This document shows positions 1-64,000 of a stretch of 64,000 nt of DNA, piece after piece (positions within the stretch are counted from its first letter, which is position 1; each line of letters starts with the position of its first letter). Under the pieces are notes generated by a model. The model was given only the letters and a program-made list of their open reading frames with translations. It searched no databases and was not told where the DNA came from. Made by a program: the position numbers and the translations under genes. The stretch lies in the IMG/VR virus record IMGVR_UViG_3300042566_001780, positions 227,688-291,687 of that record. One strand, written 5' to 3'.

Positions 1-1866
1 AGTACCATTTCCTGCAGTTGAAGTACCGCCAGTTGCATAGATTTTTGAATCATTACTAACAGAATTTCCACTTGAATGAAAATTGATAGTCGGAGTTCCA
101 ATTACTGATAATGAACCTATGTCAATAGTTGAATCATTATCTGATAATGACATATTGCCAGATAGAGAAATATCGGTTGCACTGAAACTCCCAGTGGCAT
201 CTCGTAATACTATTGTATTAGCCGTATTTGTAGATGTAGCATTTGACCCAAGCGTAATTGTATTTGCCGTATCATTATAGGTAGCAGTAATTCCGCCCCC
301 ATTCACAAAAACCGCCCCAACAACATCTTGAACAGATTCAGTAAAATTACTTACTTGGGATGACGTGATGGAAATTGGTGAAGTAGATATTGCAGTCACT
401 AAACCTTTGGCATTCACGGTAACAGTCAGGCTGTTTGCCACTCCGCCAAAAGATCCAGTATTTGAGTTGACTGTAGCTAAAGTAATTGGCGAACTCACAT
501 TGGCTGATCCGTCAACTGAAAGTGAAGCTGTTGCATCTCCAGTTAAACTTAGTGTTCTTGCTGTAGACCATTTATCTGCAGTTGCAACATTTCCGGTAGT
601 AGTAGCAATATTGACACCGTTGATAGTTGGGGTGAATTTGAAATCAACAATATTGGTAGTTCTTGGAATCGATAATACTAAAGTTTCTGTAGTGCCATTA
701 TCTGCCACAGAAATTAAATTGAAATTAGAACCAGCATTTGCGCCAGATTCGGCAATGTTATTGACACGCAACACCCATCGTGACAATGTATTTGTGTCAA
801 AAGTAATTTGTCTATTTGTTGAAGTAGCTCCGCGAATTCTAAGTTGATTATTAGCCCCGCTTAATGTAGTTACATCACTTGCAGATAATGTCGTAAAAGC
901 ACCAGATGAAGCAGTAGTTGCACCAATTGGCGAATTGTTTATGGTCAATCCAGTAGCAGATCCCCCGGTAATTGTTACAGCATTAGCATCTTGAAATGCC
1001 ATTGAACCCAAATTGACTGTCGTAATAGATGTAGTTCTTCCCTTTGCATCTATAGTGATATTAGGAAAAGATGTTGAGGTGCCATATGTTCCAGCAGTGG
1101 CTACAGTAGACAGTGTCAATATTCCTGCAGCATTTGCAGAACCATCAAAACTAGTTGACCAGGTGGCGTCTCCTGATACGGAAATCGTTCTAGCTGTAGC
1201 TAATTTTGTAGCAGTTGCGGCATTACCAGTAACACTGATCCCATAAGTACCAGTTAATCTTGCAGATGGTACTGTTCCTGATGAGAGATTATCTGCATTC
1301 AACGCAGTTACTGGAATAGTGATGTTGGCAGAACCATTGAAACTTGTAGCCGTGCCAGTAGCAGCTCCAGATAGCGCTATTGTTCTTGCAGTTGCCAGTG
1401 TTGCAGCAGTAGTAGCTGCAATGGATGCGCTATTTGAAACTGCAGTAATTCTACCTTTTGCATCTACAGTAAGAATAGGGATGGCAGATGTAGATCCAAA
1501 AGAACCAACATTAGAATTGACCGTAGCTAATGTGGTAGTAATTGCTGTGGATCCAGAACCAGAAATATCACCGCTAAGTGTAATGTTTTGATTGGCAGTT
1601 AAGTAGACATTAGTGTCTAATACCCAAGTATTAGCACCAGATTTCTTTAAGAATCCAGAAGTACCAGCTAATGCAGCTATAGCATTAAGGTCGGCATCGT
1701 ATTCCTGAAGCTGCACCCATCCGCCGTTATAAATAAATAAAGCAGTGAGATCAGTTCTGTAGAATAATTCTCCAAAGCTTGGGATGCTTGGAAAATCTAC
1801 TCCACCCGCCACAACGGCGTTAATAATGCTAGAGCCTTCAATGAGCTTTAAACCATCTGAAAACAT
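1..1866 (-). CDS. Tail fibre protein (3' end runs off the window; absent from the ORF track)
   Basis: ATG at 1866 (MFSDGLKLIEGSSIINAVV...), frame open to position 1. Thr/Ala/Ser/Gly-rich, with repeats like ATARTISVSGDATWSTSFDGSAN and TxDAKGRxT that are shared with 3132..5048. Late promoter upstream. Confidence 0.85.
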   Translation of the reverse strand, partial: MFSDGLKLIEGSSIINAVVAGGVDFPSIPSFGELFYRTDLTALFIYNGGWVQLQEYDADLNAIAALAGTSGFLKKSGANTWVLDTNVYLTANQNITLSGDISGSGSTAITTTLATVNSNVGSFGSTSAIPILTVDAKGRITAVSNSASIAATTAATLATARTIALSGAATGTATSFNGSANITIPVTALNADNLSSGTVPSARLTGTYGISVTGNAATATKLATARTISVSGDATWSTSFDGSANAAGILTLSTVATAGTYGTSTSFPNITIDAKGRTTSITTVNLGSMAFQDANAVTITGGSATGLTINNSPIGATTASSGAFTTLSASDVTTLSGANNQLRIRGATSTNRQITFDTNTLSRWVLRVNNIAESGANAGSNFNLISVADNGTTETLVLSIPRTTNIVDFKFTPTINGVNIATTTGNVATADKWSTARTLSLTGDATASLSVDGSANVSSPITLATVNSNTGSFGGVANSLTVTVNAKGLVTAISTSPISITSSQVSNFTESVQDVVGAVFVNGGGITATYNDTANTITLGSNATSTNTANTIVLRDATGSFSATDISLSGNMSLSDNDSTIDIGSLSVIGTPTINFHSSGNSVSNDSKIYATGGTSTAGNGT

Positions 1867-1894
1867 ATTGCTAATTCCTTCATCAATCAGTACC

Positions 1895-1901
1895 TATTTA
1901 G
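1895..1901 (-). promoter_or_regulatory. T4-type late promoter variant CTAAATA
   Basis: CTAAATA 29 nt upstream of the tail fibre ATG; the same motif precedes other structural genes. Confidence 0.65.
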
Positions 1902-1914
1902 AAGAAACGTCGTC

Positions 1915-2799
1915 ATGAAACTTACACTTAAACAATTTCTAACTGAAGGCGGTAAAGCTACTGCTCATTTAGGTACGTCTCGAGCTTCGCAATCTGATAT
2001 TCAGGAAGCTCTTAAAGTATTGGCTCCAATAATGGATACAACACCAGATAAGTTGAAAGAGCACATTCTTGGCTCTGGTCGATTGACTTTGGTGGGAAAG
2101 CAAAAAGATTCTGGGGATCTTGATATTGCAGTCATATCTAAAGACCCGGAATCTTTAGTGAGTGACATCTCAAAAGTGGTGAAGTCTGAACCACGAAAGA
2201 TAGGTTCATCTACTTATTCTTTTGCCGTACCTGTACTTGGTTCAAAAAAGATTCAAGTAGACATTATGTTTGTACCAAGTCTTGATTGGGCAGCATTTTC
2301 TCACTATGCCTCAGAAGATTCAAAGCATAAAAGTGGGGTTCGAAATGAACTATTGCATGCTACATTGAAGCATTCTGCAGAACCCGGAAAAGACTTGATA
2401 TTACGAGATAAAGATGGCAACTTGATCGTTCGAGTTAGCCGATCTTACGATTTGATCAATGGTGTCAAACGTGTTTTTAAAATTGCCAAGAAACGTAAAG
2501 ACGGTAAAGGTCGCGTCAAAGGACTTGACCACGTAAGCCCTGAAGAAGTTGAGAGCACGCTGAAAGAACTTGGAATAGTTGATCAATTCAGCAAAGAAGC
2601 TGACATAATTCTTGATCCAAAGAGATTTGCAGAAATGTTATTTGGACGCAATACTCAAATAGCAGATCTTGGAAGCACAGAGAGTTTGATAAAACTAATA
2701 TCTGCCAGAAAAGATAAAAATGAAATCTTTAAGGATGCAGTATCTGGAATAAAAGATCGGGGATTTGTTGTCCCCGATGAGTTAAAACAATTTAGTTAA
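1915..2799 (+). CDS. Pol-beta-superfamily nucleotidyltransferase with N-terminal capsid-targeting-like leader
   Basis: GS...SGDLDIAV and IQVDIMF acidic triad; starts MKLTLKQFLTE. Confidence 0.6.
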   Translation: MKLTLKQFLTEGGKATAHLGTSRASQSDIQEALKVLAPIMDTTPDKLKEHILGSGRLTLVGKQKDSGDLDIAVISKDPESLVSDISKVVKSEPRKIGSSTYSFAVPVLGSKKIQVDIMFVPSLDWAAFSHYASEDSKHKSGVRNELLHATLKHSAEPGKDLILRDKDGNLIVRVSRSYDLINGVKRVFKIAKKRKDGKGRVKGLDHVSPEEVESTLKELGIVDQFSKEADIILDPKRFAEMLFGRNTQIADLGSTESLIKLISARKDKNEIFKDAVSGIKDRGFVVPDELKQFS

Positions 2800-3113
2800 G
2801 CTGGATCAGGATATCGTTCTTTAATTTCCTGAATTTTATCTAACCACTCTTGCATTGTGGCTTCACCTCTTTGTGCCTTAAAAAATAAGGGATCGGCTTC
2901 TTTTTTATAAGCATGAAATCTTAATGCGTCTATTTGTTCTGACGTTTTAACAGGCGCATAATATACCCAAGAGCTATTTTCCCACTCATATCCTTCACCC
3001 GGTTTTAGCGGGACTTCAATATATCCACTTGGATATGATGCTAATATTTCAGCAGAAGGTTGATTTGTCGTCTGCCAATAGCCTATACTAGGATGATAAA
3101 AACCTTTTTCCAT
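2796..3113 (-). CDS. Tail fibre assembly/chaperone-like protein
   Basis: Directly downstream of a fibre gene; C-terminal EADPLFFKAQRGEAT..WLDKIQEIKERYP is typical of fibre-associated proteins. Confidence 0.6.
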   Translation of the reverse strand: MEKGFYHPSIGYWQTTNQPSAEILASYPSGYIEVPLKPGEGYEWENSSWVYYAPVKTSEQIDALRFHAYKKEADPLFFKAQRGEATMQEWLDKIQEIKERYPDPA

Positions 3114-3131
3114 TAATTGCCTCTTTTAAAA

Positions 3132-5048
3132 TTACCGTAATTCGTGCCAAGCTCTAATTGGGCCATCTGGCAAATTATACCAGTGGTTAGGTGGAACCAC
3201 GGTAGTAATATGTTCCCATTCTCCAGAATCACCGTCTGCCTGGTACATGTTAACATAGGTGGTTGTTGAAACCCCGACATAAATATTACCCGATCCACCA
3301 ACATCAATCCAAATATTTAAAGCAATAGTTCTTCCCGTAGTATTCTGATACCACGTTCCTGCAGATCTAGTCACAGCTTGCCAAGTTTGTCCAACCCCCA
3401 ATGCATTAGCCGCTGTTCCTGCAGTTAGCGCGTTACCTGCATTAGTGGCATATGTGGCATTTGCACTGTTGCCAGTAATATCTATATCCCAGGTGCCACT
3501 TGCTCCGGTGCCGGTAAGACTAGGAGCACCAATAGTGTTGTAGCTGACTGTTCTTGCAGTATTTCCATTAAAGGTAGTACCACTTGCTACACCAGCTCCG
3601 CTATTATTAAATGTTAACGCTGCACTAGTTTGCGCGGTTATTGTTATGTTAGCACTTCCATTAAAACTTACACCATTAATGGTTCTAGCGTTAGCTAACA
3701 CGTTTGCAGTATTAGCGGCGATTGATGTCTGCGTAGATACTGCAGTAATTCTGCCTTTACCGTCAACTGTAATCACCGGGATTGCAGACGCAGATCCAAA
3801 AGTCCCATTATTTGCATTGACTGTTGTCAATGTCAACGTGCCGCTAACGTTTGCTGCCCCGTTAAAGCTGACTGACCAAGCTGCATCACCGGTGGCAGCT
3901 ATGGTTCTTGCGGTTGTTAGCTGATTTGCAGTATCGGCAATAGCAGCCGTTGAAATAGGAACTTGTACAACACCAGTTACCCGACCTTTATTGTCGACAG
4001 TGAGTTGCGGTATCAGCGTAGACGATCCGAAAGTACCAGCATTAGCATTTACGGTGTTCAATACCAAGTCAGAGCTGACATTTTCAGATCCATTAAAATT
4101 AACAGACCAAGCAGCATCACCAGTAGCAGCTATGTTTCTAGCTGTTGCGAGTGAATTTGCTGTAGCTGCAGTGACGGAAGTAGTAGAAACACCGGTAACT
4201 CTACCTTTACTATCGAGCGTAATGACTGGTATTAAGGATGAAGAACCATATGTACCAGCAGTTGCTACTTCAGCTAGTGTGAGAGCTGAAGAGGCATTTG
4301 CTGAGCCGTCGAATGTAGTAGACCAAGTACCGTCGCCTGTTATTGAAATCGTTCTTGCTGTAGCAAGTTTAGTGGCATTCGTGGCATTTGTTGCTGTTGA
4401 TGCAGATGTTGCTGAACCTACTGCCAGAGTTGATTGAGATGCCCAGGTTGGGGCTCCAGTGCCACCAGATAACAGAACCTGTCCTGATGCTCCGACACCG
4501 CTAATTGCATATGTAGATGCTGCGCTATATACAATTGCTCCTGCAGCAACCGAAGTAGAACCGGTACCGCCCTTTGCAACTGACAGGGTACCACCAATAT
4601 TAGAAAGATTTAAGTTCGCCTCAACTACATCTAGAATCGGGTTACCAGAAACACCAGATGGATTCGTAATACTAAGACGAGAAGAACCAGATACCAGGGT
4701 TCTAGATGCTGAAGTACCGACACCGGTTTTGACATAAAAACCAGTTACTGCTTGATTGATTAATGCTGATAATTCTGCATTGACCTGTTGGTAGGCTGAA
4801 GCTGGTAATCCACCTAGAGTGTCGGCGCCAATTTGGGAGCTGATTGATCTAACCCATCCCAAAGCAGGTTGATCACCAAATCCAGCATTAGCGTCTGGCA
4901 GCAAACCAAAGAAATACAGACCTGCCGATCCTTCTACCGAGTCTACAGTTTTATAGAACAGTGATCCATCGAAAGTTAAAGCGGGTTCTGGCAGTACAGA
5001 TCCGTATGGTATAATCGCGCCGCCGTTAAAGGTTTTATTTGTCGTCAT
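3132..5048 (-). CDS. Tail fibre protein
   Basis: 638 aa; three ATART..TGD..W...F.GSAN..TL..V..GT.GSS..IP..T.D.KGR.T repeats, ARTINGVSFNGSANIT, C-terminal LGVGQTWQAVTR tip domain. Confidence 0.88.
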   Translation of the reverse strand: MTTNKTFNGGAIIPYGSVLPEPALTFDGSLFYKTVDSVEGSAGLYFFGLLPDANAGFGDQPALGWVRSISSQIGADTLGGLPASAYQQVNAELSALINQAVTGFYVKTGVGTSASRTLVSGSSRLSITNPSGVSGNPILDVVEANLNLSNIGGTLSVAKGGTGSTSVAAGAIVYSAASTYAISGVGASGQVLLSGGTGAPTWASQSTLAVGSATSASTATNATNATKLATARTISITGDGTWSTTFDGSANASSALTLAEVATAGTYGSSSLIPVITLDSKGRVTGVSTTSVTAATANSLATARNIAATGDAAWSVNFNGSENVSSDLVLNTVNANAGTFGSSTLIPQLTVDNKGRVTGVVQVPISTAAIADTANQLTTARTIAATGDAAWSVSFNGAANVSGTLTLTTVNANNGTFGSASAIPVITVDGKGRITAVSTQTSIAANTANVLANARTINGVSFNGSANITITAQTSAALTFNNSGAGVASGTTFNGNTARTVSYNTIGAPSLTGTGASGTWDIDITGNSANATYATNAGNALTAGTAANALGVGQTWQAVTRSAGTWYQNTTGRTIALNIWIDVGGSGNIYVGVSTTTYVNMYQADGDSGEWEHITTVVPPNHWYNLPDGPIRAWHELR

Positions 5049-5093
5049 AGGTCAATCTGCCCTGGTAAGCATTCTAATCGAGGTGTTTCATTC

Positions 5094-5100
5094 TATTTAG
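5094..5100 (-). promoter_or_regulatory. Late promoter CTAAATA
   Basis: 46 nt upstream of tail fibre ATG 5048. Confidence 0.65.
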
Positions 5101-5213
5101 CAATTTTTGAAAGAAAAACCCTAAAGCTAGACATTGTGGTCTGCTCCTAAAATGAAGAACTTCTAGGTATCTGTGCATGTTAAAATTGCTTTTTGCACTT
5201 ACAAGGAGAACCT

Positions 5214-6194
5214 ATGACAGTGAATGCACAAGCTATCAACCCAACCTTCGAGCTCAACGCAGATTACCAAAAAGCCATATCTGATCTCATGAATCATGGC
5301 TACGAATCTGCTCCCCGCGGCCAAAAGACCAAAGAAATCATCAACTATTCATTCTCGCTGGTCAACCCACGCAATCGAATTGTTCATTTTCCAGATCGTA
5401 AAACTAGTCTAAAGTACCTACTTGGTGAGTTTATCTGGTACATTTCCGGCAGTGCAGACCCAAAGGGTATTCTTCCCTATGCAAAATTCTGGGACTCTAT
5501 TCGCAATCCCGATGGTACAGTAAATTCCAACTATGGTACTCGATTGTTTGGTCATCATCAAGACAGTCTGGTGACACGCGATGGACAAAAGATGTCTCAA
5601 TGGCAAGCTGTCATTAATATCCTCACTAAGGATAACGATAGCCGTCAAGCTATCGTGAATATTCATATGCCCAGCGATCGCTGGGATGGGAATAAAGATG
5701 TTCCATGCACCATCTCGCTGCAATTCCTAATTCGTGATTGGCGTCTGCATATGATCGTCACTATGCGAAGTAATGATGTCATTATGGGTACTTCAAATGA
5801 CATCTTCCAGTTTACTATGCTGCAGGAAGCTTTGGCATTGGAGCTTCGTAAAACTATGCCTGCTTTGGAACTCGGTTATTACTACCATAACGCTGGGTCT
5901 CTCCATATCTACGAGCGTCACTTTGAAATGGCCAAAGGAATCATGGAAGATAATCGAAAGCTTGAGCTTTCAATGCGGCCAATGGATTCATTCTCGGATA
6001 ATGTGCTGACCGGATTGGTTGGTGTTGAAGCAGCTTGGCAACATGCTGGAGCACCCAAAGATTTTGACTTTGCTAAAGTTGGAGCATGGCAATTGCTAAC
6101 TCCATACTGGCAAGATCTCGTTTTGATGTGTTTTGCTGATGATCATTCTGCAATGCATCGAGTTTTTGCTATTCCGGAAGACGAGGAACATTGA
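5214..6194 (+). CDS. Thymidylate-synthase-fold dCMP hydroxymethylase/hydroxylase (T4 gp42-like)
   Basis: AAGGAG RBS then ATG 5214. DSRQA, PCTISLQFLIR, MRSNDVIMGTSND (Asp where dUMP-specific ThyA has Asn), GSLHIYERHF. A canonical thyA is present separately. Confidence 0.8.
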   Translation: MTVNAQAINPTFELNADYQKAISDLMNHGYESAPRGQKTKEIINYSFSLVNPRNRIVHFPDRKTSLKYLLGEFIWYISGSADPKGILPYAKFWDSIRNPDGTVNSNYGTRLFGHHQDSLVTRDGQKMSQWQAVINILTKDNDSRQAIVNIHMPSDRWDGNKDVPCTISLQFLIRDWRLHMIVTMRSNDVIMGTSNDIFQFTMLQEALALELRKTMPALELGYYYHNAGSLHIYERHFEMAKGIMEDNRKLELSMRPMDSFSDNVLTGLVGVEAAWQHAGAPKDFDFAKVGAWQLLTPYWQDLVLMCFADDHSAMHRVFAIPEDEEH

Positions 6195-6195
6195 A

Positions 6196-6462
6196 ATGTC
6201 AGGTGGATCCTTTGACTATGCTTATTACAAAATTTCAGATTTTGGTGATAGTCTTGAAGCTAAACTTCTTGCTTATGATCCAGATGATTGGAACACAGAA
6301 TTTGTCAAGTCACTGGATCCATCTACTGTAGCACTTTTGAAACAGATTGCTAAAGAAGCCCAAACGCTTGGACCAAAGGCAAGAGCAGTCGAATGGCTAT
6401 TTTCCGGTGACTATGGAGAGCAAACTTTTCTTGATGTCATTAGCAAAATTGAACAAAAATGA
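6196..6462 (+). CDS. Hypothetical protein (MSGGSFDY family)
   Basis: ATG 6196, coupled to neighbouring genes. Confidence 0.6.
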   Translation: MSGGSFDYAYYKISDFGDSLEAKLLAYDPDDWNTEFVKSLDPSTVALLKQIAKEAQTLGPKARAVEWLFSGDYGEQTFLDVISKIEQK

Positions 6463-8198
6463 ATTACGAAAAACAAATTCTTGAAGCTTATGATTTTCTA
6501 GGCTTCAAACCTCGGGGAAATCAGGTTGACAACATCAGTGAAATTGTAACAGCATTTCGAGATGATGGGTTTAGCTCTGTTACGTTATCCGCCCCAACTG
6601 GTACTGGTAAATCCATTATTGGTGCAGTAACAGCTGAAGTTTTGCATAAGCTCGAAAGTCCTGACCTCCATGTTGGTGCTAGCTTTCTGTTGTCACCAAC
6701 CAATATTCTTAGCGAGCAATATTTCAAGACCTTCCAAGAAGGCCGTGACCCTCTTGATACTCGATTTCGAATGATTAAAGGCGCAGCTAATTTCCCGTGC
6801 GCTGCACTTTCTACAGATACTGAGCCACAAACTGCAGAGATGTGCGCGCTTCGATTGTTCCAAAAGTCTGGTGAACAATCAATGATTGACACCTTTTGCA
6901 ATGGATGTGAATATGCATTGCAGAAACGACTGCGCGATCGTTCTCGCCACTTGATCACAAATTATGCATACTATTTCATTGATAGAATGTATACACAGAT
7001 GATGGCTAAAAGAACTGTTTGCGTATATGATGAAGCACATTTGATCAATGATCTTTTTACTGAGCACAATGCCATTTATGTCAGTGACTCTCGGTTAAAG
7101 AAGATGTCGGAAGAAATTCTTGCAAATCTTTCTATTAGCGATGTTGGTGTATTCAAAAAGATCAAAGATGTCACTAACCTCGTCAAAGAAGGTAAGGTGG
7201 CAAAATCCAATTACAAAGATGTGCTGCTAACTCTTGCAGAAGTTTATGGCATCGTAACTGAACTTGCTCAGAATGCTGCAGATGCAGCAGGAAATGATCA
7301 TAAGCGCTATATTGCCATGTCAAAGTTGTCCAAGAAATACTTTGGACTCGGTTGTAAAATTGGCGATTTGTTTGAATACAACTACGATCATGCATTTGAT
7401 TTCAAACCGGCCAATCCAAAATATAATCAATCTGAAAATGAGCTGAGTGTAAAGCCTATCTTTGTAGCTGACATGTTTGGGGTGCTGAATAATGCAAAGT
7501 ACAATTTGTTGATGTCTGGCACACTTGGCGAAGTTTATGCTAATCGTACTCTGACTCTAGAAAATAACAAACACATTCGCTTGGCACCAACTTTTCCAAC
7601 TGAGAATAAGAAGGTCGTATTCTACAAACCACAGGCATTAAGCAAAGATTCTCTGCAGTTGAATCAGGTAGCAACTAAACTAAAAGCTGCGTGCCAAGAG
7701 ATTGTCAAATATCATACTGACAAAAAAGAGCGAGGTATTATTTTGACTCCGTCATTTGCGTTGTCTGAAATGATTGCCGATATGATTTCAAAAGCAAATC
7801 TTCCAGTTAGAATTTTTGAACATCATAAAGGCGATAAACTTAGCCTTGCGCTGAACAGATTTAAAGATTATTCTGGTGGTCCAGCTGTTATGATCACTGC
7901 TTCTGGCTTTGAAGGCATGGACCTGCCTGGTGATTTGAGCCGCTATCAGATTTTAGTGAAAGCTCCGTATGCATCATTAGGAGAAGCACGTGTTAAATTG
8001 ATCTTGGAAAAATACCCAGATCTTTATAAGCTGCTTTGTCTAATGAAGATGGTGCAAGGTGCAGGTCGTAGTGTGCGTTCGCCGACTGACTATGCTACTA
8101 CGTACATCCTTGATTCAAATGCCCAGCGCATTTGGACTGATAAGATCAACGAGTGGCGTGATGAATTCTCTATCAGCTTCACCTCCATCCTAGAATGA
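6459..8198 (+). CDS. DinG/YoaA-like SF2 helicase with Fe-S-type cysteines
   Basis: APTGTGKS, DEAH, EGMDLPGD, QGAGRSVRS; four Cys in the N-terminal part. Confidence 0.88.
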   Translation: MNYEKQILEAYDFLGFKPRGNQVDNISEIVTAFRDDGFSSVTLSAPTGTGKSIIGAVTAEVLHKLESPDLHVGASFLLSPTNILSEQYFKTFQEGRDPLDTRFRMIKGAANFPCAALSTDTEPQTAEMCALRLFQKSGEQSMIDTFCNGCEYALQKRLRDRSRHLITNYAYYFIDRMYTQMMAKRTVCVYDEAHLINDLFTEHNAIYVSDSRLKKMSEEILANLSISDVGVFKKIKDVTNLVKEGKVAKSNYKDVLLTLAEVYGIVTELAQNAADAAGNDHKRYIAMSKLSKKYFGLGCKIGDLFEYNYDHAFDFKPANPKYNQSENELSVKPIFVADMFGVLNNAKYNLLMSGTLGEVYANRTLTLENNKHIRLAPTFPTENKKVVFYKPQALSKDSLQLNQVATKLKAACQEIVKYHTDKKERGIILTPSFALSEMIADMISKANLPVRIFEHHKGDKLSLALNRFKDYSGGPAVMITASGFEGMDLPGDLSRYQILVKAPYASLGEARVKLILEKYPDLYKLLCLMKMVQGAGRSVRSPTDYATTYILDSNAQRIWTDKINEWRDEFSISFTSILE

Positions 8199-8254
8199 TC
8201 TCGGTTCATTCTTCAAAGCAGTGTACAATTTCATTTTGAAATTAATGGAAACCT

Positions 8255-9430
8255 ATGTCGGAAGATATTGATGATTTTATAAGTGGGCTTTTGTCTTCTT
8301 CAAGACCATCAAAAAGCCAAAGATCTGGCATTCGAGGTATTCGTTCTGCAGATGAGCGAGCAGTTAAAACGCGAAGATATCGAACTGCGGGAATGTCAAA
8401 AATTGGTTTACCGACTGCGTTAGACGACCCACAATTTTTTAAGGCTGGTATGGAAAACAAAGACTCTGTTATTTTTGGTGCGTATGGTGTAGATGATTGG
8501 CTAAGCAGCACATTCCTGCAACAAAGCATTCGAGATGGTATTACGACCATCATGAAGTCCGGCACCTGGATTATTCCAGCTAACTGGGATTTTGTTACAT
8601 GGTGCGCTACTATTTCTCCACGGTACAACTTCATTAGCGCCAATCGTGCAATGATCTTTACAAATTGGGGCCAAATTGAAGTTGGTCTCGGCCGCCAAAA
8701 GATTGAAGTCGAGATCAACGGTAAAATCAAAGAAGTCAATCAGTTTATTGACTTGCTGCATACTCAGTTCAAGCAGGCAGAAAACCTAATTGAATGGGTC
8801 TATGGCCAACGCGGTGAAAGCATCAGCGTGCCACTGAATTACCGTCCTGCTATTAATGAGGCGTACCCTTGGATCAATGGTGGGCTCGACGCCTATATTG
8901 ATGCCTACATGAATTCTGATGCCAGTGTTCTTATTCTTATTGGGGCACCGGGAACTGGTAAGACAACGTTTGTTAAAAACCTTATCCATCGCTCTGGTGC
9001 AGATGCAAAGGTTACCTATGATGTCAACGTCATGCAGAGTGATGGCATCTTTGCGTCTTTCATTGAAGGTCGTGAAAAATTCATGATCATGGAAGATGCT
9101 GATGCCTTCCTCAAGAGTCGGGCTGATGGCAATACTATGATGCACCGTTTCCTGAACGTGTCAGATGGTCTCATCTCTGCATCAAATAAGAAGCTGGTGT
9201 TTAGCACGAATCTTCCATCGGTGCGTGATATTGATGATGCTCTTATGCGTCCAGGCCGGTGCTTTGATGTGATGGAGTTCCGACCTCTTACTCGAGATGA
9301 GGCTATTGCAGTGTGTGACAAGACTGGCCGTCCCCATCCAGGTGATGGTTCCAGTTTCACTCTTGCATCTCTCTTTGGGGATTCTCCAAATACTTCTAAA
9401 GTTAAAACGAAGAAAGTTGGTTTTGTGTAA
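8255..9430 (+). CDS. AAA+ ATPase
   Basis: GAPGTGKT, MIMEDAD, FSTN, DDALMRPGR. Confidence 0.88.
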   Translation: MSEDIDDFISGLLSSSRPSKSQRSGIRGIRSADERAVKTRRYRTAGMSKIGLPTALDDPQFFKAGMENKDSVIFGAYGVDDWLSSTFLQQSIRDGITTIMKSGTWIIPANWDFVTWCATISPRYNFISANRAMIFTNWGQIEVGLGRQKIEVEINGKIKEVNQFIDLLHTQFKQAENLIEWVYGQRGESISVPLNYRPAINEAYPWINGGLDAYIDAYMNSDASVLILIGAPGTGKTTFVKNLIHRSGADAKVTYDVNVMQSDGIFASFIEGREKFMIMEDADAFLKSRADGNTMMHRFLNVSDGLISASNKKLVFSTNLPSVRDIDDALMRPGRCFDVMEFRPLTRDEAIAVCDKTGRPHPGDGSSFTLASLFGDSPNTSKVKTKKVGFV

Positions 9431-9987
9431 TGAAGAACTTTATTATTGAAGGTCTCGATAGACTTGGTAAAGATACGCTGATTAAAAATATCCAGCACAA
9501 AACTGGATATAAGATGGTGTGTCATCGATCTAAGCCTCTTGCCCTTGATTATTATCGCAAAGAAAATAATAGTCTGCTTCGATTCCAACAAGAGTGTTTT
9601 GCAAATGATATGCGTCTTCTTTGGATGTCTGAAGATACATCGGCATTTGACGGTGTTATCTTCAATCGTTCGTGGTTAGGCGAATTTGTATATGCGCCCA
9701 TGTATCGGGGGTATTCTGCGGAATACATTTTCGATTATGAAAATGTATATTCTCTTGAGAAGCTCAAACAAACTACGCTCGTGCTTTTGACTGAAGATTT
9801 TTCTAAGTCAAAGCATTTTATTGATGATGGGTTGAGCTTCGATATTTCAAAGCGCGTAGAAGAACAAAATAGCTTTGAACTTGCATTTGAGCGTTCGCGA
9901 ATTCCTTGTAAGAAAAAGATTAGTGTTACTGCAGATAATGGCAGTTTCAAAGATCCACTTTCTATTTTGTCTGAAGTTTTTGTTTGA
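9430..9987 (+). CDS. Thymidylate-kinase-like dNMP kinase
   Basis: IIEGLDRLGKDT P-loop; FNRSWLGEFVYAPMYRGY. Confidence 0.75.
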   Translation: MKNFIIEGLDRLGKDTLIKNIQHKTGYKMVCHRSKPLALDYYRKENNSLLRFQQECFANDMRLLWMSEDTSAFDGVIFNRSWLGEFVYAPMYRGYSAEYIFDYENVYSLEKLKQTTLVLLTEDFSKSKHFIDDGLSFDISKRVEEQNSFELAFERSRIPCKKKISVTADNGSFKDPLSILSEVFV

Positions 9988-9998
9988 AGGAAAATGTC

Positions 9999-10442
9999 AT
10001 GTTGATTAATCAAATCAAAAAAGATCAAGTTGAAGCTCGCAAAAACAAAGATTCTGTGAAAGCCAATCTACTCACTACGCTAATTGGTGAAGCTGAAATG
10101 GTTGGCAAAAACAATGGCAACCGTGCTCCATCAGATGCTGAAGTACAAGTAGTAGTTAAGAAGTTCATTAAGGGAATTGATGAAATTCTGACTCTGACTT
10201 TTGACAAAGACATTCAGAATTTCTTGACTGAGCTAGAAATCCTCAAGTCATATTTGCCAGAACAGCTGAGCCAAGAGCAACTTGCATTTGAGATTAGCAA
10301 AATCATCGGCTCTCTTACTGTTGCAAATCCTTCTCAGGCAATTGGTGTTGTGATGAAGGAGCTTAATGCAAAGTTCTCTGGGAAATTTGATTCCAAACAA
10401 GCTTCCATTTTGATCAAAGAAAATCTGGTACCCCAATCATGA
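9999..10442 (+). CDS. YqeY/GatB domain protein
   Basis: IKKDQVEARKNKD, ELEILKSYLPEQLS, IGVVMKEL..KFD. Confidence 0.82.
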   Translation: MLINQIKKDQVEARKNKDSVKANLLTTLIGEAEMVGKNNGNRAPSDAEVQVVVKKFIKGIDEILTLTFDKDIQNFLTELEILKSYLPEQLSQEQLAFEISKIIGSLTVANPSQAIGVVMKELNAKFSGKFDSKQASILIKENLVPQS

Positions 10443-11077
10443 TCGTCTTTGGTCAACCCACGTTGATCACGTTAACCAGCCCATCTTGCGGTGGAAAAAG
10501 CTGGTTAATGGAGCATCTGATTGCTGAATGGAATTTTCAAAGAATCATCAGCACTACTGATAGAGCTCCACGAGTTGGAGAAGTCGACAAGGTGCATTAT
10601 TTCTTTATGACTACTGAAGAATCTAAGGAGCTAGAGAAGCAAAAGAAATTTGCTGAGCTAGTCACTTATAATGGCGTTCGTTATGGTGTTACTCATGACG
10701 AAATGGTTCGCAAAGTAGCAAAGCCAAATAGCGCTCCTCCTATTGTTATTCTTGAACCTTCTGGATTGAAGGAATACGAGAAGTATTGCAAGAAAAACAA
10801 TTGGAGAATGTTCAAGATCTTTGTTGACACTCCAGAAGAAATTCGCATTCTTAGACTCGCAGATCGCACAACAAAAGACATCATTGCTAAACCAAATGCT
10901 TCTTATGAAGAGGTCAAGCAATGCATAGTGTCAAACAATAGTCGGTTGCAGGCAATAATTGAAAAAGAGCGTTCTTGGTATAAGAAAAGTAACTGGGATT
11001 TGATTGTACCAGGCACTTCACTAAGCGATGCAAAACATCTTATTCTAGACGCAGCAAAAAGGTTTAACAATGATTGA
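10439..11077 (+). CDS. Guanylate kinase-like protein
   Basis: SPSCGGKS, STTDRAPRVGEVDKVHYFF, YNGVRYG. Confidence 0.82.
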   Translation: MIVFGQPTLITLTSPSCGGKSWLMEHLIAEWNFQRIISTTDRAPRVGEVDKVHYFFMTTEESKELEKQKKFAELVTYNGVRYGVTHDEMVRKVAKPNSAPPIVILEPSGLKEYEKYCKKNNWRMFKIFVDTPEEIRILRLADRTTKDIIAKPNASYEEVKQCIVSNNSRLQAIIEKERSWYKKSNWDLIVPGTSLSDAKHLILDAAKRFNND

Positions 11078-11582
11078 AGTTCAAGCGCCAAATAAGTTCA
11101 AAGTTAAGATGGCACACTGGACCGTTTTTCTTGCTGGGTCCATTGAAATGGGTGCTGCTGTTAAATGGCAAAATGAAGCTGTTGAGCAACTTAAACCATA
11201 CAATGATGAGTTGGTGTTGTTCAATCCTAGACGAGATGATTGGGATTCTTCTTGGGTTCAATCGATTGATAATCCCCAATTTGCTGAGCAAGTGAATTGG
11301 GAAATTGAACACATCACTAAATCAGACATTGTGTTCTTCTATTTTGCTGGTGACACAAAATCTCCAATCACTCTAATGGAGCTCGGCATTATTGCGGGAA
11401 TGCATATGCGATATGCGACATCAGATGTCATTGTTGTTTGTGAACCAAATTTTTGGCGAAAAGGAAATGTCGACATTCTCTGTGATACAATCAATGTACC
11501 GCTTTATGATAATCTAAAAGATGGTCTAAGTCATCTTGAAAATTATCTTGTCACTAATGGTGGGTTCATTCCTGGAGCGTGA
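11070..11582 (+). CDS. Nucleoside 2-deoxyribosyltransferase-like protein
   Basis: VFLAGSI, FNPRRDDWD, QVNWE, SPITLMELG. Confidence 0.8.
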   Translation: MIEVQAPNKFKVKMAHWTVFLAGSIEMGAAVKWQNEAVEQLKPYNDELVLFNPRRDDWDSSWVQSIDNPQFAEQVNWEIEHITKSDIVFFYFAGDTKSPITLMELGIIAGMHMRYATSDVIVVCEPNFWRKGNVDILCDTINVPLYDNLKDGLSHLENYLVTNGGFIPGA

Positions 11583-14107
11583 AATGGAAAAAGACGTCAA
11601 TGATAATCAAGGTAGAAATCCTGATCGACCAGCAAATGTAAAAACAGATTTGATTTCACTTGGTGTAGTTGCAGTGCTGATGGCTCTTTCTTACGGCATT
11701 ATCAAATTTTTTGAACTATGAGTGACTGTGACTTTCGAATCAAAGCTGAACATATTTGTGAAGATTGCGGACATGTTCAGATGGTTCATGGACTAGTAAC
11801 GTCTGACAATGGCGTCTATTTTGGCAGTGCCCATAATTGGTGTGATGTTTGTGATACGGGATTGCCGAAGTTTAGTTGGAAGATTGTTGTTCCCGCAGGG
11901 AACATTGACATCACCTTCTTCATGAAAGGTCTTCCGAAAAAGATGGCATTTCAAATCGGCAATCAAATTTTCACCTTGGACTATGAACCTGAAGAACCAT
12001 CTGAGTTTTTCTTTATGGCCAAAATGTTGACAAATGCTATGAAAAAGATTGGCGTAAACTAATGGGACGTCTTACTGATAATGACAAACGGTTTTGGATT
12101 TTTACATATGGAAAATCCAACTACAATCCTTGGAGAATGATTCTTTCAAGTGGCGGGGGCTATGATGAACCAGCAAAAACTAATCTGACTTGCTACGGAT
12201 TTGGTTATGTTTTTCGTGTTCATTTTCCAAATTTCATAAAACCTTTCCGTGAATGGCACGAATTTCGATTTGAGAAACTTGCAGATGGTAGAAAAGGTTA
12301 TTGGGAAGAGCATCCTCGAGAATTTGGTTTTTCTCTTGATGAAGGTTTCTTAACTTTCTATCATGGGCCACAAACTCATGACAGTATAACGACAAAATCA
12401 ACTAGCTTCTTTCTTCCGTGGACACAGTGGTTCTTCAATCGCTATAGCGTCTATGGTTTGAATGGCGAACATTTGAAAAGCTGGATTTCTGAACGAAGTT
12501 TGTTCAAGAAAAAGAAGCCGTTTAATGAGTATGAAGAACAACGACAGTTCAAAGATCAGCAGGTACCAAAAGCCAAGTTTTTGATTCACGATGCTGATGG
12601 TACTGCGGTTATTGCAACAACTTATATCCAAGAACGTGAATGGACGTTTGGAGAAGGCTGGTTTCAATGGCTTCGATTCTTCAAAAAGAATCTGGTACAA
12701 CGTACACTTGACATTGAATTTTCCCAAGAAGTCGGTCATGACAAAGGTTCATGGAAGGGCGGGTTGATGGGTACCTCGATTGAGATGAATCCAAATGACC
12801 TTCATGAATCTGCATTTAAGCGATTCTGCGACCAAGAACATCGTTCAAAGAATGGCAAGTTCAAGATAAAATTCATAAAACAAATCGAGGAGTAAGCAAT
12901 GCTAGTAGAAAAATTCAACGAAGTCAATAGTCACATTATCAATCTGCTTCTTCGTCACCGTGAAGAACGCGTCGACATCACCTATCAAGATGTTTTTGAC
13001 ATTCAACAACGGTTGGACAAATTGATTGTTGATGTTGCTGCGGCAGAAATTGTCATCAATGAGCTGGATGTGGCACCAAAGAAATCTTGTGGTGGCAACT
13101 GCTCTGAGTGTGCATGTCATTAATGAAATTCCCAGGCATTTTCATCAGTCATCATGGTTCAGCCGATATTGACGCGTTAAGCAAAGAAACCCATGAATGG
13201 GAAGTTCGAGCTTCTAAAGGTGAATGTGCCTGGATTTGTTCAGATTGTTGTGTCACTTTCCCAGATGGAATGCCTGCAAAATGCGAACATGGTCATGAAG
13301 GCTGTACCAAAATCATTGAAAGTTTCCGAAATGAAAAGTGATGCCCAAATTAGCTATGATTTAGCTTTAGCCATCGGTTGGACTAAAGCAGATTTGGTTA
13401 TTGCAGAAAACAAAGTTTTTGTTTGGCGCGGAAATAATTGGCGTGAATTCTCTTACACTGATCCCACAGTCATCTGGCCTATTGCTGTTCGCTTTAGAAA
13501 AATGCCAAGTGAAGTTTGGTACAGAGCTGCACCTAAGAAAGAATGGTATGTCGCAATGCCAGATGGTCCAGGTACTTGGTGTATGTATGCCGATTCCCCT
13601 GAAAAAGCAGTAGCTCTTGGGGTTATCTCAGAGGTCGCAGAATGAATTTGCCCAAACCAAAAGTCTTTGTGAAAAGTTCCGAGTGGAATGATGCTCTTCT
13701 CAAGAGATGTTCATTCAATGGATGGCGTCATGATTATGGTGATTGCGACATGCGGCTCTACACTGAAGAGCAATTGCATGAATTTGCAAAATCGCAAATT
13801 GAAGAAGTGCTAGGTTTAGTGTTCACTAATTTGGTCAACATTGCAAAAACCAAAGAATTGGCGAAAGACATAGACCAAACATGGTGCGCTGCAGCACAAG
13901 GCATGCATCGTTTGGCAAATGAAGCTTTGAAAAAAGTTGATCATCTTGAGCCAACTGAAAAAGCTTCTCCTGAAAAATTAGAAGAAGCTCTGGAAGAAGC
14001 TTATTGGATCTTCGATGCCAAACGAAAAGGTTATTCCATGTGGCACGACCCAATGTCTGAGCGTGATGCATTCAAAACCACTATTCGAAAATTGTTGAAA
14101 GATTCAA

Positions 14108-14332
14108 ATGGCGACTAGAACTCGTGAAGTTGTTGTATCTAACAAAGCACAATGCAAATTGTGCAATGATGTTATTGAATCAAAATCTGGCCATGACTTC
14201 AAGTACTGTAGTTGTGGCGAAATTTTTGTAGATGGCGGAAACGAATATCTTCGTCGCGGTGCAAAGAACTTCGACAATTTCATTGAGCTAAGTGAGATTG
14301 AGGAGATTGTTGAGGATAGCGCGAATGAATAA
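14108..14332 (+). CDS. Small zinc-finger protein
   Basis: CKLC..IES...HDFKYCSCG..VDGG motif, common in phages. Confidence 0.65.
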   Translation: MATRTREVVVSNKAQCKLCNDVIESKSGHDFKYCSCGEIFVDGGNEYLRRGAKNFDNFIELSEIEEIVEDSANE

Positions 14333-15315
14333 CCTGATGATTCGGTGGCTCACGCTTGTGAATGGGCATATCAATGATGGCTGGAAATTCCTTTGGAGTT
14401 GTTATGGCAACAATGCCAGGAGCCTCGAGGGTGTCATTTGGGACAATGGAATCCAAGAGATGACTAGCACTATTTGCTATGACACCAAGACTTTTGAGGT
14501 TTACAACATCAGCGTTCACTGCTTTGATTCTAATAGTTTAGACAATAGTCGGAGCAAAGCTGCTATTTTCTTCACAGATGAAAAGCATAAGAAAGTCTAC
14601 GTCGAAGAATCTAATAAGCATGATGCTGCATGGGATCAAGCATGGTCGGGTGTCCTCTATGAAGAGGTGAAGTCATTTGATGATCTGGTGAAATTCATTC
14701 ATGATTCTCATTACCAGAAACTTGATGATCCTGAAGAGTTTGACGTAGTTGTTGACACCCTGAAAAAGCATCATGACAAGCTTTGGCAAATGACTCAACG
14801 AAACATGAATTCTGAATTTGTTGGAATGAACATTATGGATGACATTCGCATTGAACAGATGAGTGAATTGAAGCAAGCTATGCAACTGTGGAAAGATTTC
14901 AAAAATGGAAAAGCTTTTAGGCAAAATTGAATCGGTGAAATTTGGCTATGTTGGCTACCAAGACATGCAATTTGGTCTGCAGGTGTCATTCACCGGAAAA
15001 GACGGCTGGGGAGTTTCGGCCACCATCGCAAATGCTTGGTCTTTGGACATGGAATGCCCGTATAATCATGCATGGACTGAAGACGACCGGGATTCTGGTT
15101 TCGCAAAGACTATGCGCAAAATCAACCAAGTTATGAATGATGCTAAGGTGACTGACATCTATCAACTGAAGGGTGTTCCAGTTGAAGTGATCTTCGAAGG
15201 AAGCGTGTTGAAGGATTGGAGAATTTTGACTGAAGTTTTGTGAAAAGCTCCAAAAACAGTGTACAATTGAACCTAAGATGAAAACATAAGCAGATCATCT
15301 TAGGTTTTTTACTAT

Positions 15316-15535
15316 TTGGAACTTTGATCATGACTCGGCATTTTAATAACCAGGACTTTTTCAAAGGGTTTAGCGCTGTGAAGCCAAGCATGGTTGATGA
15401 TCTACTCATTTTGCCTAGCAAATTATCACAGGATGATTGCGGTGAGCAAAAAATACAAGTGAAAATCCTGAAAGCTAGATCTGCTGACAATCAACGCGTT
15501 TCTTTTCAACTTACTTGGAACTTTGATCATGACTC
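15316..15535 (+). repeat. 21-bp direct repeat TTGGAACTTTGATCATGACTC (15316-15336, 15515-15535)
   Basis: Exact repeat over the RBS/start of two consecutive ORFs. Confidence 0.85.
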
Positions 15536-18300
15536 TTGAAACTATTCGTACCAATCTCATCAAGACCATTGAGGGCAAACAGCTCTATCTTGATGAAGTC
15601 ATCAAAGCTCGGCAACAAGCAAATGGCACTCTTGATGCAGTGTTTTTTGCTCAAGAAGAATTCCTGAAGATCAATATTGCCGAGCTCAATGCCATCCTTG
15701 ATGATGTTGAAAAGCTCATTCAACCGACAGCTCCATTTACTGGTGAAATCTTTCATCATCCGGTGTAATCATGGTTGAATGGGGCAAAATGTTCTTGCAA
15801 CTCGTGGTGCAAGAGAAAAGTAGCAATGATTATCGTGCTTTCTTGACCTGGCGCGATGTCGATAGTGATGGCATTTTTGAATTGCGGGGCTATGGCAAAG
15901 ATGGTGCCTTGGCTGCAGCCGATGCATGGCACAAATTTGTGACTGATGCCGAATTTCATAGCTACTGGTCAGGTCATTATTTGGAGCAGAAATCTCATGG
16001 TTGATCATTTGACAGTCATTCTCTATTTGTGGACCTCTGTTGTTGCAGCTGGGACCGCTTCTTCACTCAAAGTCGAGAAAGACTGGCGCCCAATTGGCGA
16101 GTATCATTCGTGGCAACGTGGTGGTCCTAGTGGAATGACACTATGTGAAAACGCGGCAAAGCAACTTGGTCTTGAGAAGACGCGTTATCGTTGCGTTATT
16201 TCAAAATGATTTCGAAAACTACTCGCCTTACTATTGCAAACATCTGCTATGCAAATGTGGCAGGTCAATTTGCATTGTTCAGCAACCCAAAGTTCCGTGG
16301 ACCAAACTTCACATGGAAAGAATTTCCAGCCATGTGTGAGAAGCAAGCGGATATTTGGATGATCCTCAACAGTGTACGTGGTAACAAAGAAGAAATCAAT
16401 AGTGTTGCTCGTCAAGTGGCAAAAGAAATTGCTACTACTTTGGTGTGGCATTTGGAGAAATGAAAATGGTACGAAAAGTGAAGCTCATTGATAGAAACAC
16501 GATGCTGGACTACAATGATGTAGACTACCATCATGATATGTTTATGGCTCTAGAGCGAGCCTCAAAACTGGGATGGACCTTTTCATGTCGTGATAATCAT
16601 GTTCGAATTGACAGGCATGACGGCGCTAGGAAAACGGAAATACCATGGAGCCTTGCATATGCAGTCTCGATCTATGGAGAAAATGATTTCGATGCTCCTA
16701 TTGAAGATCTCGAGCGTGCTATTGATTTCTGCGAACATGAGCGTCAAGAGGCAATCATTAAGACGCAAAAAATTAATGCTGCTTTGGCCAAATTGACTGA
16801 TGAAGAAAAGAAACTTTTAAAATTGTGAAGGAAATTATGTCTAAGAAAATTGCATTCTATGTGAATTTTGCTGTTAAGCAATCTGTGCTTAACTACATTG
16901 CCGAAAGCATGATTGAAACTCTTCTTGACGAAATTGACGATTTCTATGATGAAGACTTCTTAAAATTTGCCAACATAGATCTAGATGAGCTCGCAACCTC
17001 AATTGCTAATTTTGAACCGTTTCAAACGGCCTTCAAAAAAGAAATTGAAGATCTTGGAACGTGGGCTGTTGATGATCCCCATTGGATTTGGGGCCACAAA
17101 ATTCTCAAACATCCTGAATGGAAAAAGATTGTAAGCCATATCAAATTTATGGATAAAATCTATCAGGATATCGAGAAATCAGAAAATAGCAAAAACGAAA
17201 AGCAGAAAGCCGTTGATTCTGCTATTGATCTTTTGCAAAAATCTGGGTACACTGTTCTTAAGCAACCTAATTTTTGAAAATGAGCTGGAACAACGTAATC
17301 CCATGGTTCATCTATGAAATGCGTCGAGAGAAAGATGAAGCTATGATGTTAGGCGCAACTGCCGAAGAACTTAACTCTGGTTGGGTTCGAAGTTGTCCAA
17401 AGCAATTCATTCAAATGGATCTTAGTTTCAGCCGAAGAGAAGATCGAAAGCTCTATAGTTTGGGCGTGCAAATTTTTTGATGGCATTGTGGTTTTCATGA
17501 TGATTTTAGGTTAGAATAGCTTCATCACCAAAACAAACTTAAACATCATGAACCACTTTGCAAAATTTGAAAAAGCCCATCAAGAAGCTCTGGCGATGAT
17601 CCAGTCTTGTCTTGACAATGTTGATGAACCTGAGCTGCAGGCAATCACTAAGTACTTGCTTGAGACTGATGCAAATCCGTATAGCTTCTTGCCTGATGGT
17701 TGGGCGGGTTGTATGACGACGTCTACCGGTTTCCAAAGTCTTCTTCATATGATTCATCATGCACTGTATGATGACGGTGACATTAGCTTTCCGATCGTTA
17801 ACGGCGAACCTCGTATGTCCTTCGTTTGGAAAAATGAAGAGAACTATGCAAATGAGGTTCTTAATTCGACTGAAAAAGATTTTCAAAAACGGCGAGGAAA
17901 TGTCTATGAAGTTGAGCAATGCAAAGACATTTTTGACTTCATTGAAAAGCACAAAGAATACCATCGAAAAGACGTGAAGCGCTTTTTCATTATGGACGCA
18001 GTTATGCATGGTTGGGAATATTCTGTTGAACACAATTCCAAATACGCCAACTTCGATCCTGACTGGGAATTTGATGAAGAAGTGATTGCTGAAGTTGAGA
18101 AGAAGAAAGCATTGCGTGAAAAGATGGGTCTTGCTCTGAAAGGCCATTCCAAATGATGACACTTCAGTTGGTTTTGCTAGTACTCAACTCAATTGTCAGC
18201 TACAAGTGTTTTGTGAATGAATCTAGCTTTTGGGGTTGGGCAAATCTCGTAGCAAGTGCAAACATGTTTGCAAACATCATGGCCAAATTGGTCTGAAATC

Positions 18301-18870
18301 ATGCCAAAAATTCAAAACATTTCGAAGGCTGCAGCAAAATCCGGCAGCCATTTTTTCACTGGTGATAATTCCATACTGATCCAGATTGTGGATCCGGCCA
18401 CCGAGTTTCCAGTTCCTGCCCAAAAATTTCAAGAGATTCATCAATTTGAATTTCTGGATGTTGAAGATGACGGGGTCACAAACTTTGGTGATGGGCGTAT
18501 GGTGGACATGAGTGAGTTTGCCATTACCAAAGATCAAGCAAAACAGCTCGTGCAGATTTTGCAAAGTGCAAAAGAACGAGACATGAATGTCGTCGTTCAT
18601 TGTCATGCCGGGATTTGTCGTAGCGGGGCTGTGGTTGAAGTTGGCGTCATGATGGGTTTTGACGATCCAAAAGTATTTCGCAGCCCTAATCTGCTTGTCA
18701 AGCATGAGATGATGCGGGCACTTGGCTGGACTTATGATAGTGATGAACCTCATACCATCAACGGGCAACCTATTGCCATGGAGTGGAATTCATTTGTTGA
18801 CAAAGTTTGGTTTTTGAGAGAAGCGCGTAGGCATCACAATGAATCTCAAGAACGTGAAGGAGATGTTTGA
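18301..18870 (+). CDS. Protein tyrosine/dual-specificity phosphatase-like protein
   Basis: VVHCHAGICRS (HCx5R) and FLD acid loop. Confidence 0.8.
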   Translation: MPKIQNISKAAAKSGSHFFTGDNSILIQIVDPATEFPVPAQKFQEIHQFEFLDVEDDGVTNFGDGRMVDMSEFAITKDQAKQLVQILQSAKERDMNVVVHCHAGICRSGAVVEVGVMMGFDDPKVFRSPNLLVKHEMMRALGWTYDSDEPHTINGQPIAMEWNSFVDKVWFLREARRHHNESQEREGDV

Positions 18871-21800
18871 ATGGAACTGAAATGGCTTTTCATTTTTGCC
18901 GGAGTTGTCATCACCGCAGGTGTTTCGGGTGAAGCTTTCATGCAATGGCAGGAACAGAAGTGCGTTGTTGAAGCTACCAAAAATTCTTCCTTTTCAGCAG
19001 ATGAAATTATGAAAATGTGCAAGTGATTTTGGGTTGAGTGCAAAAAGCAGTGTATAATTCATTTAACGCACTCAACCTTGGATCTAAATCATGAGCATGA
19101 ACATTCTGATTACTGCTAGTCGCAAGATCACCTTCAAAAAGAAGGACGGAAAACGTAGCGGTAGTGTTCAAAACATCAAGTTTGATGAGATTCAAACCCC
19201 AACAGTAATCACTCGTCAAATCCTGGCCAGCAAAGATCCGGTTAAAGCCTACAAGGATTATGTTGCTACTTTGAGTCATGTCGAAAAAGTTGCGGTCTAT
19301 GAAAAAGATGATCTTTTTGAAGAAGGCCCGGTCCTCTTCTATGAAGATTTTGATTGGACAAAAGATCATCTTGAAAAATTTGATCTGTGGATTGAGTTCT
19401 GCAATCAAGAAGGATTCACTGTCAAATTTGAAGAAATGTGAGAACCAAAATGGACATTATTGAAGCATTCATTGAGACTATCATTGCCATTATGTGGCTT
19501 GCATTCGGGATTGGATTTGCAGGATGTATGCTTTTTGCAATCTTCTGTTTCACTCAGGGCAGTTTGCTGTACGGGTTTTCTTCACTGGTTGCCTCGGTTA
19601 TTTTTGGCACTTTCTCAACTTACCTTTTTCACAAATGAGCACTTATCAAGAATGCCTTTTTGCAGGCAAAGAAGTTATCGTTGTATCGATGGTCAGCAAA
19701 GGAAATCGCATCCATTCCTCTGTGAAGCCGTACATTGGGCATGTTGGAATCGTTGAACGAGAAGCAAAGAATGGCATGCTTCTCGTCAAGTTCACCTATT
19801 CTTGGTGTCATTACGATCATTACCGTGCTATCCCTGCAGGATGTGTTAAAATTCTCGAAACTGTGAAATTTGCTTAACTTTAGGATTTTCAAAAATGGAA
19901 CAAGACCAAATCGACCAACAAATTTCTGAAACTGCTCGCGGCAGTCTTCCCAAGTGGCCGCAAATGATTGTGAGTGGTGAGAAGGTTACTGAAGAACAAG
20001 CATTTGAAATCATCTTTCGTACTGATGAATTTTTGACCTCTGCTCATAGTTACAGTGGTGGCAACAATCGCCAATTCAATGAGTGGTACCGTGAGGCCGC
20101 TGATTTGAACAAACTTCAAGTCACCCGGAAGTACCCAGAGGGACATGAATACAAAGACGTTGATTGGCACCTTCAAGAAAAGCTTCGTGAAGCCCTGAAG
20201 GTCATTTCGACTGAGTATGTCCATAACACTTGGGCCAGCAGTTCTTTCATCTTTGGTCCTCATGGTTGGTGTCATCCTGATGGTGCTATTAGCTACACTG
20301 ACAATGTTGGGAAATGGCCATCTATTCGCGAAGTCTACAACGACTGGGAAAAGCTGGCAAAAGCGTTTCCATTTCTTGATGTTCATGTGACTCTCATGAG
20401 TGGTGAGCAATCTGAAGATGTGAGTCAAGCAGTCATTAATTTCCACGTTCATGATGGTGTGGCTGACATCTGCTCCCCAGATGAAAGTGTCCACAATGTA
20501 GCATCTCGGGATTTTTCTGATTCTGGGCTGATGTCTTCTTTTCTGACACGAAGTGAACAAGGTCTTCCTTTCTCTTGGTGTGGTCGTGCAGCAGATCTGG
20601 TCAAAGACCAGGTTCAAAAAATTTTGGAAAATCATGTCGAAGAAATCGCTGATTGAAAAACTGGAGTGGTTCTTGGAAAGAACAAGAACCACTCCTATTA
20701 TGTCCATCTTCACGTCTCCGGAGATGATTGCTCTTCTGGAAGAAACGATTGGGCATTTAAAGAGGACACCTAGTGTAGAAATTGAGTTGCCTGAAGGTGA
20801 TGAGAGACTAGCTAAGGTTCGCTTCACTAAATGGGATGTAGACACTAAGCATCTTCATGTTTGTCTTTCAGTTTCTGAAATTGCATCTAGATTGAATGAC
20901 TCATTGGACGTAGAGCCCTCGGCTTGGGCGTGCTGGTCTGATCAACAAGACCCAACCAAAGACAAACCTGGAATCACGTCTTTTGAGCCAATGGCGTATG
21001 CAAAAAGGCTGCCACTTTTTTCTTTTGCGCAAATTGGAAAAATTGAACTTTCTATGGTACAATTCATCCAAGATGTTGCACAGCAGAAACCAGAAAAGCC
21101 AGATTATTGGTCAGCTTGTGGTCAATGCGAAAGAAACATCTCACGCGCTGAAGATCTAATTCAAGGAAAATGAAAATGGCTGTTTCTACCAAAGTTCTGA
21201 TTGATCTCGTCCATCATTTTGACGACGATAGTCGTACTGTGTTCATTGATGGTGAAGACACCGGCATCAAATTTGACAGTTCTCTTGGTGTTCATCTTCA
21301 TGGAATAATGATTGGACATTTGAGCAGCCGTGATAAAACTTGGGTCTTTGAATCGCTGGATGCTGAAAAGTTTGATAGCGGAATTTTGGTGAATGATTAC
21401 CATTGGAAGAATTTGGAATTTGCTGAAATGAAGGTGGCAGAATTCATCCATGCGAAAGGTTGAAAATCATGATTGAAACCAATTTGAAAGTGTTGCTGTC
21501 CTATTTTGTTGATGGCACTGAGTTGTCTCAGGATCAGATGCAAATGCTAGTTGATGCCCAATTTGTGACATTTTGCCCTGAGGTCATTAAGGGGAAGAAA
21601 TTCAACGGTTTTGAATTGACTCAAGCTGGTCGAATTGCATTGGTGTCAAAATGAGTCAACCTAGAGCTTTGCAACTTGCAAATTGGCTTCAGCATCGAGC
21701 CATGGGTGGAATTACACCAAAAGATATTGAAGCATCTGAAGAACTGCGCCGACAGCATGCTGAAATCGAGAGGCTGAATCAGTTGCTCTCAATTGAGCAA

Positions 21801-24800
21801 GGTAAAACGCATCAGTGGAAAGTGCTAGCTGAGTCGCAAAATGCTCAAATTAGCATGAAGACGCCAGATGCTTGTCGCGAATGGTTGAAAGAGCATCAAT
21901 GGTCCAGCGGCAATTACAATCAAGAAGGAGATTGGGAAAGTGATTGCCCAGAATGTGGTGGTTGGAAAAGCCAGGGCCATACCAAAGAGTGTAAGATTAC
22001 TGCTATGCTTTCAGAAGAACCACAGACTGTCACTGGCATAATGTCTTTGCAACATCGCGTTAGAGTGCATCTAGCTAATCGGTATTCTTACTCCCACCGA
22101 GAGTTTTGTGAAAAGCTTGAAGAAATCTTGCATGAGAATGTTTCAATGAACCAGTTGCAGCTGCCAATTGCTGCTTCACCTACCGTAATACACCAATGGC
22201 GAAAGCCGCATTGCTTTGACTGGCATGATGGACACCCAGATATCACTGACGGGGGAGGACCATATGAGACCCGGGTTTTGTTCACGAGCCCAGTTTACGT
22301 CGCAGAGTTGTTAACAGATGATGAAATTGAAATTGCCTACATGCGTTTGGCTGATAAGCAATCTTTCAGATCATTTCGAGATGGTGTTCATTTTGCAGAA
22401 CGCCACCACCAAATAAAAGGAATGGAATTATGAGTGATGCTCTAGAAATAGCAAACCGGCTTGAAGGCGTGCGCGTTCGTGAACATTATGACTTGATCCC
22501 AAAAAGGATTGCGGTTGATGAGCTACGCCGCCAGCACGCTGAAATCGAGAGCCTGCGGGCACAGCTCGAAGTTGGGCAGGCCGAAGAACGGACGTTGCGC
22601 GAGGCGCTGGCTGCTGCGGAAAACGCCAAGACGGACCCTGATGAGCCAGAGGCTGCTTGGGCTCTGATCGAGCAGCGCCATCTTGCCACACTGGCCCAAG
22701 CCGCAAAGCTATCCGCAGCGCCATCGCAGCCAGTGGCGCAGCCAACAGAGCAGGAAGCACAACTTGTGCTTGAGCGAGATTCAGCCCGCAGGGCGTATGA
22801 CCGTCAGTGTCGAGTAACCAACACGGCATACGCAAAGATCAGAGAGCTTGAGCAGGCCGCACAGCAAGCGCGGGTTGCACAGGGTGAGCCGGTTTATCAG
22901 ACCCAATCCCACGATGGGCGCTGGATCGACCTTGGGCGATCCAGCTACGATTACAACGTGCGAAATGGGCACACTGGTCGAGTGCTCTACACCTACCCAC
23001 AACAGCTTACCGAGCCTGTAACAGATGAGCAGATCAAAGAAGAGTGGTTTCACATTCACAGCTTGAGCATCTCGACGCTTGAAAAAGTAATTCTATTAGC
23101 TCGTGCTATTGAGCGCCTTCATGGAATCAAGGAGTGAATTATGTGTGAAAATACGCTTTTGCCGTGTCCTTTTTGTGGTGGAGAGCCCTACTTTGAAGGT
23201 AATGCAGCTGATTGGAAAGACGATAATCGTTATGTAGAACTGTCATTGAGGTGTTGTGCAGTAATGACCGAAGCCATTGGCTGGCGGAGAGCACGTGACA
23301 TGACAGTCAATGCTAGAACTGCAGAACTGCAAGCCAAGCTAACAAAAGCTTGGAATAATCGTAATCATTCAGATGAACCAGTGGCATGGCGCTATAAAGC
23401 TATGGCAATTGTGGATGGTGTTAGGGTACCTATTGCAACTATAGATCCCCATAGAAATGAATGGGAAATTACGCAACAGGAGCCGCGAGAACGATCGCAT
23501 CTCTCCTACCCGCTTGATTACCCTGCCATAGCCGATCATGAGGCACTTTATGCGCAACCGCAACAGGCCAGTGAGCTGATGACGGATGAGCAGGCAGACA
23601 GCGCTGGGGCGCACTCTGAAGGGCAGGGACTCGACAACATGATGAACGCGATTCATGCTGTCACGGGAGCAAAGACTATGGGTGAAGCGATGGCGCACAT
23701 GGCGGCCTACCGAAAGTATGAGCGAATCGAGGCAATTCGCTTCGCAGAGCGTCACCACAACATCAAGGGGAAGCAATGAGCCTGACTGATGAGCAGATTG
23801 ATGAAGTAGCTTCATCATACAAATCTCATGTAAATTGCGGCGAGGACTCAACGCCGGTAATTCATTACTACCACGCTGATGACTTTGCGCGTACCATCGA
23901 ATCCGTAGCCACTGCACCGCTGCTGGAGCGCATCAAAGAACTTGAACAAGAGCTCCTTGAAAGTGCTCGTCTTCATGGAATGGGATCTGAACGAGAAGCT
24001 GCGCTCATGGGTAAAGTAGATCGTCTTGAGCAAGAGTTGGCAAAAACAAAACTCACCAAGGTTGCAGCTTGGGTGAAAGAATCTGATCTCAAAGAACTTC
24101 AATCTGCCAATGGTATGAGCATTTGGGCTTTAAAAAGCCCGAAAATCTATTGGCCTGAATGCGATGTAAAGGAAAAAGGTTTTGTAGCTGTCTATACGGG
24201 TTCTCAGGTGGGTTGGGATGATGATCAAATGATTCGCTTTGCTTGGACTATTTTGGTTCAGGGAAACACTTCTGATAGCCTCGATCAAAGACTGGAAACA
24301 TTTAGGCAAAATGAAATTTTGCGAGGTAATCAATTTAGCAAGGTGCCATCGTGAATGAAAGACCTATTTGGCCTAAGCACAAGATCCAGGCAACTTTGCA
24401 TGAAATCATTCTAGATGGTGTTGCGCGAGATTTCTCTGATGAGCAAATCATCAGCGAAACCTGCAATCTGTGTGATGCTTCTATGATTCAAGTCTATCGA
24501 GATTGGTTTCATTCTCAAATGATTGAAAATGTTCGTGACTTTGTTGAGGATTATTTTGCTGAAGATTGGGCAATTGAAAAAGCTGTGCTGATGCTGACTA
24601 ACTACGAAAAGGCGCTGAAAACGTGATCGACATTGAGACTATGTCATGGCGCAAAACGTTGATTGCTTTAGCAGAACAATCAGCTCTCATGGATGTTATT
24701 CATGATCTCTATCCAGGCAAAGAAAATCGAGTTTTGCGTGATAAGTTGTGTCAACCGCATAGAGAAATCTGTGTTAGAATTCACTATCGCCGGATTGAAC

Positions 24801-27663
24801 TAGTGATTCAGCGAAATTTTTCATAAGGTGAAATAATGGATCACTTAGCTTGGTGGGAGATCATTTTGATCATTATCTGCGCTTTTGCTCCAGTTGCTAC
24901 ATTTCTTTTTGTCTATTTTAGGAAATCTTGATCATGGCTATGGATTATGAACAACTCACTCGTGAAGAACTGATTGCTAAAGTCAAGGAACTTACTGCAA
25001 ATAATCAGCGAGTAGCAGAAATCATTCTGCGAAATGATCGCGTAGACACCGTCAAATGGGCTAGTGATCTCCTGCTATCTGAAAAAGATGGCGACATGCT
25101 GGTCACTGAAGATTCTTCAATGCGACAGCAAATTGAAGAATTGAAAGCTCAGCTTGAAGAGAGCAAAAAGTCATGTAAGATTTTCTCAGGTATGCTGGTT
25201 TTCGGTCAAGATGTCGTGTTCCCAAAAGGTGAAGAGACGACTGATGAAGAGGCGTTGGCCGCAATTGAAGCTGCAGTGAAAAAGGCTAACGCAAATGAGT
25301 GAGCGCATTAGCCAAGTTAACTTCACCTGGCTGCCAAAATCGTGCCCATGTGGTGACGTGATGGATTCTGATTGCCAGAAACATGGTTGTCTATGGCAAA
25401 ATAATCCAGAACAAGTTCCACAACATTTCAGAATTCCTATAGATGAAGTTCAGCAAGAATTTGAACGCTGGGCGTCAAACAATGGAATTGAAATTTATGG
25501 TGAGTGGGAAGGCCAAACGTACATAAGTTCAACAGAGCGTTATTCTTATGAAGTTGATCAACGCGCTGCAAAAACACGACTAGCTCTCAAACTTTTCAAA
25601 CAAAGAAAAGCCGAACTTGGTGTAATTTACAACTACATAGCGCATGCGCTGATTGATCTTCAGGGCAATGATGCCTCAGGTTGCAAATACCGTTTGAAAA
25701 TTCTTTTGGAAGATCTTGAAAAAGCTAAAGAATCTGTTGTACAATGACATCATCAACCACTCAACCTTAAGGATTTTTCATGTTGAAAGTTTTCATCCTC
25801 GCTGCTCTCACTGCTACTTCCGCTCATGCCGGCATGTTTGATTCTGCAGCCACTAGCAATTGGCCAACGAAGCCAACAAAGAAGTATAAGCTGGAAATGT
25901 ACGGCTATGATGCTCGTGCCTATGAATTCCAAACTGACAATGGTATGAAATGCGTTGCAGTTTTTCCTGGCGGCGACGCCAAAGGTTGGCAACTGCAATG
26001 TCTTCCTGTCACCAATGCTCAACCCGCGAAGTGAACATCATGAAAAAGATTCTTTTTGCAATTGCTATTTCGCTTGCTGCAATCACTGCATTTGCGCAAA
26101 CGACCACAATCACTCTCACCAAAGAACAAGCTGCAGCACTGGCCCAAGCACAGCCTACTACTGCAGCAAATGTTAGTGAAACTGTTCGCCAGGAAGCAAG
26201 TGCATGGGGAGAACTTGGCGCAAACATGGGCAAAGCCTTGGTAGCTGCAGCCAAAGAAATTGGCGTGGCTGCCAATGAATTTTCTGAGACAAATCTTGGG
26301 AAAATCACTGTAGCAATTGTCGTCTATAAGTTGATTGGCGAAAGTATTATCGGATTTGTAGTTGGATTTTTGCTTCTTGTATTCTTCTTTGGAATTGCAT
26401 TGTGGTTCCTGCTTACCAAAAGTTTTTATGATTGTGAATACGAACACGTACCATTTCTTTGGGGAATGACTACTCGAAAGATGTTGCGGAAGTTTTATGC
26501 ACCCAAAAACAATCACGGTGAAATTGCTGCAGCTCGAATGATTGGTGCTTTGGTATCAATTATCATTGGATTGTTTGCTGGTCTTAACGTGATGTTTTGA
26601 AAGAGAAAATCATGAAGCGTACTCAAGGTCCTTGGATTGTTGTCAAAGAGGACGTTACCCAAATGTCTGATGGTATTATTGTTGGGTCATTGAATGGATA
26701 TGAAGTTCGACCGCTGGGTCAACAACCATTGGGAGAAGAGCTTCTTGATCTTGCCCTAATTCAACAAGCGCCAGAACTTCTTGAGCAACTTGAGACTTTG
26801 GTTAAGAAAGTTCAAAATCATATGGTTCATGGAACTTCACTTGATACGCAAGACCTTTTCTTGGCAAAAAGGGTCATTTATCAAGCACGTAAGCCAATTG
26901 ATCTTGATTCCAATGCTGAAGCATATCAAAAGCAATGGGATGAGCGACTTCACTTTTCGGAGGAATAATGCCTTCTATTCGGAAAATTAGATTGCGCCAA
27001 AAGCGAAAAGGGTCTACGGTCGGCAAGCGATGTAGCACTTATCAAGCTGGTTGTGTAATTTGCGACACTTGGAAATTTTTTGACATACATAAGAAGTTTC
27101 CAAGTCACGATGAGCTCTTCAAATTCATGGAAAATAATCATGGCTGATTTCAACAAAGAAGATGTGCAAGGCCCGCCGCGCTGGCGTGAATACCGTGGCG
27201 AAATGATTTTGATTTTCCCAAATGGAGAAATTCAGCTCAAAGGTTTCAATGGGTGGAGTTTCTCTTCATTTTGGGGAGTTATTTGCCACATTGATGAAGA
27301 GCTGTCACCGTAATGGGACTCACGATCTATAATGGTACGATGGATGGTGCTATGACTCCAATTTGCAATTGTTGTGGCATCATGCTTTGCTGGGACATTA
27401 GCGAAGAAGAAGCTCTTGGTGAAGATAATGAATTTTGGGAAAATTGGATTTGCCAAGAGTGTAATGACGGTGTCAGACTTAGTTTGAAAGATTGGCGAAT
27501 TTCAAAAGGATTAAAAGTGGAAGAAGATCTGGCTAAGGTTGTTGAAGAGCAAGAAGCTGTGAAAGCTGATATTGCATACAACGACTTCAAATCATCTGGT
27601 GAAATCTATAAGTATGAAGCTGCTCGAGCACTCGCTGAGCAAATCAAATGGCAAGAAAATTGA
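18871..27663 (+). other. Second block of accessory ORFs (19091-19441, 19895-20656, 21170-21463, 21651-22433, 22430-23137, 23776-24354, 25295-25747, 25780-26034 secreted, 26040-26600 membrane, 26597-26968, 27313-27663 and others)
   Basis: Coupled ORFs on one strand; 25780 and 26040 start with signal-peptide-like sequences. Confidence 0.65.
23141..23779 (+). CDS. Lar-like zinc-finger domain fused to accessory modules
   Basis: LLPCPFCGGE ... AWNNR, typical of the restriction-alleviation Lar family. Confidence 0.6.
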   Translation: MCENTLLPCPFCGGEPYFEGNAADWKDDNRYVELSLRCCAVMTEAIGWRRARDMTVNARTAELQAKLTKAWNNRNHSDEPVAWRYKAMAIVDGVRVPIATIDPHRNEWEITQQEPRERSHLSYPLDYPAIADHEALYAQPQQASELMTDEQADSAGAHSEGQGLDNMMNAIHAVTGAKTMGEAMAHMAAYRKYERIEAIRFAERHHNIKGKQ

Positions 27664-27706
27664 TGTGATCTTCTCGGGTTGAAGGTTTTTGGTGTATAAT
27701 TCATCC

Positions 27707-29227
27707 ATGAACACCAAAACCTTCACCCCCTCTCCTCAACAATCTGCTTACTTTTCGTGGATTGTTTCTGACATCGGTTCTGCAGTTCTTGAAGCTGTGG
27801 CAGGTGCAGGAAAGACCACTACATTGGTACATGGTCTTTCCCTCATGAAAGGCTACAAGTTCTTTGGAGCCTACAACAAAAAGATTTGCGAAGAAATTGA
27901 GAAGAAGACTGTTGGTATTGAGAACCTGACAGTGTCTACTTTTCATGCTGCCGGCTTCAAAGCTTGGCGCAAAGCAGCTCCAAATGTTCGGGTTGATGCT
28001 GACAAGTGCAAGCGCATTTATCGTGAAGCTTGTGAACGTAATCCTGAAGCAAATTATCAATTGGTTGAAGGTCCTGTCCTTCATCTGGTTTCTCTTGCAA
28101 AACAATCTGCGATTGGGATTGCAAGCAAATCGATGGTCTCAGTTGACAATTGGCTCCACTTGATTGATCACTTTGATATTGAGGTCTTCAATGAAGAAAC
28201 TGGAGTCGACAACACCAAGTTGATCATTCAATTGGCACGCAAAACGCTAGAAGCATCGATTGCTGAAAATACTCGTGTTGTCGATTTTGACGACATGATC
28301 TATGCTCCGTTGTATCACAATGTGAAAATGTTCCAGTTTGATTGGGTCTTGATTGACGAAGCTCAAGATACTAATGAAACGCGTCGATTGCTTGCTCTGC
28401 GCATGTTGAAGCGTGGTGGTCGGATGGTAGCAGTCGGTGATCCGAGACAAGCGATTTATGGTTTCGCAGGCGCTGATTCCAACTCCCTGCGTCTGATTGC
28501 GGAATCGGTGAATGCAAAGCAGATTCCTCTAACAATCACTTATCGGTGCCCAAAGAAAGTGGTTGATTATGCTCATCAATGGGTGTCTCACATCCAAGCT
28601 GCAGAGACTGCCCCTGAAGGTGAAGTGACATCGATTGACGTTGCTGAACTCGGGAATGTCGCAAAACCCGGTGATGCTATTCTCTGCCGGTTCAATGCCC
28701 CACTGATTAAGCACGTCTACGCCTTCATTGCTCAAGGTATTCCTGCTAAAGTCGAAGGTCGTGAAATTGGTTCTGGCCTGAAGACTTTGGCATCTCGGTG
28801 GAAGGTTCGTAAGCTGTCTACTTTGGTTGAAAAGCTGGATGCTTATCGTGAACGCGAATCCAACAAGTTCCGCGTAAAAGAACAAGAGTCAAAGGCTGCA
28901 GCAATTGAAGACAAAGTGGACTGCTTGAAGGTTATCGTGGATCGTGTCATGAAGATTGATCCTGATTGCAAAAAGCCAGTTGAGCGTATTTGCTCCGAGA
29001 TTGATGCAATCTTCACCGAAGATGGAAGTGCAAAGGTTGTTCTTCTGTCTAGCATTCATAAAAGCAAGGGACGTGAGTGGTCTAACGTGTTTCTTCTCCA
29101 AACAGGTCCTAGCGCGTGGGCGCGGAAAGAATGGGAACAGGAGCAAGAAGACAATCTTTGCTATGTTGCAGCCACCCGCGCAATGGAAAAGCTGATTTTG
29201 GTAGACATCAGCAAAGAAGGCAAATGA
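27707..29227 (+). CDS. UvrD/Rep-family SF1 helicase
   Basis: AVAGAGKTT, LIDEAQD, VGDPRQAIYGF, SIHKSKGRE, YVAATRA. Confidence 0.92.
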   Translation: MNTKTFTPSPQQSAYFSWIVSDIGSAVLEAVAGAGKTTTLVHGLSLMKGYKFFGAYNKKICEEIEKKTVGIENLTVSTFHAAGFKAWRKAAPNVRVDADKCKRIYREACERNPEANYQLVEGPVLHLVSLAKQSAIGIASKSMVSVDNWLHLIDHFDIEVFNEETGVDNTKLIIQLARKTLEASIAENTRVVDFDDMIYAPLYHNVKMFQFDWVLIDEAQDTNETRRLLALRMLKRGGRMVAVGDPRQAIYGFAGADSNSLRLIAESVNAKQIPLTITYRCPKKVVDYAHQWVSHIQAAETAPEGEVTSIDVAELGNVAKPGDAILCRFNAPLIKHVYAFIAQGIPAKVEGREIGSGLKTLASRWKVRKLSTLVEKLDAYRERESNKFRVKEQESKAAAIEDKVDCLKVIVDRVMKIDPDCKKPVERICSEIDAIFTEDGSAKVVLLSSIHKSKGREWSNVFLLQTGPSAWARKEWEQEQEDNLCYVAATRAMEKLILVDISKEGK

Positions 29228-29290
29228 CAATTATCCTCTGGGGCCTATAGGTGAGGCTCAGAGGTGTTTTTCTAAGAAAGTAATAGAGCT

Positions 29291-29548
29291 ATGTGTACCG
29301 AACAAACAGCACTCCCATGCCCCTTCTGTGGAGCTGAGATCGATCTTTCTGATGAAGACGTTCTCTACCCAACTGGAGCATGGAAGACGCATGAAAGCGG
29401 ATTTCGCGGCTACCTTAGGCCAAATGATCCAACTAGAGAAGGTCTAGTGTGGAGCATACACTGCAATGTCATCTACGGTGGATGCTCCGCAGAAATGAGT
29501 GCAGATTCCAAAGAAGAAGTTGTTCAGAAATGGAATCGGCGAGCTTAG
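29291..29548 (+). CDS. Lar-like zinc-finger protein
   Basis: LPCPFCG ... C....GGC ... KWNRR. Confidence 0.65.
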   Translation: MCTEQTALPCPFCGAEIDLSDEDVLYPTGAWKTHESGFRGYLRPNDPTREGLVWSIHCNVIYGGCSAEMSADSKEEVVQKWNRRA

Positions 29549-30426
29549 AAATAGCGATTGAATTCTGCTCTGAAATGCCCTTGGACCTTTTCACGGATCA
29601 AGGGCATTTGTTCTTTGATGTACAACGTTAACACCTTGTTGATGTTTCCCATGAGGTGAAACTCACTTCCTATTTGTGGCAAACCTAAAAGGTTAGTTAA
29701 TTTGTCAGCATCAATGGAGAAAGTACCTCCAACCTCTTTTGGTGCAAAATCTAATGAAGAAATTGGATTATGCGAACAATCACACGTTTCATTAATTATT
29801 TTTGGGATTCCCTTTAGGGAAGTTATTTTGTTGTGTGCACAATGATAGCTATTGCCTACCTCTTTTGGGCCGCCCTTCAGTGATTCTATCTGGTTTCTAG
29901 AGCAATCAAAATGTTCACCTACTTCCCGCGGACACCCAATTAACGATTGCAATTTGTTGTTAGCTATAGAGAAAGTTTCACCGACTGCAGTTGGAGCACC
30001 TTCTAATGAAACTAATGAATTTTCATCAGCATAGAAAGCTCCATAGATTGTGTCTGGTGCACCAACCAAATTAGTCAATTGATTACCACCGCAGTCATAC
30101 CAATTCCCAACTGACTTTGGCCCATGCTCCAAGCTTTTTAATTTGTTGTATCTGCAAAAGAATGATGCTCCTACACTAATTGGACATCCTTTCAGTGTTT
30201 TCATTTTGCTATGAGAACAATCAAATGATCCAGTTATATGCCCAAACTGAATAGGGATTTGGCTAGCTTTTGCTAACTCTACATGGTAAGATAGATCTAC
30301 ATCACCATTGACATCAACTGTTAGATCATCATTGATGATATAATTTTCAATTTCCCATTTTTCAAGAAGATCAGCAATAGCTTCTTTGGTGTTGAATTTT
30401 GATTCGTACAGAGACGTGAGTTTCAT
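29545..30426 (-). CDS. 22-aa leucine-rich-repeat protein (LxSLxGxPxxVGGxFxCSxN)
   Basis: About 8 repeats; N-terminal MKLTSLYES and INDDLTVDVNGDV cap. Confidence 0.8.
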   Translation of the reverse strand: MKLTSLYESKFNTKEAIADLLEKWEIENYIINDDLTVDVNGDVDLSYHVELAKASQIPIQFGHITGSFDCSHSKMKTLKGCPISVGASFFCRYNKLKSLEHGPKSVGNWYDCGGNQLTNLVGAPDTIYGAFYADENSLVSLEGAPTAVGETFSIANNKLQSLIGCPREVGEHFDCSRNQIESLKGGPKEVGNSYHCAHNKITSLKGIPKIINETCDCSHNPISSLDFAPKEVGGTFSIDADKLTNLLGLPQIGSEFHLMGNINKVLTLYIKEQMPLIREKVQGHFRAEFNRYF

Positions 30427-30431
30427 AGTGC

Positions 30432-30935
30432 TTAATGTGAATTGACAAAAATTGGATAGAAGACTTTTTCTTTTAGTTCTTCAACATCTTTTTCAGTGAT
30501 TGCTGGATTTTCACTGATCTCAAGAGAATCAGCCCCTTTTGGTGCACCAGCTAAAGTTATCAATGAGTTGTATGATGCATCATACATACCGCTAACTTCT
30601 CTTGGTCCTCCCCTCAAGTCTGAGAGCTTATTCACCCGACAGTGAAATTCTCCATCAACCTCTAATGGAGCTCCTTTAAGTGACTTAAGATTATTCTCAT
30701 TAACAGTGAATGATCCTTTAGTGAATTGCTGTGCCCCAACTAATGAGACTAACTTGTTATTGTCGAGATCAATATCGCCAGTGATAAGTTCAGGAAATCC
30801 TTCTAATGTTTCTATTTCATTGAACATTACCATGAAGTCGCCGTGAACTTCGTTTGGGCATCCAACTAGACTCTTCAATCCACAATTTTGCATTGAAAAA
30901 TAACCGTCTACTTTGCCAAACTTGAATGGAAGATA
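30432..30935 (-). pseudogene. 5'-truncated LRR paralogue cut by IS607
   Basis: Frame extends upstream of the Met as YLPFKFGKVDGYFS (cf. YLPIQFGKITGSF in the paralogue) up to the IS left end; N-terminal leader and cap are missing. Confidence 0.7.
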
Positions 30936-30995
30936 TCATTTTTAGATTCAAATCTCTATAAATAGAAATATAGATTCAATAAATCATTTATCAAT

Positions 30996-31601
30996 ATGAT
31001 CAAACTTAGAAAATTTGCTGCTGATCTTGGTATTTCTCGCATGACCCTTTGGAACTGGAAAAAAGCAGGAAAGATCCAGTTCCACAAAATTGGCTCAATG
31101 AATTACATTGATGTCGATACATATAACAAATTCCTTGGCATAAAAGCAGTAAAAGAGGAGCGTATTGTTATTTATTGCCGAGTCTCATCTACTGCAAATA
31201 AGGCAAATTTAGAAACTCAATCTGAGAGATTGATTTCATATTGCAATGCAAAAGGTTATCGAGTCAGTAAAGTAGTGACTGAATTCGGTTCCGGTCTAAA
31301 TGATAAACGTCCAAAGTTAGAAAAGCTATTGAAAGAGCAAGATTTTACAAAATTAGTAGTTGAACATAAAGATAGACTGACTAGATTTGGATTCAACTAC
31401 ATAGAGCAACTGCTTGCAGTAAATGGAATCCAAATTGAAGTTGTGAATAATGTTGAGTCAGACAAAGAAGACATTGTTCAAGATTTCGTATCGGTGATTA
31501 CTTCTTTTTATGCTAGAATTTACGGGCAACGATGTAGTAAGCGGCATACTGAAAAATTAGTGCAGGATTTAGCGCTCAATTCGGAGAAATCTGCTAAATA
31601 A
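30996..31601 (+). CDS. tnpA: IS607 serine recombinase transposase
   Basis: N-terminal HTH (LGISRMTLWNW), IYCRVSS, GSGLNDKRPKL, EHKDRLTRFG, FYARIYG. Confidence 0.92.
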   Translation: MIKLRKFAADLGISRMTLWNWKKAGKIQFHKIGSMNYIDVDTYNKFLGIKAVKEERIVIYCRVSSTANKANLETQSERLISYCNAKGYRVSKVVTEFGSGLNDKRPKLEKLLKEQDFTKLVVEHKDRLTRFGFNYIEQLLAVNGIQIEVVNNVESDKEDIVQDFVSVITSFYARIYGQRCSKRHTEKLVQDLALNSEKSAK

Positions 31602-31625
31602 GTGTATAGATCAATATAACAAATT

Positions 31626-32861
31626 ATGGCTGTACCAGTTCTAAAAGCTTTCAAATATCGAATATATCCAAATAAGGAGCAGGAGTCCTACCTGCTCCAA
31701 AATTTTGGATGTGTTCGCTTTGTTTGGAACCAGTTGGTAGCCAACTTCAATTCATTCTCAAAAGAAGGTCCAAATCGGCCAATGAATGAAAAGATATTGA
31801 AGGATAATGAACTATATCCTTGGTTAAAAGAGGCGATAAGTTATGCATTGCAGCAAAAGCGAATGGATTTTGATGAGCTGAAGAAACAGTTCTTCAATAA
31901 AGGTCGTAAAGTCAAATTAGGCAGGCCCAAATTCAAAAGACGAGGTAGAAATGAGTCATTCAGAATTCCTGCTGCTTCAATGTACCTAGAAAATTTTGAC
32001 AAAATCAAAGATGGGCGTATCAAATTGCCGAAAATGTCGCCTATGAAAATTGTCATAGATCGGCCTTTTACTGGCAAACCCAAATCGGTCACAGTCTCTA
32101 AAAATGCAAGTGGACAATATTTTGTTTCAATTTTAGTCGAAGAAGACATAGAGTTGAAACAAAATACCGGTCGCTCAATCGGTATTGATCTTGGTTTGAA
32201 AGATTTGCTCATCTTAAGTGATGGCACAAAAGTCTCCAATCCAAGATGGTTTAGAGAAAACCAATCTAAACTAAAGCGAGCACAGCAACATTTAAGTCGC
32301 AAGATAAAAGGTTCAAATAGATACAATAGGCAGAAAATCAAGGTAGCCAAAATCTACAGAGATGTGACAAATCAACGAAAGTTTGTTTATCACAACTTGT
32401 CAAGTTGGCTAGTTGATAACTATGACACTATTTGTACAGAGAACCTTAAAGTGAAGAATATGGTGAAGAATCGCAGTTTGGCAAAGTCGATACAAGATGC
32501 AAGTTGGTCTACGTTCATATCTATGTTAGATTACAAATCTCGTTGGTACGGTCGCACATTCCATAAGATAGACACCTGGTTCCCATCTAGTAAGACATGT
32601 TCTTGCTGTGGACATAAAATGGAATCGATGGATCTATCTGTGAGAGAATGGACTTGTCCATCTTGCAATACGCACCATGATCGTGACTTAAATGCAGCCA
32701 CAAACATACTAAATGAAGGTATTAAAGACCTTTATGACATGACCTCGGCTGAATTAACCGAGTACAGACGTGGAGAGGCAATAAGACCCAAGGAAGTTCT
32801 TCCAAAGGCAGCTTCAGTGAAACGTCTAGTTAGTTTTATAGATTTTTATAAAACGGCGTAA
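31626..32861 (+). CDS. tnpB: RNA-guided endonuclease TnpB
   Basis: KAFKYRIYP, RuvC motifs GIDLG / ENL / DRDLNAA intact, zinc finger CSCC..CPSC. Confidence 0.93.
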   Translation: MAVPVLKAFKYRIYPNKEQESYLLQNFGCVRFVWNQLVANFNSFSKEGPNRPMNEKILKDNELYPWLKEAISYALQQKRMDFDELKKQFFNKGRKVKLGRPKFKRRGRNESFRIPAASMYLENFDKIKDGRIKLPKMSPMKIVIDRPFTGKPKSVTVSKNASGQYFVSILVEEDIELKQNTGRSIGIDLGLKDLLILSDGTKVSNPRWFRENQSKLKRAQQHLSRKIKGSNRYNRQKIKVAKIYRDVTNQRKFVYHNLSSWLVDNYDTICTENLKVKNMVKNRSLAKSIQDASWSTFISMLDYKSRWYGRTFHKIDTWFPSSKTCSCCGHKMESMDLSVREWTCPSCNTHHDRDLNAATNILNEGIKDLYDMTSAELTEYRRGEAIRPKEVLPKAASVKRLVSFIDFYKTA

Positions 32862-32888
32862 TTATTCACCAACTTCTTTTGGAGCTCC
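32740..32888 (+). ncRNA. Putative TnpB omega-RNA scaffold plus guide (boundaries approximate)
   Basis: Hairpins CTCGG..CCGAG and GTTTTATA..TATAAAAC and an ACGT..ACGT pairing overlap the tnpB 3' end, where omega-RNAs normally lie. Confidence 0.5.
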
Positions 32889-33503
32889 TTCAAGAGAAGT
32901 TAAGTAATTGTTAGAACAATCAAAACTACCACCTACTTCTTTTGGAGCACCCTTAAGGGTTTCTAATTTGTTATATGCACAATCAAAATTACTGCCAACA
33001 AATCTAGGGCTTCCCTTAAGTGAGACTAAACTATTTCTACTACAATCGAAAATTCCTCCTACTTCTCGCGGAGCCCCAACTAATGAAGTAAGAAAGTTTC
33101 GCATGCACAAAAAATTTCTTCCTACTTCTAGCGGTCCGCCAATCAAGCTAGACAAATTATTGTATGAACAGTTGAAAATTCCATCAACTTCTTGTGGTGC
33201 TCCTTCTAAAGAAGTCAATTCATTATCGCTGCAATTGAATGATCCACCTACTTCTCTTGGTGACCCTTTTAGTGATTTGAGGTATCCACCAAAGAATCTA
33301 AATGATCCTGTAATTTTGCCAAATTGGATTGGCAAATATTCAAAATGCACATTGGATCCAAAATCAACGTCCCCATCAACATCTACAGTTAGATCACTAT
33401 TGATATGGTAATTGATGAAGCCATATTTTTGTATCCATGCTTCAACTTCTTCTCGCGTCTGAAGAAATTGAGATTGATTTTCAAATAATTGTTTTAGCTT
33501 CAT
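32862..33503 (-). CDS. 22-aa LRR protein, C-terminally truncated by IS607
   Basis: About 7 repeats, stops mid-repeat (APKEVGE*) at the IS right end; starts MKLKQLFEN. Confidence 0.8.
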   Translation of the reverse strand: MKLKQLFENQSQFLQTREEVEAWIQKYGFINYHINSDLTVDVDGDVDFGSNVHFEYLPIQFGKITGSFRFFGGYLKSLKGSPREVGGSFNCSDNELTSLEGAPQEVDGIFNCSYNNLSSLIGGPLEVGRNFLCMRNFLTSLVGAPREVGGIFDCSRNSLVSLKGSPRFVGSNFDCAYNKLETLKGAPKEVGGSFDCSNNYLTSLEGAPKEVGE

Positions 33504-34063
33504 TCTTCATTTCCAATGAACTGGCCTTCAACATGCTCTGCATCACTCATTATTTCAGCTACATCAATTTTGGTTTCATAGAAATAGACATCACCACCAA
33601 TGTGTTTGCTTATTCCATAAGATGAAGCCAAATCTCTATTTGAACTACAATCAAAATCTCCGCCAACAAATTTAGGACTTCCCTGAAGATCTGTTAATTT
33701 ATTTCTACTACACATAAATGATTTGCCGACTTCTCGTGGGGCACCTTTTAGGCGATACAGACTATTGCTAGATGCATTAAAAGATCCGCCCACTTCTCTG
33801 GGTGATCCTTCCAGCGAAGTTAATCCAAATCGTGTGCATGAAAAACCACCGGTCACAGTTCTCCATCTAAATGGAAAATTATCTTGTGGATTCAGCAATG
33901 GAATGAAAGTTACATTTCCATCAACGCTAACTGAGAAATCTTCATGAATTTCATAGGATCCGTCGACTAGAACAACCCGTCTAGATTTGATTAAGTCATC
34001 TATCTCTTCTTTTGTCTGAAGAAATTGAAGATTAGTATTTTCAAATAATTGTTTTAGCTTCAT
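33500..34063 (-). CDS. 22-aa LRR protein
   Basis: LTSLEGSPREVGGSF repeats; first codons (MKLKQLFEN) shared with the neighbouring gene. Confidence 0.8.
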   Translation of the reverse strand: MKLKQLFENTNLQFLQTKEEIDDLIKSRRVVLVDGSYEIHEDFSVSVDGNVTFIPLLNPQDNFPFRWRTVTGGFSCTRFGLTSLEGSPREVGGSFNASSNSLYRLKGAPREVGKSFMCSRNKLTDLQGSPKFVGGDFDCSSNRDLASSYGISKHIGGDVYFYETKIDVAEIMSDAEHVEGQFIGNEE

Positions 34064-34087
34064 TTTGTATCAATAGTGATTATTTTC

Positions 34088-34121
34088 TATTTAGCTCATT
34101 AGCTCTCAAAATTGCTAAATA
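34088..34121. promoter_or_regulatory. Divergent pair of late promoters (CTAAATA on - at 34088-34094 and on + at 34115-34121)
   Basis: Between the divergent LRR operon and the ATPase gene. Confidence 0.7.
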
Positions 34122-34149
34122 GTCAAATCACACAACTCTCTTGAAAATC

Positions 34150-35787
34150 ATGGTAAAACTCACTCTATCTGAATTCTTAGTCGAAGAGCAATTCTCTTCA
34201 GATGACGCCGATCGTCTTCTTTCAGTCATGCAACGTAGACTTCCTAAACTATTAGGTCAAAAAATCTATCGCCATGGTGGATCTAATGGCTTTGTTTCTT
34301 TAGGTTCTTCTGCTAAAGCTGCACTTTACTTCTTTGGTGATCGCGCCTTCCAAATCAAACTTAAAGGTTCTACTTTAGCTGGCATTGATGTTTGGGACAA
34401 ATTTGCGCTGAATCGCGGCCCAAGCTACTCTATTGATTTGTCTAAGCTAAATGCTGGATCTATTTTAGCTTCCATTTCTCGTTTGGCTGACCTCATCTTA
34501 GACCCGGTTGAAGGAAAGATTGAAGCTGAAGTTGTAAATGAGTCAATTCAACTCGATGAAATGGCTAAACGAGTATCTGATGTAGACTTCTTCAACATGG
34601 TCAAATCCGCCTTTGGTGAAGATGGTGCTAAGAAAGTATCATGGGATCAAATTAAGCAGGTTGCCGATACGAATGACGTTCTTATTCCTGGTTACATTCG
34701 TTCGCAGAAAATTGGTCGCGGTCTGTGGGATGCTACTCCAAAAGCTTCTACTGGATCTGAAAGCGCTGAAGCAAAAGAAGAGCCGAAAAAGCCAGCAAAA
34801 GCAGCACCTGTTTTGTACATCAAAGTGACTGCGCAAGATCCCGAAACTAAGAAGTTCATTAGCACCGGTGACAGCAAAGAAGCTCAGGCATTAATGGGAC
34901 AAATTCAAACTGCATTGCAAGCTGAACCCTCTAAAGCTGAACTAAAAGATCCAGAAACTTTGTATGGCCACATGGCGCAATTAGTTGATATGATTGCCAA
35001 GGCGCAATTAAGATCACTAATCATCACCGGGGGGCCTGGAAGTGGTAAGACCTATACTATCATGCAAGTGATTGAACAAAATAATCTTTTAAAAAACAAG
35101 GATTACGTTAAGCTTTCAGGCAAAGCAAGCCCTATCGAAATCTATAAGACCCTGTTCATGTATCGCGAAGGTGGCTTAATAGTTTTTGATGATCTTGATA
35201 GCATGTGGCGTAATGAAGATGCCACCAACATTTTAAAGGCGGCTTTAGATTCTTCTCCGGTTCGTGAAATTTCCTGGGTATCAACTCAAACCATTAACGT
35301 CTCACGAATGCCAGATGACAAAAAGCAAGAGCTCTTCAAGATGATTGATAAGCAGATTGATGGTACTGATGAAGACATTGACGATTTCTTAGGTGATGAT
35401 GAGGAAGATGGTAAGGAATCGAAAAAGTCTAAGAAGCGTGTAGTAGATACCAAGATTCGTTATCCATCTACATTTGATTTCAGAGGTCGTGTTATCTTTA
35501 TTTCCAATTTGAAGCCAGAAGATCTTGATTCTGCAATTATGTCACGATCTACTAAGATCAATATGGACATGACGCCAGAACAAATCCTTATGCGTATGCG
35601 TTCTATTCTCCCAAAGCTTGGAGGTACTGACGTTCCACTAGATAAGAAGGAAGAACTTCTTGATCAACTGATTGCTATGCATGGTCGTAAAGAAATTACT
35701 GCAGTAACTATGCGTGAATTTACCAAGGGTCTTGACATTGTTAGATCAGGTGCACCAAACTGGCGGGACCTCCTAATTTATATGTGA
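34150..35787 (+). CDS. P-loop/AAA ATPase with N-terminal extension and capsid-targeting-like leader
   Basis: GGPGSGKT, IVFDDLD, ILKAALDS, FRGRVIFISN; starts MVKLTLSEFLVEE; paralogue of 59658..60650. Confidence 0.8.
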   Translation: MVKLTLSEFLVEEQFSSDDADRLLSVMQRRLPKLLGQKIYRHGGSNGFVSLGSSAKAALYFFGDRAFQIKLKGSTLAGIDVWDKFALNRGPSYSIDLSKLNAGSILASISRLADLILDPVEGKIEAEVVNESIQLDEMAKRVSDVDFFNMVKSAFGEDGAKKVSWDQIKQVADTNDVLIPGYIRSQKIGRGLWDATPKASTGSESAEAKEEPKKPAKAAPVLYIKVTAQDPETKKFISTGDSKEAQALMGQIQTALQAEPSKAELKDPETLYGHMAQLVDMIAKAQLRSLIITGGPGSGKTYTIMQVIEQNNLLKNKDYVKLSGKASPIEIYKTLFMYREGGLIVFDDLDSMWRNEDATNILKAALDSSPVREISWVSTQTINVSRMPDDKKQELFKMIDKQIDGTDEDIDDFLGDDEEDGKESKKSKKRVVDTKIRYPSTFDFRGRVIFISNLKPEDLDSAIMSRSTKINMDMTPEQILMRMRSILPKLGGTDVPLDKKEELLDQLIAMHGRKEITAVTMREFTKGLDIVRSGAPNWRDLLIYM

Positions 35788-35842
35788 AAGTAATAATTTA
35801 GTATTACTTTTAGATCGGCACAAAAGTAATAACTTCAATCTG

Positions 35843-35885
35843 AGCCCAGAATGTGTTATAATTTCGCATTCTGGGCTTTTTCTTT
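35843..35885 (+). terminator. Intrinsic terminator hairpin with TGtTATAAT in its loop
   Basis: AGCCCAGAATG/CATTCTGGGCT stem followed by a U-tract. Confidence 0.65.
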
Positions 35886-35894
35886 GCTTGAAAT

Positions 35895-36080
35895 ATGCGC
35901 AACACTCTCCTCTTAATTATTACTGTTTGCACTATCGTGGGTGCACTTATTGGTCATGCATTCAGCTATCCCATTTTGGGTGCTATTTTTGGGTTCATGG
36001 CACTTCCTTTTGTGATAGGATCTATTGTGGTCGGCATTGCATGCATCATCAACTCATTTTCCAAAATTTTCAATCTATGA
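35895..36080 (+). CDS. Small membrane protein
   Basis: Two hydrophobic segments; ATGA overlap with the next gene. Confidence 0.55.
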   Translation: MRNTLLLIITVCTIVGALIGHAFSYPILGAIFGFMALPFVIGSIVVGIACIINSFSKIFNL

Positions 36081-36532
36081 GATTCTACTCACTTGTCAAT
36101 TATTACCTGTCTGATCTCCAGCGAGGGCTTCAGACTGCTCATGCAGTGTCTGAAATGTTAGTGGATCCTAAAAACTGCAAGGCAAAATTGCAGCACTATC
36201 ATCAATGGGCAAAAGATCATAAGACTATCATTATTCTGAATGGTGGCAATTCAAAGATGCTGCAGGAAAGCTATGATAATCTTTCTATTTGGTGTACTGC
36301 AGCGGGTTTGCCTATCACAAAATTCCATGAAGATGAGCAAAGCTTGAATTGCGCGTTAACTTGTGTAGGCCTGGTGTTGCCTGAAGAAATTTATGGTGCA
36401 AAACGTGCTTCAAATGATTTCATTAGTCATTATGAATTTAGAAATGCTGATGGCATTTGGATGAAAAATTATTATCCTGCAGAACCAGCATACCAAATTC
36501 TGGAAATCCTCAACAAATTCAAACTTGCGTAA
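36077..36532 (+). CDS. Peptidyl-tRNA hydrolase type 2 (PTH2)-like protein
   Basis: GLQTAHAV, W...KTIIIL, F.ED.....LTCVG pattern; ATG 36077. Confidence 0.55.
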   Translation: MRFYSLVNYYLSDLQRGLQTAHAVSEMLVDPKNCKAKLQHYHQWAKDHKTIIILNGGNSKMLQESYDNLSIWCTAAGLPITKFHEDEQSLNCALTCVGLVLPEEIYGAKRASNDFISHYEFRNADGIWMKNYYPAEPAYQILEILNKFKLA

Positions 36533-36544
36533 CAAGGAAAACAA

Positions 36545-37579
36545 ATGTCAAAAATTCTGATTACCGGCATGAATAAGCTTCAATGCACTGAAGACTTTTA
36601 TCTTGACCAACATTTGAAAGTCGTCCCGTCGCATTACTCTCTCATTCGCGCTCTTCGAGATATGGGGCATACTGTTGAGCAACGAATTGTGATGATAGGC
36701 GAAAATCTATCTGAATACGATCATGTAATTGTGTATATCCATAATCCTGCAGGGTTTGCCGGATTTGTATACAATGCCCTGTATACCATTTACACCCGGC
36801 CTGATTGCATTTTGGCATTTGATGATTGGCAAGTTGATAGCATTTATTCTGGTCTACTGTCTCTGAAAGATCCAGAAAAACTGTTTCGATCGTATGTTAA
36901 GGATGGGCATAAACACATTCCCGATCATATTGAAGATTACGAATCAATGATGATGAAAGCGCTCGACATCATTGATTCAAAAACTAACCGAATGATGATT
37001 TCGGCTTTTGCTGGCGGTGATCTTTCTAAGTTGATCGAATATCCAAGTAATCGCATTTTTAGTTATAATCCCAACCCGTATCATTTGAATCGACAGGGTG
37101 TCAAAGTAATCCCTGAAAATAAACAGAAAGTCTTTAACTTTGCTGGGCTGGTACAGGGCAAAACCGCCAGGTGGCTCAAATCCCAAAAGATTGGTGACAC
37201 TGGCTGGGATCTAAAAATGTATGGTTCCCGTAAAGATGGCCAAGACCGCGTCACTGAAGATGTGATGGTGAATATCTATGGGGAGCAATGGGGCATTTTA
37301 ATGCCGGGATATTTCCATGCCGGGTCGGGGTGGTGGAGGGCCCGTCCCCTACAGTCAGCCGATGCTGGTTCTATTTTGATTGGTGAATTTGCTGAAATGA
37401 TGGTTCTTTACCAAGATGAAGGTGCTGCTACGGTAAAGCCAGTTGATCTGATTAATCTTTCTACTAACGAACTTGCAGAGATTGCTGCTTATCAAAAAGA
37501 ATGCCTGTACAAAGCACATCCTTTGGATAAGAATGTCGAAAAAGAAGAACTCAATACCATTTTGAAGGCAGTAGTGTAA
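36545..37579 (+). CDS. Putative glycosyltransferase (GT-B-like), candidate nucleotide/DNA-modifying enzyme
   Basis: KILITG N-terminal strand, FNFAG, W+G.LMP.Y....SGWWRAR..Q..DAGSILI resembling a GT-B C-terminal domain; first gene of a sugar-nucleotide operon. Confidence 0.5.
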   Translation: MSKILITGMNKLQCTEDFYLDQHLKVVPSHYSLIRALRDMGHTVEQRIVMIGENLSEYDHVIVYIHNPAGFAGFVYNALYTIYTRPDCILAFDDWQVDSIYSGLLSLKDPEKLFRSYVKDGHKHIPDHIEDYESMMMKALDIIDSKTNRMMISAFAGGDLSKLIEYPSNRIFSYNPNPYHLNRQGVKVIPENKQKVFNFAGLVQGKTARWLKSQKIGDTGWDLKMYGSRKDGQDRVTEDVMVNIYGEQWGILMPGYFHAGSGWWRARPLQSADAGSILIGEFAEMMVLYQDEGAATVKPVDLINLSTNELAEIAAYQKECLYKAHPLDKNVEKEELNTILKAVV

Positions 37580-38593
37580 ATGAAAATTCTAGTTGTCGGC
37601 GCTGGTTTTTCTGGTGCGGTTATTGCTCGTGAACTGGCAGAAGCAGGTCATAATATTACTGTCATTGACAAGCGGGGTCATATTGCAGGAAATGCATTTG
37701 ACTTTAAAAATGACTATGGCATTCGTGTGCACAAGTATGGGCCTCATCTTTTTCATACAAATAATGAAACAGTGTTTGCCTATCTTAGCAAATTTACAAC
37801 ATGGATCCCGTATGAGCATAAAGTAAAAGCTATGTTAGCAGATGGCAGATATGTTACATTGCCCGTGAATAAAGAAACTGCTGAGATTGTAGGAAAAGAA
37901 AACATTGTCGATATTTTTATTCGCCCATATACTAAAAAAATGTGGGGGATGAGTATTGAGGAACTTGATCCTGAGATTCTACAGCGAGTTCCTATTCGTG
38001 ACGATATGAATGACAAATACTTTCCAAATGATCAATTCCAGTTTATGCCAGAAAATGGATATACTGAACTAATTAGGCAAATGCTACATCACGAAAATAT
38101 TTCTGTGCTGTTGGGCAAACCTTTTAGCAAGAAGTTGGAAGATGAATTTGATCACATCTTCAATTCAATGCCAATCGATGAGTATTACGATTTTTGTTAT
38201 GGCGAACTGCCATATCGATCTATCAAGTTTCATACTGTGGACCTCCCTGCTCCTAAGCTTTTGCCAACAACTACAGTAAACTTCACTCACAGCGGACCTT
38301 ATACTCGAGTTACTGAGTGGAAGAACATTCCAGGTCATGGAACAAATGATCAAATGACAACCTTAACTTTTGAGGAACCATGCGATTATTTGGACAATAA
38401 TAAAGAACGGTACTATCCGGTCAAAGATGCCTCTGGGAAAAATAGAGAAATCTATAAAAAGTATGAAGGTATTCTGAACGCGAAGACTACCTTTATTGGT
38501 AGATGCGGACTTTATGCTTACTTAGATATGCACATGGCAGTCAGTACCGCTTACTCCATTGCTAAACGATTTTTGAAAGAGCGAAATGGCTGA
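37580..38593 (+). CDS. glf: UDP-galactopyranose mutase family flavoenzyme
   Basis: VVGAGFSG, HKYGPHLFHT, YTKKMWG, LPYRS, YTRVTEWK, YYP, GRCGLYAYLDM. Confidence 0.9.
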   Translation: MKILVVGAGFSGAVIARELAEAGHNITVIDKRGHIAGNAFDFKNDYGIRVHKYGPHLFHTNNETVFAYLSKFTTWIPYEHKVKAMLADGRYVTLPVNKETAEIVGKENIVDIFIRPYTKKMWGMSIEELDPEILQRVPIRDDMNDKYFPNDQFQFMPENGYTELIRQMLHHENISVLLGKPFSKKLEDEFDHIFNSMPIDEYYDFCYGELPYRSIKFHTVDLPAPKLLPTTTVNFTHSGPYTRVTEWKNIPGHGTNDQMTTLTFEEPCDYLDNNKERYYPVKDASGKNREIYKKYEGILNAKTTFIGRCGLYAYLDMHMAVSTAYSIAKRFLKERNG

Positions 38594-38873
38594 TTTTATT
38601 CTGGTAGCGCAATCATTTCATAAAAATGCAGCAATTGCAGAAGTGCTAAATAAACGTGCAAAAGATGATCGAGTGATTGTTGTCACGAACAAAGAAGACG
38701 ATTCTAAATGGGAAGTTTTCTTTGAGCGTGTTTGTAAATGCTCAGTCTATCAATTCAGTCTTAGTGAAGAACTTCCGAAAACTCTGGAAGAAGCTTCTAA
38801 AAAGCTGAAAGACTTTCATCCCACGCAATTCACCCTAAACCAAGAATGTGTTTTTCTATATGATCCTGAATGA
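38586..38873 (+). CDS. Hypothetical protein in the sugar operon
   Basis: Overlaps both neighbours. Confidence 0.55.
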   Translation: MADFILVAQSFHKNAAIAEVLNKRAKDDRVIVVTNKEDDSKWEVFFERVCKCSVYQFSLSEELPKTLEEASKKLKDFHPTQFTLNQECVFLYDPE

Positions 38874-39327
38874 ATTGAAAAAACTGCAAGGCAAAAAAAT
38901 TGGATTTGTAGCAAGTTGTTTTGACTTGCTGCACGCAGGTCATGTAGCCATGCTTAGTGAAGCAAAGAATCATTGTGATTTTTTGATTGCTGCATTGCAA
39001 GTAGATCCGTGTGTTGATCGGCCACACAAAAATAAGCCAGTACAAAGCATAGTTGAGCGGCAACTACAGCTAGCATCATGTAGATTTGTGGATGACATCA
39101 TCATTTACCATACAGAAAAGGATCTAGAAGATCTTCTGCTGATTCTGCCTATAGATGTGCGTATTCTCGGCGTCGAATATCAGGATCTAGAATTCACCGG
39201 TAGACAAATTTGCATTGATCACGGAATTGAGCTTGTTTTCAATTCGCGAAATCATTCTTTTAGTTCAAGCGGTTTGCGGAAGCGTGTGCTTGAAGCTGAG
39301 CAAAAAGCTGCGACAAAAGTAGATTAA
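38860..39327 (+). CDS. Cytidylyltransferase (TagD/RfaE-II-like HxGH nucleotidyltransferase)
   Basis: CFDLLHAGH, KPVQSIVER, RNHSFSSSGLR. Confidence 0.87.
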   Translation: MILNELKKLQGKKIGFVASCFDLLHAGHVAMLSEAKNHCDFLIAALQVDPCVDRPHKNKPVQSIVERQLQLASCRFVDDIIIYHTEKDLEDLLLILPIDVRILGVEYQDLEFTGRQICIDHGIELVFNSRNHSFSSSGLRKRVLEAEQKAATKVD

Positions 39328-39881
39328 GCAAAAATCTTGTTTCCATCCCAGAAATAGAATTTTGCATCAGGGAAGACTCGAGTGTTTGAGTCTTCCGATC
39401 TAATTCCATTATCTTCGATCCACTCAAAGAACTCTTGAGAAAGATGTCTAGCTCTTTCTCCAGAAGATAGAAAAAGTTGAACCGGAATAGGGTCATTTCC
39501 ATTCATCAACAGAATGGCATCTGTTCTAGCACGGCCTTCGTGACTCACGACTTTCACGCTCTTGATACTATCATCTTCTTCGCGGGTGATTGACAAAATC
39601 AAGAATGGCGTAGCTATTGGTTCTCCACGTTTCATCATCTCAGCAAAGTTCCTTGCATCCTCTGTTCTATCTGTTGCAGTAGCTAAGGCCTTGAATGTAG
39701 TCGGTTTGATCCAAGCTACAGCTCCACGATAGAGGATGTTTTGTCCCATAGGTGTAGCTCCCATCCCGTTTTTGTTATCAAAGTTGACTTTGCCAACTTT
39801 GAACTTTTCGTTTACGTTCGATGGTGTAGCTTCTGGGAAATTTTCCTCTTCTAAGAGGTTCAAAAGTTCGCGTAAGATCAT
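39324..39881 (-). CDS. ParB-like fold protein with capsid-targeting-like leader
   Basis: PIATPFL...VVSHEGRAR; starts MILRELLNLLEEE; CTAAATA at 39913-39919 (-). Confidence 0.5.
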   Translation of the reverse strand: MILRELLNLLEEENFPEATPSNVNEKFKVGKVNFDNKNGMGATPMGQNILYRGAVAWIKPTTFKALATATDRTEDARNFAEMMKRGEPIATPFLILSITREEDDSIKSVKVVSHEGRARTDAILLMNGNDPIPVQLFLSSGERARHLSQEFFEWIEDNGIRSEDSNTRVFPDAKFYFWDGNKIFA

Positions 39882-39951
39882 AATTCTGTAGTACAATGCA
39901 TTCATTCTAAGTTATTTAGAATTTTTCAACCAACTTTGAAAGTTTTTACAA

Positions 39952-41040
39952 ATGTCTCATTTCATGAAGTCTGGCAATACATTCAAGATTGCCGCGGATG
40001 CAGCGCTTGATCTGTACGATCATCTGCCAGTTGGCACATATGTTGTCAAGCAGGACATGTTCAAGAACTTCTTCCTAGAAGCCATTGAAGATTTCAGCTT
40101 TTCTGGTAAGATTTACGGTGACACTGTAAAACAGCGTGAACGTATCTTCAACACGTTTGAGACTCGCAAAAACTCTACTGGCGTGCTGTTGACTGGTGAA
40201 AAAGGTAGTGGCAAAACCCTGCTGGCAAAACTGCTGGCTATTAAGGCTCATGAGTCTGGGATGCCAACGATTGTCATCAATACTCCGTGGTGTGGTGATG
40301 AATTCAACAATTTTATGCAGCTGATTTCTCAGCCGTGTATGGTTCTGTTTGATGAGTTTGAAAAAGTGTATGATAAGGATGAACAAGCTGCATTGCTGAC
40401 TTTGCTCGACGGTGTCTTTTCCAGCAAGAAGCTTTTTGTCCTTACCTGTAATGACAAATATCGCGTTGATACTCACATGCGAAATCGTCCTGGCCGCATT
40501 TTCTATTCGATGGATTTTGATGGACTCTCAATTGAATTCATTCAAGAATACTGCCAAGACAATTTGCACGACAAATCAAAGATTGATGGAATTTGCAAAG
40601 TGTCGATGGCATTTTCCAAGTTCAACTTCGATATGCTGCAGGCCATGGTTGAAGAAATCAATCGCTATGGTGAAACGCCGCAAGAAGCAATGCGTTATCT
40701 GAATGCGAAACCCGAGTATTCCGAATCCGTTATGTATGATGTTGCTCTCAAAGTTGATGGTGAACCTATCAAAATTGAGAATATTCAAGGACATAATCGA
40801 AAGCTTAACACCAATCCGCTGATTGTTCAACGAATCAATATCGATTATGAAGTTGTCACTATCGATAAAGATGGTGAAGAAGATACTGATTGGGAAGAAG
40901 CTCGATTTTCTCCAGCAGATCTGGTGAAGGTTGATATTTCTACTGGTACTTTTATGTTCAAAAATAGCATGGGCCAAGAACTCACCCTGTCTCGTGAAGT
41001 TGACAAAAGTACAAAATTTCATGAATTGCTGCTGGTATGA
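39952..41040 (+). CDS. AAA+ ATPase
   Basis: GEKGSGKT, VLFDEFEK, LLTLLDG, NRPGR. Confidence 0.88.
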   Translation: MSHFMKSGNTFKIAADAALDLYDHLPVGTYVVKQDMFKNFFLEAIEDFSFSGKIYGDTVKQRERIFNTFETRKNSTGVLLTGEKGSGKTLLAKLLAIKAHESGMPTIVINTPWCGDEFNNFMQLISQPCMVLFDEFEKVYDKDEQAALLTLLDGVFSSKKLFVLTCNDKYRVDTHMRNRPGRIFYSMDFDGLSIEFIQEYCQDNLHDKSKIDGICKVSMAFSKFNFDMLQAMVEEINRYGETPQEAMRYLNAKPEYSESVMYDVALKVDGEPIKIENIQGHNRKLNTNPLIVQRINIDYEVVTIDKDGEEDTDWEEARFSPADLVKVDISTGTFMFKNSMGQELTLSREVDKSTKFHELLLV

Positions 41041-41118
41041 AAGCATTCCTTATTTGGATTTCAATCGTAGCTCTTGCATTTCTGTCTAGCTATCTGTTGG
41101 TATTCAATTGAACGTGTG

Positions 41119-41140
41119 AAAAGGGTCTATAGACCCTTTT
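41119..41140 (+). terminator. Hairpin AAAAGGGTCTA/TAGACCCTTTT
   Basis: Perfect palindrome with T-tract. Confidence 0.6.
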
Positions 41141-41161
41141 CCTATTTGCGAAAGATGAATA

Positions 41162-41629
41162 ATGTCTTCTATTATTGAAGTTTCTGGTAATCTTTTAGAC
41201 ATAACTTCAGGCATGATCATTCACGGTTGCAATGCTCAAGGAGTAATGGGCTCTGGAATAGCGCTGCAACTTAAGAATAAGTACCCAGGGATGTTTTCTA
41301 CATATGTCAATGATGTTAACTTATGGTCTCAAAAAGGGACCCGGAGACATGATTGTTTAGGTGCAGTGTCTTGGCATATTGAAGGCGATCTTGTCATTGG
41401 AAGTTGCATCACACAGCTTTTCTATGGAAAAGACGGTGCAAAGTATGTGTCTTATGATGCTGTTGATTCATGCGCTATGGATGTGAATGCTATGTTGAAA
41501 TCTGGTGAATTTGCTGAGTTGCATATTCCAAAAATAGGAGCAGGACTAGGAGGTGGTAGTTGGAGTGTCATTAGTGAAATTTTGACACATCGTATCGAAG
41601 TACCTATTATTTGTTGGGTGAAAGAATGA
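41162..41629 (+). CDS. Macro domain protein (ADP-ribose processing)
   Basis: IIHGCNAQGVMGSGIA and PKIGAGLGGG.W. Confidence 0.88.
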   Translation: MSSIIEVSGNLLDITSGMIIHGCNAQGVMGSGIALQLKNKYPGMFSTYVNDVNLWSQKGTRRHDCLGAVSWHIEGDLVIGSCITQLFYGKDGAKYVSYDAVDSCAMDVNAMLKSGEFAELHIPKIGAGLGGGSWSVISEILTHRIEVPIICWVKE

Positions 41630-42967
41630 AACCAATAGCTTATAGATTCCAAATCAAATCTGGTGATTCATGGCAAACTTATCATGCTTCAAATTTGCCA
41701 AAGAATGTCATTCTCAGCAATGTTGTGCCATTATTTGAAAAACCTGTATTTGATCAAGCTTTTCTGAGAACGGTGTTTGAATCTAGTTTGAATTTCAATG
41801 ATTTCTATTCTCAGTTATGTAGCATTCAAATAATGGATCAAGAGCCAGGGGACATCGTGAATAGGCTACTTGCTAGAGCAGCTATTCGAAGGCAAATTTC
41901 TTCAAGAAAAAGCGTTGAGCTCAATGAAAAAGATCGTATTGCAGATCTTCTTGAGGAAGCAGCACATGAAATTATGAAGTTAAGAGGAAAATGACATGAG
42001 CAACAGCCTATCGGCTTTTTTAAAAGATCTTGCGGACTACACAAAAAGATTTATTTTCATGGGCAACAGCGATTATGCAAAGCAAATTATTGAATCAATC
42101 GAAGAACTAAAAAGCCAAGTTGTAGCTCTTTCTAAGCCGAGCCTATTTGCAATTTGCAAACTAAAAGTAGAAAATTCTGCTCAAGAAAAACAAGCATTTG
42201 AGTCGTGGGTGAAGTCAGTTTCGGGAGAAAGTGCTGATTTTTCAACAGATGAAACTGGAAATTATCAGCATCCCGAAATGTATGCTGCTTGGTTAGCGTG
42301 GAACGCAAGAGTGACACAGCAAAACTATGTTAAAATTCCCTATGCAAAGCTAAAGCTTAAATCCATTGACAATGGAATGCCGGACTGCCCGCATTGCGGA
42401 AACAATCGTCAAGTTTGGCGAAATCAGATTACGAACAAGCTCACATGTCACCGTGCATATTGCAACACTGTCATTGAAGAAATGGAAACAAAATGATCAA
42501 GTCTTTTACTCTGAAGCAAATTCCTTCCCATGTTGATCTGGAGCCAGGTGTTACGGTCTACGAGTCTGCTAAGTACGATTATGGTTTGGCAAGTGATGAC
42601 AGTCGATTCACCGGCATTCATCATGTTTCAGTGACTCTTGATCCAACTGGTGACTATCCATTTTTTACGGTTCCTGCACATTTCTTGGAGCCGATTGAGA
42701 ATGTCACAACCTAATTGCCTGCATATTCTTCAGGTTGGCAGATCTTTTGTGGCACTCAAAGATAGTGCTTCTGCAAATCGCTATATAGACCATTATGGAC
42801 TGTCAAAACAAGCAGTCCATCTTGGATGCAAAGAAGTCCATCAATCCTACATTGACATTTTTGAAAAGTGTAAAGTTGATAGAATTGGCTTTGAGCATCT
42901 AGGTCTTTTGCTGCAACCCTCATTTACACCGTTTTTCAAACATGTCCCAACAACCAAAAGTAACTGA
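41626..42967 (+). other. Four small hypothetical ORFs (41626-41994, 41996-42496, 42493-42714, 42701-42967)
   Basis: Coupled ORFs; 41996 ends in a CPHC..C....C zinc ribbon. Confidence 0.55.
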
Positions 42968-44714
42968 CTACGCCGTTCTTGATGAGATTGAACACGTACG
43001 CCGTCGTACTGGCATGTACGCGGGTTCTACTGAACTGCAAACAGCTTCGGACTGGATTTATGATCCTAATCTAAAGAAGATGGTCAAGAAGCAGGTGAGT
43101 TACATTCCTGCTCTTATCAAAATTTTCTCAGAAATTCTCGATAATGCAATCGATGAACACCGTCGTGCTCCAAACGTGCTTGATGCTATTCGGGTAGATT
43201 TCACTGCAGAAGGCATTATCACAATCACTGATAATGGTCGCGGTATTCCAGTTGAAGTCCATCCGCAAACTGGAAAATATATTGCAGAAACTGTGTTCAC
43301 GACGCTGCGTGCAGGTTCTAACTTTGACGATACAAAAGATCAACAACTTGTTGGCACCAATGGCGTTGGTAGTACACTGACATCTATCTTGTCTACCATG
43401 TTTCGCATCGAATCATGTGATGGCAAGAAGGTGTACACGCAAGAATTTAGAAATGGTCTTCGGGAGCGTGATGAACCGAAGATCAAATCTGACAACAAGA
43501 ATCGTACGAAAATTACATTCAAGCCAGATTACGAATTCTTCAAGTTGAAAGGTTTGGACGCCGATCATGCAATGAAGATGACCAAGAAGATTGCAGATGC
43601 CGCTGCATGTAACCCGGGTGTAAAGTTCTACATTAACGGTGATCGAATTGCTGTTAAGGATTTTGGTGACTACATTTCACTATACACTGATGAGTTTGTG
43701 TATGACGATACTCCTGATTGGAAGGTTGGCATCTCTCATTCTGATGGATTTGAGCAAATTAGCTTTGTCAACTCGGTTGAAACATACCAAGGTGGTACAC
43801 ATGTAGCATACGTAATGGATCAAATTGTTGAAGCCATTCGAGCATATATCAAGAAAAAACATAAGGTAGAAGTAAAGCCTGCTGACATCCGCAATCATAT
43901 GCGGGTGTATATTAGTGCCAACGTGAATCGGCCTAAGTTTTCTTCTCAAACAAAAGAGAATATGATTTCTCAATATGGAACTTACAAGACTTCTTGGGAA
44001 GTTCCTGATAAGATGATTCAGAAGCTGCTGAAGTCGCCAATTATTCAATCTGTGCTTGATTGGGTAGAAGCGAAGCAGAAAGCTGCAGAACTTGCAGAAT
44101 TGCGTAAACTCAACAAAGAAGCGGCAAAAGCAAATCCGCGTCGAGTTGAAAAGTTTGATGACGCCATTGAAAAAGTCAATAGGCACCAGTGCCAGATTTT
44201 TTTTACGGAGGGGGACTGCCTTTTTGAGGACACTTTGATTTATTCTCAAGGCAATGGGAATATTAAAATTAAAGATTTGCAAATAGGTGATTTTGTCCTA
44301 ACTCACCAAAACAATTTCAAACAAATAGTTAACAAAACTACTAAGTTAAAAGAGTGTATAAAATTTTGTCTGGAGGATAATAAAATTTTAATTTGTTCAA
44401 AAGAACATAAAATGTTATGTTATTCTAGAAATGACAAATGTTTTGGCTGGGCAACAGCTGAATACATAGCAAATAATCTAGATTCTTTCTATTTGGTAGA
44501 AAATGAGATAATTTCCAAAAGATGCATGGGGGACGAGCTAATAAGTAAGAACCTCCATGATAACGAATTTATTTTAGAATTTGGCAGTGGCCAAACATGG
44601 GAATCTTCACCCAACCACAGGTGGATGGTTTATCAATTAAAAACAAATAGTTTTGTAGTAGTGTCTACAGAAGATATGGAACTTGGCGATATGTTGTTAA
44701 TGAGTATGTCATAA
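42942..44714 (+). CDS. DNA topoisomerase II large subunit, fragment 1 (GHKL ATPase + start of TOPRIM) fused to N-intein
   Basis: EHVRRRTGMYAGS, EILDNAIDE, DNGRGIP, GTNGVG, FFTEGD|CLFEDT (intein Cys1 at 44217). Confidence 0.93.
   Translation: MSQQPKVTDYAVLDEIEHVRRRTGMYAGSTELQTASDWIYDPNLKKMVKKQVSYIPALIKIFSEILDNAIDEHRRAPNVLDAIRVDFTAEGIITITDNGRGIPVEVHPQTGKYIAETVFTTLRAGSNFDDTKDQQLVGTNGVGSTLTSILSTMFRIESCDGKKVYTQEFRNGLRERDEPKIKSDNKNRTKITFKPDYEFFKLKGLDADHAMKMTKKIADAAACNPGVKFYINGDRIAVKDFGDYISLYTDEFVYDDTPDWKVGISHSDGFEQISFVNSVETYQGGTHVAYVMDQIVEAIRAYIKKKHKVEVKPADIRNHMRVYISANVNRPKFSSQTKENMISQYGTYKTSWEVPDKMIQKLLKSPIIQSVLDWVEAKQKAAELAELRKLNKEAAKANPRRVEKFDDAIEKVNRHQCQIFFTEGDCLFEDTLIYSQGNGNIKIKDLQIGDFVLTHQNNFKQIVNKTTKLKECIKFCLEDNKILICSKEHKMLCYSRNDKCFGWATAEYIANNLDSFYLVENEIISKRCMGDELISKNLHDNEFILEFGSGQTWESSPNHRWMVYQLKTNSFVVVSTEDMELGDMLLMSMS
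44217..44711 (+). mobile_element. Split intein, N-terminal half (165 aa)
   Basis: CL..DT.I, IKIKDLQIGDFV, block-B-like S.EH / S..NH motifs, then a stop codon. Confidence 0.88.
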
Positions 44715-44722
44715 AAATAGCG

Positions 44723-44779
44723 CATTTTTTGTCTCCTTCTATAAATATGAATATATTTTACTGAAGGAGACAAAAAATG
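44723..44779 (+). promoter_or_regulatory. Late promoter TATAAATA (44740-44747) inside a 17-bp inverted repeat that masks the endonuclease RBS and ATG
   Basis: CATTTTTTGTCTCCTTC (44723-44739) is the exact reverse complement of GAAGGAGACAAAAAATG (44763-44779). Confidence 0.85.
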
Positions 44780-45886
44780 TCCATGAAACATAACTTTACT
44801 TTTATTGATACCGATCTTCAAAATCCAATTAATTTTGGAATTAATGAAATTACCCAAAAGAATTTAAACAAATCTATATCTTCCAAGTTTAAAAGAATTC
44901 TTAAAAAAGACTTTATTGATTTTCTATTAGCAAAAGTACCTATAGATAAAAAAATATTTTGCAATTGGTGCGGGCGGCCAAATGTAACATGTAAAGGCAT
45001 TTATGGTATAGATTTTTCTAATATGACAGTATCTCTTATGGATATTGAATACTCCAAAAAGTTACACTGTTGTTATGGAACCACAGAATGTCAAAGTAAA
45101 AAATTAAACCCTAATTCTATAGAATTTGTTTCTAAATCAAGAAATTTGTCATTAGAAGAGGCGCGCGAATACATTCTGAATAGAAATAAATCTCCATTCT
45201 ACAGCAGAAATCATAAAACTTTAGATGATTACAAAAAATATCAAGGATCTAGATGCTTTTCAGATGATGTAGAAAGAAATAAAGAGATAATTAATAAACA
45301 AAATTTTTCAAGAAGTTTAGATGGATTTAAGGAAAAATATGGTCCTATTGAAGGACAACAAAAATATGATCTATATCAATCCAAAAAAGCCATAACTTTA
45401 GAAAATCTTATTAAAAAGTATGATGATCCAAAAGTTGCAGAAGAAAAACTTTTATCTTGGAAAAGATCAACATCTTTGACATTGGAAAATTGTATTAGAA
45501 GACATGGACCAGTAGAAGGGCCTAAGTACTATAAAAAATCCGTTGAAAATGGCGGGCTATATAGTACAATAACTTTTGCATATGACGGGTCTGCGTTAAG
45601 GAGTAATAATGAAAGAAAGTTTTATGAATTACTGCTAGTTGCAGGTATCCCTAAAGAAGAAATATTGATAGATAATTGCTATCCAGAAAGTGCATTGCGA
45701 TATGATTTTTTTATAAAATGCTTAGGCATTTTTATAGAGATAGCTGGTATGAATGATGATCAATATAACGAGAAAATGATTCTAAAAAATAAAATATTCA
45801 ATGCATGGATAGTAAGACCGTTAGAGATTGATAAAGCAGCAACTAAAATAATAGAGTATTACAATTTTTTAAAAGAAGAGAAATGA
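44777..45886 (+). CDS. Free-standing putative homing endonuclease (C-terminal PD-(D/E)XK-like domain)
   Basis: Very AT-rich; KYG..EG..KY repeats; C-terminal RS..E...YDF....IFIE..G; lies between the intein halves. Confidence 0.72.
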   Translation: MSMKHNFTFIDTDLQNPINFGINEITQKNLNKSISSKFKRILKKDFIDFLLAKVPIDKKIFCNWCGRPNVTCKGIYGIDFSNMTVSLMDIEYSKKLHCCYGTTECQSKKLNPNSIEFVSKSRNLSLEEAREYILNRNKSPFYSRNHKTLDDYKKYQGSRCFSDDVERNKEIINKQNFSRSLDGFKEKYGPIEGQQKYDLYQSKKAITLENLIKKYDDPKVAEEKLLSWKRSTSLTLENCIRRHGPVEGPKYYKKSVENGGLYSTITFAYDGSALRSNNERKFYELLLVAGIPKEEILIDNCYPESALRYDFFIKCLGIFIEIAGMNDDQYNEKMILKNKIFNAWIVRPLEIDKAATKIIEYYNFLKEEK

Positions 45887-45887
45887 T

Positions 45888-46331
45888 ATGTTTGAGAAAC
45901 TTCTGGATGATTTTGAAACTATTGGGAAAAGATTGGTCAAAATTAATGCTGTAGACTTTGCAGGTCTTGCCAATACAGTTGATATTGAGGTTGAAGATGA
46001 TAATTCATTTACCCTATCAAACGGCCTCATTTCTCATAATTCTGCCCGCTCTTCCATTCAGGCTGCTCGCGGTAAAAACAAGTTTATTGGATCTTTTTCT
46101 CTTCGGGGCAAGCCGCTTAATGTATATGATGCCGAAATTAAGGATGTGATTGCAAATGCTGAATTTGCAAACATGCTTGCTGTTACAGGATTGCAACTTG
46201 GAGAAAAAGTTGAAGCTGAGTCTGATGGAAATTGGCACATCATTGAAATTGACGGTAAAGACGTATTGGTTAATGAAAATGATTTTATTAACATTAACGG
46301 TGATCTTATTAAGGTTAAAAATTTGATCTAG
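45888..46331 (+). CDS. C-intein (51 aa) + topoisomerase II large subunit, fragment 2
   Basis: VDIEVEDDNSFTLSNGLISHN|SARS (Ser+1 at 46041), then LRGKPLNV...TGLQLGE. Confidence 0.92.
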   Translation: MFEKLLDDFETIGKRLVKINAVDFAGLANTVDIEVEDDNSFTLSNGLISHNSARSSIQAARGKNKFIGSFSLRGKPLNVYDAEIKDVIANAEFANMLAVTGLQLGEKVEAESDGNWHIIEIDGKDVLVNENDFININGDLIKVKNLI

Positions 46332-46373
46332 ACTTTGACGGTTATTGCTAAATACATTTTTGAAAGGATAAAA

Positions 46374-47423
46374 ATGAAATGTACTTTATGCAATAATGAA
46401 ATACCAAGCATCTATAAAAATAGAATTGCATGTTGTATTAGTCCGTGTGAGTCATTTTTCATAAAACCAAGAACAATATTATGGAAAATAAAAGTATTGG
46501 GCTTCAATGAACAAAAAGTCCTAGATGAAAACCGTAAAAGAACGCAAAAAGCTGGAAATACGAGAAAATCATTGGGGCTTTCTAAAGGTGCAAATAATCC
46601 AAATAGCAAACAATATTTGTTAAATCTAGGTAAGAGTGAAGATGAAATAGCACAATTTCATAAATCTACTGCCAAAAAAATGGTGGATACAAAAATAAAA
46701 GATGACTTTTATAAGGTAAAATCTAATAATCCATATTCTTATGAATACTGGATATCTCGCGGATATTCAAATGAAGAAGCTAAAAATAAAATAAGATCTA
46801 AAAATCATAATTGTGCCGAATACTGGATATCTCGCGGATATTCAAATGAAGAAGCTAAAAAACTAAGTTCAGAAAGTGCTGATACTAATTCATTAAAAGC
46901 AAAAATCAAAAGACATAAAAATGAAGGTCATAAAAAATATATGGAAACAAAAAATAAAATGTCTGGTAGTTGGAATCCAAAATCTGCAAATAGTGTTAGT
47001 TTTTCATCTTCACAATCAGCAAATGCCTTTTTTAAGAAAATATATAAATTTGTTAGGCGGTTGGGTTTCACTAGACATGAGATGACGTTTAAATTAAATT
47101 TCGGTAAAGAATTTTGGATTAAAAAAGATAAAAAAATTTATTTTTATGATTTTGTTTTGCACCCCCTAAGATTGATAGTAGAATTCAACGGCGAACATGT
47201 TCATGTTGATCCTGGTTTATCTTTAGAAGAAAAATTAAAATGGAAACACGCGTTTTCTAAAATGGATGCTTTTAGTATTGAAGAATATGATAAGCAAAAA
47301 AATATAGCAGCTGCTGCTAGAGGGTATAAAATAATTTATGTCTGGTATAAAGATCAGGAATCTGGATTTAATTCTATTGTTGATTTTTTAAAGGAAAAAT
47401 ATAATCATGGTACAAAAGATTAA
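46374..47423 (+). CDS. Free-standing putative homing endonuclease (Vsr/DUF559-like C-terminus)
   Basis: YDF......IVEFNGEHVH ... D..K...A...GY.IIYVW; YW.SRGYS.EEAK repeats; CTAAATA at 46348-46354. Confidence 0.75.
   Translation: MKCTLCNNEIPSIYKNRIACCISPCESFFIKPRTILWKIKVLGFNEQKVLDENRKRTQKAGNTRKSLGLSKGANNPNSKQYLLNLGKSEDEIAQFHKSTAKKMVDTKIKDDFYKVKSNNPYSYEYWISRGYSNEEAKNKIRSKNHNCAEYWISRGYSNEEAKKLSSESADTNSLKAKIKRHKNEGHKKYMETKNKMSGSWNPKSANSVSFSSSQSANAFFKKIYKFVRRLGFTRHEMTFKLNFGKEFWIKKDKKIYFYDFVLHPLRLIVEFNGEHVHVDPGLSLEEKLKWKHAFSKMDAFSIEEYDKQKNIAAAARGYKIIYVWYKDQESGFNSIVDFLKEKYNHGTKD
46743..46861 (+). repeat. 44-bp perfect direct repeat (46743-46786, 46818-46861)
   Basis: GAATACTGGATATCTCGCGGATATTCAAATGAAGAAGCTAAAAA twice, encoding EYWISRGYSNEEAK. 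Confidence 0.9.
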
Positions 47424-47990
47424 AGTTAAAGCAAAAAATGTTAAGCCAACTCCCGATCAACTGCGAACTTATGTTCAGCAACAAGGACGTTTGACGACTC
47501 GAAATACGAATTTGCGTTTTGGTAAACTGATTGTGCTATCAGACCAAGACCTTGATGGATAGCTTCGGCTATCCATATTACATACACATTTAAAGAGTTA
47601 TTTGGATTTCATGTTTCTTCACTGCTGCTTTCCTTTTGGGCGAAGTACTGGCCAGAGTTGTTCAAACTCGGCATGGTATATCGGATGAACACTCCGCTTT
47701 ATATTGTCAAAACCAATAAGGGCGAACTTTTAGAATTCTTCACTGAAGAAGATTATGAGCGCTGGGCAGCAAAGGGTATCAAACATAAAGCTGACTATTA
47801 CAAAGGTCTTGGCGGTTTTGATACGGAAACTTTTGAGCGATTTATTGAGAATCTTGATAAGTATCTTGTTAAAATTACAGAGCTTGAAGCCCAAGACCTT
47901 GCAAAAATTGAGCTAGCTTTCTCTAACAAAGAGCAAGATGCTCGCAAAGAGTGGCTTGAGGATATTCGATACTTTGAAATTGAAGATTGA
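47407..47990 (+). CDS. Topoisomerase II large subunit, fragment 3 (T4 gp60-like), decoded by a 47-nt translational bypass: join(47407..47559,47607..47990)
   Basis: MVQKIKVKAK...LRFGKLIVLSDQDLDG-TAG, resuming in another frame as FHVSSLLLSFWAKYWPELF...YYKGLG...RKEWL. This restores the DxDxDGxH TOPRIM motif. Confidence 0.9.
47555..47606 (+). promoter_or_regulatory. Ribosome bypass signal (take-off hairpin, coding gap, mini-SD, landing codon)
   Basis: ATGGATAGC-TTCG-GCTATCCAT stem-loop; GAG 47595-47597; GGA 47604-47606. Confidence 0.88.
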
Positions 47991-47995
47991 AAATT

Positions 47996-49336
47996 ATGCT
48001 AAAAACAGAATCAACTGCAACAGAATTTATTGACGAAAAGCTTCGTCTTTACTCTGCTCACTCCAACATTCGAGGTATACCATTTATTGGAGACGGCTTC
48101 AAACAAGCTCACCGAAAGGCTGTTTGGGGTATGCTTAAACGTGGTGAAAATGCCGACAAAGATACTATTGAAAGAATTTCCGCAAGGTCCGCCAGTGACA
48201 CAAACTACGCGCATGGCGTAGGCTCACTTGAAGGCACAATGGTTGGACTGGCGCAGGATTATGCTGGCAGCAACAATATTCCATTGTTTGAAAAGTTTGG
48301 TCAATTTGGTGATCGTCTCAACAAAAAGCCTGCAGCCTCTCGCTACATTAAAGCAAAGCTTGCACCTTACTTTCGTCAGCTTTTCCGCAAAGAAGATGAT
48401 CTCATTTTCGAGTTCATGACTTCAAATGGAATGGAAGTTGAGCCAAAATACTTTACTCCTCTTTTGCCACTTGTTCTGGTAAACGGAGCTGAAGGTATGG
48501 GTACAGGTCATAGCACCTATATTATGGCCTATAATCCAGAAGAGATTAAAACCAACATCATTAAGCTGCTTGATGGCAAGAAACTTAAACCCAACACAAT
48601 GCTTCCATGGTGGAAGGGGTTTAATGGTTCTGTTAGCCGTAATCCAGAAACTAGTCAACTTGAAATTACAGGTTGTTACAACATTAAGGATGGGCGTACA
48701 CCAATTTTGACTGTTACTGAGCTTCCTATCGGCATCCAAAGTGATCAATACAAAGCTCATTTGGACAAGCTTGAAGATCGTGGAATTATTCTCAGTTACG
48801 ATAATCTTTCTGACAAGCGCGGTTTTGAATTCGTTATTCGGATTCCAAAATCCACTGCAGAAAAAACTGATGAAGAAATTAAAAAGCTCTTCAAACTGGC
48901 ATCAAAAGAAACAGAGAACTTGACTGTTTGGGATGGTGATGGTGTCCTTAAACGGTATGAAAATGTCGAGTCACTTCTTGAAGAATGGGTTGAATGGCGT
49001 GTTGCGCGATTTGAGGATCGTCGCCAAGCTCTAATGAAAAAGACCAAAGAAGACATTCTTTGGGCAAGTGAAAAATACAAGTTCATTATTTTCTATCTGA
49101 AGAATGTCAACTTCTTCCGTGATAATGAAACTAAAGTAATTGTTGAGAGGCTTCAAACTGAAGGTTTTACCCGCATTGAAGATCTTCTAAGCATGCCAAT
49201 GCGATCACTCACTAAGCAAAAGATTGAAGAACTCAAGAATGAAGTTGAAAAACTGAAAGTCATTTTGAATGATCTTGAAAATGACAATGCAACTTCAATG
49301 TTTAAACGAGATCTCAAAGAGTTGAAAATAGCATGA
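47996..49336 (+). CDS. DNA topoisomerase II medium subunit (T4 gp52/GyrA-like)
   Basis: DGFKQAHRK, YAHG..SL, AASRYI (catalytic Tyr), LVNGAEGMGTG, ELPIG. Confidence 0.93.
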   Translation: MLKTESTATEFIDEKLRLYSAHSNIRGIPFIGDGFKQAHRKAVWGMLKRGENADKDTIERISARSASDTNYAHGVGSLEGTMVGLAQDYAGSNNIPLFEKFGQFGDRLNKKPAASRYIKAKLAPYFRQLFRKEDDLIFEFMTSNGMEVEPKYFTPLLPLVLVNGAEGMGTGHSTYIMAYNPEEIKTNIIKLLDGKKLKPNTMLPWWKGFNGSVSRNPETSQLEITGCYNIKDGRTPILTVTELPIGIQSDQYKAHLDKLEDRGIILSYDNLSDKRGFEFVIRIPKSTAEKTDEEIKKLFKLASKETENLTVWDGDGVLKRYENVESLLEEWVEWRVARFEDRRQALMKKTKEDILWASEKYKFIIFYLKNVNFFRDNETKVIVERLQTEGFTRIEDLLSMPMRSLTKQKIEELKNEVEKLKVILNDLENDNATSMFKRDLKELKIA

Positions 49337-49496
49337 TCACTATTTGTATAGATGAAGTGAATGACCCAAAAAGCTTTAGCATTTCTAAAGATGGCATGGT
49401 AAAATCTATTTCTGCAGAAATGGACAAATTGCAATTTCTGATTAGCATTCTATCTGCACTGAAATTGGATTTTGAAGTAATTCACTCTAATTGAAA

Positions 49497-49532
49497 TTCT
49501 CCAGTTTTTTCTGCGCCAGAAAAAACTGGAGA
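49497..49532. terminator. Long hairpin TCTCCAGTTTTTTCTG-CGC-CAGAAAAAACTGGAGA
   Basis: About 16-bp inverted repeat between gp52 and the J-domain gene. Confidence 0.55.
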
Positions 49533-49555
49533 CAAATAAAATAGCAAAAAATCTT

Positions 49556-50380
49556 ATGAATGCTTATGAAACGCTAGGTGTCAAACCTGGGACTTCTGCT
49601 GATGATGTCAAAAAGGCATATCGCAAACTTGCTCAAAAATACCATCCCGACAAATATCAAGATGGTCCTGAGAAAATAGAAGCAGAAAAGAAATTCAAAG
49701 AGATTCAAGCTGCATATGAAGAGGTCACAAACCCAAAGCAGCAAAAGAATATGTGGGGGCATGGAAACCCCAATGGCTTTACCGAAATGGATGATATTAT
49801 TCGTGCATTTCGTGAAGCGCATGAAGGTAATTTTCACCAGCGCCGATCAGTCCCAATGATCAACATTCGGCTGTCTCTTAAAGAGGCATTCGAAGGTAAA
49901 AAGATTATGTTGAATATTGATGGAAATAGCATCAATTATCAGATTCGGCCAGGTCTACCATCCGGTGTAGGCTTCATGGATGAAGTGCCTGTTGGTGATG
50001 GTAAAAAGCAAATCAATGTTCGAATTGATATTGTCGACCAAAAGTTTGCATTCAGGCAAATTGGATCTTTTGATGGTATCAATTTTAGCGGCGATCTTGA
50101 AACCGTCATTGATGTTGATGCACTTGATATTCTGTCTGGAAGCTGGATTGAAGTTCAGGATTTCCTTGGAGAAAAGCTTCAAGTGCGAGTACCAAGCGGG
50201 TTCAATGGTGGGCAGATGCTGAAAGTAGCTAATAAAGGTTACTACAACTGGAAGGGTCAAGGATATACAGATCGCGGCCATATGTTTCTTCATGTGCGCC
50301 CGGTCTTCAAAGCAAAGCATGAAATCAATAAAGATAAACTGAAGAAGCTTTATGACGAAGTCTGCGGTGCAAATGCCTAA
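49556..50380 (+). CDS. DnaJ/CbpA-like co-chaperone
   Basis: J domain with HPD; C-terminal DnaJ_C-like region; no zinc finger. Confidence 0.88.
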
Positions 50381-50891
50381 TGACATTTCAGGTATTTCTT
50401 TTTCGCAAAAGAAATTGGTGAAAGTTATTTCTGGAGGTCAGACTGGTGTAGACCAAGCTGGTCTTTTTGCCGCTATTTCTTGCGGATTGGAAACCGGTGG
50501 GCAAGCTCCTGAAAACTATTTAACCAGTGCAGGCAATTTCCCAATGTTAGAATTATTTGGATTGACTGCCGATGGAAATTACTATGAGCGCACTGGGGCT
50601 AATGTCAAAAATTCCGATGGTACTATCATTATTGCGGAAGATTTGACCTCTGCAGGTTCTAGCGCCACAAGGCGCTTTTGCGCTCGAATAAATAAACCAT
50701 GCTTAGAAATCGAATTACAAAATTTGACCTTCACTACAGCTCATGTGATTGAAATTTGCGAATTCATCACTGCTAAAGAAATTTCAATTTTGAACGTCGC
50801 CGGGAATCGAGAGCGCTACAAAAATAATGCAGTTTTTTCTTGCGCAAAAAAATTGTTGACAGAAGTTTTCACCACACTTAAGCAATTATGA
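50373..50891 (+). CDS. SLOG / putative molybdenum-carrier-like protein
   Basis: [31 protein letters not shown]. Confidence 0.82.
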
Positions 50892-51751
50892 CTTCACAAA
50901 CTTTCGAATATAATCTCCTCAACCTGTATCATGACATTCTTCAGAATGGCGATGAGCGAATTGATCGCACGGGCGTAGGCACTCTTTCAGTTTTTGGTCG
51001 ACAACTTCGAATCAATCTTCAAGATGGATTTCCGTTAGTCACTACTAAGAAGATGGGATTTAAGTCCATTCTGGCAGAACTTCTTTGGTTCATTGAAGGT
51101 AGCTGCGATGAGCGCCGCCTTGCAGAAATTCTACATGGGACACGTGATGTGTCCAAGAAAACTATCTGGACTGCAAATGCCGAAGCTCCATACTGGAAGT
51201 CTAAAGCAAATTTTGAAGGTGATTTAGGTCGCGTGTATGGTGTGCAATGGCGTACATGGCATGGTCATGATGATGTTTATGTTGATCAACTCCAAAATAT
51301 CATTAATACCCTCAAGACAGACCCAACAAATCGCCGCATGATTTTATCTGCATGGAACGTAGGTGAGCTTGACATGATGGCACTTCCGCCGTGCCATATG
51401 TTTGCGCAGTTTTTTGTGTCACAGAAAAAACTGTCATGTCAAATGTATCAGCGCTCAGTTGATAGTTTCTTAGGTCTCCCATATAACATCTCATCTTATG
51501 CACTGCTCACGCATATCATTGCAAAGATCTGTGATCTAGAAGCTGGTGAGCTTATTATGTGTCTTGGCGATACTCACATCTACAAGAATCACATTGACCA
51601 AGTCAAACAACAAATTGCTCGTACGCCATTTGAATTGTCGAAGCTTTCTATTTCTGATAGCATAAAAAGTCTTGATGATCTGAAGATGGAACATTTTTCT
51701 ATTACTGATTATCAATATCATCCTGCTATAGTTGCTGAAATGGCAGTGTGA
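50888..51751 (+). CDS. thyA: Thymidylate synthase
   Basis: DRTGVGT, YGVQWR, MALPPCH, YQRSVD.FLGLPYN, GDTHIY.NH. Confidence 0.95.
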   Translation: MTSQTFEYNLLNLYHDILQNGDERIDRTGVGTLSVFGRQLRINLQDGFPLVTTKKMGFKSILAELLWFIEGSCDERRLAEILHGTRDVSKKTIWTANAEAPYWKSKANFEGDLGRVYGVQWRTWHGHDDVYVDQLQNIINTLKTDPTNRRMILSAWNVGELDMMALPPCHMFAQFFVSQKKLSCQMYQRSVDSFLGLPYNISSYALLTHIIAKICDLEAGELIMCLGDTHIYKNHIDQVKQQIARTPFELSKLSISDSIKSLDDLKMEHFSITDYQYHPAIVAEMAV

Positions 51752-51752
51752 A

Positions 51753-52470
51753 ATGACTTCACAAATTTCATTTTATCGGTATATACGATATCATAAGTTT
51801 GATCCAATACGCGGGGAACTACGTGTAAATCCAAATGGCGGAGTAGCTTTAGGTTTTATTCAACGTGATGATTATCTTCAGTTTGTGTTCACTAGGTGCC
51901 ATCTTGATGATCGCTTTTCCAAACTCACTGCAAAAAACCGGCTAGAAGCCAGGGCCAGAGCCATAAATTTGCGAGGCGAAAAATATTTTTCTGCATGCGG
52001 ACCAATTGCAGAGAATCGAGATATAATGATTTTGTTGGATGAGATTTTCAAGTTAGAAAAATCATTTATTCCAAATGAGGCAGATAAGACAAGCGTTGAA
52101 CTCAAGAAGTACTTGATGGAATGTGTCAATCAAATTAAGAAAATTCGTGAACACAATGCTGAAGAACGCGCTAAATACGATGAATGGATACAGCTGCGTA
52201 GAGCACTTGACTTTAAATCCCTATACGCAAAGGGGATGCCGGCTGTAATGTTAATTGATTGAACTTCTAAAACTTGAAATGGAAACTCGTACTTCAAAAC
52301 CTGCTTATATGGAAAAAGACAATCTGACTCGTAAGAATAATGCTGCTCATAAAGCGCATGTTCGAAGCATCAAAGAGAGTCAACAGGCATCATATTTTGC
52401 TGACGAATATGATGATGACGAACTGGATGAATATTCCATTAAGTTTGAGCCGGTGAAAGACGAAGACTAA
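51753..52470 (+). other. Two hypothetical ORFs (51753-52262, 52255-52470)
   Basis: Coupled to thyA; no recognisable motif. Confidence 0.55.
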
Positions 52471-52489
52471 TTCATTTCTGCCCTAATGA

Positions 52490-52520
52490 AAAGGACTACA
52501 TGTCAAAGTGTAGTCCTTTT
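52490..52520 (+). terminator. Intrinsic terminator
   Basis: AAAGGACTACA/TGTAGTCCTTTT. Confidence 0.7.
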
Positions 52521-52534
52521 GTTTTGCTTGAATG

Positions 52535-52569
52535 AAAGTTCAAAGTTCAAAGTTCAAAGTTCAAAGTTC
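52535..52569. repeat. Tandem heptamer (AAAGTTC)x5
   Basis: Directly visible, in the longest intergenic gap. Confidence 0.9.
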
Positions 52570-52915
52570 AACTTGAGAGAAGATCTTAAAGAGAAAAAGA
52601 AGGCTCAGCCGTCAGCCGCGGTGCGATTTATAGGCATTATGGGGCAAATAAGCTTTTGCACAGAGCAGTGGCAAATAAGAACAGTACGTAGTAGCAAATA
52701 AGAAAATCACTTTCAATTTCTCTAAAATCAGCAGCTCCGGATTCACCAGAGGCGCTCAGGGACACCAACATCATAAAGACATATGGTACCTTATCCGAGT
52801 CAAGAAACACTCCTGAGGCCTTTTTAGTGACTTCCATAATTTTTGCGCAAGTTTTTTCTGCAACAGAAAAATTAGTGTACAATCACTCCATTCAAACTTC
52901 AACCTAGAAACCATC

Positions 52916-54082
52916 ATGTTCCCGAAGATCGAAACCATCCAAGACTTTCAACCCAAGATTGACGGTAACAAGCAGATTCGAGTTAAAACCGTTGAATCTG
53001 GAATTGCTGCTGGATTCACTGTCATCTGCTACATGGTTCAGGATGAAGATACCTTTGCAGGATCCAATCAAGAATTCGAAAAAGAATGTCGTGGCATTGT
53101 GTTTGGTCCTGGCGGCCAGCTGGCCGCCCGCACTATGCAAAAGTTTTTCAACATTGGTGAAAAACCTGAGACAATGCCTGAAAATATCAAATGGCAAGAT
53201 GTTGTTCGGATCATGATGAAAGTTGATGGATCCATGGTGACGCCAGTTGCTATCTCTAATGAACAATTCAAATTCAAGACGAAGAAGTCTTTTGACACTC
53301 CTGAAGCGGCACTTGCAGATTCCATCACTGCAAAAATTGATGTTGATACTAATGGAGCTGCATCAAAGTTTATTTGGGATTGCGTTTCTAAAGGACTGAC
53401 ACCTACCTTTGAAGTTACTTCTCCGCGATTCCCGATTGTTGTCCACTATCGGACTGATGAACTGACTTTGCTTCATGTTCGCGAAAATGTGAGTGGGCGC
53501 TATTTTTCTGAAGAAGAAATTCTGAAGATGAACTCACCATTTAAGTTGGTTGAAAACAAGATTGCTGATTTCTATAATGATGGAATTCCTGCCAATATTG
53601 TGTCTTGGGAAAAGCTGAAAAAAGCTGCAGAAACTATGGAAGGAATTGAGGGCTGGGTGCTTCAGTTTAAAAATGGTGATATGGTCAAAATGAAGACTGC
53701 ATGGTACATCAACCTGCATCATGCAATCACTTTTGTGCGATATCGTGACGTTGCTCGAGCTATTTTGACTGACACCGCTGATGACTTGAAGGCAGCATTC
53801 AACTTGCTGAAGCGCGATGTGACACCGATTCTCAACATTGAAGGTGTCATCAAAACAGTTGTTTCTGAAATTGAAAGTGCGGTAATGATCGCAGTAAATG
53901 AAGGCAAACAGCTGAACTTCACTGCAAAGGATATGGCGCTGAAATATAAAGTGCATAAACACTTTGGGCTTATTATGAATCAATTCAACGGCAAGGAAAA
54001 TAACTTCTATGAATATTATTTGAAGAATTACATCAATGATTGGACTCTTGAAGTCATCCCAACAACCGTAAATGAAGAATGA
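52916..54082 (+). CDS. RNA ligase 1 (T4 RnlA-like)
   Basis: ECRG, KFFN.GE, KVDGS (motif I), TFE, EGWV, VKMK. Confidence 0.88.
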   Translation: MFPKIETIQDFQPKIDGNKQIRVKTVESGIAAGFTVICYMVQDEDTFAGSNQEFEKECRGIVFGPGGQLAARTMQKFFNIGEKPETMPENIKWQDVVRIMMKVDGSMVTPVAISNEQFKFKTKKSFDTPEAALADSITAKIDVDTNGAASKFIWDCVSKGLTPTFEVTSPRFPIVVHYRTDELTLLHVRENVSGRYFSEEEILKMNSPFKLVENKIADFYNDGIPANIVSWEKLKKAAETMEGIEGWVLQFKNGDMVKMKTAWYINLHHAITFVRYRDVARAILTDTADDLKAAFNLLKRDVTPILNIEGVIKTVVSEIESAVMIAVNEGKQLNFTAKDMALKYKVHKHFGLIMNQFNGKENNFYEYYLKNYINDWTLEVIPTTVNEE

Positions 54083-54612
54083 AAATGCGAAACCCAAATA
54101 ATCTGCAGCACCCACTTTTGACTCGGTTTGAGAAAATCATTTTCTTTAGTCGATGGCTGCAAGCGCCAATGTACGTTGGCCTTATCGTGGCCCAAATTGT
54201 CTATGTCTACAAGTTCATTGTTGAACTAATTCATTTGGTCAGCACGGCTTCTACCTTGAAAGAAACCGAAGTTCTGCTGATTGTTCTAGGATTGGTAGAT
54301 GTCGTGATGGTGGCAAACTTGCTGCTCATGGTGATCGTGGGTGGTTATGAAACTTTTGTCTCACGACTTTATCTTGAAGAACATCCAGATCGGCCCGAGT
54401 GGCTAAGCCATGTTGACGCTGGTGTCTTGAAGATCAAATTGGCTGCAAGTCTAATTACGATCAGCTCAGTTCATTTGCTAAAGACATTCATCAATGCTGA
54501 TAATGTGCCAATGAACACTATCCTTGCGCAACTTGGAATTCATGGAATGTTTCTGCTATCAGCTTACACTTTGGCATCAACAGAAAAATTGTTGAAAAAT
54601 AATCGACATTGA
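54079..54612 (+). CDS. YqhA/UPF0114 membrane protein
   Basis: SRWLQAPMYVGL, GGYETFVSRL, RPEWLSHVDAG.LKIKLA, SSVHLLKTF. Confidence 0.85.
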   Translation: MKMRNPNNLQHPLLTRFEKIIFFSRWLQAPMYVGLIVAQIVYVYKFIVELIHLVSTASTLKETEVLLIVLGLVDVVMVANLLLMVIVGGYETFVSRLYLEEHPDRPEWLSHVDAGVLKIKLAASLITISSVHLLKTFINADNVPMNTILAQLGIHGMFLLSAYTLASTEKLLKNNRH

Positions 54613-54637
54613 AAAAGGGGGATTATTCCCCCTTTTT
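54613..54637. terminator. Bidirectional terminator
   Basis: AAAAGGGGGA-TTAT-TCCCCCTTTT between convergent genes. Confidence 0.75.
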
Positions 54638-55377
54638 CATTTCTTCGTCTTTGGATCTGGACTATCTAAATGGATAAGAAGTTCCCTAACAAGTTCTGAG
54701 CGTTGAACATCAGAATTGCCAAATTCAACAATGTTAATAAGACGCGATTTGCCACGAACTTTACGAATAATCCAATCAAGACCATGTTCTTCAATCCCAA
54801 GCTTGTTGAAGTTCAAGTCACATTGAGATGGGTCACCATTTACCACAAACGTCGAATAATCACCGGCACGAGTGACAAATAATTTCATTTCTTGCGGCGT
54901 GGCGTTCTGGCTCTCATCGAGTATAACATATGAGTTCCGAAAGGTTCTTCCACGCATGAAGGACAACGGAGCAAATTCAATTTTGCCTGCATCAAGAAGT
55001 TTTTTGGCCATAGTTGGACCAACTAATTCTTCAGTAGCATCTAAAAGAGGCTTTAGATATGGAGCGATCTTTGAATCTAAATCTCCCGGTAAAAACCCGA
55101 GAGATTGACCTGCTTCAACTGCTGGTCTAGTCAATACCACTTTTTGGACATCTCCAGCCAGCAATCGCTCCATTGCTACGGCCATAGCTAAAAATGATTT
55201 ACCAGAACCTGCTGGGCCACTTCCGATTGTAAGTGGCGAATTTCTCAACGACTCAAGATACATTTCTTGAGCAAAAGATTTAGGCTGTGGCACAAAGCGA
55301 AGTTTGATAACTTTGTTTCCTTCTTCTTTTATTGGTTGTGGATACTTGTTTTCACGATTTAGTAATTTGCGACCCAT
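54637..55377 (-). CDS. phoH: PhoH-like ATPase
   Basis: GPAGSGKS, LTRPAVEAG, GFLPGD, FMRGRT, ILDESQN, GDPSQCD. Confidence 0.92.
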   Translation of the reverse strand: MGRKLLNRENKYPQPIKEEGNKVIKLRFVPQPKSFAQEMYLESLRNSPLTIGSGPAGSGKSFLAMAVAMERLLAGDVQKVVLTRPAVEAGQSLGFLPGDLDSKIAPYLKPLLDATEELVGPTMAKKLLDAGKIEFAPLSFMRGRTFRNSYVILDESQNATPQEMKLFVTRAGDYSTFVVNGDPSQCDLNFNKLGIEEHGLDWIIRKVRGKSRLINIVEFGNSDVQRSELVRELLIHLDSPDPKTKK

Positions 55378-55572
55378 TAAAATCCTCCTACAGGATTGGT
55401 CAAATTGTTAAGAATGTACTCTGAGTAAGTACAGAGGTTCTCTCGAGGAGAACATACGAAAAAGCCCGCTTAACACCACTGATGAATAATGCTGCACGCG
55501 AATGAAATACCGTGCCATAGTGTAGGAAAAGTGTGTAAGCGGGCTTATGAAAATCATAAAGCCTAGACAATA

Positions 55573-55968
55573 TTAGTCTTGCTTTTTGACAACATAACGA
55601 ATCCAATCAGCAACATTCATCTGCTGATTATGAAGTAAACATTCACCTGCCTCAAGACACCAAAGTAGATATTCTGCTAATTCTACTTGATCAATTGGGT
55701 CTAACATCTCGATGTAGGAACGAGTTGCAGATGAAGTAGCTTCGGAACCGGGTAATACAGGATTTTCAAATTGAAGATCAGCGCTCTTCAAACCATTTTT
55801 GAAAAACTCTGCAACTCTAGCAATAACTAAAGTTTGATATGCATTAGTAATTTGGCCGGATTTAACGACTTCTTTAAGGGTTAAGTCCACTAGCTGTGGA
55901 GCATGACCTGGAGCCCCATAGCATTTTTCATTTTCAGTTAATGAAGAAACAAGTTGATGTAATTTCAT
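55573..55968 (-). CDS. Hypothetical late protein with capsid-targeting-like leader
   Basis: Starts MKLHQLVSSLTE; in the operon behind CTAAATA 56537-56543 (-). Confidence 0.6.
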   Translation of the reverse strand: MKLHQLVSSLTENEKCYGAPGHAPQLVDLTLKEVVKSGQITNAYQTLVIARVAEFFKNGLKSADLQFENPVLPGSEATSSATRSYIEMLDPIDQVELAEYLLWCLEAGECLLHNQQMNVADWIRYVVKKQD

Positions 55969-55993
55969 AAGATGTTTGCTAGTTTTAGACTAT

Positions 55994-56457
55994 TTAAGCT
56001 TTTCCGCTAATTTTCAATGAAATTAATTGATCTAACTCAGCAATACCTTGCTCTAACGGTTTTACGTAAGCGGGGTTTCTTCGCGCCATTAACATTCGAT
56101 CGTATAGAACATTTTTAGTTTTAATTAATTCGTCAAATGATAAATTGACCCAAGTGTCTTTTGGCGCTATAGTAACTACAGGTTCATCAACGTAGTTCAA
56201 TGGTAAATCTCCCATCCTTGAATAGCTTCTAATTTATTATGTACATGCTGGACCAAATTGAAAATTTCAACTGGAAGATCTACTTCTAAGAGCAGTTGAA
56301 AAGTTTCGTAGCATTCCATTATTAGATCTTCAATGTCTTCTTCATCTGGTACAAATTCTGGTGGAGATGACAAATCGTGAAGATCATGTGGACGCTCTTC
56401 CTCAATTTGTTCAAGAAGTTCCTGAACATCTTCTAGTTCATCTTCAATTTTGCGCAT
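55994..56457 (-). other. Two small hypothetical ORFs (55994-56215; acidic 56197-56457)
   Basis: Coupled ORFs on the minus strand. Confidence 0.55.
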
Positions 56458-56484
56458 GATGATCCTCAGAAAGTAAGCCACCAT

Positions 56485-56543
56485 CTAAATAGAAGTAGCA
56501 TATAGATCAACATGAAAGCTGACCATGATCTATATCTATTTAG
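56485..56543. promoter_or_regulatory. Face-to-face late promoters with a central 10-bp inverted repeat
   Basis: CTAAATA + at 56485-56491 and - at 56537-56543; ATATAGATCA/TGATCTATAT at 56500-56535. Confidence 0.6.
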
Positions 56544-56579
56544 CTTTTTCAGTCAGCGGAAACATAGGAATTATCAATC

Positions 56580-58727
56580 ATGTCTTATAGCTTATTTTGG
56601 AGAGATACTAGTTTACCATTCACGCAGAAACAGGTAGCTATTGATGTACCTGCAGGTTCAACTGTATCTACTGCAGCATCACTTAGATTTACTGGTAAGG
56701 GTGCTGCTAACTACGGTAAAGTACAACAAGAAAACTTGATGCGCCTACTTGAGAATTTTGCATCAGGCACGTCTCCAGAAAATCCGACTGTGGGTCAACT
56801 TTGGTTTGATACATCTATATCAACCTTAAAAGTTTGTGTAGCTACAGCACCATCTCCTGTTAGCTGGAGAACCATTAAAACAACACAAATTGGTGAAATA
56901 GGAGAAGCCCCTCCATCACCTGCGGCTTTAGGTGATTCGTGGTTCTCTAAAACTGGATCATCATCAGGATTTGGTTATCACTACACCGGGCTTGGCAGAT
57001 TCCCACAGACCAATTGGACCTCAACTGGTTATTATCCAACGACTAACACCACAACACTTGGTGCAAAAATCAATTCTTCTGCTTTTAATAATGCTCCAGG
57101 TACAAATCCTGGAGAAGCATATATCCATGGATACGTATCAGGTGTCGGCGCAGATGTTGATGGTAGTGTTACTTTTAACGGCACCTCTATCACATTACTC
57201 AAAGGTGTATTGAACACAACATTCCCAACACCAGTAGACCAATTTGCATTTATCATGTATGATAGATCGCAGTCATTACTTGCTGGCACATCTTATTTTA
57301 CGGCATTCAAGGACGCATCTGGACAGTGGTTTTATGATCGTTTTGGAAGTTCAACCAACTGGACTGCATTTACACCAAGTACTGTAGCAGATAATGAGCA
57401 AATCATCATAGGTACTTTAGTAGTGGCTGATATTGATGCTACCACATCTACAGGTATTACATCTTTAACTTTGTGGAATGAGGCAAAGTATTTGGCTGAT
57501 GTTGAACATGTGCCAGCAACATTAATTAACGGCTCGATTGGCGGATGGCAACAATATTCCCCAAATACCTTAGTAGTTGCTGGAAGATATGAATATGATT
57601 TAGCTTTGCAGAAACTTCTAAAGTTAATTGGGGATACATTTATTAATGGTGGATCTGGCGCATATGATCTATTCCTTAAAAATCGTTTAACTCCATTCAA
57701 TACATTAGATGCAAGTTTGAGCGCCGCATGGAAATCAAGAACACCTGTAGATACCAATGTTGCAACTAATACCCCTGCAGGGTTAGAACTACTCCGTGTT
57801 CAGCCAACTTCCCAAGATTGGGACAAATTATTAGCTATTGCAAAATGGGCAATAGATCGCTATGAGCTGCCAAACGGATTTGCTTCTAATGTGCCAGATG
57901 TTCCGTTTGTTCAAGATGGATTGCCGATGGACAGTGCGACAGCAGCAAACTATGGAATTCCTCATGGTAGAAATATTGCGCTAAGCACTGTTGGGCAAAT
58001 TAGTCTAGCACGTATGTACCAAGAATGCCTAAACATTTTAGAAGCTGCAGTGTCAAAGCGTTATGTTTTGAAAGGTCTTTTAGGACAATCGGGGGTTAAC
58101 ACTGATTTTGGTGATAATGTTGAAGTAACAGGTCACGTTAGTTATTCTGCTAACGTGACTGGAGCTCCCCTTACTGCTAATCCTTTTACTGGATTGCGAT
58201 TCCAATTCGCAGCAAATGAAATGCACCGCTTCTTTACTTCAGGTCAGGCTATTGAGATCGTGTTTACCCATAATCCTGGTGTTACACCCACAGCTTCTGA
58301 CATTGAATTGAAGAGTATTACTGATAATAGTGGTAGAGCTCGGTTCACTATGGACAAGTTCTATACAATGACTTCATCTGCGACTCCGTCATTAAGTGCG
58401 CCGCCAGTAGATGGTGGATTTAGTCTAATCAATGGAACTATAAATGCTAGCGTGGTGCAAACATTTGCAACATATTCTGTTGGGAGTTCAACTATTAGTG
58501 TTAGAGCGCAACGCGGCTTTGCAAATGCCAATTCTATAGACTTTTATGTGTACGTGAATACGGCATCATCTACTACCGGAACCTTCGATATCTCGTGGAA
58601 CTGGGTGAATGATACTGAAGAATACATGGACACGGTTTCTACCAGAATTTATCCTGAACCAGCAGCTTTCGAAGTATCGCATAAGCTTGGTTCTACTCTA
58701 TGGACTGCATCAATACCGGTCACTTAA
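56580..58727 (+). CDS. Virion structural protein (baseplate/tail-associated)
   Basis: G.G..NYG...QEN...LLENFA....P.NP..GQLWFD N-terminal motif typical of jumbo-phage structural proteins; Thr/Ser-rich; late promoter. Confidence 0.75.
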   Translation: MSYSLFWRDTSLPFTQKQVAIDVPAGSTVSTAASLRFTGKGAANYGKVQQENLMRLLENFASGTSPENPTVGQLWFDTSISTLKVCVATAPSPVSWRTIKTTQIGEIGEAPPSPAALGDSWFSKTGSSSGFGYHYTGLGRFPQTNWTSTGYYPTTNTTTLGAKINSSAFNNAPGTNPGEAYIHGYVSGVGADVDGSVTFNGTSITLLKGVLNTTFPTPVDQFAFIMYDRSQSLLAGTSYFTAFKDASGQWFYDRFGSSTNWTAFTPSTVADNEQIIIGTLVVADIDATTSTGITSLTLWNEAKYLADVEHVPATLINGSIGGWQQYSPNTLVVAGRYEYDLALQKLLKLIGDTFINGGSGAYDLFLKNRLTPFNTLDASLSAAWKSRTPVDTNVATNTPAGLELLRVQPTSQDWDKLLAIAKWAIDRYELPNGFASNVPDVPFVQDGLPMDSATAANYGIPHGRNIALSTVGQISLARMYQECLNILEAAVSKRYVLKGLLGQSGVNTDFGDNVEVTGHVSYSANVTGAPLTANPFTGLRFQFAANEMHRFFTSGQAIEIVFTHNPGVTPTASDIELKSITDNSGRARFTMDKFYTMTSSATPSLSAPPVDGGFSLINGTINASVVQTFATYSVGSSTISVRAQRGFANANSIDFYVYVNTASSTTGTFDISWNWVNDTEEYMDTVSTRIYPEPAAFEVSHKLGSTLWTASIPVT

Positions 58728-58730
58728 TCA

Positions 58731-58755
58731 TTTTGGGATCCAACGGATCCCAAAA
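58731..58755. terminator. Hairpin TTTTGGGATCC-AAC-GGATCCCAAAA
   Basis: Perfect 11-bp stem after the structural gene. Confidence 0.6.
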
Positions 58756-58832
58756 GTAAAATTTTGTAACTGTCTCTAGAAGTTCAACATGTTGGTGTAG
58801 AATAACACTACACCAACCACTTTGGAGTTTTT

Positions 58833-59099
58833 ATGAGCCAGCTTCCTCTCATCACTATTGGTCAAATTTACTTGCACCCATCGTACAACGAATACATGGT
58901 GGTGACAAAGTACAATCGTGGTGATGTGAACTTTTCTGGTCCTGGTTTTTCTGGTAAATGCTGGGTTGAAGCATTCTTGCAAAAGTTTCAACCCGTTGAT
59001 CCTGCCGATATCACAGAGGCAGAGAAAACTGTTCTTCTGTCTTTTGGGGTGCCAAACTTGTTGGTTGGTTGGTTTGAACCTTATTGTGAAGAAGATTGA
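58833..59099 (+). CDS. Hypothetical protein
   Basis: GGAG RBS and upstream -10 element. Confidence 0.6.
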   Translation: MSQLPLITIGQIYLHPSYNEYMVVTKYNRGDVNFSGPGFSGKCWVEAFLQKFQPVDPADITEAEKTVLLSFGVPNLLVGWFEPYCEED

Positions 59100-59529
59100 G
59101 ATTCAAACTTGAATTAGTCAACACAAAATTTTCACCATGTAAAATCTTGTAGTTGCTACATTCTTCACATTCTAGATGGAGGGCTTGCTGTTTAGTGAGC
59201 CCTCCATTTATCACTTCAAAGTCAAGAATAATTGCTGTAACTCCGTCATAAAGTTTCGGGTCATACAAAGCCGACTTTCCAGTTCTTGTAGTTGTTTTGC
59301 AGTTTAGGAATTCGCTTTTGTGTTGATGTAGTCTTTGTTCTATTTTCTTCTGGTGACTTTGGCCAATATAGTACCATGTGCTTTTTGGATGAAGATCTAT
59401 TTTTAGCACATAAACAGAAAACATCCCTGGCACATGCTTATCACCCTGAAAAGACGACTGTACTGGGAAAGAAGATAAGAATCTTTTCCAGTCTCTAGAA
59501 ATTTGGTCTAAACAGGGTGGTGCATGCAT
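59011..59529 (-). CDS. GIY-YIG-family endonuclease (free-standing)
   Basis: SVYVL...YYIGQS..IEQRLHQH ... ALHLE ... LTN; CTAAATA at 59535-59541 (-). Confidence 0.72.
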   Translation of the reverse strand: MHAPPCLDQISRDWKRFLSSFPVQSSFQGDKHVPGMFSVYVLKIDLHPKSTWYYIGQSHQKKIEQRLHQHKSEFLNCKTTTRTGKSALYDPKLYDGVTAIILDFEVINGGLTKQQALHLECEECSNYKILHGENFVLTNSSLNLNLLHNKVQTNQPTSLAPQKTEEQFSLPL

Positions 59530-59657
59530 CTTGTTATTTAGCACATAGAATGTTACACTTTTTGCGCAAACTGTTACATTCTCCAACCCAAAAACTTAGG
59601 TTGAGTGTTATATAATTCATTCATCAACAACTCAACCTGTTAAAACGGAGTTTTCAA

Positions 59658-60650
59658 ATGAGCAACACAGCAAAAGTCACCTGGAACGATGCACTGGGCC
59701 GCTGGGAAGCGCTTTTCAATGGTGAAGTTCTGGCTTCTCGTCGGGACTTCAAAGGTGGTATCGATTATCTGCGGAACGCAATTGAAGGCGGTTTCAATCT
59801 TCGTGCAAAGAAATTCAATGTGACGAAGATCGAAATTGTCAATGCTCCTGTTGAAGCAGAGTTTGATGATTCTGATGGCGACGCTCAAATTGCTCGTGAA
59901 CATGAAGTGTTCCCCATCAACGAGCGTTTTGCCATCATGGAAGACTACATTGACATGGTGAGTCAATTCCAATTGGCTTCTACGGTGGTCACTGGCGAAG
60001 GTGGTCTTGGTAAAAGCTACACCGTCATGAAGACACTGTCGGCCAATGGTCTTCGTGATGTTGGTTCGATGGAGCCTGGCGAACGATTCCTTGCTGGCCG
60101 CGGTTATGTGGTGGTCAAAGGGTTCTCTACTGCTAAGGGCCTGTTTCGTACACTGTATGAGAACCGCAACAAGATCGTAGTCTTTGACGATCTGGATTCT
60201 ATCCTGAAGCAAGCTGATGCAGTCAATTTGCTTAAGGCTGCACTCGATTCCTACGATACTCGTATTGTGACGTGGAATTCTGAAAGCTCTTTTGGAGGTG
60301 ATGATGATCTGCCAAAGTCTTTCGAATTCACCGGTGGTGTGATCTTCATCTCCAACTTGCCAAAGCACAAGATTCCCCAAGCAATTCGTAGCCGGGCAAT
60401 GTGTGCAGACGTCAGCATGACTCGCAGTGAAGTTGTTGAGCGTATGCGAGTGATTGCAGTCTCTGAAGAATTCATGCCTGGGTTTGAAGTGGAGCATAAG
60501 CTTGAGGCTCTGGAATTTGTTGCAGAAAATGCACATAATCCGCTCATTACTGAACTGAACCTTCGTTCTTTGGTCAACGTGGTCAAAGCACGTGCTGCAA
60601 AGCCTGATAGCTGGAAACGCCTTGGACTGTACTCGATGATCAACTCTTGA
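59658..60650 (+). CDS. P-loop/AAA ATPase
   Basis: GEGGLGKS, IVVFDDLD, LLKAALDS, FTGGVIFISN, AIRSR. Confidence 0.85.
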   Translation: MSNTAKVTWNDALGRWEALFNGEVLASRRDFKGGIDYLRNAIEGGFNLRAKKFNVTKIEIVNAPVEAEFDDSDGDAQIAREHEVFPINERFAIMEDYIDMVSQFQLASTVVTGEGGLGKSYTVMKTLSANGLRDVGSMEPGERFLAGRGYVVVKGFSTAKGLFRTLYENRNKIVVFDDLDSILKQADAVNLLKAALDSYDTRIVTWNSESSFGGDDDLPKSFEFTGGVIFISNLPKHKIPQAIRSRAMCADVSMTRSEVVERMRVIAVSEEFMPGFEVEHKLEALEFVAENAHNPLITELNLRSLVNVVKARAAKPDSWKRLGLYSMINS

Positions 60651-60669
60651 TCAACACCCACAACTAACG

Positions 60670-60692
60670 AAAGGGACCCTTAGGGTCCCTTT
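60670..60692 (+). terminator. Intrinsic terminator
   Basis: AAAGGGACCCT/AGGGTCCCTTT. Confidence 0.7.
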
Positions 60693-60825
60693 CCATTTGT
60701 GGATGTGCAACTATTCCACAGAGATTTCATGATCACCGGGACTCACCTAATTGATCAGAAAACAATGCTCATGACCTCTACTCGCTAAATAATCAAAATT
60801 AGCATGTGAAAAGGCATTAAGCATA

Positions 60826-61236
60826 ATGACTGATCAGCAAAGAGAACTTATCTTAAATGAAGCTAGTAATGCAGCTATCACATTAGATCACCAGCTTAAT
60901 AACCTGATGGATGTGTATGATTCCTTTATTGACACATCAAGCGATGATATAAATTCAATCTTATTTGAAGATTTGATCATATCAATTGAAGCTTTAAGTA
61001 TACTACCTGGATTAATTGCAATGGAATTAATTTCATGGAAATCTGGGACTTCTAGTATACCTTTGATGGAATTTGATGTAGACATTATTAATGAATTTGC
61101 TATTCATTTGAATTCGATAGTTCATTTTCTCAAATTACACAATGCTTCATTAATAGGTTTTGATAACAAAAAAGTTGACATGTCACTTATGATCATACGC
61201 ACTGCAAATCAATTGCTTGGAACAGCACGAGTCTGA
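60826..61236 (+). CDS. Hypothetical late protein
   Basis: CTAAATA at 60785-60791. Confidence 0.55.
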   Translation: MTDQQRELILNEASNAAITLDHQLNNLMDVYDSFIDTSSDDINSILFEDLIISIEALSILPGLIAMELISWKSGTSSIPLMEFDVDIINEFAIHLNSIVHFLKLHNASLIGFDNKKVDMSLMIIRTANQLLGTARV

Positions 61237-61238
61237 AA

Positions 61239-61937
61239 ATGAAATTACTCAAAGAACTTTTAGAAGGTAAACTTGAAAAGGAATCTATCTTTTCAGTTCA
61301 CATCCCAGCATTTGTTTTCAATGGGCGTGATTACCACTATGACGTAGCAAAAATCCGTGTCATGGCAACCTCAGAACAACATGCTATTGATATTGTGAAT
61401 GATCACAAGGTAGATGTCATTCGATTTTTGACATCACAACGATCTTCTCCATCAAATAAAAAGCTGATTGATCCAAAGAAGCAGGTTAAGGACGCAATCG
61501 TTTTCAAGCCATCTTATTTTGCTAAGAAGACATCAATTGTTCACAGCAAGTCAGTGCTCACTGATCATGGTGGATTCAAAACAATTCATTTGACTAATGC
61601 TTTGACTGAAGCACTTGACGATAGATTGTTGACAGCTGCAAGCTATGCATTCACTTTAGTTAAGAACTCTAGAGAAGGCATTGGCAATCAAGTTGATGAA
61701 CCAACTTTTATTGGTAATAACACTATGGAATTCGGTATTCGCGATTTCGGGCAATGGGAAATGTCGGAAGGCGAAGAAGATGATGGTGATTATGATTGGA
61801 TGGTGCCAAAAGAATCTACAATTGCTAAGTTGAAAGCTTATCTTGAAACAGCAAAAAAGCATCATCCAGTCATAGAATACGATTTTCATATTGGTGAAAA
61901 ATCGTGGATCTATGTTTCAATCAAATTAGTGGGTTGA
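61239..61937 (+). CDS. Hypothetical late protein with capsid-targeting-like leader
   Basis: Starts MKLLKELLE; internal ALTE. Confidence 0.6.
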   Translation: MKLLKELLEGKLEKESIFSVHIPAFVFNGRDYHYDVAKIRVMATSEQHAIDIVNDHKVDVIRFLTSQRSSPSNKKLIDPKKQVKDAIVFKPSYFAKKTSIVHSKSVLTDHGGFKTIHLTNALTEALDDRLLTAASYAFTLVKNSREGIGNQVDEPTFIGNNTMEFGIRDFGQWEMSEGEEDDGDYDWMVPKESTIAKLKAYLETAKKHHPVIEYDFHIGEKSWIYVSIKLVG

Positions 61938-61991
61938 AAAAGCATTAACTTTTAGTTAGAATAGAACCATCTATGTCAAAAGGATGGTTCT

Positions 61992-62774
61992 ATGGAAAAA
62001 AGTTCACACGATTCCCTCGGCGATCGGATGAAAGCTTATGAAGCTGCATCAACCGATCGATATGCAGTTAAGGGACACCCGCTCATTGCACGACTTGATG
62101 GTCGTAGCTTTCACACCTACACCAAAGGTTTTCACCGACCATATGACATCAACCTGTCGTCGCTTATGATAGGTTTAGCATCTGCACTAGTTGAGGAATT
62201 CCATGCAAATGTTGGATATGTCCAATCTGATGAAATTTCTCTGATGTGGTATGTAGCAGAAGACGCCTTACAAGAATATCCATTTGCTGGCCGTTTCCAA
62301 AAACTCGATTCTGTACTTGCGAGTTTTGCTGGTGCTTGGTTCAACCGCCGGTCAAACATTCTCAAGATCAAAGAAGATCAACTTGCTACTTTTGACTGTA
62401 GGTCCTTCAATGTACCTTCTAAAGATGAGGCGCTCAATATCTTTAAGTGGAGGCAGTGGGATTGTAGGAAAAACGCTGTGAGTATGGCTGCTCACACTTA
62501 CTATTCTGCAAAATTCTTGCATGGTATGAAACGCGATGAGATGATCTTTCTTTTGAAAGACGAAGTTCATGTAGATTTTGACAAGTATCCAGAATTTTTC
62601 AAAGATGGCACTTTTGTGAAAAAAGTTCAGGTAGAACGCCACTTGACTCCAGAAGAATGTGATAAAATTCCTCTTGAACATCGACCTACTGGTCCTGTGA
62701 TGAGGTCAGAAATGAAGACCTTCTATGTGGACAGTGGTCAAAAAGAAGATTTTGAGAAATTCATTTTTGGCTGA
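61992..62774 (+). CDS. tRNA(His) guanylyltransferase Thg1-like protein
   Basis: RMKAYE, ARLDGRSFH, YVQSDEISL, FDCR, WRQ.DC.KNA. Confidence 0.92.
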   Translation: MEKSSHDSLGDRMKAYEAASTDRYAVKGHPLIARLDGRSFHTYTKGFHRPYDINLSSLMIGLASALVEEFHANVGYVQSDEISLMWYVAEDALQEYPFAGRFQKLDSVLASFAGAWFNRRSNILKIKEDQLATFDCRSFNVPSKDEALNIFKWRQWDCRKNAVSMAAHTYYSAKFLHGMKRDEMIFLLKDEVHVDFDKYPEFFKDGTFVKKVQVERHLTPEECDKIPLEHRPTGPVMRSEMKTFYVDSGQKEDFEKFIFG

Positions 62775-62776
62775 AA

Positions 62777-63577
62777 ATGCAAAAGCAACTGTTGATTGGG
62801 TCAGTGGCCGCTTACCATTGGCTTAGTGGTAAAGTTGAATATCGTGCACCACGTGACATCGATATTTTGACTCCAGCCTCAATCAGCAGTAGTTCGCGTC
62901 ATATTTGTAACATTGAAACTCAGTGGCATGATCTTGCTGAGGAAATTATTGAGACATCAAGGGACAAAGTCTTTTGTGATCTTGATTTGCTGTATACACT
63001 AAAAGTGTCGCATGCATATTGGGATATTCACTGGCAAAAAACTACCTTTGACATTGTCACCTTCAACCGATTTGGTGTTACAATCAACCAAGATCTTCAT
63101 GATGGTCTTGTGAAAATGTGGTCTGTTATTCATGGACCTAAGAAAGTCAATCTTAACAAAAAGGTAGATGAATTTTTCACAGAGCACGTGAAGCGTGAAT
63201 ACGATCATGAAATTTTGCATGAGCTGGTAGCATTCAACCAAAAACCAATGCATACTTTGATCAGACCAGATCTACAATCTGTTTGGGTAGATAAAGGAAT
63301 GTTTTTTGATTTGCCTTTTGAAAAGCAAATTGAAACAGCTCTTGAAGAGATGATGGTAATAGCAATTGAGCGCAGTCACTTGAGTATCAAGAGTCCTAAT
63401 CTTGTAAAAGTATCTTCACTTCATAAAGCGCATAAACTTCTTGTAACATCAATGACTAAAGGTTGGTTTGCTCAATTTTTGGTTGAAAATATTGAAAATC
63501 TTCTTGGAAATCAAACTAAGAAACGTTGTTTGGATAAAATCAATTCTGTTTTGCACCTTTTGGAAACCACATCATGA
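62777..63577 (+). CDS. Nucleotidyltransferase-like phage protein
   Basis: LIGS.A ... P.DID, LYTLKVSH, YDHE.LHE.VA. Confidence 0.6.
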   Translation: MQKQLLIGSVAAYHWLSGKVEYRAPRDIDILTPASISSSSRHICNIETQWHDLAEEIIETSRDKVFCDLDLLYTLKVSHAYWDIHWQKTTFDIVTFNRFGVTINQDLHDGLVKMWSVIHGPKKVNLNKKVDEFFTEHVKREYDHEILHELVAFNQKPMHTLIRPDLQSVWVDKGMFFDLPFEKQIETALEEMMVIAIERSHLSIKSPNLVKVSSLHKAHKLLVTSMTKGWFAQFLVENIENLLGNQTKKRCLDKINSVLHLLETTS

Positions 63578-63960
63578 TCGAAATCTCTAATCCACAATCT
63601 ATCAGCAAAGAAGCTGTCGGCATCCTAATCAATGCGCTGAACAACAAAAATTTTGATAGTTTTTGTAATGCGGCCTGGCTCAACTACTCAGCTGAGCGTC
63701 AAAACCTTGATGTGTATGATCCAGTCACAAATCGCCTGATTTTCACTGGTGAAAAAGTTCATGCATCTGGCGGTGAAGGCGATGGTGCTTCCCTTGAGAT
63801 TGTTTTTGAATGCAAGAAAATCAATGAAGATTCCTCTACTGAAGAGTTCTTCTTCAAGATTGAAGGAAACTACAGCTCATGGGCCGATAATGGCTATGAG
63901 CGCACTATCACTATTGTGAAACCTGAGCCCCGTACTGTAATTTTTTACGAACCTGCCTGA
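63574..63960 (+). CDS. Hypothetical protein
   Basis: GGEGDG ... G.YSSW motif; coupled to the upstream gene. Confidence 0.6.
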   Translation: MIEISNPQSISKEAVGILINALNNKNFDSFCNAAWLNYSAERQNLDVYDPVTNRLIFTGEKVHASGGEGDGASLEIVFECKKINEDSSTEEFFFKIEGNYSSWADNGYERTITIVKPEPRTVIFYEPA

Positions 63961-64000
63961 AAGGAAAATTCAAATGTCTACTTTGCTTGAAATTCTGAAA

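Follow-up and report, generated by a model that had tools for sequence, protein, structure and literature searches.

Known capsid-targeting leaders

In phage T4, a capsid-targeting sequence (CTS) is carried by IPI, IPII, IPIII, Alt and gp24, and is cut off by the prohead protease, gp21 (Mullaney and Black 1996; PMC3012670, PMC9026906, PMC5694885). The leaders as read from the T4 record are MKTYQEFIAE (ipII and ipIII), MAKINELLRE (gp24) and MELITELFDE (Alt). Residues 4 and 7 of the IPIII leader are required for targeting, residues 8 and 10 for processing, and Asp at the position of the Glu prevents cleavage (PMC9026906). Giant phages of the phiKZ-like type (phiKZ, 201phi2-1 and SPN3US) have long N-terminal propeptides on their ejection proteins, cut at S/A/G-x-E (PMC5694885, PMC10052503).

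The window analysed here, 64,000 nt in length, belongs to an uncultured, 292-kb, T4-related jumbo phage represented by a metagenomic contig (estimated completeness 82%). A first-pass annotation had listed eight N-termini with a common leader, all of which are found in the sequence as written, and had likened the leader to the T4 CTS. A genome-wide motif scan gave a larger set of 24 proteins. The leader is 8–12 residues long, lies at the N-terminus of late proteins and ends in Leu-x-Glu; it is very probably a T4-type capsid-targeting propeptide, which the prohead protease would cleave after the Glu.

The likeness to T4 includes a short N-terminal peptide with an aliphatic-x-Glu end on unrelated late proteins, the presence of a protease of the gp21 family together with a gp22-like scaffold and a capsid protein of the gp23 type, and a fast-evolving cargo, in that the rate of evolution of tagged proteins exceeds that of the remaining late proteins. 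M(I/K)TFKQFLxE, the variant seen most often in the clade, has the length of MKTYQEFIAE and keeps Thr3, the aromatic residue 4, Phe7, the aliphatic residue 8 and Glu10, while the short variant resembles the leaders of Alt and gp24. Unlike T4, which tags a handful of proteins, the source phage has about 24 per genome, with three coexisting variants (8, 10–11 and 12 residues) that are exchanged between orthologs, and the hydrophobic residues of the 8-residue variant, which is frequent in this genome, are in another register than those of the IPIII leader. The predicted cargo also differs in being dominated by leucine-rich-repeat (LRR) proteins and in including enzymes not among the known packaged proteins of T4. 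The phiKZ-like phages share a homologous protease family that cuts after Glu, and many of their head-internal proteins are processed and ejected; however, most of their propeptides exceed 100 residues, the P3 residue is small (Ala/Ser/Gly) instead of Leu, they share no short portable consensus leader, and the capsid is of another lineage.

A leader shared by unrelated proteins

Of the 24 carriers, 12 form one family of LRR paralogs, with one member fused to a GH19 muramidase-like domain; the remaining 12 are mutually unrelated. The proteins starting at 30426, 33503 and 34063 all belong to this family and, as paralogs, are not independent instances, so the earlier description of the carriers as unrelated proteins does not extend to these three. 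The sharing nevertheless exceeds chance, as shown by a 6-residue matrix that was trained on the 12 LRR paralogs only and tested on the other 351 N-termini, with the expectation taken from internal windows. Scores of at least 9 bits were reached by five N-termini against 0.07 expected (p ~1e-8), and scores of at least 5 bits by 12 against 2.6 expected. The motif is likewise enriched at the N-termini of three related metagenomic phages (336–350 kb), with 34 matches against 2.6 expected in one of them (G004), and the favoured variant differs between genomes.

A functionless N-terminus, shared through chance and paralog ancestry, would be compatible with the paralogy of 12 of the 24 carriers and with the frequent use of MKL as a start (27 of 363 proteins), but it is hardly credible: both the statistics and the comparison of orthologs reject it. 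The paralog-trained matrix detects unrelated carriers, the result is repeated in four other genomes, and orthologs exposed one false-positive carrier (g227), whereas the Glu is kept in the orthologs of true carriers.

Orthologs in the related metagenomic phages always have a leader, the variant of which is swapped, and homology starts directly after the Glu. Examples, with a slash after the Glu, are MRLKELFE/DIHV versus MKVTFKQFLE/DIHV and MKLTLKQFLTE/GGKA versus MKLKQLFE/AKSSGK. At the level of sequence, the tag is common to unrelated proteins of the late class and conserved as a module, with the same L-x-E logic across substrates.

Late promoters and expression class

The sequence CTAAATA is a positioned signal, as 54 of its 69 copies lie 14–110 nt upstream of a start on the same strand. 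Counted by gene, 21 of 24 leader genes are in the late class, compared with 147 of 339 others (p = 2e-5); counted by transcription unit, a leader occurs in 15 of 69 late units and in 3 of 85 others (p = 5e-4). Directly behind the early-type motif TGnTAnAAT lie 24 genes, all without a leader, in agreement with the first-pass annotation, which had seen none on early genes. Its further statement that nearly all leader genes lie behind CTAAATA is true in the statistical sense only: they are enriched in late units, but neither the 1915 nor the 30426 gene has a clear late promoter to itself, and the genes at 33503, 55968 and 61239 are downstream genes within late operons. Since only 21 of 168 late-class genes are tagged, the leader is not a general feature of late genes.

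A function outside the virion, whether as a translation-initiation or mRNA signal of late genes, a degradation tag or an amphipathic helix for oligomerisation or membrane contact, would fit the frequent MK- start of efficiently translated genes, the lack of an obvious Shine-Dalgarno sequence in many leader genes and the helix predicted for the leader in the model of an LRR protein. It is nevertheless improbable, given the small fraction of late genes that are tagged and the presence of two carriers among the virion proteins of a related phage (see below). All six synonymous Leu codons are used in the leader while the amino acids are kept, which places the constraint at the peptide level, and the Glu at the module boundary is invariant, being retained by orthologs as the rest is swapped.

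Tagged genes in the window

The LRR genes described here are on the minus strand. The first (29545–30426) encodes a protein of 293 aa with the leader MKLTSLYE (codons 30426–30403), and its AF2 model (pLDDT 86) finds its best fold matches among short LRRs of the IpaH/YopM type, which bears out the LRR assignment. Next to it is an LRR gene fragment from the 3′ end (30432–30893) that has no leader and whose alignment to the paralogs is confined to their repeats and C-terminal part; it is followed by an IS607-type insertion with serine resolvase and TnpB on the plus strand (30996–32861; PF00239, PF01385, PF07282, PF12323). The 5′ part of the split gene (32862–33503) has the leader MKLKQLFE (codons 33503–33480) and stops mid-repeat. 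The element is present in one copy in the genome and is outside the leader system. Its insertion accounts for the leader and promoter that are missing nearby, and because it lies upstream in the same operon, the 30426 gene has no promoter of its own. The first gene of this late operon (33500–34063, 187 aa) also encodes an LRR protein with the leader MKLKQLFE, and is preceded by CTAAATA at 34094–34088.

The gene at 1915–2799 (plus strand) encodes a Pol-beta/lambda-like nucleotidyltransferase of 294 aa with the leader MKLTLKQFLTE (codons 1915–1947). The earlier fold assignment is confirmed by the AF2 model (pLDDT 93), a Foldseek match to Pol lambda/beta (probability 1.00) and a GS..DxD..D motif that is invariant across 38 homologs. 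Residues 1–10 alone fall below a pLDDT of 50 and are the only low-confidence part of the model. Nearly all of 120 homologs open with a leader (MITFKQFLxE or a variant), the Glu of which immediately precedes GG(K/A)AT. The sequence CTATTTAG just before the gene was rejected as its promoter, as it is on the opposite strand (CTAAATA at 1901–1895) and serves a divergent gene of 1543 aa. The sole late-type motif for the 1915 gene is TATAAATA (1728–1735, plus strand), an uncertain candidate promoter 187 nt upstream and within the divergent gene.

A P-loop ATPase of 545 aa (34150–35787, plus strand) has the leader MVKLTLSEFLVE (codons 34150–34185) behind CTAAATA at 34115–34121; Pfam AAA matches and phrog_1250 support the fold named previously. 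Its orthologs open with MYTSFKDYLVE and MKINFASYLVE. In contrast, a paralog at 59658–60650 (plus strand; BLASTP 28% identity, E = 6e-28) is leaderless and begins MSNTAKVTWND.

The ParB-N-like protein of 185 aa (39324–39881, minus strand) has the leader MILRELLNLLE (codons 39881–39849), with CTAAATA at 39919–39913. The longest ORF begins at an earlier ATG than this start; the promoter is just 14 nt ahead of that first ATG, a gap that makes the start chosen in the first-pass annotation more plausible. An Atlas feature and fold matches to ParB_N and ParB-CE offer no more than a lead towards the ParB-like fold proposed before. Its orthologs begin MITFKQFLFE (G001) and MQTFKQFLSE (phage RsoM2USA), with homology starting past the leader.

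Two further carriers are among the eight listed N-termini. One is a 131-aa protein of no recognised fold (55573–55968, minus strand; leader MKLHQLVSSLTE), encoded third in a late operon with CTAAATA at 56543 and the variant TTAAATAG at 55997, and its orthologs in three relatives all have an N-terminal hydrophobic-x-E. The second gene of another late operon (61239–61937, plus strand; CTAAATA at 60785) encodes an orphan of 232 aa with the leader MKLLKELLE, which scored 10.4 bits with the LRR-trained matrix.

Head proteins and related phages

The genome carries a T4-type head module, in which an S77 prohead protease of the T4 gp21 family (PF03420) is encoded beside the scaffold and the gp23 capsid protein (PF07068), the protease and capsid genes being adjacent. 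The capsid protein is distant from that of T4, and its best cultured matches are 40–53% identical, all from jumbo phages. Its predicted maturation site, KHLVE/TAAAT, is of the L-x-E type, and LxE/TA is kept in four genomes; judged by eye and unaligned, it lies upstream of a shared (I/V)RR motif by about the same distance as T4 FLTE/AEIGG. With 19 L/I-x-E sites in its 293 aa, the scaffold is denser in this motif than any other protein of the proteome, and the protease ranks among the top five. Two tagged orphans (g192, g204) are also rich in L/I-x-E and may be degradable core proteins instead of cargo.

The nearest cultured relative is Ralstonia phage RsoM2USA (53% capsid identity), in which the tag (M.TFKQFLxE) is on 12 of 460 proteins, including homologs of the LRR family and the ParB-like protein; the short MKLxQLFE variant is rare. 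Ten proteins of its purified virions were identified by mass spectrometry from excised gel bands, in a study that mentions neither a leader nor N-terminal processing (PMC8504454). Two of the ten are tagged, ORF89 (an LRR-family homolog, MKTFKQFLSE) and ORF132 (MKTFKQFLNTLME), an enrichment with a hypergeometric p of 0.025 that comes from these two proteins. The more distant relative XacN1 packs a chitinase, a lipase and an M23 peptidase in its virion; no clear leader was found on these three, and N-terminal enrichment was absent as well.

The leader could instead direct proteins to the virion as a docking peptide for the tail, baseplate or fibres/hairs, perhaps with LRR adhesins, or as an uncleaved anchor for head decoration. 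LRRs are classical binding modules that could be receptor-binding parts, the GH19 cell-wall hydrolase domain of one LRR protein is of a type frequent on tails, and mass spectrometry of RsoM2USA gives presence in the virion, not location (PMC8504454). The LRR homolog of a 735-kb megaphage opens MKKLNELFD, with Asp for Glu, a change that blocks cleavage in T4 (PMC9026906). Either role is unlikely, however. The tail and baseplate proteins of the source genome are untagged, the nucleotidyltransferase, ATPase and ParB-like protein are improbable fibre parts, the end of the tag has the signature of the capsid maturation site and scaffold, and the leader matches those of T4 internal proteins residue for residue at mapped positions.

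Proposed packaging and its meaning

The T4-like capsid-targeting reading made at first pass is supported by the head module, L-x-E at the capsid and scaffold sites, the ortholog swaps at the Glu and the T4 residue match, together with the low-confidence residues 1–10 of the nucleotidyltransferase model and the two tagged RsoM2USA virion proteins. As the very probable counterpart of the T4 CTS, the leader would mark proteins loaded into the head. Tagged proteins would be produced late in infection alongside the head proteins, and the leader, as a short amphipathic N-terminal helix, would attach to the scaffolding core, so that the assembling gp23-type shell could close around its carriers. The leader would then be cleaved after the Glu of its L-x-E by the gp21-family protease; the same enzyme would trim the capsid protein at its own site and chop the scaffold.

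The predicted cargo consists of the 12 fast-evolving LRR proteins, the Pol-beta-like nucleotidyltransferase, the P-loop ATPase, the ParB-N-like protein and about eight orphans. These proteins may be packaged in the source phage and ejected into the host, where they may act in anti-defence or takeover. The mechanism itself is already known from T4; what is new is the expanded instance of it that the source phage would represent.

A short N-terminal leader common to otherwise unrelated proteins

A simple gene call on the IMG/VR virus contig (291,687 bp, 40% GC, CheckV completeness estimate 82%), of which the window is the final 64 kb, gave 363 genes that take up 94% of the genome, and 24 of the encoded proteins carry a leader of 8–12 residues ending in Glu. 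All eight N-termini quoted in the first-pass annotation are present in the sequence; these proteins are named here by their start positions in the window (1915, 30426, 33503, 34063, 34150, 39881, 55968 and 61239). They had been described as unrelated, which is true of most of them, but 30426, 33503 and 34063 are paralogs of one LRR family. When the first 14 residues were trimmed and the remainder compared by all-against-all BLAST, the 24 carriers resolved into a 12-member paralogous LRR family and 12 proteins without detectable similarity to one another or to the LRRs.

A matrix of the six residues ending at the Glu was trained on the 12 LRR paralogs only. It was then applied to the other 351 N-termini, with internal windows of those 351 proteins as background, and found five matches of at least 9 bits, where 0.07 were expected (p ~1e-8), and 12 matches of at least 5 bits, where 2.6 were expected. 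A short N-terminal peptide is common to 13 unrelated protein groups. In all 24 carriers the leader's last residues are L-x-E, or L-x-x-E with F/L at P3, consistent with (L/I)-x-E sites. Three variants occur, MKLxQLFE (8 residues), M.(T)FKQFLxE (10–11) and M.ILKELLxLxE (12), and the favoured variant differs from genome to genome. A nucleotide-level signal could be ruled out as the reason for the shared leader, because its leucines are encoded by all six synonymous codons; the constraint acts on the peptide, not on the DNA or mRNA. A further candidate, g227 (MQTRFINPLDELFE), had a leader-like score and proved a false positive: its orthologs have Asp or Asn in place of the Glu, and the homology runs through this position. 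Small proteins (75–85 aa) of the early region (genome 92–99 kb) have a family N-terminus of their own, M(M)NERIKEL, distinct from the leader.

Exchange of leaders between orthologs

The matrix from this genome also showed strong N-terminal enrichment in three whole related metagenomic phage records, G001 (336 kb), G003 (350 kb) and G004 (343 kb), which range from 45 to 57% GC; G004 gave 34 matches, with 2.6 expected. In orthologs of the unrelated carriers the leader is always present, the variant is often different, and similarity begins directly after the Glu (slash in the following examples). One ortholog pair reads MRLKELFE/DIHV and MKVTFKQFLE/DIHV, the 1915 protein and its orthologs read MKLTLKQFLTE/GGKA, MRSFKQFLLQE/GGKA and MKLKQLFE/AKSSGK, and the 39881 protein and its ortholog read MILRELLNLLE/ and MITFKQFLFE/. 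The same pattern of swapping was found among orthologs of the 34150 ATPase, the 55968 protein and four others.

Searching with the 1915 protein gave 157 metagenomic homologs, 120 of them listed. Among the full-length homologs listed, nearly all have an N-terminal MITFKQFL[LIVFTA]E, or in a minority another variant, that abuts the conserved GG(K/A)AT, and the leader Glu is kept among these 120 as it is in the orthologs. Several of the listed homologs have tandem leader ends (e.g., MITFKTFLTEHFLLE and MITFKEFLAEGILLE), which gives the impression of two cleavage sites in a row. In one LRR paralog (genome 190661–191842, minus strand) the leader, MKLAQLFE, is separated from the conserved N-terminal domain by an insertion of 140 residues that falls precisely at their junction, which again marks the Glu as a module boundary.

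The best identity of carriers to the three relatives was 31% for LRR proteins and 44% for singletons, compared with 52% for other late proteins (p = 9e-5). Such faster evolution of tagged proteins is what one would expect of host-facing proteins, by analogy with the internal proteins of T4.

Head module and the T4 capsid-targeting sequence

The genome carries a T4-type head module in a single block at about 70.2–73.4 kb, in which the protease and capsid genes are adjacent. It comprises a portal-like gene, a Peptidase_S77 prohead protease of the T4 gp21 family (genome 70238–70864; PF03420, 95 bits), a small gp67-like gene, a scaffold-like gene of 293 aa matching phrog_10922, and a gp23-family capsid protein (genome 72131–73405; PF07068, 297 bits). 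The phage possesses the protease, scaffold and capsid types of the T4 system. Among cultured viruses, the closest capsid proteins are those of jumbo myoviruses, with Ralstonia phage RsoM2USA first (53% identity), followed by Stenotrophomonas CM1/RAS14, Xanthomonas Xoo-sp13 and XacN1, and then by the RaK2/121Q group (40%). Because its capsid relatives are jumbo myoviruses, the phage, itself uncultured, is placed in the T4 superfamily on a distant branch of jumbo phages. Related capsid proteins occur in 305 IMG/VR contigs, several of them 310–370 kb long. Megablast of the window DNA against GenBank phages gave no match.

Cleavage in T4 takes place specifically at (L/I)-x-E (Black, Showe and Steven 1994), in agreement with the T4 sites read here. 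The T4 record sequences are MKTYQEFIAE for both ipII and ipIII, MAKINELLRE for gp24 and MELITELFDE for Alt, and the gp23 maturation site is FLTE/AEIGG. Proteins internal to the T4 head reach the core by way of a propeptide of 10–20 residues, which gp21 removes by cutting after Glu (PMC5694885, PMC3012670). In IPIII, targeting depends on leader residues 4 and 7 and processing on residues 8 and 10; Asp at position 10 stops cleavage but not targeting (PMC9026906).

The dominant leader of the clade, MITFKQFLxE, has the same length as that of T4 and keeps Thr3, the aromatic residue 4, Phe7, the aliphatic residue 8 and Glu10. The positions essential in IPIII (aromatic 4, Phe 7, aliphatic 8 and Glu 10) are thus all occupied in the 10-residue form found in the 1915 family and RsoM2USA, whereas the window's own leaders are 8-, 11- and 12-residue variants whose register is shifted relative to IPIII. 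The short variant resembles the leaders of Alt and gp24.

The same cleavage signature is found at sequence level in the capsid propeptide and the scaffold. The capsid protein has a predicted maturation site, KHLVE/TAAAT, and LxE/TA is kept in the capsids of four genomes; judged by eye on unaligned sequences, its distance upstream of a shared (I/V)RR motif is about that seen for the cleavage site in T4. The scaffold holds 19 L/I-x-E sites in 293 aa, and its density of 6.5 per 100 aa is the highest of the proteome (mean 1.26); the prohead protease is among the top five. In relatives, the scaffold N-terminus is MDEILKKLLE.

The most economical reading of these sequences treats the leader as equivalent in function, and probably homologous, to the T4 capsid-targeting sequence. 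On that view, the 24 tagged proteins are predicted to be either cargo of the head or parts of a core that can be degraded. With their many L/I-x-E sites, the carriers g192 and g204 may belong to the core, as gp67/gp68 do in T4, and not to the cargo.

Association with late promoters

The heptamer CTAAATA is the most enriched upstream of genes, and 54 of its 69 copies precede a gene start on the same strand by 14–110 nt. Each gene was assigned a promoter class by its nearest upstream same-strand motif. The proposed tie between leader and late class was borne out by a genome-wide scan, in which 21 of 24 leader genes were late compared with 147 of 339 others (p = 2e-5), lateness being judged by promoter motif only. 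By transcription unit, a leader gene was present in 15 of 69 late units and in 3 of 85 other units (p = 5e-4). The leader had not been noticed on early genes, and it is absent from all 24 genes that immediately follow an early-type extended -10 motif (TGnTAnAAT). Genome-wide, the early-type promoters resemble extended -10 boxes, TGTA(T/C)AAT, often followed by TCATCC (e.g., window 27,650–27,700), and many genes are missing an obvious Shine-Dalgarno sequence.

The earlier statement that nearly all leader genes lie behind CTAAATA holds statistically but has to be corrected for individual genes. The CTAAATA before 1915 is on the opposite strand and serves a divergent gene encoding 1543 aa; the sole late-promoter candidate for the 1915 gene is a T4-style TATAAATA at window 1728, which is 187 nt upstream and inside the divergent gene. 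A 44-codon ORF (1784–1918) overlaps the 1915 ATG in an ATGA arrangement. The 33503, 55968 and 61239 genes are downstream members of late operons, and 30426 has lost its operon context because an insertion element intervened. A PhoH-like ATPase gene (window 54637–55377, minus strand; PF02562, 224 bits) adjoins the late operon with the 55968 leader gene.

The insertion element is of IS607 type, single-copy in the genome, and lies inside an LRR gene (window 30432–33503). Its genes are in the order serine recombinase TnpA (30996–31601; PF00239, 67 bits) then TnpB (31626–32861; PF01385, PF07282, PF12323). The 5′ part of the split LRR gene (32862–33503, minus strand) retains the leader and stops mid-repeat, and the 3′ part (30432–30893, minus strand) is without one. 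Late-promoter-like motifs precede both IS607 genes (TATAAATAG at 30957 and GCTAAATAAG at 31594). Elsewhere in the window, a low-GC island (44000–48000; GC 0.32 vs about 0.40 elsewhere), which begins behind TATAAATA at 44740, looks like foreign DNA. A GC-rich stretch (0.47; window 20000–24000 and 29291–29548) carries repeated small Cys-rich proteins starting MC(E/T)..LPCPFCG (e.g., 23141–23779 and 29291–29548).

Proteins carrying the leader

Scanning 20 leader proteins against Pfam and PHROGs yielded almost no annotation, and the carriers of the window beyond the nucleotidyltransferase, LRR, ATPase and ParB-like proteins are orphans. The nucleotidyltransferase fold proposed for the 1915 protein is upheld by a Pol-beta superfamily palm fold with conserved GS..DxD..D. 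Its AlphaFold model (38-sequence alignment) has a mean pLDDT of 93 and falls below 50 only at residues 1–10, which are the leader; by Foldseek the body matches Pol lambda/beta (E = 2e-5, probability 1.00) with a low TM-score of about 0.33. Across the 38 sequences of the family, G53-S54, D70 and D116 are invariant and D68 is at least 90% conserved. The Atlas neighbours of the protein include NTP_transf_2; it has no Pfam match, and the family profile found nothing among PDB sequences. From the fold match and the conserved motif, the 1915 protein is predicted to be an active nucleotidyltransferase.

The LRR assignment was likewise supported by tandem repeats of about 21 residues, of LxxLxxLxGxP type, which model as a curved solenoid. 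The AF2 model of 30426 (pLDDT 86), built from this genome's own paralogs only, shows a solenoid of short LRR repeats, with a helix of lower confidence over the first ten residues; among PDB structures it is closest to the LRR domains of IpaH, SspH and YopM (probability 1.00). Matches of the family to Pfam LRR_4 are under the curated cut-off. One LRR carrier (genome 170116–171615, plus strand) is fused to a GH19 (chitinase/lysozyme-like) domain and is a candidate virion-borne cell-wall hydrolase. In a 735-kb uncultured phage (L198, LR756501.1, 5995–9036), an LRR homolog of 1013 aa starts with MKKLNELFD, which is leader-like with Asp for Glu; this megaphage protein is too distant to interpret and was set aside as leader evidence.

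A P-loop ATPase fold was also supported for the 34150 protein. Its gene (34150–35787) has a paralog at 59658–60650 with 28% identity, and the leader and a 270-residue N-terminal extension are present in the longer protein only, so that the two offer a tagged and an untagged version, made by nature, on which the leader could be tested. The 39881 protein has no Pfam or PHROG match, and its tentative ParB-like assignment comes from ESM Atlas neighbours only (ParB_N, ParB-CE; TM 0.4–0.5).

Tagged proteins in the virions of a cultured relative

RsoM2USA, the nearest cultured relative, has 460 called proteins, 12 of which start with M.TFKQFLxE, and its homolog of the ParB-like protein starts with MQTFKQFLSE. 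Ten proteins were identified in its purified virions by SDS-PAGE and LC-MS/MS (PMC8504454), and two of them, ORF89 and ORF132, carry the tag (hypergeometric p = 0.025). ORF89 starts with MKTFKQFLSE and is a homolog of the LRR family (BLAST E down to 2.0e-11, LRR protein g207 vs ORF89); its calculated mass is 28.56 kDa and the published mass 28.57 kDa (PMC8504454). ORF132 starts with MKTFKQFLNTLME and has a calculated mass of 76.62 kDa. Directly after the leader Glu, ORF89 continues with SKDYLTTAEDISTYLLNTWGYE... and ORF132 with ALPLSTAR. The paper mentions neither N-terminal processing nor a leader (PMC8504454). These virion data provide modest, independent evidence for the tag.

The more distant jumbo phage XacN1, which has a published virion proteome, packs a chitinase, a lipase and an M23 peptidase without the leader, and its genome shows no N-terminal leader enrichment, suggesting that the leader expansion is specific to the clade.

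Implications for the jumbo phage clade

The capsid-targeting mechanism is already known from T4 and its close relatives, and no description of such a sequence in XacN1, RsoM2USA or the RaK2 group was found in the literature. The novel points are how far the phage lies from T4 in phylogeny, how many proteins are tagged, that three leader variants coexist and are swapped, and that LRR proteins dominate the predicted cargo.

More tentatively, and with the balance of probability against it, the leader could mark a large, fast-diversifying repertoire of injected head cargo with IpaH/YopM-like LRRs at its core, binding host defence or other host proteins, and the interchangeable variants of 8, 10 and 12 residues might set copy number or head position. 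Behind this idea is an LRR set of 12 per genome, with one muramidase-like fusion and one member abundant in RsoM2USA virions; the phage proteins would then be the counterpart of the injected LRR effectors of bacteria. Should the LRR proteins turn out to be injected and aimed at the host, the system would gain considerably in interest.

If the tag does here what it does in T4, an N-terminal rule would predict head-loaded proteins co-delivered with the DNA across this uncultured jumbo clade. The rule would give about two dozen candidates per genome, mostly orphans, a testable list for early anti-defence and takeover factors, and would point to LRR proteins as an important type of virion cargo. 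The T4 capsid-targeting system would then be far older, and able to expand far more, than one would judge from the T-even phages. The short natural variants of the leader are candidates for packaging foreign proteins in large phage heads in laboratory strains.

What the first reader, a model, noticed from the sequence alone, without database searches (positions are those of the whole stretch)
5214..11582. Second thymidylate-synthase homologue with a cytosine-specificity residue, plus nucleotide-pool enzymes
MRSNDVIMGTSND has Asp at the position that is Asn in the canonical thyA at 50888 (GLPYN), as in T4 dCMP hydroxymethylase. The same region encodes a dNMP kinase, a guanylate kinase and an N-deoxyribosyltransferase-like protein. 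These could phosphorylate the modified dCMP and remove unmodified or unwanted nucleotides. Hydroxymethylase versus hydroxylase cannot be decided by eye.
Basis: partly seen in the sequence, partly recalled or inferred. Interest (0 to 1): 0.6.

Follow-up and report, generated by a model that had tools for sequence, protein, structure and literature searches.

The report
Jumbo-phage dCMP hydroxymethylase pathway
An uncultured giant phage carries, besides its normal thymidylate synthase, a second copy whose active site has every residue known to mark a dCMP hydroxymethylase (not a hydroxylase or methylase), with its own nucleotide kinases and a sugar-transfer module, so it most likely replaces cytosine in its DNA by sugar-decorated 5-hydroxymethylcytosine, as phage T4 does.

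Summary
ORF 5214-6194 is a thymidylate-synthase homologue with Asp where the window's canonical ThyA (50888-51751) has Asn. It has an acid at Cys-3 (L143 equivalent), it keeps D169, which is Asn in the flavin-dependent 5-hydroxy-dCMP synthases, and it has Ser/Arg where MilA's ribose-preferring Ala/Lys lie. All seven tabulated active-site positions are invariant in 119 family members from uncultured, mostly jumbo phages. This predicts a 5-hydroxymethyl-dCMP synthase.

Downstream, in conserved order, lie a thymidylate-kinase-fold NMP kinase, a YqeY protein, a guanylate-kinase-like kinase and a PF15891 N-ribosyl-hydrolase/transferase-like protein. In relatives, the slot between the two kinases holds either a true T4 beta-glucosyltransferase homologue or an unannotated GT-B protein plus UDP-galactopyranose mutase. 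This window has the second cassette at 36545-38593. Elsewhere the genome has a dCMP deaminase and an all-alpha NTP pyrophosphatase.

It is a T-even-type pathway built from different families: a new variant of a known kind. Enzyme activities, the sugar and the DNA content are inferred, not shown.

The parts
5214..6194 (+). Thymidylate-synthase homologue (326 aa), predicted 5-hydroxymethyl-dCMP synthase. It has a roughly 80-aa C-terminal extension of unknown role that is conserved in the family.
   Evidence: PF00303 9.6e-29. Best PDB matches: MilA 8e-32, T4 dCH 5e-19. Signature Asp(Cys-3)/Cys/Arg/Ser/Asn/Asp169/Asp177 is invariant in 119 sequences. SD plus ATG.
6196..6462 (+). Small ORF (88 aa) of unknown function. 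It is found again by tblastn only in two relatives.
   Evidence: Weak match to phrog_6724 at 6.5e-5. tblastn hits only in L013 and L016.
6459..8198 (+). DinG/XPD-like SF2 helicase. It always follows the TS homologue but is probably a replication/repair gene, not a nucleotide-pool gene.
   Evidence: PF13307 7e-18, phrog_2488 3e-72. Present in all close relatives with enough flank.
8255..9430 (+). AAA-type ATPase with an unknown N-terminal half; conserved in synteny.
   Evidence: PF00004 1.9e-9, phrog_14322 4e-61.
9430..9987 (+). Thymidylate-kinase-fold NMP kinase (185 aa), the candidate 5hm-dCMP (and possibly dTMP) kinase.
9984..10442 (+). YqeY/GatB-C-like protein of unknown role. Present in this slot in about a third of relatives.
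   Evidence: PF09424 6e-17.
10439..11077 (+). Guanylate-kinase-like P-loop kinase (212 aa), probably a (d)GMP kinase.
   Evidence: PF00625 1.1e-14. TIGR03263 scores 65 bits against a 160-bit cut-off. Yeast GK 1.1e-10, with most GMP-site residues aligned. Present in 18 relatives' loci.
11070..11582 (+). PF15891 nucleoside-2-deoxyribosyltransferase-like protein (170 aa), predicted (d)NMP N-glycosidase or phosphodeoxyribosyl-transferase; substrate unknown.
   Evidence: PF15891 7.7e-30. PDB 4mcj (uncharacterised) 3.6e-26. Invariant FLAGSIE, NPRR, WE and SPI..E.G motifs. The family is mostly viral. Found after the GK-like gene in 7 relatives.
36545..37579 (+). Unannotated 344-aa protein with a GT-B glycosyltransferase fold, the candidate DNA (5hmC) glycosyltransferase.
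37580..38593 (+). UDP-galactopyranose mutase (337 aa). This is a shortened form lacking about 65 aa of the helical domain.
   Evidence: PF03275 2e-54. PDB 3hdq 4e-77. Deletion seen in alignment A6.
38848..39327 (+). Cytidylyltransferase-like protein (159 aa). It travels with the GT-B/UGM cassette in some relatives.
   Evidence: PF01467 3.8e-8. PDB: ethanolamine-phosphate and glycerol-3-phosphate cytidylyltransferases, 1e-15 and 1e-8. Also in L022/L023 and L003.
50888..51751 (+). Canonical thymidylate synthase ThyA, the comparator (Leu at Cys-3, D169, N177).
   Evidence: PF00303 1.8e-100.

Best explanation
The window is the last 64 kb of a 291.7-kb uncultured jumbo-phage contig. ORF 5214-6194 is most likely a folate-dependent dCMP hydroxymethylase that makes 5-hydroxymethyl-dCMP before replication. 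The proposed pathway is as follows, and only the sequence and fold assignments in it are shown; every activity, the sugar and the DNA composition are inferred.

1. The thymidylate-kinase-fold kinase (9430-9987) phosphorylates the modified nucleotide.
2. The guanylate-kinase-like enzyme (10439-11077) boosts dGDP supply. Together the two would cover the substrates of the single T4 gp1 kinase.
3. Host NDP kinase and the phage polymerase put 5hmC into DNA.
4. An all-alpha NTP pyrophosphatase (genome 173604-174113) and a dCMP deaminase (genome 113127-113579), with ThyA, would handle dCTP/dUTP and dTMP supply as in T4.
5. The PF15891 protein (11070-11582) would clean the pool by cleaving an unwanted dNMP.
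6. After replication, the GT-B protein (36545-37579) transfers a sugar to the hydroxymethyl group, probably galactofuranose from UDP-Galf made by the adjacent mutase (37580-38593).
For: Residue signature:
- Catalytic Cys, Asp at Cys-3, Arg166, Ser167, Asp169 and Asp at the N177 position are invariant in 119 family members.
- The same columns sort my controls correctly: ThyA L/D/N, T4-type dCH D/D/D, RB69 5-hydroxy-dCMP synthase E/N/D, two phage homologues with the dUMP-hydroxymethylase signature (from the ViI-like and M6-like groups) D/D/N, Xp12 homologue N/D/D.
- The meaning of these residues comes from PMC13326640.
- MilA's ribose determinants Ala176 and Lys133' are Ser and Arg here.

Gene context:
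- TS-helicase-AAA-kinase is syntenic in every close relative with enough flank.
- The slot before the GK-like gene holds a T4 beta-glucosyltransferase homologue (PDB 1bgt 1.2e-31) in 10 loci, or the GT-B protein and/or UGM in 8 loci. The two are never found together.
- The GT-B+UGM pair also occurs in Aeromonas phage Aes508, whose gene-42 homologue has the hydroxymethylase signature.
- The kinase fold matches that reported for RB69p045 in a cytosine-hypermodification cluster.
- dCMP deaminase and the NTP-PPase.
Against: - No activity was measured.
- The diagnostic residues come from a limited set of characterised enzymes, and my methylase control is a single sequence.
- The deep tree is unresolved, and the family does not group with T4 gp42. 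The nearest solved relative is the CMP enzyme MilA.
- The family replaces the second phosphate-binding Arg (R127) by Gln and has an unexplained C-terminal extension.
- In this genome the GT-B/UGM cassette lies 25 kb from the cluster. The UGM lacks about 65 residues. No UDP-glucose 4-epimerase was found.
- The NTP-PPase is only weakly similar to known dUTP/dCTPases.
- The contig is about 82% complete.
Confidence: 0.72

Rival explanations
1. It is a flavin- and O2-dependent 5-hydroxy-dCMP synthase, as in RB69, DLP3 and RL38J1, and the sugars are attached by an ether bond to 5-hydroxycytosine.
For: It has the same two substitutions (N177D and an acid at L143). Similar cluster logic is reported for such phages: a Tmk-like kinase, a GT-B enzyme, and a UDP-galactopyranose mutase in RL38J1.
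Against: The only residue reported as unique to these enzymes, D169N, is absent from all 119 family members, while RB69 gp48 shows it in the same alignment. Sister clusters carry true homologues of T4 BGT, whose known acceptor is 5hmC.
Confidence: 0.08
2. It is a dCMP methyltransferase that makes 5-methyl-dCMP, as in Xanthomonas phage Xp12.
For: Asp at N177 and a retained D169 fit a dCMP methylase too. The Xp12 homologue reads N/D/D.
Against: Cys-3 is Asp, as in hydroxymethylases. It is Asn in Xp12 and Leu in ThyA. The C-terminus differs from TS. Glycosyltransferase cassettes in the cluster need a hydroxyl acceptor.
Confidence: 0.05
3. It is a MilA/MilB-like pair: a CMP hydroxymethylase plus an N-glycosidase that releases free 5-hydroxymethylcytosine or feeds a small-molecule or RNA pathway, not DNA.
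For: MilA is the best solved match (8e-32) and has a similar length. An NDT-superfamily gene lies in the same operon-like run. MilB is an NDT-family hmCMP hydrolase (PMC4081090).
Against: MilA's two ribose-preference residues are in the deoxy state, Ser and Arg. The NDT-like gene was found within the fetched flank of only 7 relatives, and many flanks end near where it would lie, whereas the kinases are near-universal. DNA glycosyltransferase homologues sit in the cluster. The PF15891 profile shows no sequence link to MilB in the PDB.
Confidence: 0.05
4. It is a dUMP-directed enzyme: a second thymidylate synthase or a dUMP hydroxymethylase.
For: It belongs to PF00303. Distant homologues L044 and L050 do carry Asn at this position.
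Against: Asp at the N177 position is invariant in the family. Phage homologues from two groups known for 5-hydroxymethyl-dU-derived DNA, and ThyA, have Asn. A canonical ThyA is already present.
Confidence: 0.03

Closest known systems
T4 gp42 dCMP hydroxymethylase and the T-even hmC pathway (gp42, gp1 dNMP kinase, gp56 dCTPase, cd, td, alpha/beta-glucosyltransferases)
   Same: The active-site signature is the same (Asp at Cys-3, MRSND, Asp at N177). It coexists with a canonical ThyA, a dCMP deaminase, an all-alpha NTP-PPase, dedicated kinases and a GT-B glycosyltransferase.
   Different: Similarity to gp42 is only remote (5e-19) and it does not group with gp42 in the tree. It is about 80 aa longer, and R127 is Gln. 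Two separate kinases of Tmk and GK type stand in place of gp1. It has an extra NDT-like enzyme. This genome has no beta-GT homologue but has a different GT-B family plus UDP-galactopyranose mutase.
MilA, CMP 5-hydroxymethylase of mildiomycin biosynthesis (PDB 5jnh, 5b6d), with MilB
   Same: It is the best solved sequence match (8e-32), has a similar length, and shares Asp at both the L143 and N177 positions.
   Different: MilA's Ala176 and Lys133', which give its preference for CMP, are Ser and Arg here, as in dCMP/dUMP enzymes. The setting is a phage replication cluster, not an antibiotic gene cluster.
5-hydroxy-dCMP synthases of RB69 (gp48), DLP3 and RL38J1, with their arabinosyl/galactosyl clusters (PMC13326640)
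   Same: The cluster design is the same: TS homologue, Tmk-fold nucleotide kinase, GT-B transferase(s) and sugar-nucleotide genes, including a UDP-galactopyranose mutase in RL38J1.
   Different: The D169N signature is absent, so the predicted acceptor is hydroxymethyl, not hydroxyl.
GT-B DNA glycosyltransferases that decorate 5hmC with diverse sugars in metaviromes (bioRxiv 10.1101/2023.12.21.572611)
   Same: It has a GT-B fold with T4 BGT as structural neighbour at Foldseek E about 1e-5 to 1e-6. It is associated with a cytidylyltransferase and with a TS homologue.
   Different: That work tested enzymes paired with methyltransferase/TET. Galactofuranose and a mutase are not mentioned there. 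I did not test whether the 344-aa family is related to theirs.
DmtZ (Z-genome phages), DNPH1/Rcl and MilB: NDT-superfamily dNMP/NMP N-glycosidases
   Same: DmtZ, a phage NDT-superfamily enzyme next to nucleotide-pool genes, removes a canonical nucleotide (dAMP). DNPH1 removes hm-dUMP.
   Different: The window protein is PF15891, whose only solved member (4mcj) is uncharacterised. No sequence link to DNPH1 or MilB was found in the PDB search. Its substrate is unknown.

Membership tests
Thymidylate synthase superfamily (PF00303) | Significant match to the family profile over the catalytic core | tested here: met
   9.6e-29, 100.8 bits against a 24.3-bit cut-off, residues 17-248.
Thymidylate synthase superfamily (PF00303) | Catalytic Cys (E. 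coli C146), Arg166, Glu58, Tyr94 and His207/Tyr209 equivalents | tested here: met
   Cys165 and Arg185 are invariant. E72, Y107, H231 and Y233 are invariant in A2.
Bona fide thymidylate synthase (ThyA equivalog) | Score above the NCBIfam equivalog cut-off; Asn at position 177; hydrophobic residue at 143 | tested here: not met
   Best score is 67.7 bits against a 327-bit cut-off. It has Asp at 177 and Asp at Cys-3.
dCMP hydroxymethylase (T4 gp42 type, by function) | Asp at the N177 position (cytosine specificity) | tested here: met
   D196, invariant in 119 sequences. The residue's role is given in PMC13326640 and PMC5175136.
dCMP hydroxymethylase (T4 gp42 type, by function) | Acidic residue at the L143 position (Cys-3), which correlates with a hydroxymethyl rather than a methyl product | tested here: met
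   D162, invariant. Controls: ThyA Leu, Xp12 Asn, T4 dCH Asp.
dCMP hydroxymethylase (T4 gp42 type, by function) | Deoxyribose preference residues (Ser167, Arg126') | tested here: met
   MRSND and DSRQ motifs. The rule comes from the MilA mutants.
dCMP hydroxymethylase (T4 gp42 type, by function) | Formation of 5hm-dCMP from dCMP and CH2-THF | not testable with these tools
   Needs an enzyme assay or LC-MS.
T4 gp42 orthologous group (by descent) | Groups with gp42 in a tree, or has close sequence similarity to it | tested here: inconclusive
   phmmer against T4 dCH gives 5e-19, weaker than MilA. In the quick IQ-TREE the deep nodes are open and the branches long.
5-hydroxy-dCMP synthase (RB69 gp48 type) | Asn at the D169 position | tested here: not met
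   Asp in all 119 members; RB69 gp48 shows Asn in the same alignment.
MilA-type CMP hydroxymethylase | Ala at the TS-S167 position and Lys at the TS-R126' position | tested here: not met
   Ser and Arg here.
Guanylate kinase (for ORF 10439-11077) | Score above the equivalog cut-off; GMP-site residues | tested here: inconclusive
   TIGR03263 scores 64.9 bits against 160.45. In the alignment to yeast GK, the equivalents of S34, R38, R41, E44, Y50, E69 and Y78 are kept, S80 is Val and D100 is Glu (residue roles are from memory of the yeast GK structure).
Thymidylate kinase / dNMP kinase fold (for ORF 9430-9987) | P-loop NMP-kinase fold with a Tmk-like EGxDxxGK motif | tested here: met
T4 beta-glucosyltransferase family PF09198 (for ORF 36545-37579) | Sequence membership in PF09198 | tested here: not met
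Nucleoside 2-deoxyribosyltransferase-like PF15891 (for ORF 11070-11582) | Profile match and a conserved Glu in the E-x-G motif | tested here: met
   7.7e-30. E104 and G106 are invariant in 6 sequences. That this Glu is the nucleophile is by analogy with NDT/DNPH1 and was not tested.

The most novel reading that the evidence does not exclude
Two phage groups attach galactofuranose to 5-hydroxymethylcytosine in their DNA: this clade of uncultured jumbo phages and, independently, T4-like Aeromonas phages of the Aes508/phiAS4/25 group. They would use a previously unannotated GT-B family (the 344-aa protein, about 700 database relatives) fed by a phage UDP-galactopyranose mutase. This two-gene cassette would be interchangeable with a T4-type beta-glucosyltransferase at one fixed slot of the hydroxymethylase cluster. 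That would make it a swappable 'sugar module' giving a DNA modification not yet described.
Probability: 0.35. Interest if true: 0.6.

Novelty: new variant of a known kind. Interest (0 to 1): 0.45.

Why it matters
- It extends the T-even strategy (pre-replicative dCMP hydroxymethylation, then glycosylation) to a large and so far uncharacterised clade of environmental jumbo phages. These use a distinct, longer, MilA-like branch of the TS family.
- It gives a worked example of calling hydroxymethylase, hydroxylase or methylase from four active-site residues.
- It points to a candidate new DNA glycosyltransferase family with a furanose donor. This can be tested at once in cultured Aeromonas phages and could be useful as a 5hmC-labelling enzyme.
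- The phage-typical PF15891 family gains a concrete hypothesis: a pool sanitiser in base-replacing phages.
- Such modifications decide sensitivity to restriction, to CRISPR and to type IV modification-dependent nucleases.

Tried and rejected
- Megablast of the region against 50,697 phage records found nothing. The best tblastn hit was Ralstonia jumbo phage RsoM2USA at 36% identity, annotated only as hypothetical.
- Pfam MazG (PF03819) and dUTPase (PF00692) searches of the genome were blank. A phmmer screen with a phage NTP-PPase then found a PF01503-type protein. RB69 gp56 itself found nothing.
- PF09198 searches through the genome search cannot be used as evidence of absence, because the same search was blank on a Tequatrovirus control. 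Absence in this contig rests on a protein search and a local profile search. Absence in Aes508 is untested.
- hhalign of the GT-B family against the true BGT homologues gave no signal.
- BLASTP of the 185-aa kinase against RB69p045 was not significant; only the fold agrees.
- A PDB profile search for the NDT-like protein reached only 4mcj. The Atlas search returned only PF15891 clusters.
- The careful tree did not finish, so only the quick tree was used, and its deep nodes are unresolved. MilA could not be put in the alignment or tree because no referenced sequence was on hand; its residues were read from the PDB alignment.
- No Epimerase (PF01370) gene was found in the contig.
- The big representative search, complex prediction and other genetic codes were not needed.
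- Literature searches for PF15891 and for 'UDP-galactopyranose mutase' with 'Aeromonas phage' returned no papers.
Full report
**Setting.** The window is the last 64 kb of a single 291,687-bp IMG/VR virus contig, rated linear and about 82% complete. It has about 40% G+C, tail-fibre-like genes and a long run of replication genes, so it is an uncultured jumbo phage. No phage record is close at the DNA level.

**The observation.** ORF 5214-6194 starts at an ATG preceded by AAGGAG. It matches PF00303 at 9.6e-29 and phrog_160 'thymidylate synthase' at 8e-48. It falls far below every NCBIfam thymidylate-synthase equivalog cut-off (68 against 327 bits). A canonical ThyA lies at 50888-51751 (1.8e-100), and these are the only two PF00303 genes in the contig. 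In a MAFFT alignment the final Asp of MRSNDVIMGTSND stands on the Asn of ThyA's GLPYN and on the Asp of a T4-type dCMP hydroxymethylase.

**Which chemistry.** A 2026 paper (PMC13326640) gives residues, in E. coli numbering, that track substrate and product in phage TS homologues:
- C146 is catalytic.
- N177D marks dCMP use.
- L143D/E marks a hydroxymethyl rather than a methyl product.
- D169N is the mark of the newly found flavin/O2-dependent 5-hydroxy-dCMP synthases.

The window protein reads D-V-P-C (Asp at Cys-3), M-R-S-N-D (D169 kept) and Asp at position 177. I checked that these columns sort known enzymes:

| Enzyme | Cys-3 / 169 / 177 |
|---|---|
| Window ThyA | L / D / N |
| T4-type dCH | D / D / D |
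| RB69 gp48 (5hoC synthase) | E / N / D |
| ViI-like and Ab18 homologues (dUMP-hydroxymethylase signature; from phage groups known for 5hmdU-derived DNA) | D / D / N |
| Xp12 homologue (phage with 5-methyl-C DNA) | N / D / D |
| Aes508 gene-42 homologue | D / D / D |

The window protein therefore carries the hydroxymethylase pattern, not the hydroxylase or methylase pattern.

The best solved match is MilA, a CMP hydroxymethylase (8e-32, against 5e-19 for T4 dCH). MilA's preference for ribose rests on Ala176 and Lys133', and the double mutant to Ser/Arg uses dCMP only (PMC5175136). The window protein has Ser and Arg there. All seven tabulated positions are invariant in 119 family members.

**The family.** The word search returned 792 proteins at E<=1e-10, and the best 120 are 52-100% identical. 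Many sit on contigs of 150-370 kb, and none has a name beyond 'thymidylate synthase'. A quick tree puts the window protein in a well-supported clade of 24 sequences, apart from all references. The deep nodes are unresolved, so descent from gp42 or a MilA-like ancestor cannot be told. The family has two traits I cannot explain. The second phosphate-binding Arg (R127) is always Gln, and there is a conserved C-terminal extension of about 80 aa.

**The neighbours.** The genes from 9430 to 11582 overlap by 1-8 bases, like an operon.
- **ORF 10439-11077** is guanylate-kinase-like. It is below the equivalog cut-off but keeps most GMP-site residues.
- **ORF 11070-11582** is PF15891. This is a mostly viral family whose only solved member is uncharacterised. 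The Glu of an E-x-G motif is invariant.
- **The helicase, AAA ATPase and YqeY genes** in between are conserved in order but look like replication or unknown functions.

**Context in relatives.** I fetched 39 loci around family members and searched them with the window's proteins.
- TS-helicase-AAA-kinase is present in every close relative with enough flank. The kinase still sits beside the TS homologue at 38% TS identity (L041).
- The GK-like gene follows in 18 loci, and the PF15891 gene follows it in 7 loci.
- Between the two kinases there is a variable slot. Ten loci hold a homologue of T4 DNA beta-glucosyltransferase (PF09198; PDB 1bgt 1.2e-31).
- Seven loci hold an unannotated protein of about 390 aa followed by UDP-galactopyranose mutase. 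An eighth locus (L031) holds the mutase alone.
- The two kinds never co-occur, and they interleave on the TS tree.

The beta-glucosyltransferase homologue supports 5hmC as the DNA base in this clade.

**This genome's sugar module.** The contig has no BGT homologue. It has the other cassette 25 kb downstream:
- ORF 36545-37579 is 54% identical to the L003 protein.
- UDP-galactopyranose mutase lies at 37580-38593 (PF03275 2e-54; PDB 3hdq 4e-77).
- A cytidylyltransferase-like gene lies at 38848-39327.

Homologues at 29% identity occur in T4-like Aeromonas phages. In Aes508 the gene is adjacent to a 'putative UDP-galactopyranose mutase', and that phage's gene-42 homologue has the hydroxymethylase signature. 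I infer that this protein is a DNA glycosyltransferase using UDP-galactofuranose.

Three points weaken this inference. The window's mutase lacks about 65 residues of the helical domain. No epimerase gene was found. GT-B similarity alone shows no function.

**Rest of the pathway.** Outside the window, the contig has a dCMP deaminase (C1:113127-113579, PF00383 1.4e-23). It also has an all-alpha NTP pyrophosphatase (C1:173604-174113; PF01503 8.7e-9; DR2231 dUTPase-like 1.5e-4). The latter is a candidate for the dCTPase/dUTPase role of T4 gp56.

For the PF15891 protein the best precedents are three NDT-superfamily enzymes: DmtZ, which destroys dAMP in Z-genome phages (PMC12884076); DNPH1, which destroys hm-dUMP; and MilB, which cleaves hmCMP. 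Removal of hm-dUMP formed by the phage's own deaminase, or of a canonical dNMP, are both possible. I cannot choose between them.

**Verdict.** The open point is resolved, on sequence evidence, in favour of a hydroxymethylase. The system works like the T-even pathway but is assembled from different families and has a swappable sugar cassette. I rate it a new variant of a known kind, of moderate interest. All activities, the identity of the sugar and the actual DNA composition remain to be shown. No sequence was taken for human, and no genetic code other than table 11 was needed.

Noticed in passing
window 12062-12895 (+): Directly downstream of the cluster lies a strong match to PF25187 'CBASS inhibitor Acb3' (5.9e-56), a likely anti-defence gene.
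   Followed up: no
window 31626-32861 (+): A TnpB/IS605 OrfB-type protein with HTH, OrfB_IS605 and Cas12f1-like TNB domains lies in a low-GC stretch (0.36-0.38). It is probably a mobile element inside the phage genome.
   Followed up: no
window 44777-47423 (+): A low-GC island (0.31-0.33) holds three ORFs without Pfam hits. It lies between the GyrB-like (42942-44714) and GyrA/ParC-like (47987-49336) topoisomerase genes. It may be an insertion.
   Followed up: no
window 50352-50891 (+): A circularly permuted YpsA SLOG-family protein (PF12694, 1.3e-31) overlaps the start of canonical ThyA. It is a second nucleotide-binding protein of unknown role next to a TS gene. The ORF after ThyA (51732-52262) has no Pfam or NCBIfam hit.
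   Followed up: no
window 37580-38593 (+): The UDP-galactopyranose mutase is 337 aa and lacks about 65 residues of the helical domain that relatives of 398-420 aa have. The Aes508 copy is also short at 354 aa.
   Followed up: partly
L003 16183-20990; L013 574-5323: Relatives carry extra sugar genes. L003 has an NDP-sugar epimerase and a PP-binding carrier protein inside the cluster. L013 has Gly_transf_sug, Glyco_transf_25 and an epimerase upstream of the tail fibre. In L013 the AAA gene is called as two pieces, with a faint intein hit.
   Followed up: no
L043, L044, L050 (TS homologues at about 10001-10760): More distant homologues show other signatures. L043 has Asn at Cys-3 like Xp12, so it is a possible dCMP methylase. 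L044 and L050 have Asn at 177 (dUMP type) and group in the tree with the two references that carry the dUMP-hydroxymethylase signature.
   Followed up: partly
window 18256-18870, 23141-23779, 41162-41629, 52916-54082: These ORFs are a dual-specificity phosphatase-like protein, a Lar-like restriction-alleviation protein, a Macro domain protein and a T4-type RNA ligase.
   Followed up: no
The genome search with PF09198: The family search for T4-Gluco-transf was blank on a Tequatrovirus record used as a positive control. Either that phage lacks beta-gt or the tool's first look misses this family. Blanks from it should not be read as absence.
   Followed up: partly

Follow-up and report, generated by a model that had tools for sequence, protein, structure and literature searches.

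A giant lake-water phage (IMG/VR record IMGVR_UViG_3300042566_001780) carries a tightly coupled pair of genes, encoding a predicted and previously unrecognised DNA sugar-transferase (ORF1) and a sugar-ring-contracting mutase (Glf), that most likely decorates its hydroxymethylcytosine (hmC) DNA with galactofuranose (Galf), presumably to escape host nucleases. We found no report of the predicted product, galactofuranosyl-hmC in DNA. This is a strong prediction from comparative genomics and structure modelling rather than from chemical or read-level evidence, all sequencing runs being kept only as assembled contigs. The genes lie in the window, a stretch of 64,000 nucleotides (positions 227,688 to 291,687 of the record), and their coordinates are given in Table 1.

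Table 1 Features of the window discussed in the text (coordinates are those of the window)
Feature	Coordinates	Strand	Length	Assignment
ORF1	36545-37579	+	344 aa	GT-B glycosyltransferase of an uncharacterised family (phrog_14998); predicted DNA hmC glycosyltransferase and probable galactofuranosyltransferase
Glf	37580-38593	+	337 aa	FAD-dependent UDP-galactopyranose mutase; predicted to convert host UDP-Galp to UDP-Galf
p95	38586-38873	+	95 aa	Lineage-specific ORFan between Glf and the nucleotidyltransferase; probably not a core component
NT	38860-39327 (ORF from 38848, 159 aa)	+	155 aa	HIGH-motif (HxGH) nucleotidyltransferase; accessory gene
TS2	5214-6194 (ORF from 5193)	+		Thymidylate-synthase-family dCMP hydroxymethylase (gp42/MilA-like); predicted source of 5-hydroxymethyl-dCMP
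Kinase	9430-9987	+		P-loop nucleotide kinase, thymidylate-kinase-like; candidate kinase for the modified dCMP (weak assignment)
ThyA	50918-51748			Separate canonical ThyA

A preliminary description of the window had proposed a coupled operon of a GT-B-like protein, a UDP-galactopyranose-mutase-family enzyme, an unknown 95-aa protein and an HxGH nucleotidyltransferase, with a gp42-like thymidylate synthase (TS) homologue and an atypical dNMP kinase elsewhere, and this observation was confirmed. ORF1 is preceded by an AAGGA Shine-Dalgarno sequence and joined to Glf by TAAATG, Glf and p95 overlap by 8 nt, and p95 and NT overlap by 14-26 nt, depending on the start of NT, for which the later ATG is more likely, as in the database entry P0272. 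Three independent metagenomes carry the same stretch, and one contig piece in run X3 spans the Glf end, p95 (unchanged) and most of NT with one difference. Of 29 strain variants in ORF1, 26 are synonymous. A promoter and terminator scan found no more sites than chance would give (20 promoter-like sites against 21.3 expected), and a megablast of the operon against isolated phages returned no match.

ORF1 has no Pfam or NCBIfam hit, but its AF2 model is of high confidence (pLDDT 96.1, pTM 0.93) and has a GT-B fold of two Rossmann domains. Two independent structure searches ranked T4 beta-glucosyltransferase (BGT) first, with Foldseek giving 1j39 as the top hit (E 8.6e-7, TM 0.59) and VIA-align giving Z 17.3 over 288 residues, rank 1 of 48,161 chains. 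T4 AGT also scored highly (Z 16.2), although generic GT-B enzymes scored only slightly lower (Z 13-16). The similarity to BGT is structural only. hhalign gave a probability of 34% over 73 N-terminal columns, the ORF1 profile found nothing in T4, and no PF09198 match was found in the genome, while the T4 control scored 1e-99. Likewise, the ORF1 profile found no relative in RB69 or, at E <= 1, in RL38J1. The family has a near-invariant D94-W95 in the N-domain, a possible equivalent of the BGT catalytic base Asp100. These data indicate that ORF1 shares the fold of BGT without being a sequence member of its family.

The ORF1 family is large (493 clusters at 50% identity) and uncharacterised. The preliminary description had named co-occurrence across phages as a check, and we examined the surroundings of 64 unique ORF1-family loci. 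Among the 46 with at least 3 kb upstream, 36 have a TS within 2.4 kb upstream of ORF1 (median 1081 nt), usually in the form MazG-TS-dCMP deaminase-(epimerase)-ORF1-(Glf), where the epimerase is GalE-like. All 35 readable linked TS carry the full gp42 signature. T4 has the same order, gene 42 followed by beta-gt, and in RB69 gp48 is followed by its transferase. In the complete genome of phage C48C1 there is no ThyA-family gene, and ORF1 is instead overlapped upstream by a TET/JBP dioxygenase. Elsewhere, ORF1 domains are fused to C5-cytosine DNA methyltransferase (C5-MT), with or without UDG domains. Aeromonas phage 25 and Erwinia FBB1, which are cultured phages, carry ORF1-Glf plus a gp42-type TS and no BGT or AGT, and phage 25 was noted in 2010 to lack any known glucosyltransferase (PMC2993671). 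Six ThyX-type contigs, the only ones that share NT with the window, show no hydroxymethylase in their flanks, but these contigs are 21-28% complete and the result does not cover the whole 142-kb record. A conserved 339-aa gene upstream in the ThyX-type loci was considered as a cryptic base-modifying enzyme and rejected, since it is a gp61-type primase.

Glf matches PF03275 (2e-54; 184.8 bits, cut-off 26.3) and the N-terminal FAD-binding domain PF13450 (65.8 bits). Its score against TIGR00031 (270.4 bits) is below the equivalog cut-off of 303.75, the match being split in two by a deletion of about 30 aa in the helical domain. The D. radiodurans and K. pneumoniae UGMs matched at 4e-77 and 2e-67, and the flavin and UDP-Galp contact motifs of solved UGMs (GPHxFHT, the Tyr/Trp pair, the mobile-loop Arg, PYTR, YYP and GRxxxYxYxDM) are identical in alignments to 3hdq and 1wam. 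Glf adjoins ORF1 in 37 of 57 loci. This linkage needs only two changes on the ORF1 tree, and the window sits in the Glf-linked part. However, two ORF1 clades lack Glf, so that the family does not strictly need UDP-Galf and the donor is assigned by adjacency alone.

TS2 matches PF00303 (1e-28) and, among solved structures, MilA (8e-32) and T4 gp42 (5e-19). It has the catalytic Cys, an Asp at E. coli position N177 (cytosine type), an Asp at L143 as in gp42, and Ser167 and Arg126, the determinants of deoxyribose preference (PMC5175136). Moreover, it keeps Asp at position 169 (MRSND), whereas RB69 gp48, the 5-hydroxy-dCMP synthase used as control, has Asn (MRSQN; signature from PMC13326640). These residues indicate a dCMP hydroxymethylase of the gp42 type. 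The genome also encodes a MazG-like pyrophosphatase and a dCMP deaminase, but no T4-type transferase and no GalE, so that host UDP-Galp must be assumed. No TET/JBP or C5-MT was found in it, the TET search having no positive control. The kinase matches phrog_761 thymidylate kinase (1.9e-11) without a Pfam hit, is not detectably related to the RB69 cluster kinase RB69p045 (BLASTP E 0.83), and lies in a nucleotide-metabolism block with a guanylate kinase and a PF15891 protein.

The other two genes of the operon are less consistent partners. NT matches PF01467 (3.8e-8; 34.1 bits, cut-off 21), its HAGH and C-terminal SSS..R motifs are invariant in 19 homologues, and its AF2 model (pLDDT 84) has a Rossmann-like fold. 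It belongs to the HIGH-motif class (HldE domain II, TagD, ECT, RibL). Scores against substrate-defined subfamilies were below their cut-offs for both rfaE_dom_II (1.7e-21; 76.5 bits against 181.5) and TagD (2.6e-12; 47 bits against 165.4). The PDB matches were ECT (1e-15) and TagD (1e-8), and the nearest reviewed proteins by structure were HldE C-domains (E ~3e-11), with the FAD synthase RibL at rank 14 (1.6e-10). NT thus resembles an FAD synthase as closely as a heptose-1-P adenylyltransferase, and it may activate a sugar-1-phosphate or a phospho-alcohol, or adenylylate FMN to supply FAD to Glf. It accompanies ORF1-Glf in only 7 of 57 loci (it was seen after Glf in the loci numbered L006, L019-L021 and L065-L068), and its ~70%-identical relatives sit elsewhere in other jumbo phages. 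A search of 5.8 billion proteins for p95 found only itself. It has no family hit, the atlas leads (CARF/HFX_2341_N-like, score 0.86) are below the reliable range, and it is absent from all related loci, where Glf is followed directly by NT.

Taken together, sequence and model show that ORF1 is a GT-B glycosyltransferase, that Glf is an intact UDP-galactopyranose mutase, and that the genome encodes a dCMP-hydroxymethylase-type TS, a MazG-like dNTP pyrophosphatase and a dCMP deaminase, while the pathway that joins them, including the activity of ORF1 on hmC in duplex DNA, is inferred. In this pathway, dCTP is hydrolysed to dCMP, and TS2 converts dCMP to 5-hydroxymethyl-dCMP, which is phosphorylated and polymerised into phage DNA. 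Glf contracts host UDP-galactopyranose to UDP-galactofuranose, and ORF1 then transfers the galactofuranosyl group onto the hydroxymethyl oxygen of hmC, as T4 BGT does with glucose. The product would be 5-(galactofuranosyloxymethyl)cytosine, which would shield the DNA from restriction and CRISPR nucleases. NT would be an accessory gene, possibly supplying FAD to the flavoenzyme Glf or making a further activated substituent, and p95 a lineage-specific insertion. We consider this explanation more likely than not, although TS2 lies 31 kb from the operon and the genome has a second, 1105-aa multi-GT enzyme that could use UDP-Galf. The preliminary description, in which the phage activates a sugar, converts it to the furanose and transfers it to 5-hydroxy(methyl)cytosine to give a galactofuranosyl- or arabinofuranosyl-C, is partly supported. 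Its core idea of a mutase-dependent DNA-hypermodification module is well supported, but the predicted acceptor is hmC rather than 5-hydroxy-C, a sugar-activating role of NT as the source of the UDP-hexose donor is not supported, and p95 is an ORFan rather than a conserved component.

Among the alternatives, the least unlikely is that ORF1 glycosylates hmC in DNA with a pyranose hexose (UDP-Glc or UDP-Galp), while UDP-Galf is used by a different transferase, either as a second sugar on the DNA or for another glycan. The two clades without adjacent Glf (28 or more loci) keep the TS linkage, a phrog_1574-like, weakly GT-like protein lies 1.2-3 kb downstream of ORF1 in 52 loci with a homologous domain in the 1105-aa enzyme of the window's genome, and di- and tri-saccharide DNA modifications made by successive transferases are known (PMC13326640, PMC8256090). 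However, ORF1 and Glf are immediately adjacent or overlapping in every Glf-positive locus, including phages without the phrog_1574 neighbour (phage 25, FBB1, C48C1, the ThyX type and the window), and in Lactobacillus phage ATCCB the only GT between the TS and Glf is a BGT homologue. It is similarly unlikely that the operon does not act on DNA but makes Galf-containing glycans on virion proteins or the host surface, as an auxiliary metabolic or superinfection-exclusion function. Phage Glf has been read as a host cell-wall gene (PMC6630229), and the genome encodes a GT1-GT2-FkbM methyltransferase enzyme among collagen-like tail-fibre and lectin-domain genes, so that glycan synthesis for virion parts is plausible. 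The lack of a nearby hydroxymethylase in the ThyX-type relatives and the nearly equal scores of GT-B enzymes with non-DNA acceptors also fit this reading. It does not explain, however, the near-constant position of ORF1 directly after a gp42-type TS, the TET/JBP neighbour in C48C1 or the fusions to C5-MT and UDG domains, and the operon is 47 kb from the structural-region GT and sits among replication and nucleotide-metabolism genes.

Two further readings, both raised in the preliminary description, are very unlikely. In the first, the product is an arabinofuranosyl cytosine, UDP-L-arabinopyranose being contracted by the mutase and transferred. Pentosylated cytosines exist in RB69, DLP3 and Thanatos (PMC13326640, PMC12838424), bacterial UGMs can interconvert UDP-L-Arap and UDP-L-Araf, and a GalE-like epimerase could act on UDP-xylose. 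However, the characterised phage arabinose is D-Araf, made through arabinose-5-P isomerase, a phosphatase and a kinase/uridylyltransferase without a mutase (PMC13326640), and none of those genes is in the operon. In addition, the residues that bind UDP-Galp are fully conserved, the relatives' modules carry a GalE-like epimerase, and UDP-Glc and UDP-Gal are universal host metabolites, whereas UDP-Xyl and UDP-L-Ara are not. A 5-hydroxy-C acceptor, as in RB69, DLP3 and RL38J1, is suggested by RL38J1, the only described phage system with a Glf, which uses a 5hodCMP synthase, but TS2 and all 35 linked TS keep Asp at the diagnostic position.

Compared with the T4 gene 42/BGT system, the module has a dCMP hydroxymethylase of the same active-site type, the same gene order in relatives and a presumed post-replicative transfer from a UDP-sugar to hmC in DNA, but its predicted donor is UDP-Galf made by a phage mutase rather than host UDP-glucose, and its dCTPase is MazG-like rather than gp56-like. 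In Rhizobium phage RL38J1 (Pootjesviridae), which has hexosylated 5-hydroxycytosine, a Glf (33% identical) is proposed to feed DNA glycosylation with galactose as the base-proximal sugar, and a TS-family enzyme makes the acceptor nucleotide (PMC13326640). There, however, the TS is a D169N 5hodCMP synthase, the transferases are unrelated to ORF1 and Glf lies far from the TS/GT cluster, whereas here Glf is translationally coupled to the transferase. RB69 and DLP3, with poly-arabinofuranosyl-5-hydroxycytosine, likewise have a furanose on C5-modified cytosine in a large myovirus and GT-B transferases next to the TS homologue, but the sugar is a pentose in an ether link to 5hoC, the TS is D169N and there is no ORF1 homologue (PMC13326640). 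The phage C5-MT/TET/glycosyltransferase clusters (Burke et al. 2021, PMC8256090) follow the same logic as the C48C1 and C5-MT-fused members, in which a hydroxymethyl handle is made on DNA and then glycosylated, while the window's genome uses the nucleotide-level route. The characterised GTs of those clusters used UDP-Glc or UDP-GlcNAc and rejected UDP-Gal. In phage ATCCB, whose cluster is annotated but uncharacterised, a gp42-type TS, a glycosyltransferase and Glf are consecutive genes forming the same functional triad, but the transferase is a true BGT-family member (PF09198 9e-22) unrelated in sequence to ORF1 (hhalign probability 1%). The pairing of a DNA transferase with Glf therefore seems to have arisen at least twice.

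In a broader reading, which we regard as about as likely as not, ORF1 defines a large, previously unrecognised family of DNA glycosyltransferases spread through freshwater T4-like phages, cultured Aeromonas and Erwinia phages, a Kyanoviridae phage and this jumbo phage. The family would work on hydroxymethyl-pyrimidines however they are made (gp42-type TS, TET/JBP or C5-MT routes), and in its Glf-linked members it would install Galf, giving the first hexofuranosyl-hmC base in any DNA. Glycosylated hmC is the classic phage counter-defence, yet many phages that make hmC have had no recognisable transferase, and Aeromonas phages 25, 31 and 44RR have been noted as such since 2010. Our analysis supplies a candidate, a widespread transferase family that standard annotation misses, together with a predicted new DNA base. 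If confirmed, it would offer a new enzyme pair for labelling 5hmC with a non-mammalian sugar and give annotation pipelines a new marker for hypermodified genomes, which are prone to sequencing and cloning bias. It would also extend the chemistry of natural DNA and explain restriction and CRISPR resistance in abundant freshwater phages.

The 64-kb stretch is the end of a 291,687-bp virus record from lake water (GC 39.7%, estimated 82% complete). The preliminary description had placed a coupled operon of four genes here, and four plus-strand ORFs lie exactly at those positions, so its observation held. The four genes are tightly coupled: the ORF1 stop abuts the Glf start (TAAATG), Glf and the 95-aa ORF overlap by 8 nt, the 95-aa ORF overlaps the nucleotidyltransferase, and an AAGGA Shine-Dalgarno precedes ORF1. 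Searches against Pfam and NCBIfam confirmed Glf (PF03275, 2e-54) and the HxGH nucleotidyltransferase (PF01467, 3.8e-8), but assigned no family to ORF1 or to the 95-aa protein. The stretch recurs in three independent metagenomes, and 26 of 29 strain variants in ORF1 are synonymous, indicating that the genes are real and under purifying selection. A promoter and terminator scan gave no more sites than expected by chance. The gene directly upstream of ORF1, separated from it by 12 nt, belongs to phrog_3668 ("hydrolase", 2.8e-34) and has no Pfam family. It may be co-transcribed with the operon, and half of its strain variants (3 of 6) are non-synonymous. The positions of the features discussed here are collected in the table.

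Positions of the features discussed in the text
Feature	Location	Strand
TS2, divergent thymidylate-synthase-family gene	window 5214-6194	
PF15891 protein, with neighbouring genes	window 11070-11582, with 9984-11077	+
Acb3 homologue	window 12062-12895	+
Protein with Lar domain	window 23141-23779 (GC peak 22001-24000)	+
TnpB/IS605 OrfB-type protein	window 31626-32861 (low-GC stretch 30-34 kb)	+
Tandem repeat protein, first copy	window 32862-33503	-
Tandem repeat protein, second copy	window 33500-34063	-
phrog_3668 protein upstream of ORF1	window 36077-36532	+
Nucleotidyltransferase, likely start codon	window ATG 38860	+
Macro-domain protein	window 41162-41629	+
GyrB/topoisomerase II large-subunit gene	window 42942-44714	+
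AT-rich region following GyrB	window 44001-48000	
Canonical ThyA	window 50918-51748	
1105-aa multidomain enzyme, outside the window	G000:C1:216681-219998 (locus L117:8682-11999)	+
TET/JBP dioxygenase, ORF1 homologue and Glf of phage C48C1 (OQ984149.1)	locus L001:4580-8027	
phrog_1574-family protein downstream of ORF1, example	locus L004:10307-11257	
Nucleotidyltransferase homologue in a ~316-kb jumbo-phage contig	locus L063:5172-7049	
Fusion of an ORF1-family domain to a C5-cytosine DNA methyltransferase domain	locus L123:2010-5123	
Gp42-type TS, BGT-family transferase and Glf of Lactobacillus phage ATCCB (MK504445.1)	locus L124:2837-5892	

The genome encodes two thymidylate-synthase-family proteins, a canonical ThyA and the divergent TS2, and the latter suggests a T4-style supply of hydroxymethyl-C. 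TS2 is closest to MilA (8e-32) and T4 gp42 (5e-19), and it has the catalytic Cys, Asp at the E. coli Asn177 position (cytosine specificity), Asp retained at position 169 and Asp at position 143 as in gp42. The published signature of 5-hydroxy-dCMP synthases is D169N (PMC13326640), which was seen in RB69 gp48, used here as a positive control, but not in TS2. Moreover, the residues that make MilA prefer ribo-CMP (Ala176, Lys133) are Ser and Arg in TS2, as in deoxy-specific enzymes (PMC5175136). Elsewhere the genome encodes a dCMP deaminase and a MazG-like pyrophosphatase (1.7e-52 to the one in the environmental gene clusters considered below), whereas no T4 gp56, GalE-like epimerase, ThyX, C5-methyltransferase, BGT or AGT was found in it. 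In addition, a nucleoside 2-deoxyribosyltransferase-like protein (PF15891, 7.7e-30) sits next to a guanylate kinase and a YqeY-like protein, 5 kb from the MilA-like TS2. The hmCMP N-glycosidase MilB belongs to this superfamily, so the protein may be a nucleotide-pool-editing hydrolase.

ORF1 is predicted to be a GT-B glycosyltransferase nearest in fold to the T4 DNA glucosyltransferases. A 68-sequence alignment gave a model with pLDDT 96.1 and pTM 0.93, and D94 and W95 are candidates for the catalytic base and base-flipping residue. A Foldseek search of the PDB with this model ranked T4 beta-glucosyltransferase (BGT) first (E 8.6e-7) and also found T4 alpha-glucosyltransferase (AGT), and an independent search of 48,161 chains again ranked BGT first (Z 17.3) and AGT third (Z 16.2), with generic GT-B enzymes at Z 13-16. 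At the sequence level, however, the relation is not established, since hhalign gave a probability of 34% over the N-terminus only. The family profile also detected nothing in T4, RB69 or RL38J1 at E <= 1, while it recovered the copy of Aeromonas phage 25 at 3e-81. The family is large, with 693 hits and 493 clusters at 50% identity, and it is annotated only as hypothetical in phrog_14998 and BFVD.

Genomic context ties the ORF1 family to C5-hydroxymethyl pyrimidines in DNA. Two scans of viral contigs, together with isolates and assemblies, gave 64 unique loci. Of the 46 loci with at least 3 kb of upstream sequence, 36 have a TS homologue within 2.4 kb upstream (median 1081 nt), and the typical order is MazG, TS, dCMP deaminase, (epimerase), ORF1, (Glf). 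All 35 readable TS have the complete gp42 signature. In T4 gene 42 is immediately followed by beta-gt, and in RB69 gp48 is followed by its transferase. Therefore, ORF1 holds the positional slot of the DNA transferase. In one clade (several of loci L089-L106, for example L093) the order is TS, deaminase, ORF1, Glf and then a C5-MT-like gene, an unexplained companion in a phage that would already make hmC at the nucleotide level.

The loci that depart from this arrangement are also informative. Aeromonas phage 25 and Erwinia FBB1 carry Glf-ORF1 beside motA, with a gp42-type TS elsewhere and no BGT or AGT, and phage 25 was singled out in 2010 as encoding genes 42 and 56 but no glucosyltransferase (PMC2993671). 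The cultured Aeromonas phages Aes508 and phiAS4 also carry ORF1-Glf plus a gp42-type TS. Phage C48C1, a complete genome of the Kyanoviridae, has no ThyA-family gene and no C5-MT. Its TET/JBP dioxygenase (PF12851, 3.3e-17), ORF1 homologue and Glf are consecutive, overlapping genes, the dioxygenase gene overlapping the ORF1 start. Such a dioxygenase is the other known route to hydroxymethyl-pyrimidines in DNA. Its substrate here could be either thymine, as for base J, or host-methylated cytosine. In many larger proteins, including the database entries P0162, P0163, P0166, P0170, P0178, P0202, P0211 and P0224, the ORF1-family domain is a C-terminal fusion to a C5-cytosine DNA methyltransferase domain. 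P0202 and P0224 also have a UDG-superfamily domain, and P0178 and P0224 carry LAGLIDADG inteins, but the only genomic context retrieved for these fusions was a 5-kb contig. In other loci a C5-MT-like gene follows ORF1. Phage C5-MT/TET/GT clusters that glycosylate 5hmC have been demonstrated experimentally (PMC8256090). Six contigs with the order primase, ThyX, epimerase, ORF1, Glf and nucleotidyltransferase remain as unresolved exceptions, being 21-28% complete or not covered whole by the search.

For the sugar donor, Glf matches solved mutases strongly (D. radiodurans, 4e-77) and keeps their flavin and UDP-Galp contact motifs, but it is about 30 residues shorter in the helical domain and falls below the NCBIfam equivalog cut-off. 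Glf adjoins ORF1 in 37 of the 57 loci with enough downstream sequence. On the ORF1 tree the Glf label needs two changes, the deepest branches are all Glf-linked, and the window lies within the Glf-linked part. Many relatives add a GalE-like epimerase just upstream of ORF1, which completes a predicted route from UDP-Glc through UDP-Galp to UDP-Galf. In contrast, the phage studied here lacks the epimerase and would have to draw on host UDP-Galp. Lactobacillus phage ATCCB, a Gram-positive phage, independently has consecutive genes for a gp42-type TS, a true BGT-family transferase (PF09198, 9e-22) and Glf, suggesting a Galf-hmC-type modification there too. Its transferase is unrelated in sequence to ORF1, and the pairing of a predicted hmC-DNA transferase with a mutase therefore seems to have been assembled at least twice. 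In RL38J1 a phage Glf was recently proposed to feed galactosylation of 5-hydroxy-C (PMC13326640), whereas our literature search found no report of a furanosyl hexose on hmC.

The nucleotidyltransferase belongs to the HIGH-motif class, with the HAGH and C-terminal SSS..R motifs invariant. By sequence it is nearest to ethanolamine-phosphate and glycerol-3-phosphate cytidylyltransferases and to HldE domain II, all below the family cut-offs, and its model matches HldE adenylyltransferase domains (E ~3e-11) and the archaeal FAD synthase RibL (1.6e-10) about equally. It follows Glf only in the ThyX-type loci and in the window (7 of 57). Its ~70%-identical relatives sit in other jumbo phages away from any Glf, and in one of them, a ~316-kb contig, the close homologue lies between GTP cyclohydrolase I and a PTPS/QueD-like gene, near an epimerase and a CTP_transf-cupin fusion, which hints at a role in a different nucleotide or cofactor pathway. 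In the present operon it could supply FAD for the flavoenzyme Glf, activate a sugar-1-phosphate, or make a CDP-alcohol for further decoration. The 95-aa protein has no relative among 5.8 billion sequences and is absent from every related module, indicating a lineage-specific insertion.

A homologue of the CBASS inhibitor Acb3 (PF25187, 5.9e-56) is another counter-defence gene in this phage, and a macro-domain protein (PF01661, 2.3e-5; phrog_335 "phosphatase", 9e-36) 2 kb downstream of the operon may be an ADP-ribose-processing counter-defence gene. A protein with a Lar restriction-alleviation domain (PF14354, 1e-6) lies in the only GC-rich stretch of the window (0.505 against about 0.40). A TnpB/IS605 OrfB-type protein with a Cas12f1-like TNB domain, in a low-GC stretch (GC 0.36-0.38), represents a mobile element inside the phage genome. 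It is followed by two tandem paralogous proteins built of about 20-aa repeats (G-A/S-P-x-E-V-G-G-x-F-x-C-S-x-N-x-L-T-S-L) without a Pfam family, which look like leucine-rich-repeat-type proteins. The GyrB/topoisomerase II large-subunit gene runs into an intein-like sequence (C-terminal part beginning CLFEDT...) and is followed by a markedly AT-rich region (GC 0.31-0.33), probably an intein or homing-endonuclease insertion.

Two alternative explanations remain alive, namely that ORF1 transfers a pyranose while Galf goes elsewhere, or that the operon serves non-DNA glycans. The genome carries a second glycosyltransferase, the 1105-aa protein about 8 kb before the window, with Glycos_transf_1 (GT1), Glycos_transf_2 (GT2), phrog_1574-like and FkbM methyltransferase domains. 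It lies among collagen-repeat tail-fibre, decoration-like and Laminin_G_3 lectin-domain genes, looks like a virion-glycan synthesis enzyme and could consume UDP-Galf for such a glycan. Moreover, a phrog_1574-family protein of about 290-316 aa, weakly similar to a phage glycosyltransferase PHROG, lies 1.2-3.0 kb downstream of ORF1 in 52 loci, including nearly all TS-linked loci. It could be a second transferase of these clusters or merely conserved T4-like synteny, so a second sugar-adding step cannot be excluded. However, neither alternative explains the TS, TET and C5-MT linkage of the ORF1 family, nor its invariable adjacency to Glf wherever Glf is present.

The preliminary description had interpreted the four genes as an operon that activates a sugar, converts it to the furanose and transfers it to 5-hydroxy(methyl)cytosine, giving a galactofuranosyl- or arabinofuranosyl-C. 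This interpretation was partly supported, being right in its core but in need of refinement. The gene order, family assignments, residue signatures and linkage counts come from the sequences, and the fold of ORF1 from a predicted model, whereas everything about the chemistry, including the acceptor, the donor and the transfer itself, is inference. The nucleotidyltransferase and the ORFan are not established parts of the pathway. On this evidence, the inferred acceptor is hmC rather than hoC, and the sugar is most likely galactofuranose rather than arabinose. The predicted transferase belongs to a new, widespread family that is BGT-like in fold but not in sequence.

Follow-up and report, generated by a model that had tools for sequence, protein, structure and literature searches.

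How can a phage preserve an essential enzyme whose gene is broken in three places within one domain? The question is posed by the topoisomerase II large-subunit gene of an uncultured jumbo phage (IMG/VR record IMGVR_UViG_3300042566_001780, 82% complete), which carries three interruptions within ~240 bp of coding sequence in the window, the 64,000-nt stretch of that record analysed here. We conclude that two independent selfish elements very probably reside in the TOPRIM-coding part of this one essential gene, each of them bringing a means of its own for keeping the enzyme functional. The large subunit would then be restored by protein trans-splicing, non-covalent reassembly and ribosome hopping, three processes that we infer from their signatures in the sequence. 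Every sequence feature listed in the original prediction was recovered in place, using open-reading-frame and sequence checks together with Pfam.

A large-subunit gene in pieces

42942–44216, plus strand: N-extein of the topoisomerase II large subunit, with GHKL ATPase, transducer and first TOPRIM strand to ‘FFTEGD’ (Pfam)
46041–46211, plus strand: middle TOPRIM segment, C-extein of the intein, 57 amino acids, host-derived up to ‘GLQLGEKV’ (colinear with unsplit proteins)
47607–47990, plus strand: large-subunit remainder after landing, TOPRIM end and TOPRIM_C domain (Pfam TOPRIM_C, 1.3e-18)
47987–49336, plus strand: topoisomerase II medium subunit, gp52-like, partner of the large subunit (Pfam DNA_topoisoIV, 5.4e-80)

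All pieces of the large subunit are full-length open frames that are colinear with intact homologues. Fragment 1 (42942–44714) consists of the N-extein, which matches Pfam DNA_gyraseB (2e-23) and HATPase_c (1.7e-9), followed by a 165-residue N-intein; the N-extein is 30% identical to T4 gp39 and 66–75% identical to unsplit or intein-only relatives. Fragment 2 (45888–46331) comprises a 51-residue C-intein, the Ser+1 residue, the TOPRIM continuation and a C-terminal tail, and its middle TOPRIM segment is 86–87% identical to those of two relatives, L059 and L055. The part of fragment 3 that follows the landing site is 89% identical to L055 and 31% identical to T4 gp60 after its gap. The medium-subunit gene is intact, with its best phage match (38%) in Xanthomonas phage BUDD.

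A split intein surrounding a free-standing nuclease gene

44217–44714, plus strand: split-intein N-half, 165 amino acids and stop, with Cys1 in ‘CLFEDT’ and block B ‘SKEH’ (intein-motif conservation)
44722–44780, plus strand: 18-bp hairpin whose 3′ arm covers the GGAG Shine–Dalgarno sequence and AUG of ORF-A and whose loop holds TATAAATA at 44740–44747 (folding)
44777–45886, plus strand: ORF-A, free-standing putative homing endonuclease of 369 amino acids between the intein halves (homologue contexts, profile comparison)
45888–46040, plus strand: split-intein C-half, 51 amino acids, with block F ‘DIEVEDDNSF’ and block G ‘SHN’ (conservation)

The intein is inserted directly after the catalytic ‘EGD’ motif. 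Its N-half is encoded by 44217–44711, with the stop codon of fragment 1 at 44712–44714, and matches the Hint_2 and Intein_splicing models below the Pfam curated cut-off; the C-half aligns to positions 122–155 of Intein_splicing, again below that cut-off. Four alleles with identities of only 32–56% all have C1, S61 and H64 of the N-intein (S61-x-x-H64), and D32, S49, H50 and N51 of the C-intein and the Ser+1 residue are likewise invariant in four alleles. Judged from these alignments, the splicing residues are intact, and the two halves would associate and then trans-splice fragment 1 to fragment 2.

ORF-A begins 62 nt downstream of fragment 1, in a different frame and with its own ribosome-binding site. 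The hairpin at its start has a minimum free energy of −30.2 kcal/mol (z −7.1; 0 of 200 shuffles equally stable) and would lock both the ribosome-binding site and the start codon. A matching hairpin with TATAAATA is present in L059, and the motif is not enriched across the 64,000-nt window (3 seen, 2.4 expected). Its C-terminal domain is of the PD-(D/E)xK type, with weak structural matches to nucleases, and the rest of the protein includes helical repeats and a Cys4 zinc finger. There are 27 homologues, and all three whose contexts were examined lie between the intein halves of topoisomerase large-subunit genes.

This arrangement has the hallmarks of the fractured genes defined by Dassa et al. 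(2009, NAR 37:2560): intein halves that are translated separately around a free-standing nuclease gene, a TATAAATA-containing hairpin that sequesters its ribosome-binding site, and a nuclease 3′ end that abuts the start of the downstream half (ORF-A ends at 45886 and the ATG of fragment 2 is at 45888). It differs in its host gene, as the eight host enzymes of that study do not include topoisomerase (0 mentions), and in that the Vsr-likeness of ORF-A is suggested by profile–profile homology to ORF-B, the second nuclease of the locus, and not by a strong direct match. The ORF-A and ORF-B families match each other at 99.5% in profile–profile comparison (E 7e-23) and, by this comparison, belong to one superfamily.

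A tail-and-bypass cassette with a Vsr-like nuclease

46212–46331, plus strand: C-terminal extension (CTE, ‘docking tail’), 39 amino acids and stop (T4 gp39 homology; missing from unsplit homologues)
46374–47423, plus strand: ORF-B, Vsr-like (EDxHD-type) putative homing endonuclease of 349 amino acids at the 39/60 break (predicted structure, conservation)
47407–47511, plus strand: unique part of the N-terminal extension (NTE, ‘arm’), 35 amino acids (missing from unsplit homologues)
47512–47559, plus strand: homR, ‘LRFGKLIVLSDQDLDG’, the TOPRIM DxD strand, ending in the take-off GGA at 47557–47559 (sequence, parental colinearity)

Mapped against the parental alleles L059, L060, L043 and L046, the second element forms one block at Topo2L residues ~466–491. 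It supplies the 39-residue tail, the nuclease gene, the 35-residue arm, a second DxD strand of its own and a 47-nt untranslated gap. The suggestion that the fragment-2 tail resembles the C-terminus of T4 gp39 is upheld by alignment, which reveals clear homology (44% identity over 80 residues, E 1e-18) with the common core ‘DG.W...E..G....VNEND..I.G’. The refuting outcome named beforehand, a tail unlike T4 gp39, did not occur. Residues W65, G72, N78, D81 and V92 of the tail are invariant in nine of nine cassettes, and L059, L060, L043, L046 and BUDD are without this extension. That fragment 3 has an added N-terminal arm is likewise borne out by the absence of this segment from unsplit homologues. 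The start of the arm overlaps the end of ORF-B by 17 nt in another frame, and the arm contains a candidate nascent-peptide signal. Its K6 and Y22 (T4 Y16) are invariant in all nine cassettes and S45 corresponds to T4 T40, with no BLAST-level similarity overall to the T4 arm (gp60 residues 1–46). The homR segment that follows is colinear with parental ‘LRFGKLVVLSD.DLDG’. We propose that the gp39 counterpart made by splicing would reassemble non-covalently with fragment 3, the gp60 counterpart, and with the gp52-like subunit; a predicted complex of tail, arm and fragment 3b scored 0.24 against a mark of 0.34.

ORF-B starts at an ATG with an AAGGA ribosome-binding site (translation might instead begin at a TTG, 46335), and outside its catalytic domain it has an N-terminal Cys cluster and helical repeats. 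The model of residues 211–344 matches 3HRL (Z 9.1), Vsr (1CW0, Z 8.7; 1VSR, Z 8.0) and I-Bth0305I (3R3P, Z 8.4); the top Foldseek matches are all Vsr-like domains, yet with E values of only 0.1–0.9, and ORF-B has no HNH Pfam match. As modelled, ORF-B has the Vsr/DUF559/I-Bth0305I fold and not that of HNH enzymes, in agreement with the original prediction that a Vsr/DUF559-like nuclease stands where T4 has the HNH enzyme MobA. E246, D259, E270, N272, H277 and K309 are invariant in the family, D259, E270 and H277 across 20 sequences, and the final Asp of the EDxHD motif (~D305) is kept in most of these, though not all; motif spacing was the basis for equating such residues with those of Vsr. Homologues of ORF-B lie at the same 39/60 break in eight of eight contexts, which points to site-specific spread or long co-inheritance. 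The prototype EDxHD homing endonuclease, I-Bth0305I (PDB 3R3P; Taylor et al. 2011, NAR 39:9705), superposes on the modelled catalytic domain with an rmsd of 2.6 Å over 94 of 97 residues, and the Asp, Glu and His equated with those of its motif are conserved in the ORF-B family. By contrast, I-Bth0305I is encoded by an intron in recA, whereas ORF-B is free-standing in a tail-and-bypass cassette.

As a separate observation, members of the Vsr-like nuclease superfamily occur in topoisomerase, terminase and UvsX-like genes of this genome.

The coding gap and its bypass signals

47560–47606, plus strand: 47-nt coding gap (sequence, comparison of nine cassettes)

The gap has the length claimed for it earlier. 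A UAG codon (47560–47562) directly follows the take-off GGA, where the first part of fragment 3 ends in ‘DQDLDG’, and the frame resumes immediately after the landing GGA (47604–47606); the resulting join, ‘DLDG’ followed by ‘FHVSSLLLSFWAK.WPELF’, is colinear with unsplit homologues. A take-off stem-loop at 47555–47576 has 9 bp and a UUCG loop, and a Shine–Dalgarno-like GAG (47595–47597) lies 6 nt before the landing codon, at the same offset (−9) in nine of nine cassettes. In all nine, moreover, take-off and landing codons form a matched GGN pair, a UAG directly follows take-off, the stem is capped by a tetraloop and the gap measures 45–51 nt. Across them, 95.6% of cells in the take-off stem are paired, versus 18–41% when the partner is slid, and the take-off codon's third base changes in step with its stem partner (UA in five, AU in three, GC in one). 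By homology with T4, peptidyl-tRNA-Gly would leave the GGA at 47557–47559 at the UAG, the take-off hairpin would form and the ribosome would slide 47 nt, with re-pairing at 47604–47606 guided by the GAG 6 nt upstream.

Relation to known systems

The T4 mobA and gene 39–60 bypass cassette (Bonocora et al. 2011, PNAS 108:16351, as cited by Manning and Atkins 2022; record NC_000866) shares with this locus the TOPRIM break point, the homologous gp39 C-terminal tail, the gp60 N-terminal arm, the overlap of the nuclease gene with the arm start, GGA take-off and landing codons, the UAG, the UUCG take-off stem-loop and the GAG 6 nt before landing. The two differ in nuclease (HNH MobA in T4, Vsr-like here), in gap length (50 nt in T4, 47 nt here), in a stem that is one pair shorter at the loop here, and in carrier, a distant jumbo phage with a topoisomerase ~30% identical to that of T4. 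A looser parallel is Aeh1 nrdA, as summarised in bioRxiv 10.1101/2022.08.31.505936: an essential gene is split by a homing nuclease, and the parts, which reassemble non-covalently, carry added C- and N-terminal tails, but the gene is another one, the nuclease (MobE) is of the HNH type and there is no bypass.

That preprint, by Manning and Atkins, reports VSR-type and GIY-YIG-type bypass cassettes as well as an intein-plus-cassette locus, so that HNH enzymes, GIY-YIG enzymes and Vsr-like ones, three unrelated nuclease families, are found in the same cassette; in some published cassettes the gap is kept and the nuclease lost. The ORF-B cassette corresponds to their VSR-replacement variant of the MobA-type element. 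The clade 11 metagenomic sequences MGS11 and MGS12 have, at the 39/60 break, a nuclease of this same Vsr-like family (core ‘FYDF...EFNGEHVHP’), have CTE and NTE of the same style and belong to the same phage topoisomerase lineage (‘YQVLDEI.HVR.RTGMYAGS’). They differ from the window in lacking its split intein and in their take-off and landing codons, given as GAU for MGS11 and GGU/GGC for MGS12 versus GGA/GGA here. In MGS5 and MGS2/MGS50, ORF1 is additionally split by an intein, at the same site between ‘EGD’ and ‘SA’ and with a C-intein ending in ‘ISHN’. Like our locus, MGS5 has one large-subunit gene that needs protein splicing, non-covalent reassembly and bypass, but its nuclease at the 39/60 break is GIY-YIG, whereas both nucleases in the window belong to the Vsr-like superfamily. 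MGS50 has neither nuclease nor bypass, and MGS2 is taken in the preprint as a possible misassembly. The cassette as one unit, its exchangeable nuclease and the combination of intein, cassette and bypass were thus already described (Bonocora et al. 2011; Manning and Atkins 2022), and the present locus, whose sequences are absent from the tables of Manning and Atkins, is a further example.

Two elements with separate distributions

The intein and the cassette are independent because relatives exist with neither of them, with one alone (intein or cassette) and with both. Thirteen unsplit relatives, the first fetched, are parental alleles with neither element (L042–L054); the intein alone is seen in L059, L060 and the P0029-bearing contig; L056, L057/58, L141, L142, L143 and the contig carrying P0011 have the cassette only; and the window and L055 have both. 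The P0029 and P0011 contigs are known from gene tables only, and DNA was read for L059 and L060. No uninterrupted allele more than 95% identical was found. Tail, nuclease, arm and gap occur together in seven loci and are jointly absent from the thirteen unsplit and two intein-only loci. This all-or-none pattern sustains the original view that split, tails and bypass insert travel as one unit; the intein is a second, separate element outside the cassette. The nuclease is also exchangeable, as had been proposed: the cassettes of T4 and a Proteus phage carry HNH enzymes and the present ones Vsr-like enzymes, with CTE, NTE and gap homologous across both.

Alternative explanations

A gene with three interruptions so close together, in a record that is 82% complete, could be a decaying pseudogene wrecked by selfish insertions, with the phage using a host or other topoisomerase. 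We consider this highly improbable. Each piece is an open frame of full length and is exactly colinear with its counterpart in intact homologues. Diverged relatives conserve the catalytic intein residues as well as the bypass signals and show compensatory changes. The gene for the gp52-like partner is intact, and L055 retains the architecture at 59–95% identity. The data come from metagenomic assembly, and stops and gap could be assembly or sequencing errors, or the gap could be removed from the RNA as a tiny intron or by editing. Yet seven independent assemblies from different samples show the same signals and a gap of 45–48 nt, in every case at the same codon. This gap is homologous to that of T4 gene 60, which has been proven by experiment; Rfam has no match there to an intron or any other RNA family; and 47 nt is far below the size of a self-splicing intron. 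This explanation is exceedingly improbable. Most inteins contain their nuclease in frame, and a contiguous intein with ORF-A translated within it would splice in cis. That reading has almost no chance of being right, given the stop at the end of fragment 1, the separate frame, ribosome-binding site and hairpin of ORF-A, the ATG of fragment 2 at 45888, the L055 halves, which are separate ORFs with no nuclease between them, and the three-ORF layout shared by L059, L060 and the P0029 contig.

A further alternative concerns homing by ORF-B. By analogy with MobA, the 47-nt gap may protect its own allele from ORF-B. Alternatively, ORF-B could have taken the place of MobA as a secondary invader or passenger that no longer homes, or never did, with the gap a relic unrelated to any target site. 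Favouring the passenger are the variety of nucleases in this cassette, the published cassettes with a gap but no nuclease, and the faster divergence of ORF-B than its flanks (59% versus 84–95% identity to L055, the closest relative). I-Bth0305I shows its greatest specificity over the middle 14 bp at its own insertion and cleavage site, and a comparable site for ORF-B would fall ~60 bp upstream of the gap; however, I-Bth0305I makes contacts over up to 60 bp (Taylor et al. 2011), and a gap ~60 bp away could therefore still matter. The invariance of the catalytic E, D and H in 20 homologues and the placement of all eight examined homologues at exactly this break also speak against a passenger, which we regard as somewhat unlikely but deserving serious weight.

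Implications

More broadly, the bypass cassette might be a nuclease-agnostic ‘landing pad’, captured here by a member of the Vsr-like superfamily that rides the split inteins of this phage, a speculative extension that we think is probably wrong. If it were true, a nuclease would have moved between two self-repair vehicles, the intein and the tail-plus-hop cassette, and the gap would serve successive occupants, either through target-site immunity or in a separate role, for instance by setting the stoichiometry of the subunits.

Results

Two insertions, a split intein and a bypass cassette of the T4 MobA type, account for the three interruptions of the topoisomerase II large-subunit gene (Topo2L). 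The intein (break 1) has a nuclease gene, ORF-A, between its halves; the cassette (break 2 and gap 3) consists of a tail (CTE), the nuclease gene ORF-B, an arm (NTE) and a 47-nt bypass. The anatomy read from the window confirms all the sequence features originally listed for a large subunit broken in three ways.

Features of the large-subunit locus (window coordinates)
42942-44714: fragment 1, 590 aa; GHKL ATPase, transducer and first TOPRIM strand to 'FFTEGD', then 165 aa from 'CLFEDT'
Fragment 1 to ORF-A: spacer of 62 nt
44777-45886: ORF-A, 369 aa, in a frame different from that of fragment 1
45888-46331: fragment 2, 147 aa; 51 aa to 'LISHN', TOPRIM 'SARSSIQAARGKN...GLQLGEKV', 39-aa tail
46374 (ATG)-47423: ORF-B, 349 aa
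47407 (start, overlapping ORF-B by 17 nt): fragment 3; 35-aa arm, then 'LRFGKLIVLSDQDLDG' to GGA-TAG
Second GGA exactly 47 nt on, then 'FHVSSLLLSFWAKYWPELF...' to 47990: fragment 3 after the gap
47987-49336: gp52-like medium-subunit gene

Unsplit relatives run straight through 'GLQLGEKVKSVRDLRFGKLVVLSDSDLDGFHVSSLLLSFWAKFWPELF' (the site reads '...GLQLGEKVKSVRDLRFGKLVVLSDSDLDGFHVSSLLLSFWAKFWPELF...' in L059, a relative uninterrupted here), and the tail and arm are therefore insertions, with about five residues substituted at the cassette site. Joining GGA to GGA gives perfect colinearity with the unsplit proteins. We infer from these features that fragments 1 and 2 are trans-spliced, that ribosomes hop over the gap at this locus and that the pieces of the large subunit reassemble.

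The window covers the final 64 kb of an uncultured virus record of 291,687 bp that is 82% complete (CheckV). Near and distant DNA searches of the INPHARED phages gave no match, and thus no sequenced close relative in that collection; the gp52-like subunit has its best identity, 38%, with Xanthomonas phage BUDD, and its identity with the T4-like phage subunits is below 30%.

The original prediction held that the split, the docking tails and the bypass travel as a single mobile unit. For the tail, nuclease, arm and gap this stands, as they occur together as one cassette; the intein is a separate element, and relatives carry either one alone. An intein with an ORF-A homologue and an undivided downstream TOPRIM is found in L059 and L060 and, by gene table only, on the contig of homologue P0029, whereas the cassette without an intein is found in L056, L057/58, L141, L142 and L143 and, again by gene table only, on the contig of P0011. 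Both are present in the window and in its closest relative, L055; in 13 IMG/VR relatives of the N-extein, the intein, tail, nuclease, arm and gap are all missing. The eight ORF-B homologue contexts are all located at the 39/60 break, and the three ORF-A contexts all at the intein site. Judged by this distribution, the intein and the bypass cassette are two elements, not one.

The topoisomerase genes of the IMG/VR relatives L042, L045, L048 and L046 are not uniformly related to those of the window. For L042, identity with the window is 68% across the N-extein and only 40-48% in TOPRIM and gp52; L046 has the opposite pattern (47% versus 53-67%). Such mosaicism suggests within-gene recombination near the TOPRIM insertion hot-spot. 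Gene order 3' of the topoisomerase genes (window 49556-51751: DnaJ-like, cpYpsA-like, thymidylate synthase) is kept in L055 and L056, with two DnaJ-like genes in L055 versus one in the window.

Alignment of the fragment-2 tail with T4 gp39, whose C-terminus reads '...GEKAFEEKEDGEWFTFELNGDTIIVNENDEVQINGKWITVGELRKNL', bears out the proposed resemblance (44% identity over 80 residues, E 1e-18). Identity to T4 is only 30% in the ATPase region and 31% in the post-gap part, and the best phage matches of the fragment-2 extein in tblastn are cassette-bearing Tequatrovirus and Proteus phages. Recent transfer of the cassette from T4-like phages was considered and rejected, as the tail is only ~44% identical to that of T4 and the cassette has diverged roughly in step with the host gene. 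The arm has no BLAST similarity to the T4 arm. Across nine cassettes (the window, six retrieved via ORF-B homologues, T4 and Proteus phage SJ_PmiM), W, G, N, D and V are invariant in the tail, as are K6, Y22 (T4 Y16) and the D.D.DG run in the arm. Prediction of the tail-arm complex from the window sequences alone gave a score of 0.24, labelled 'no answer' by the tool. In Campylobacter phage CP20 the tail alone is retained, matching what Manning & Atkins noted for Campylobacter phages (bioRxiv 10.1101/2022.08.31.505936).

The gap follows the T4 design: T4 has GAT GGA TAG CCTTCGGGCTATCT ... AAGAGATTATT GGA and the window GAT GGA TAG CTTCGGCTATCC ... AAGAGTTATTT GGA, with a 9-bp take-off stem and a UUCG loop. 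In every one of the nine cassettes, UAG immediately follows the GGN take-off codon, a tetraloop caps the stem, an SD-like triplet begins 9 nt 5' of the landing codon, and the landing GGN can be read by the same tRNA (GGA/GGA in three, GGU/GGU in two, GGU/GGC in three, GGG/GGA in one); gap length is 45-51 nt. The aligned take-off stem is 95.6% paired, versus 18-41% with the partner slid, and the third base of the take-off codon covaries with its partner (UA 5, AU 3, GC 1). The seven Vsr-type cassettes (the window and the six retrieved) vary in gap length (45-48 nt), tetraloop (UUCG, GCAA, GAAA, UAAG), codon pair (GGA/GGA, GGU/GGU, GGU/GGC) and arm sequence. Scanning IMG/VR with an exact take-off hairpin pattern returned 36 loci, most of them terminator-like and none behind a D.D.DG codon run; the exact pattern is either overly strict or not specific enough to detect cassettes.

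Neither nuclease has a Pfam family, nor did PHROGs and PDB sequence searches name them; they could be named only by predicted structure with VIA-align and by profile-profile comparison. The C-terminal domain of the ORF-B model (pLDDT 86.7) can be superimposed on 3HRL, a DUF559 protein (Z 9.1, rmsd 2.3 Å over 90/94 residues), on Vsr (Z 8.7 and 8.0) and on the I-Bth0305I catalytic domain (Z 8.4), in keeping with the Vsr/DUF559-like motif originally noted for the occupant of the 39/60 break. E246, D259, E270, N272, H277 and K309 are invariant in 20 ORF-B homologues, consistent with an EDxHD motif. Foldseek matches for both models were weak (E 0.1 or worse). Those of the ORF-A model were PD-(D/E)xK matches; Bax1 matched in addition at E 1e-3, and on direct evidence ORF-A is only 'PD-(D/E)xK-like'. 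Profile-profile comparison of the two families (99.5%, E 7e-23, 294 columns) indicates that they are homologous, with a common layout of Cys-cluster, helical repeats and nuclease. Nuclease activity of both is putative.

Pfam Hint and Intein matches to the split intein fall under the curated cut-off. Four alleles with as little as 32-56% identity between their N-halves nevertheless share an invariant Cys1, block-B Ser-x-x-His, block-F Asp, terminal Ser-His-Asn and Ser+1. In L055 the halves abut without a nuclease between them (stop 735, start 738; L055:1-1175, a Logan SRR28201389 contig), and its N-intein is only 32% identical to that of the window, versus 87-95% in the flanking exteins. By sequence comparison, two intein lineages occupy the identical site, one of the window/L059 type and one of the L060/L055 type.

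An 18-bp hairpin (z -7.1) with TATAAATA in its loop holds the Shine-Dalgarno sequence and AUG of ORF-A in its 3' arm, and it corresponds to the control element of fractured genes in Dassa et al. A hairpin of this design is also present in L059, and its outer stem bases covary; in Rfam the sole matches were spurious miRNA ones, located on the ORF-A hairpin. Conservation of TATAAATA inside the hairpin is supported. Its frequency in the window, where it is not otherwise enriched, does not support the idea that it marks a general late-promoter system in the phage. A weaker hairpin (46341-46397, z -2.1), whose loop and 3' arm take in the AAGGA RBS and ATG 46374 of ORF-B, may be a milder form of the ORF-A translational lock.

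Outside the window, other genes of the source genome (G000:C1) are fractured too. The terminase large-subunit gene (L157, ~84.1-87.4 kb) has a split intein inside Walker A ('SRQLGK|C...'), with a very short N-half (~41 aa), a long C-half ending 'ILSHN|TTV' and, between them, an ORF-B-family nuclease of 384 aa (E 5.8e-32); we take this intein to resemble the atypical AceL-TerL split intein. A UvsX/RecA-like recombinase gene (L145, ~101.3-104.3 kb) is broken in its P-loop ('FAGPSG|C...' ... 'SSHN|SGKSF'), with a short N-intein half and an intervening 413-aa nuclease that is the closest ORF-B paralogue in the genome (E 2.6e-48). Further Intein_splicing model matches lie at ~108.3-108.6 kb (+, 908-aa frame) and ~8.1-8.4 kb (-, 662-aa frame), and the former exceeds the curated cut-off when neighbouring matches in its frame are counted, which suggests that the phage has one or more additional genes with an intein.

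Discussion

To our knowledge, programmed 50-nt ribosome hopping was for long a curiosity of T4 alone. Manning & Atkins (bioRxiv 10.1101/2022.08.31.505936) described a MobA element, comprising the CTE, nuclease, NTE/homR (homR being the cassette's own copy of the TOPRIM DxD strand) and bypass, that has repeatedly inserted in Topo2L; MobA is replaced by GIY-YIG or VSR nucleases in clades 9-11, and in MGS5 ORF1 is also intein-split, with a VSR nuclease. The window peptides are absent from the supplementary files of that preprint, and the locus is therefore a further instance, its cassette being closest to clade 11. The original proposal of an exchangeable nuclease agrees with a Vsr-like ORF-B beside a tail homologous to that of T4 gp39, and VSR and GIY-YIG replacements of MobA were already in the preprint. 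The locus is thus another example of a known arrangement and leaves the 2022 picture unchanged.

According to Bonocora et al. 2011, as cited in bioRxiv 10.1101/2022.08.31.505936, the gap shields T4 from MobA. By analogy, we propose that the window gap could confer immunity against ORF-B, in line with the earlier suggestion that it may destroy the nuclease's target.

In Supplementary Table S2 of the same preprint, the authors marked the 146-aa ORF1 of MGS2 as possibly misassembled. The N-terminus of this ORF1, '...HTFLLGNGIISHN|SA', reads as a C-intein half like that of window fragment 2, and on this likeness MGS2 is more likely a fractured gene than a misassembly.

More broadly, the window and the six other Vsr-type cassettes are natural bypass variants from phages distant from T4, a distance that makes them useful test material for the bypass mechanism. 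A natural split intein and a putative Vsr-like homing nuclease, both new, may also be obtained from the locus, and it offers a compact case of an essential phage gene tolerating stacked selfish elements.
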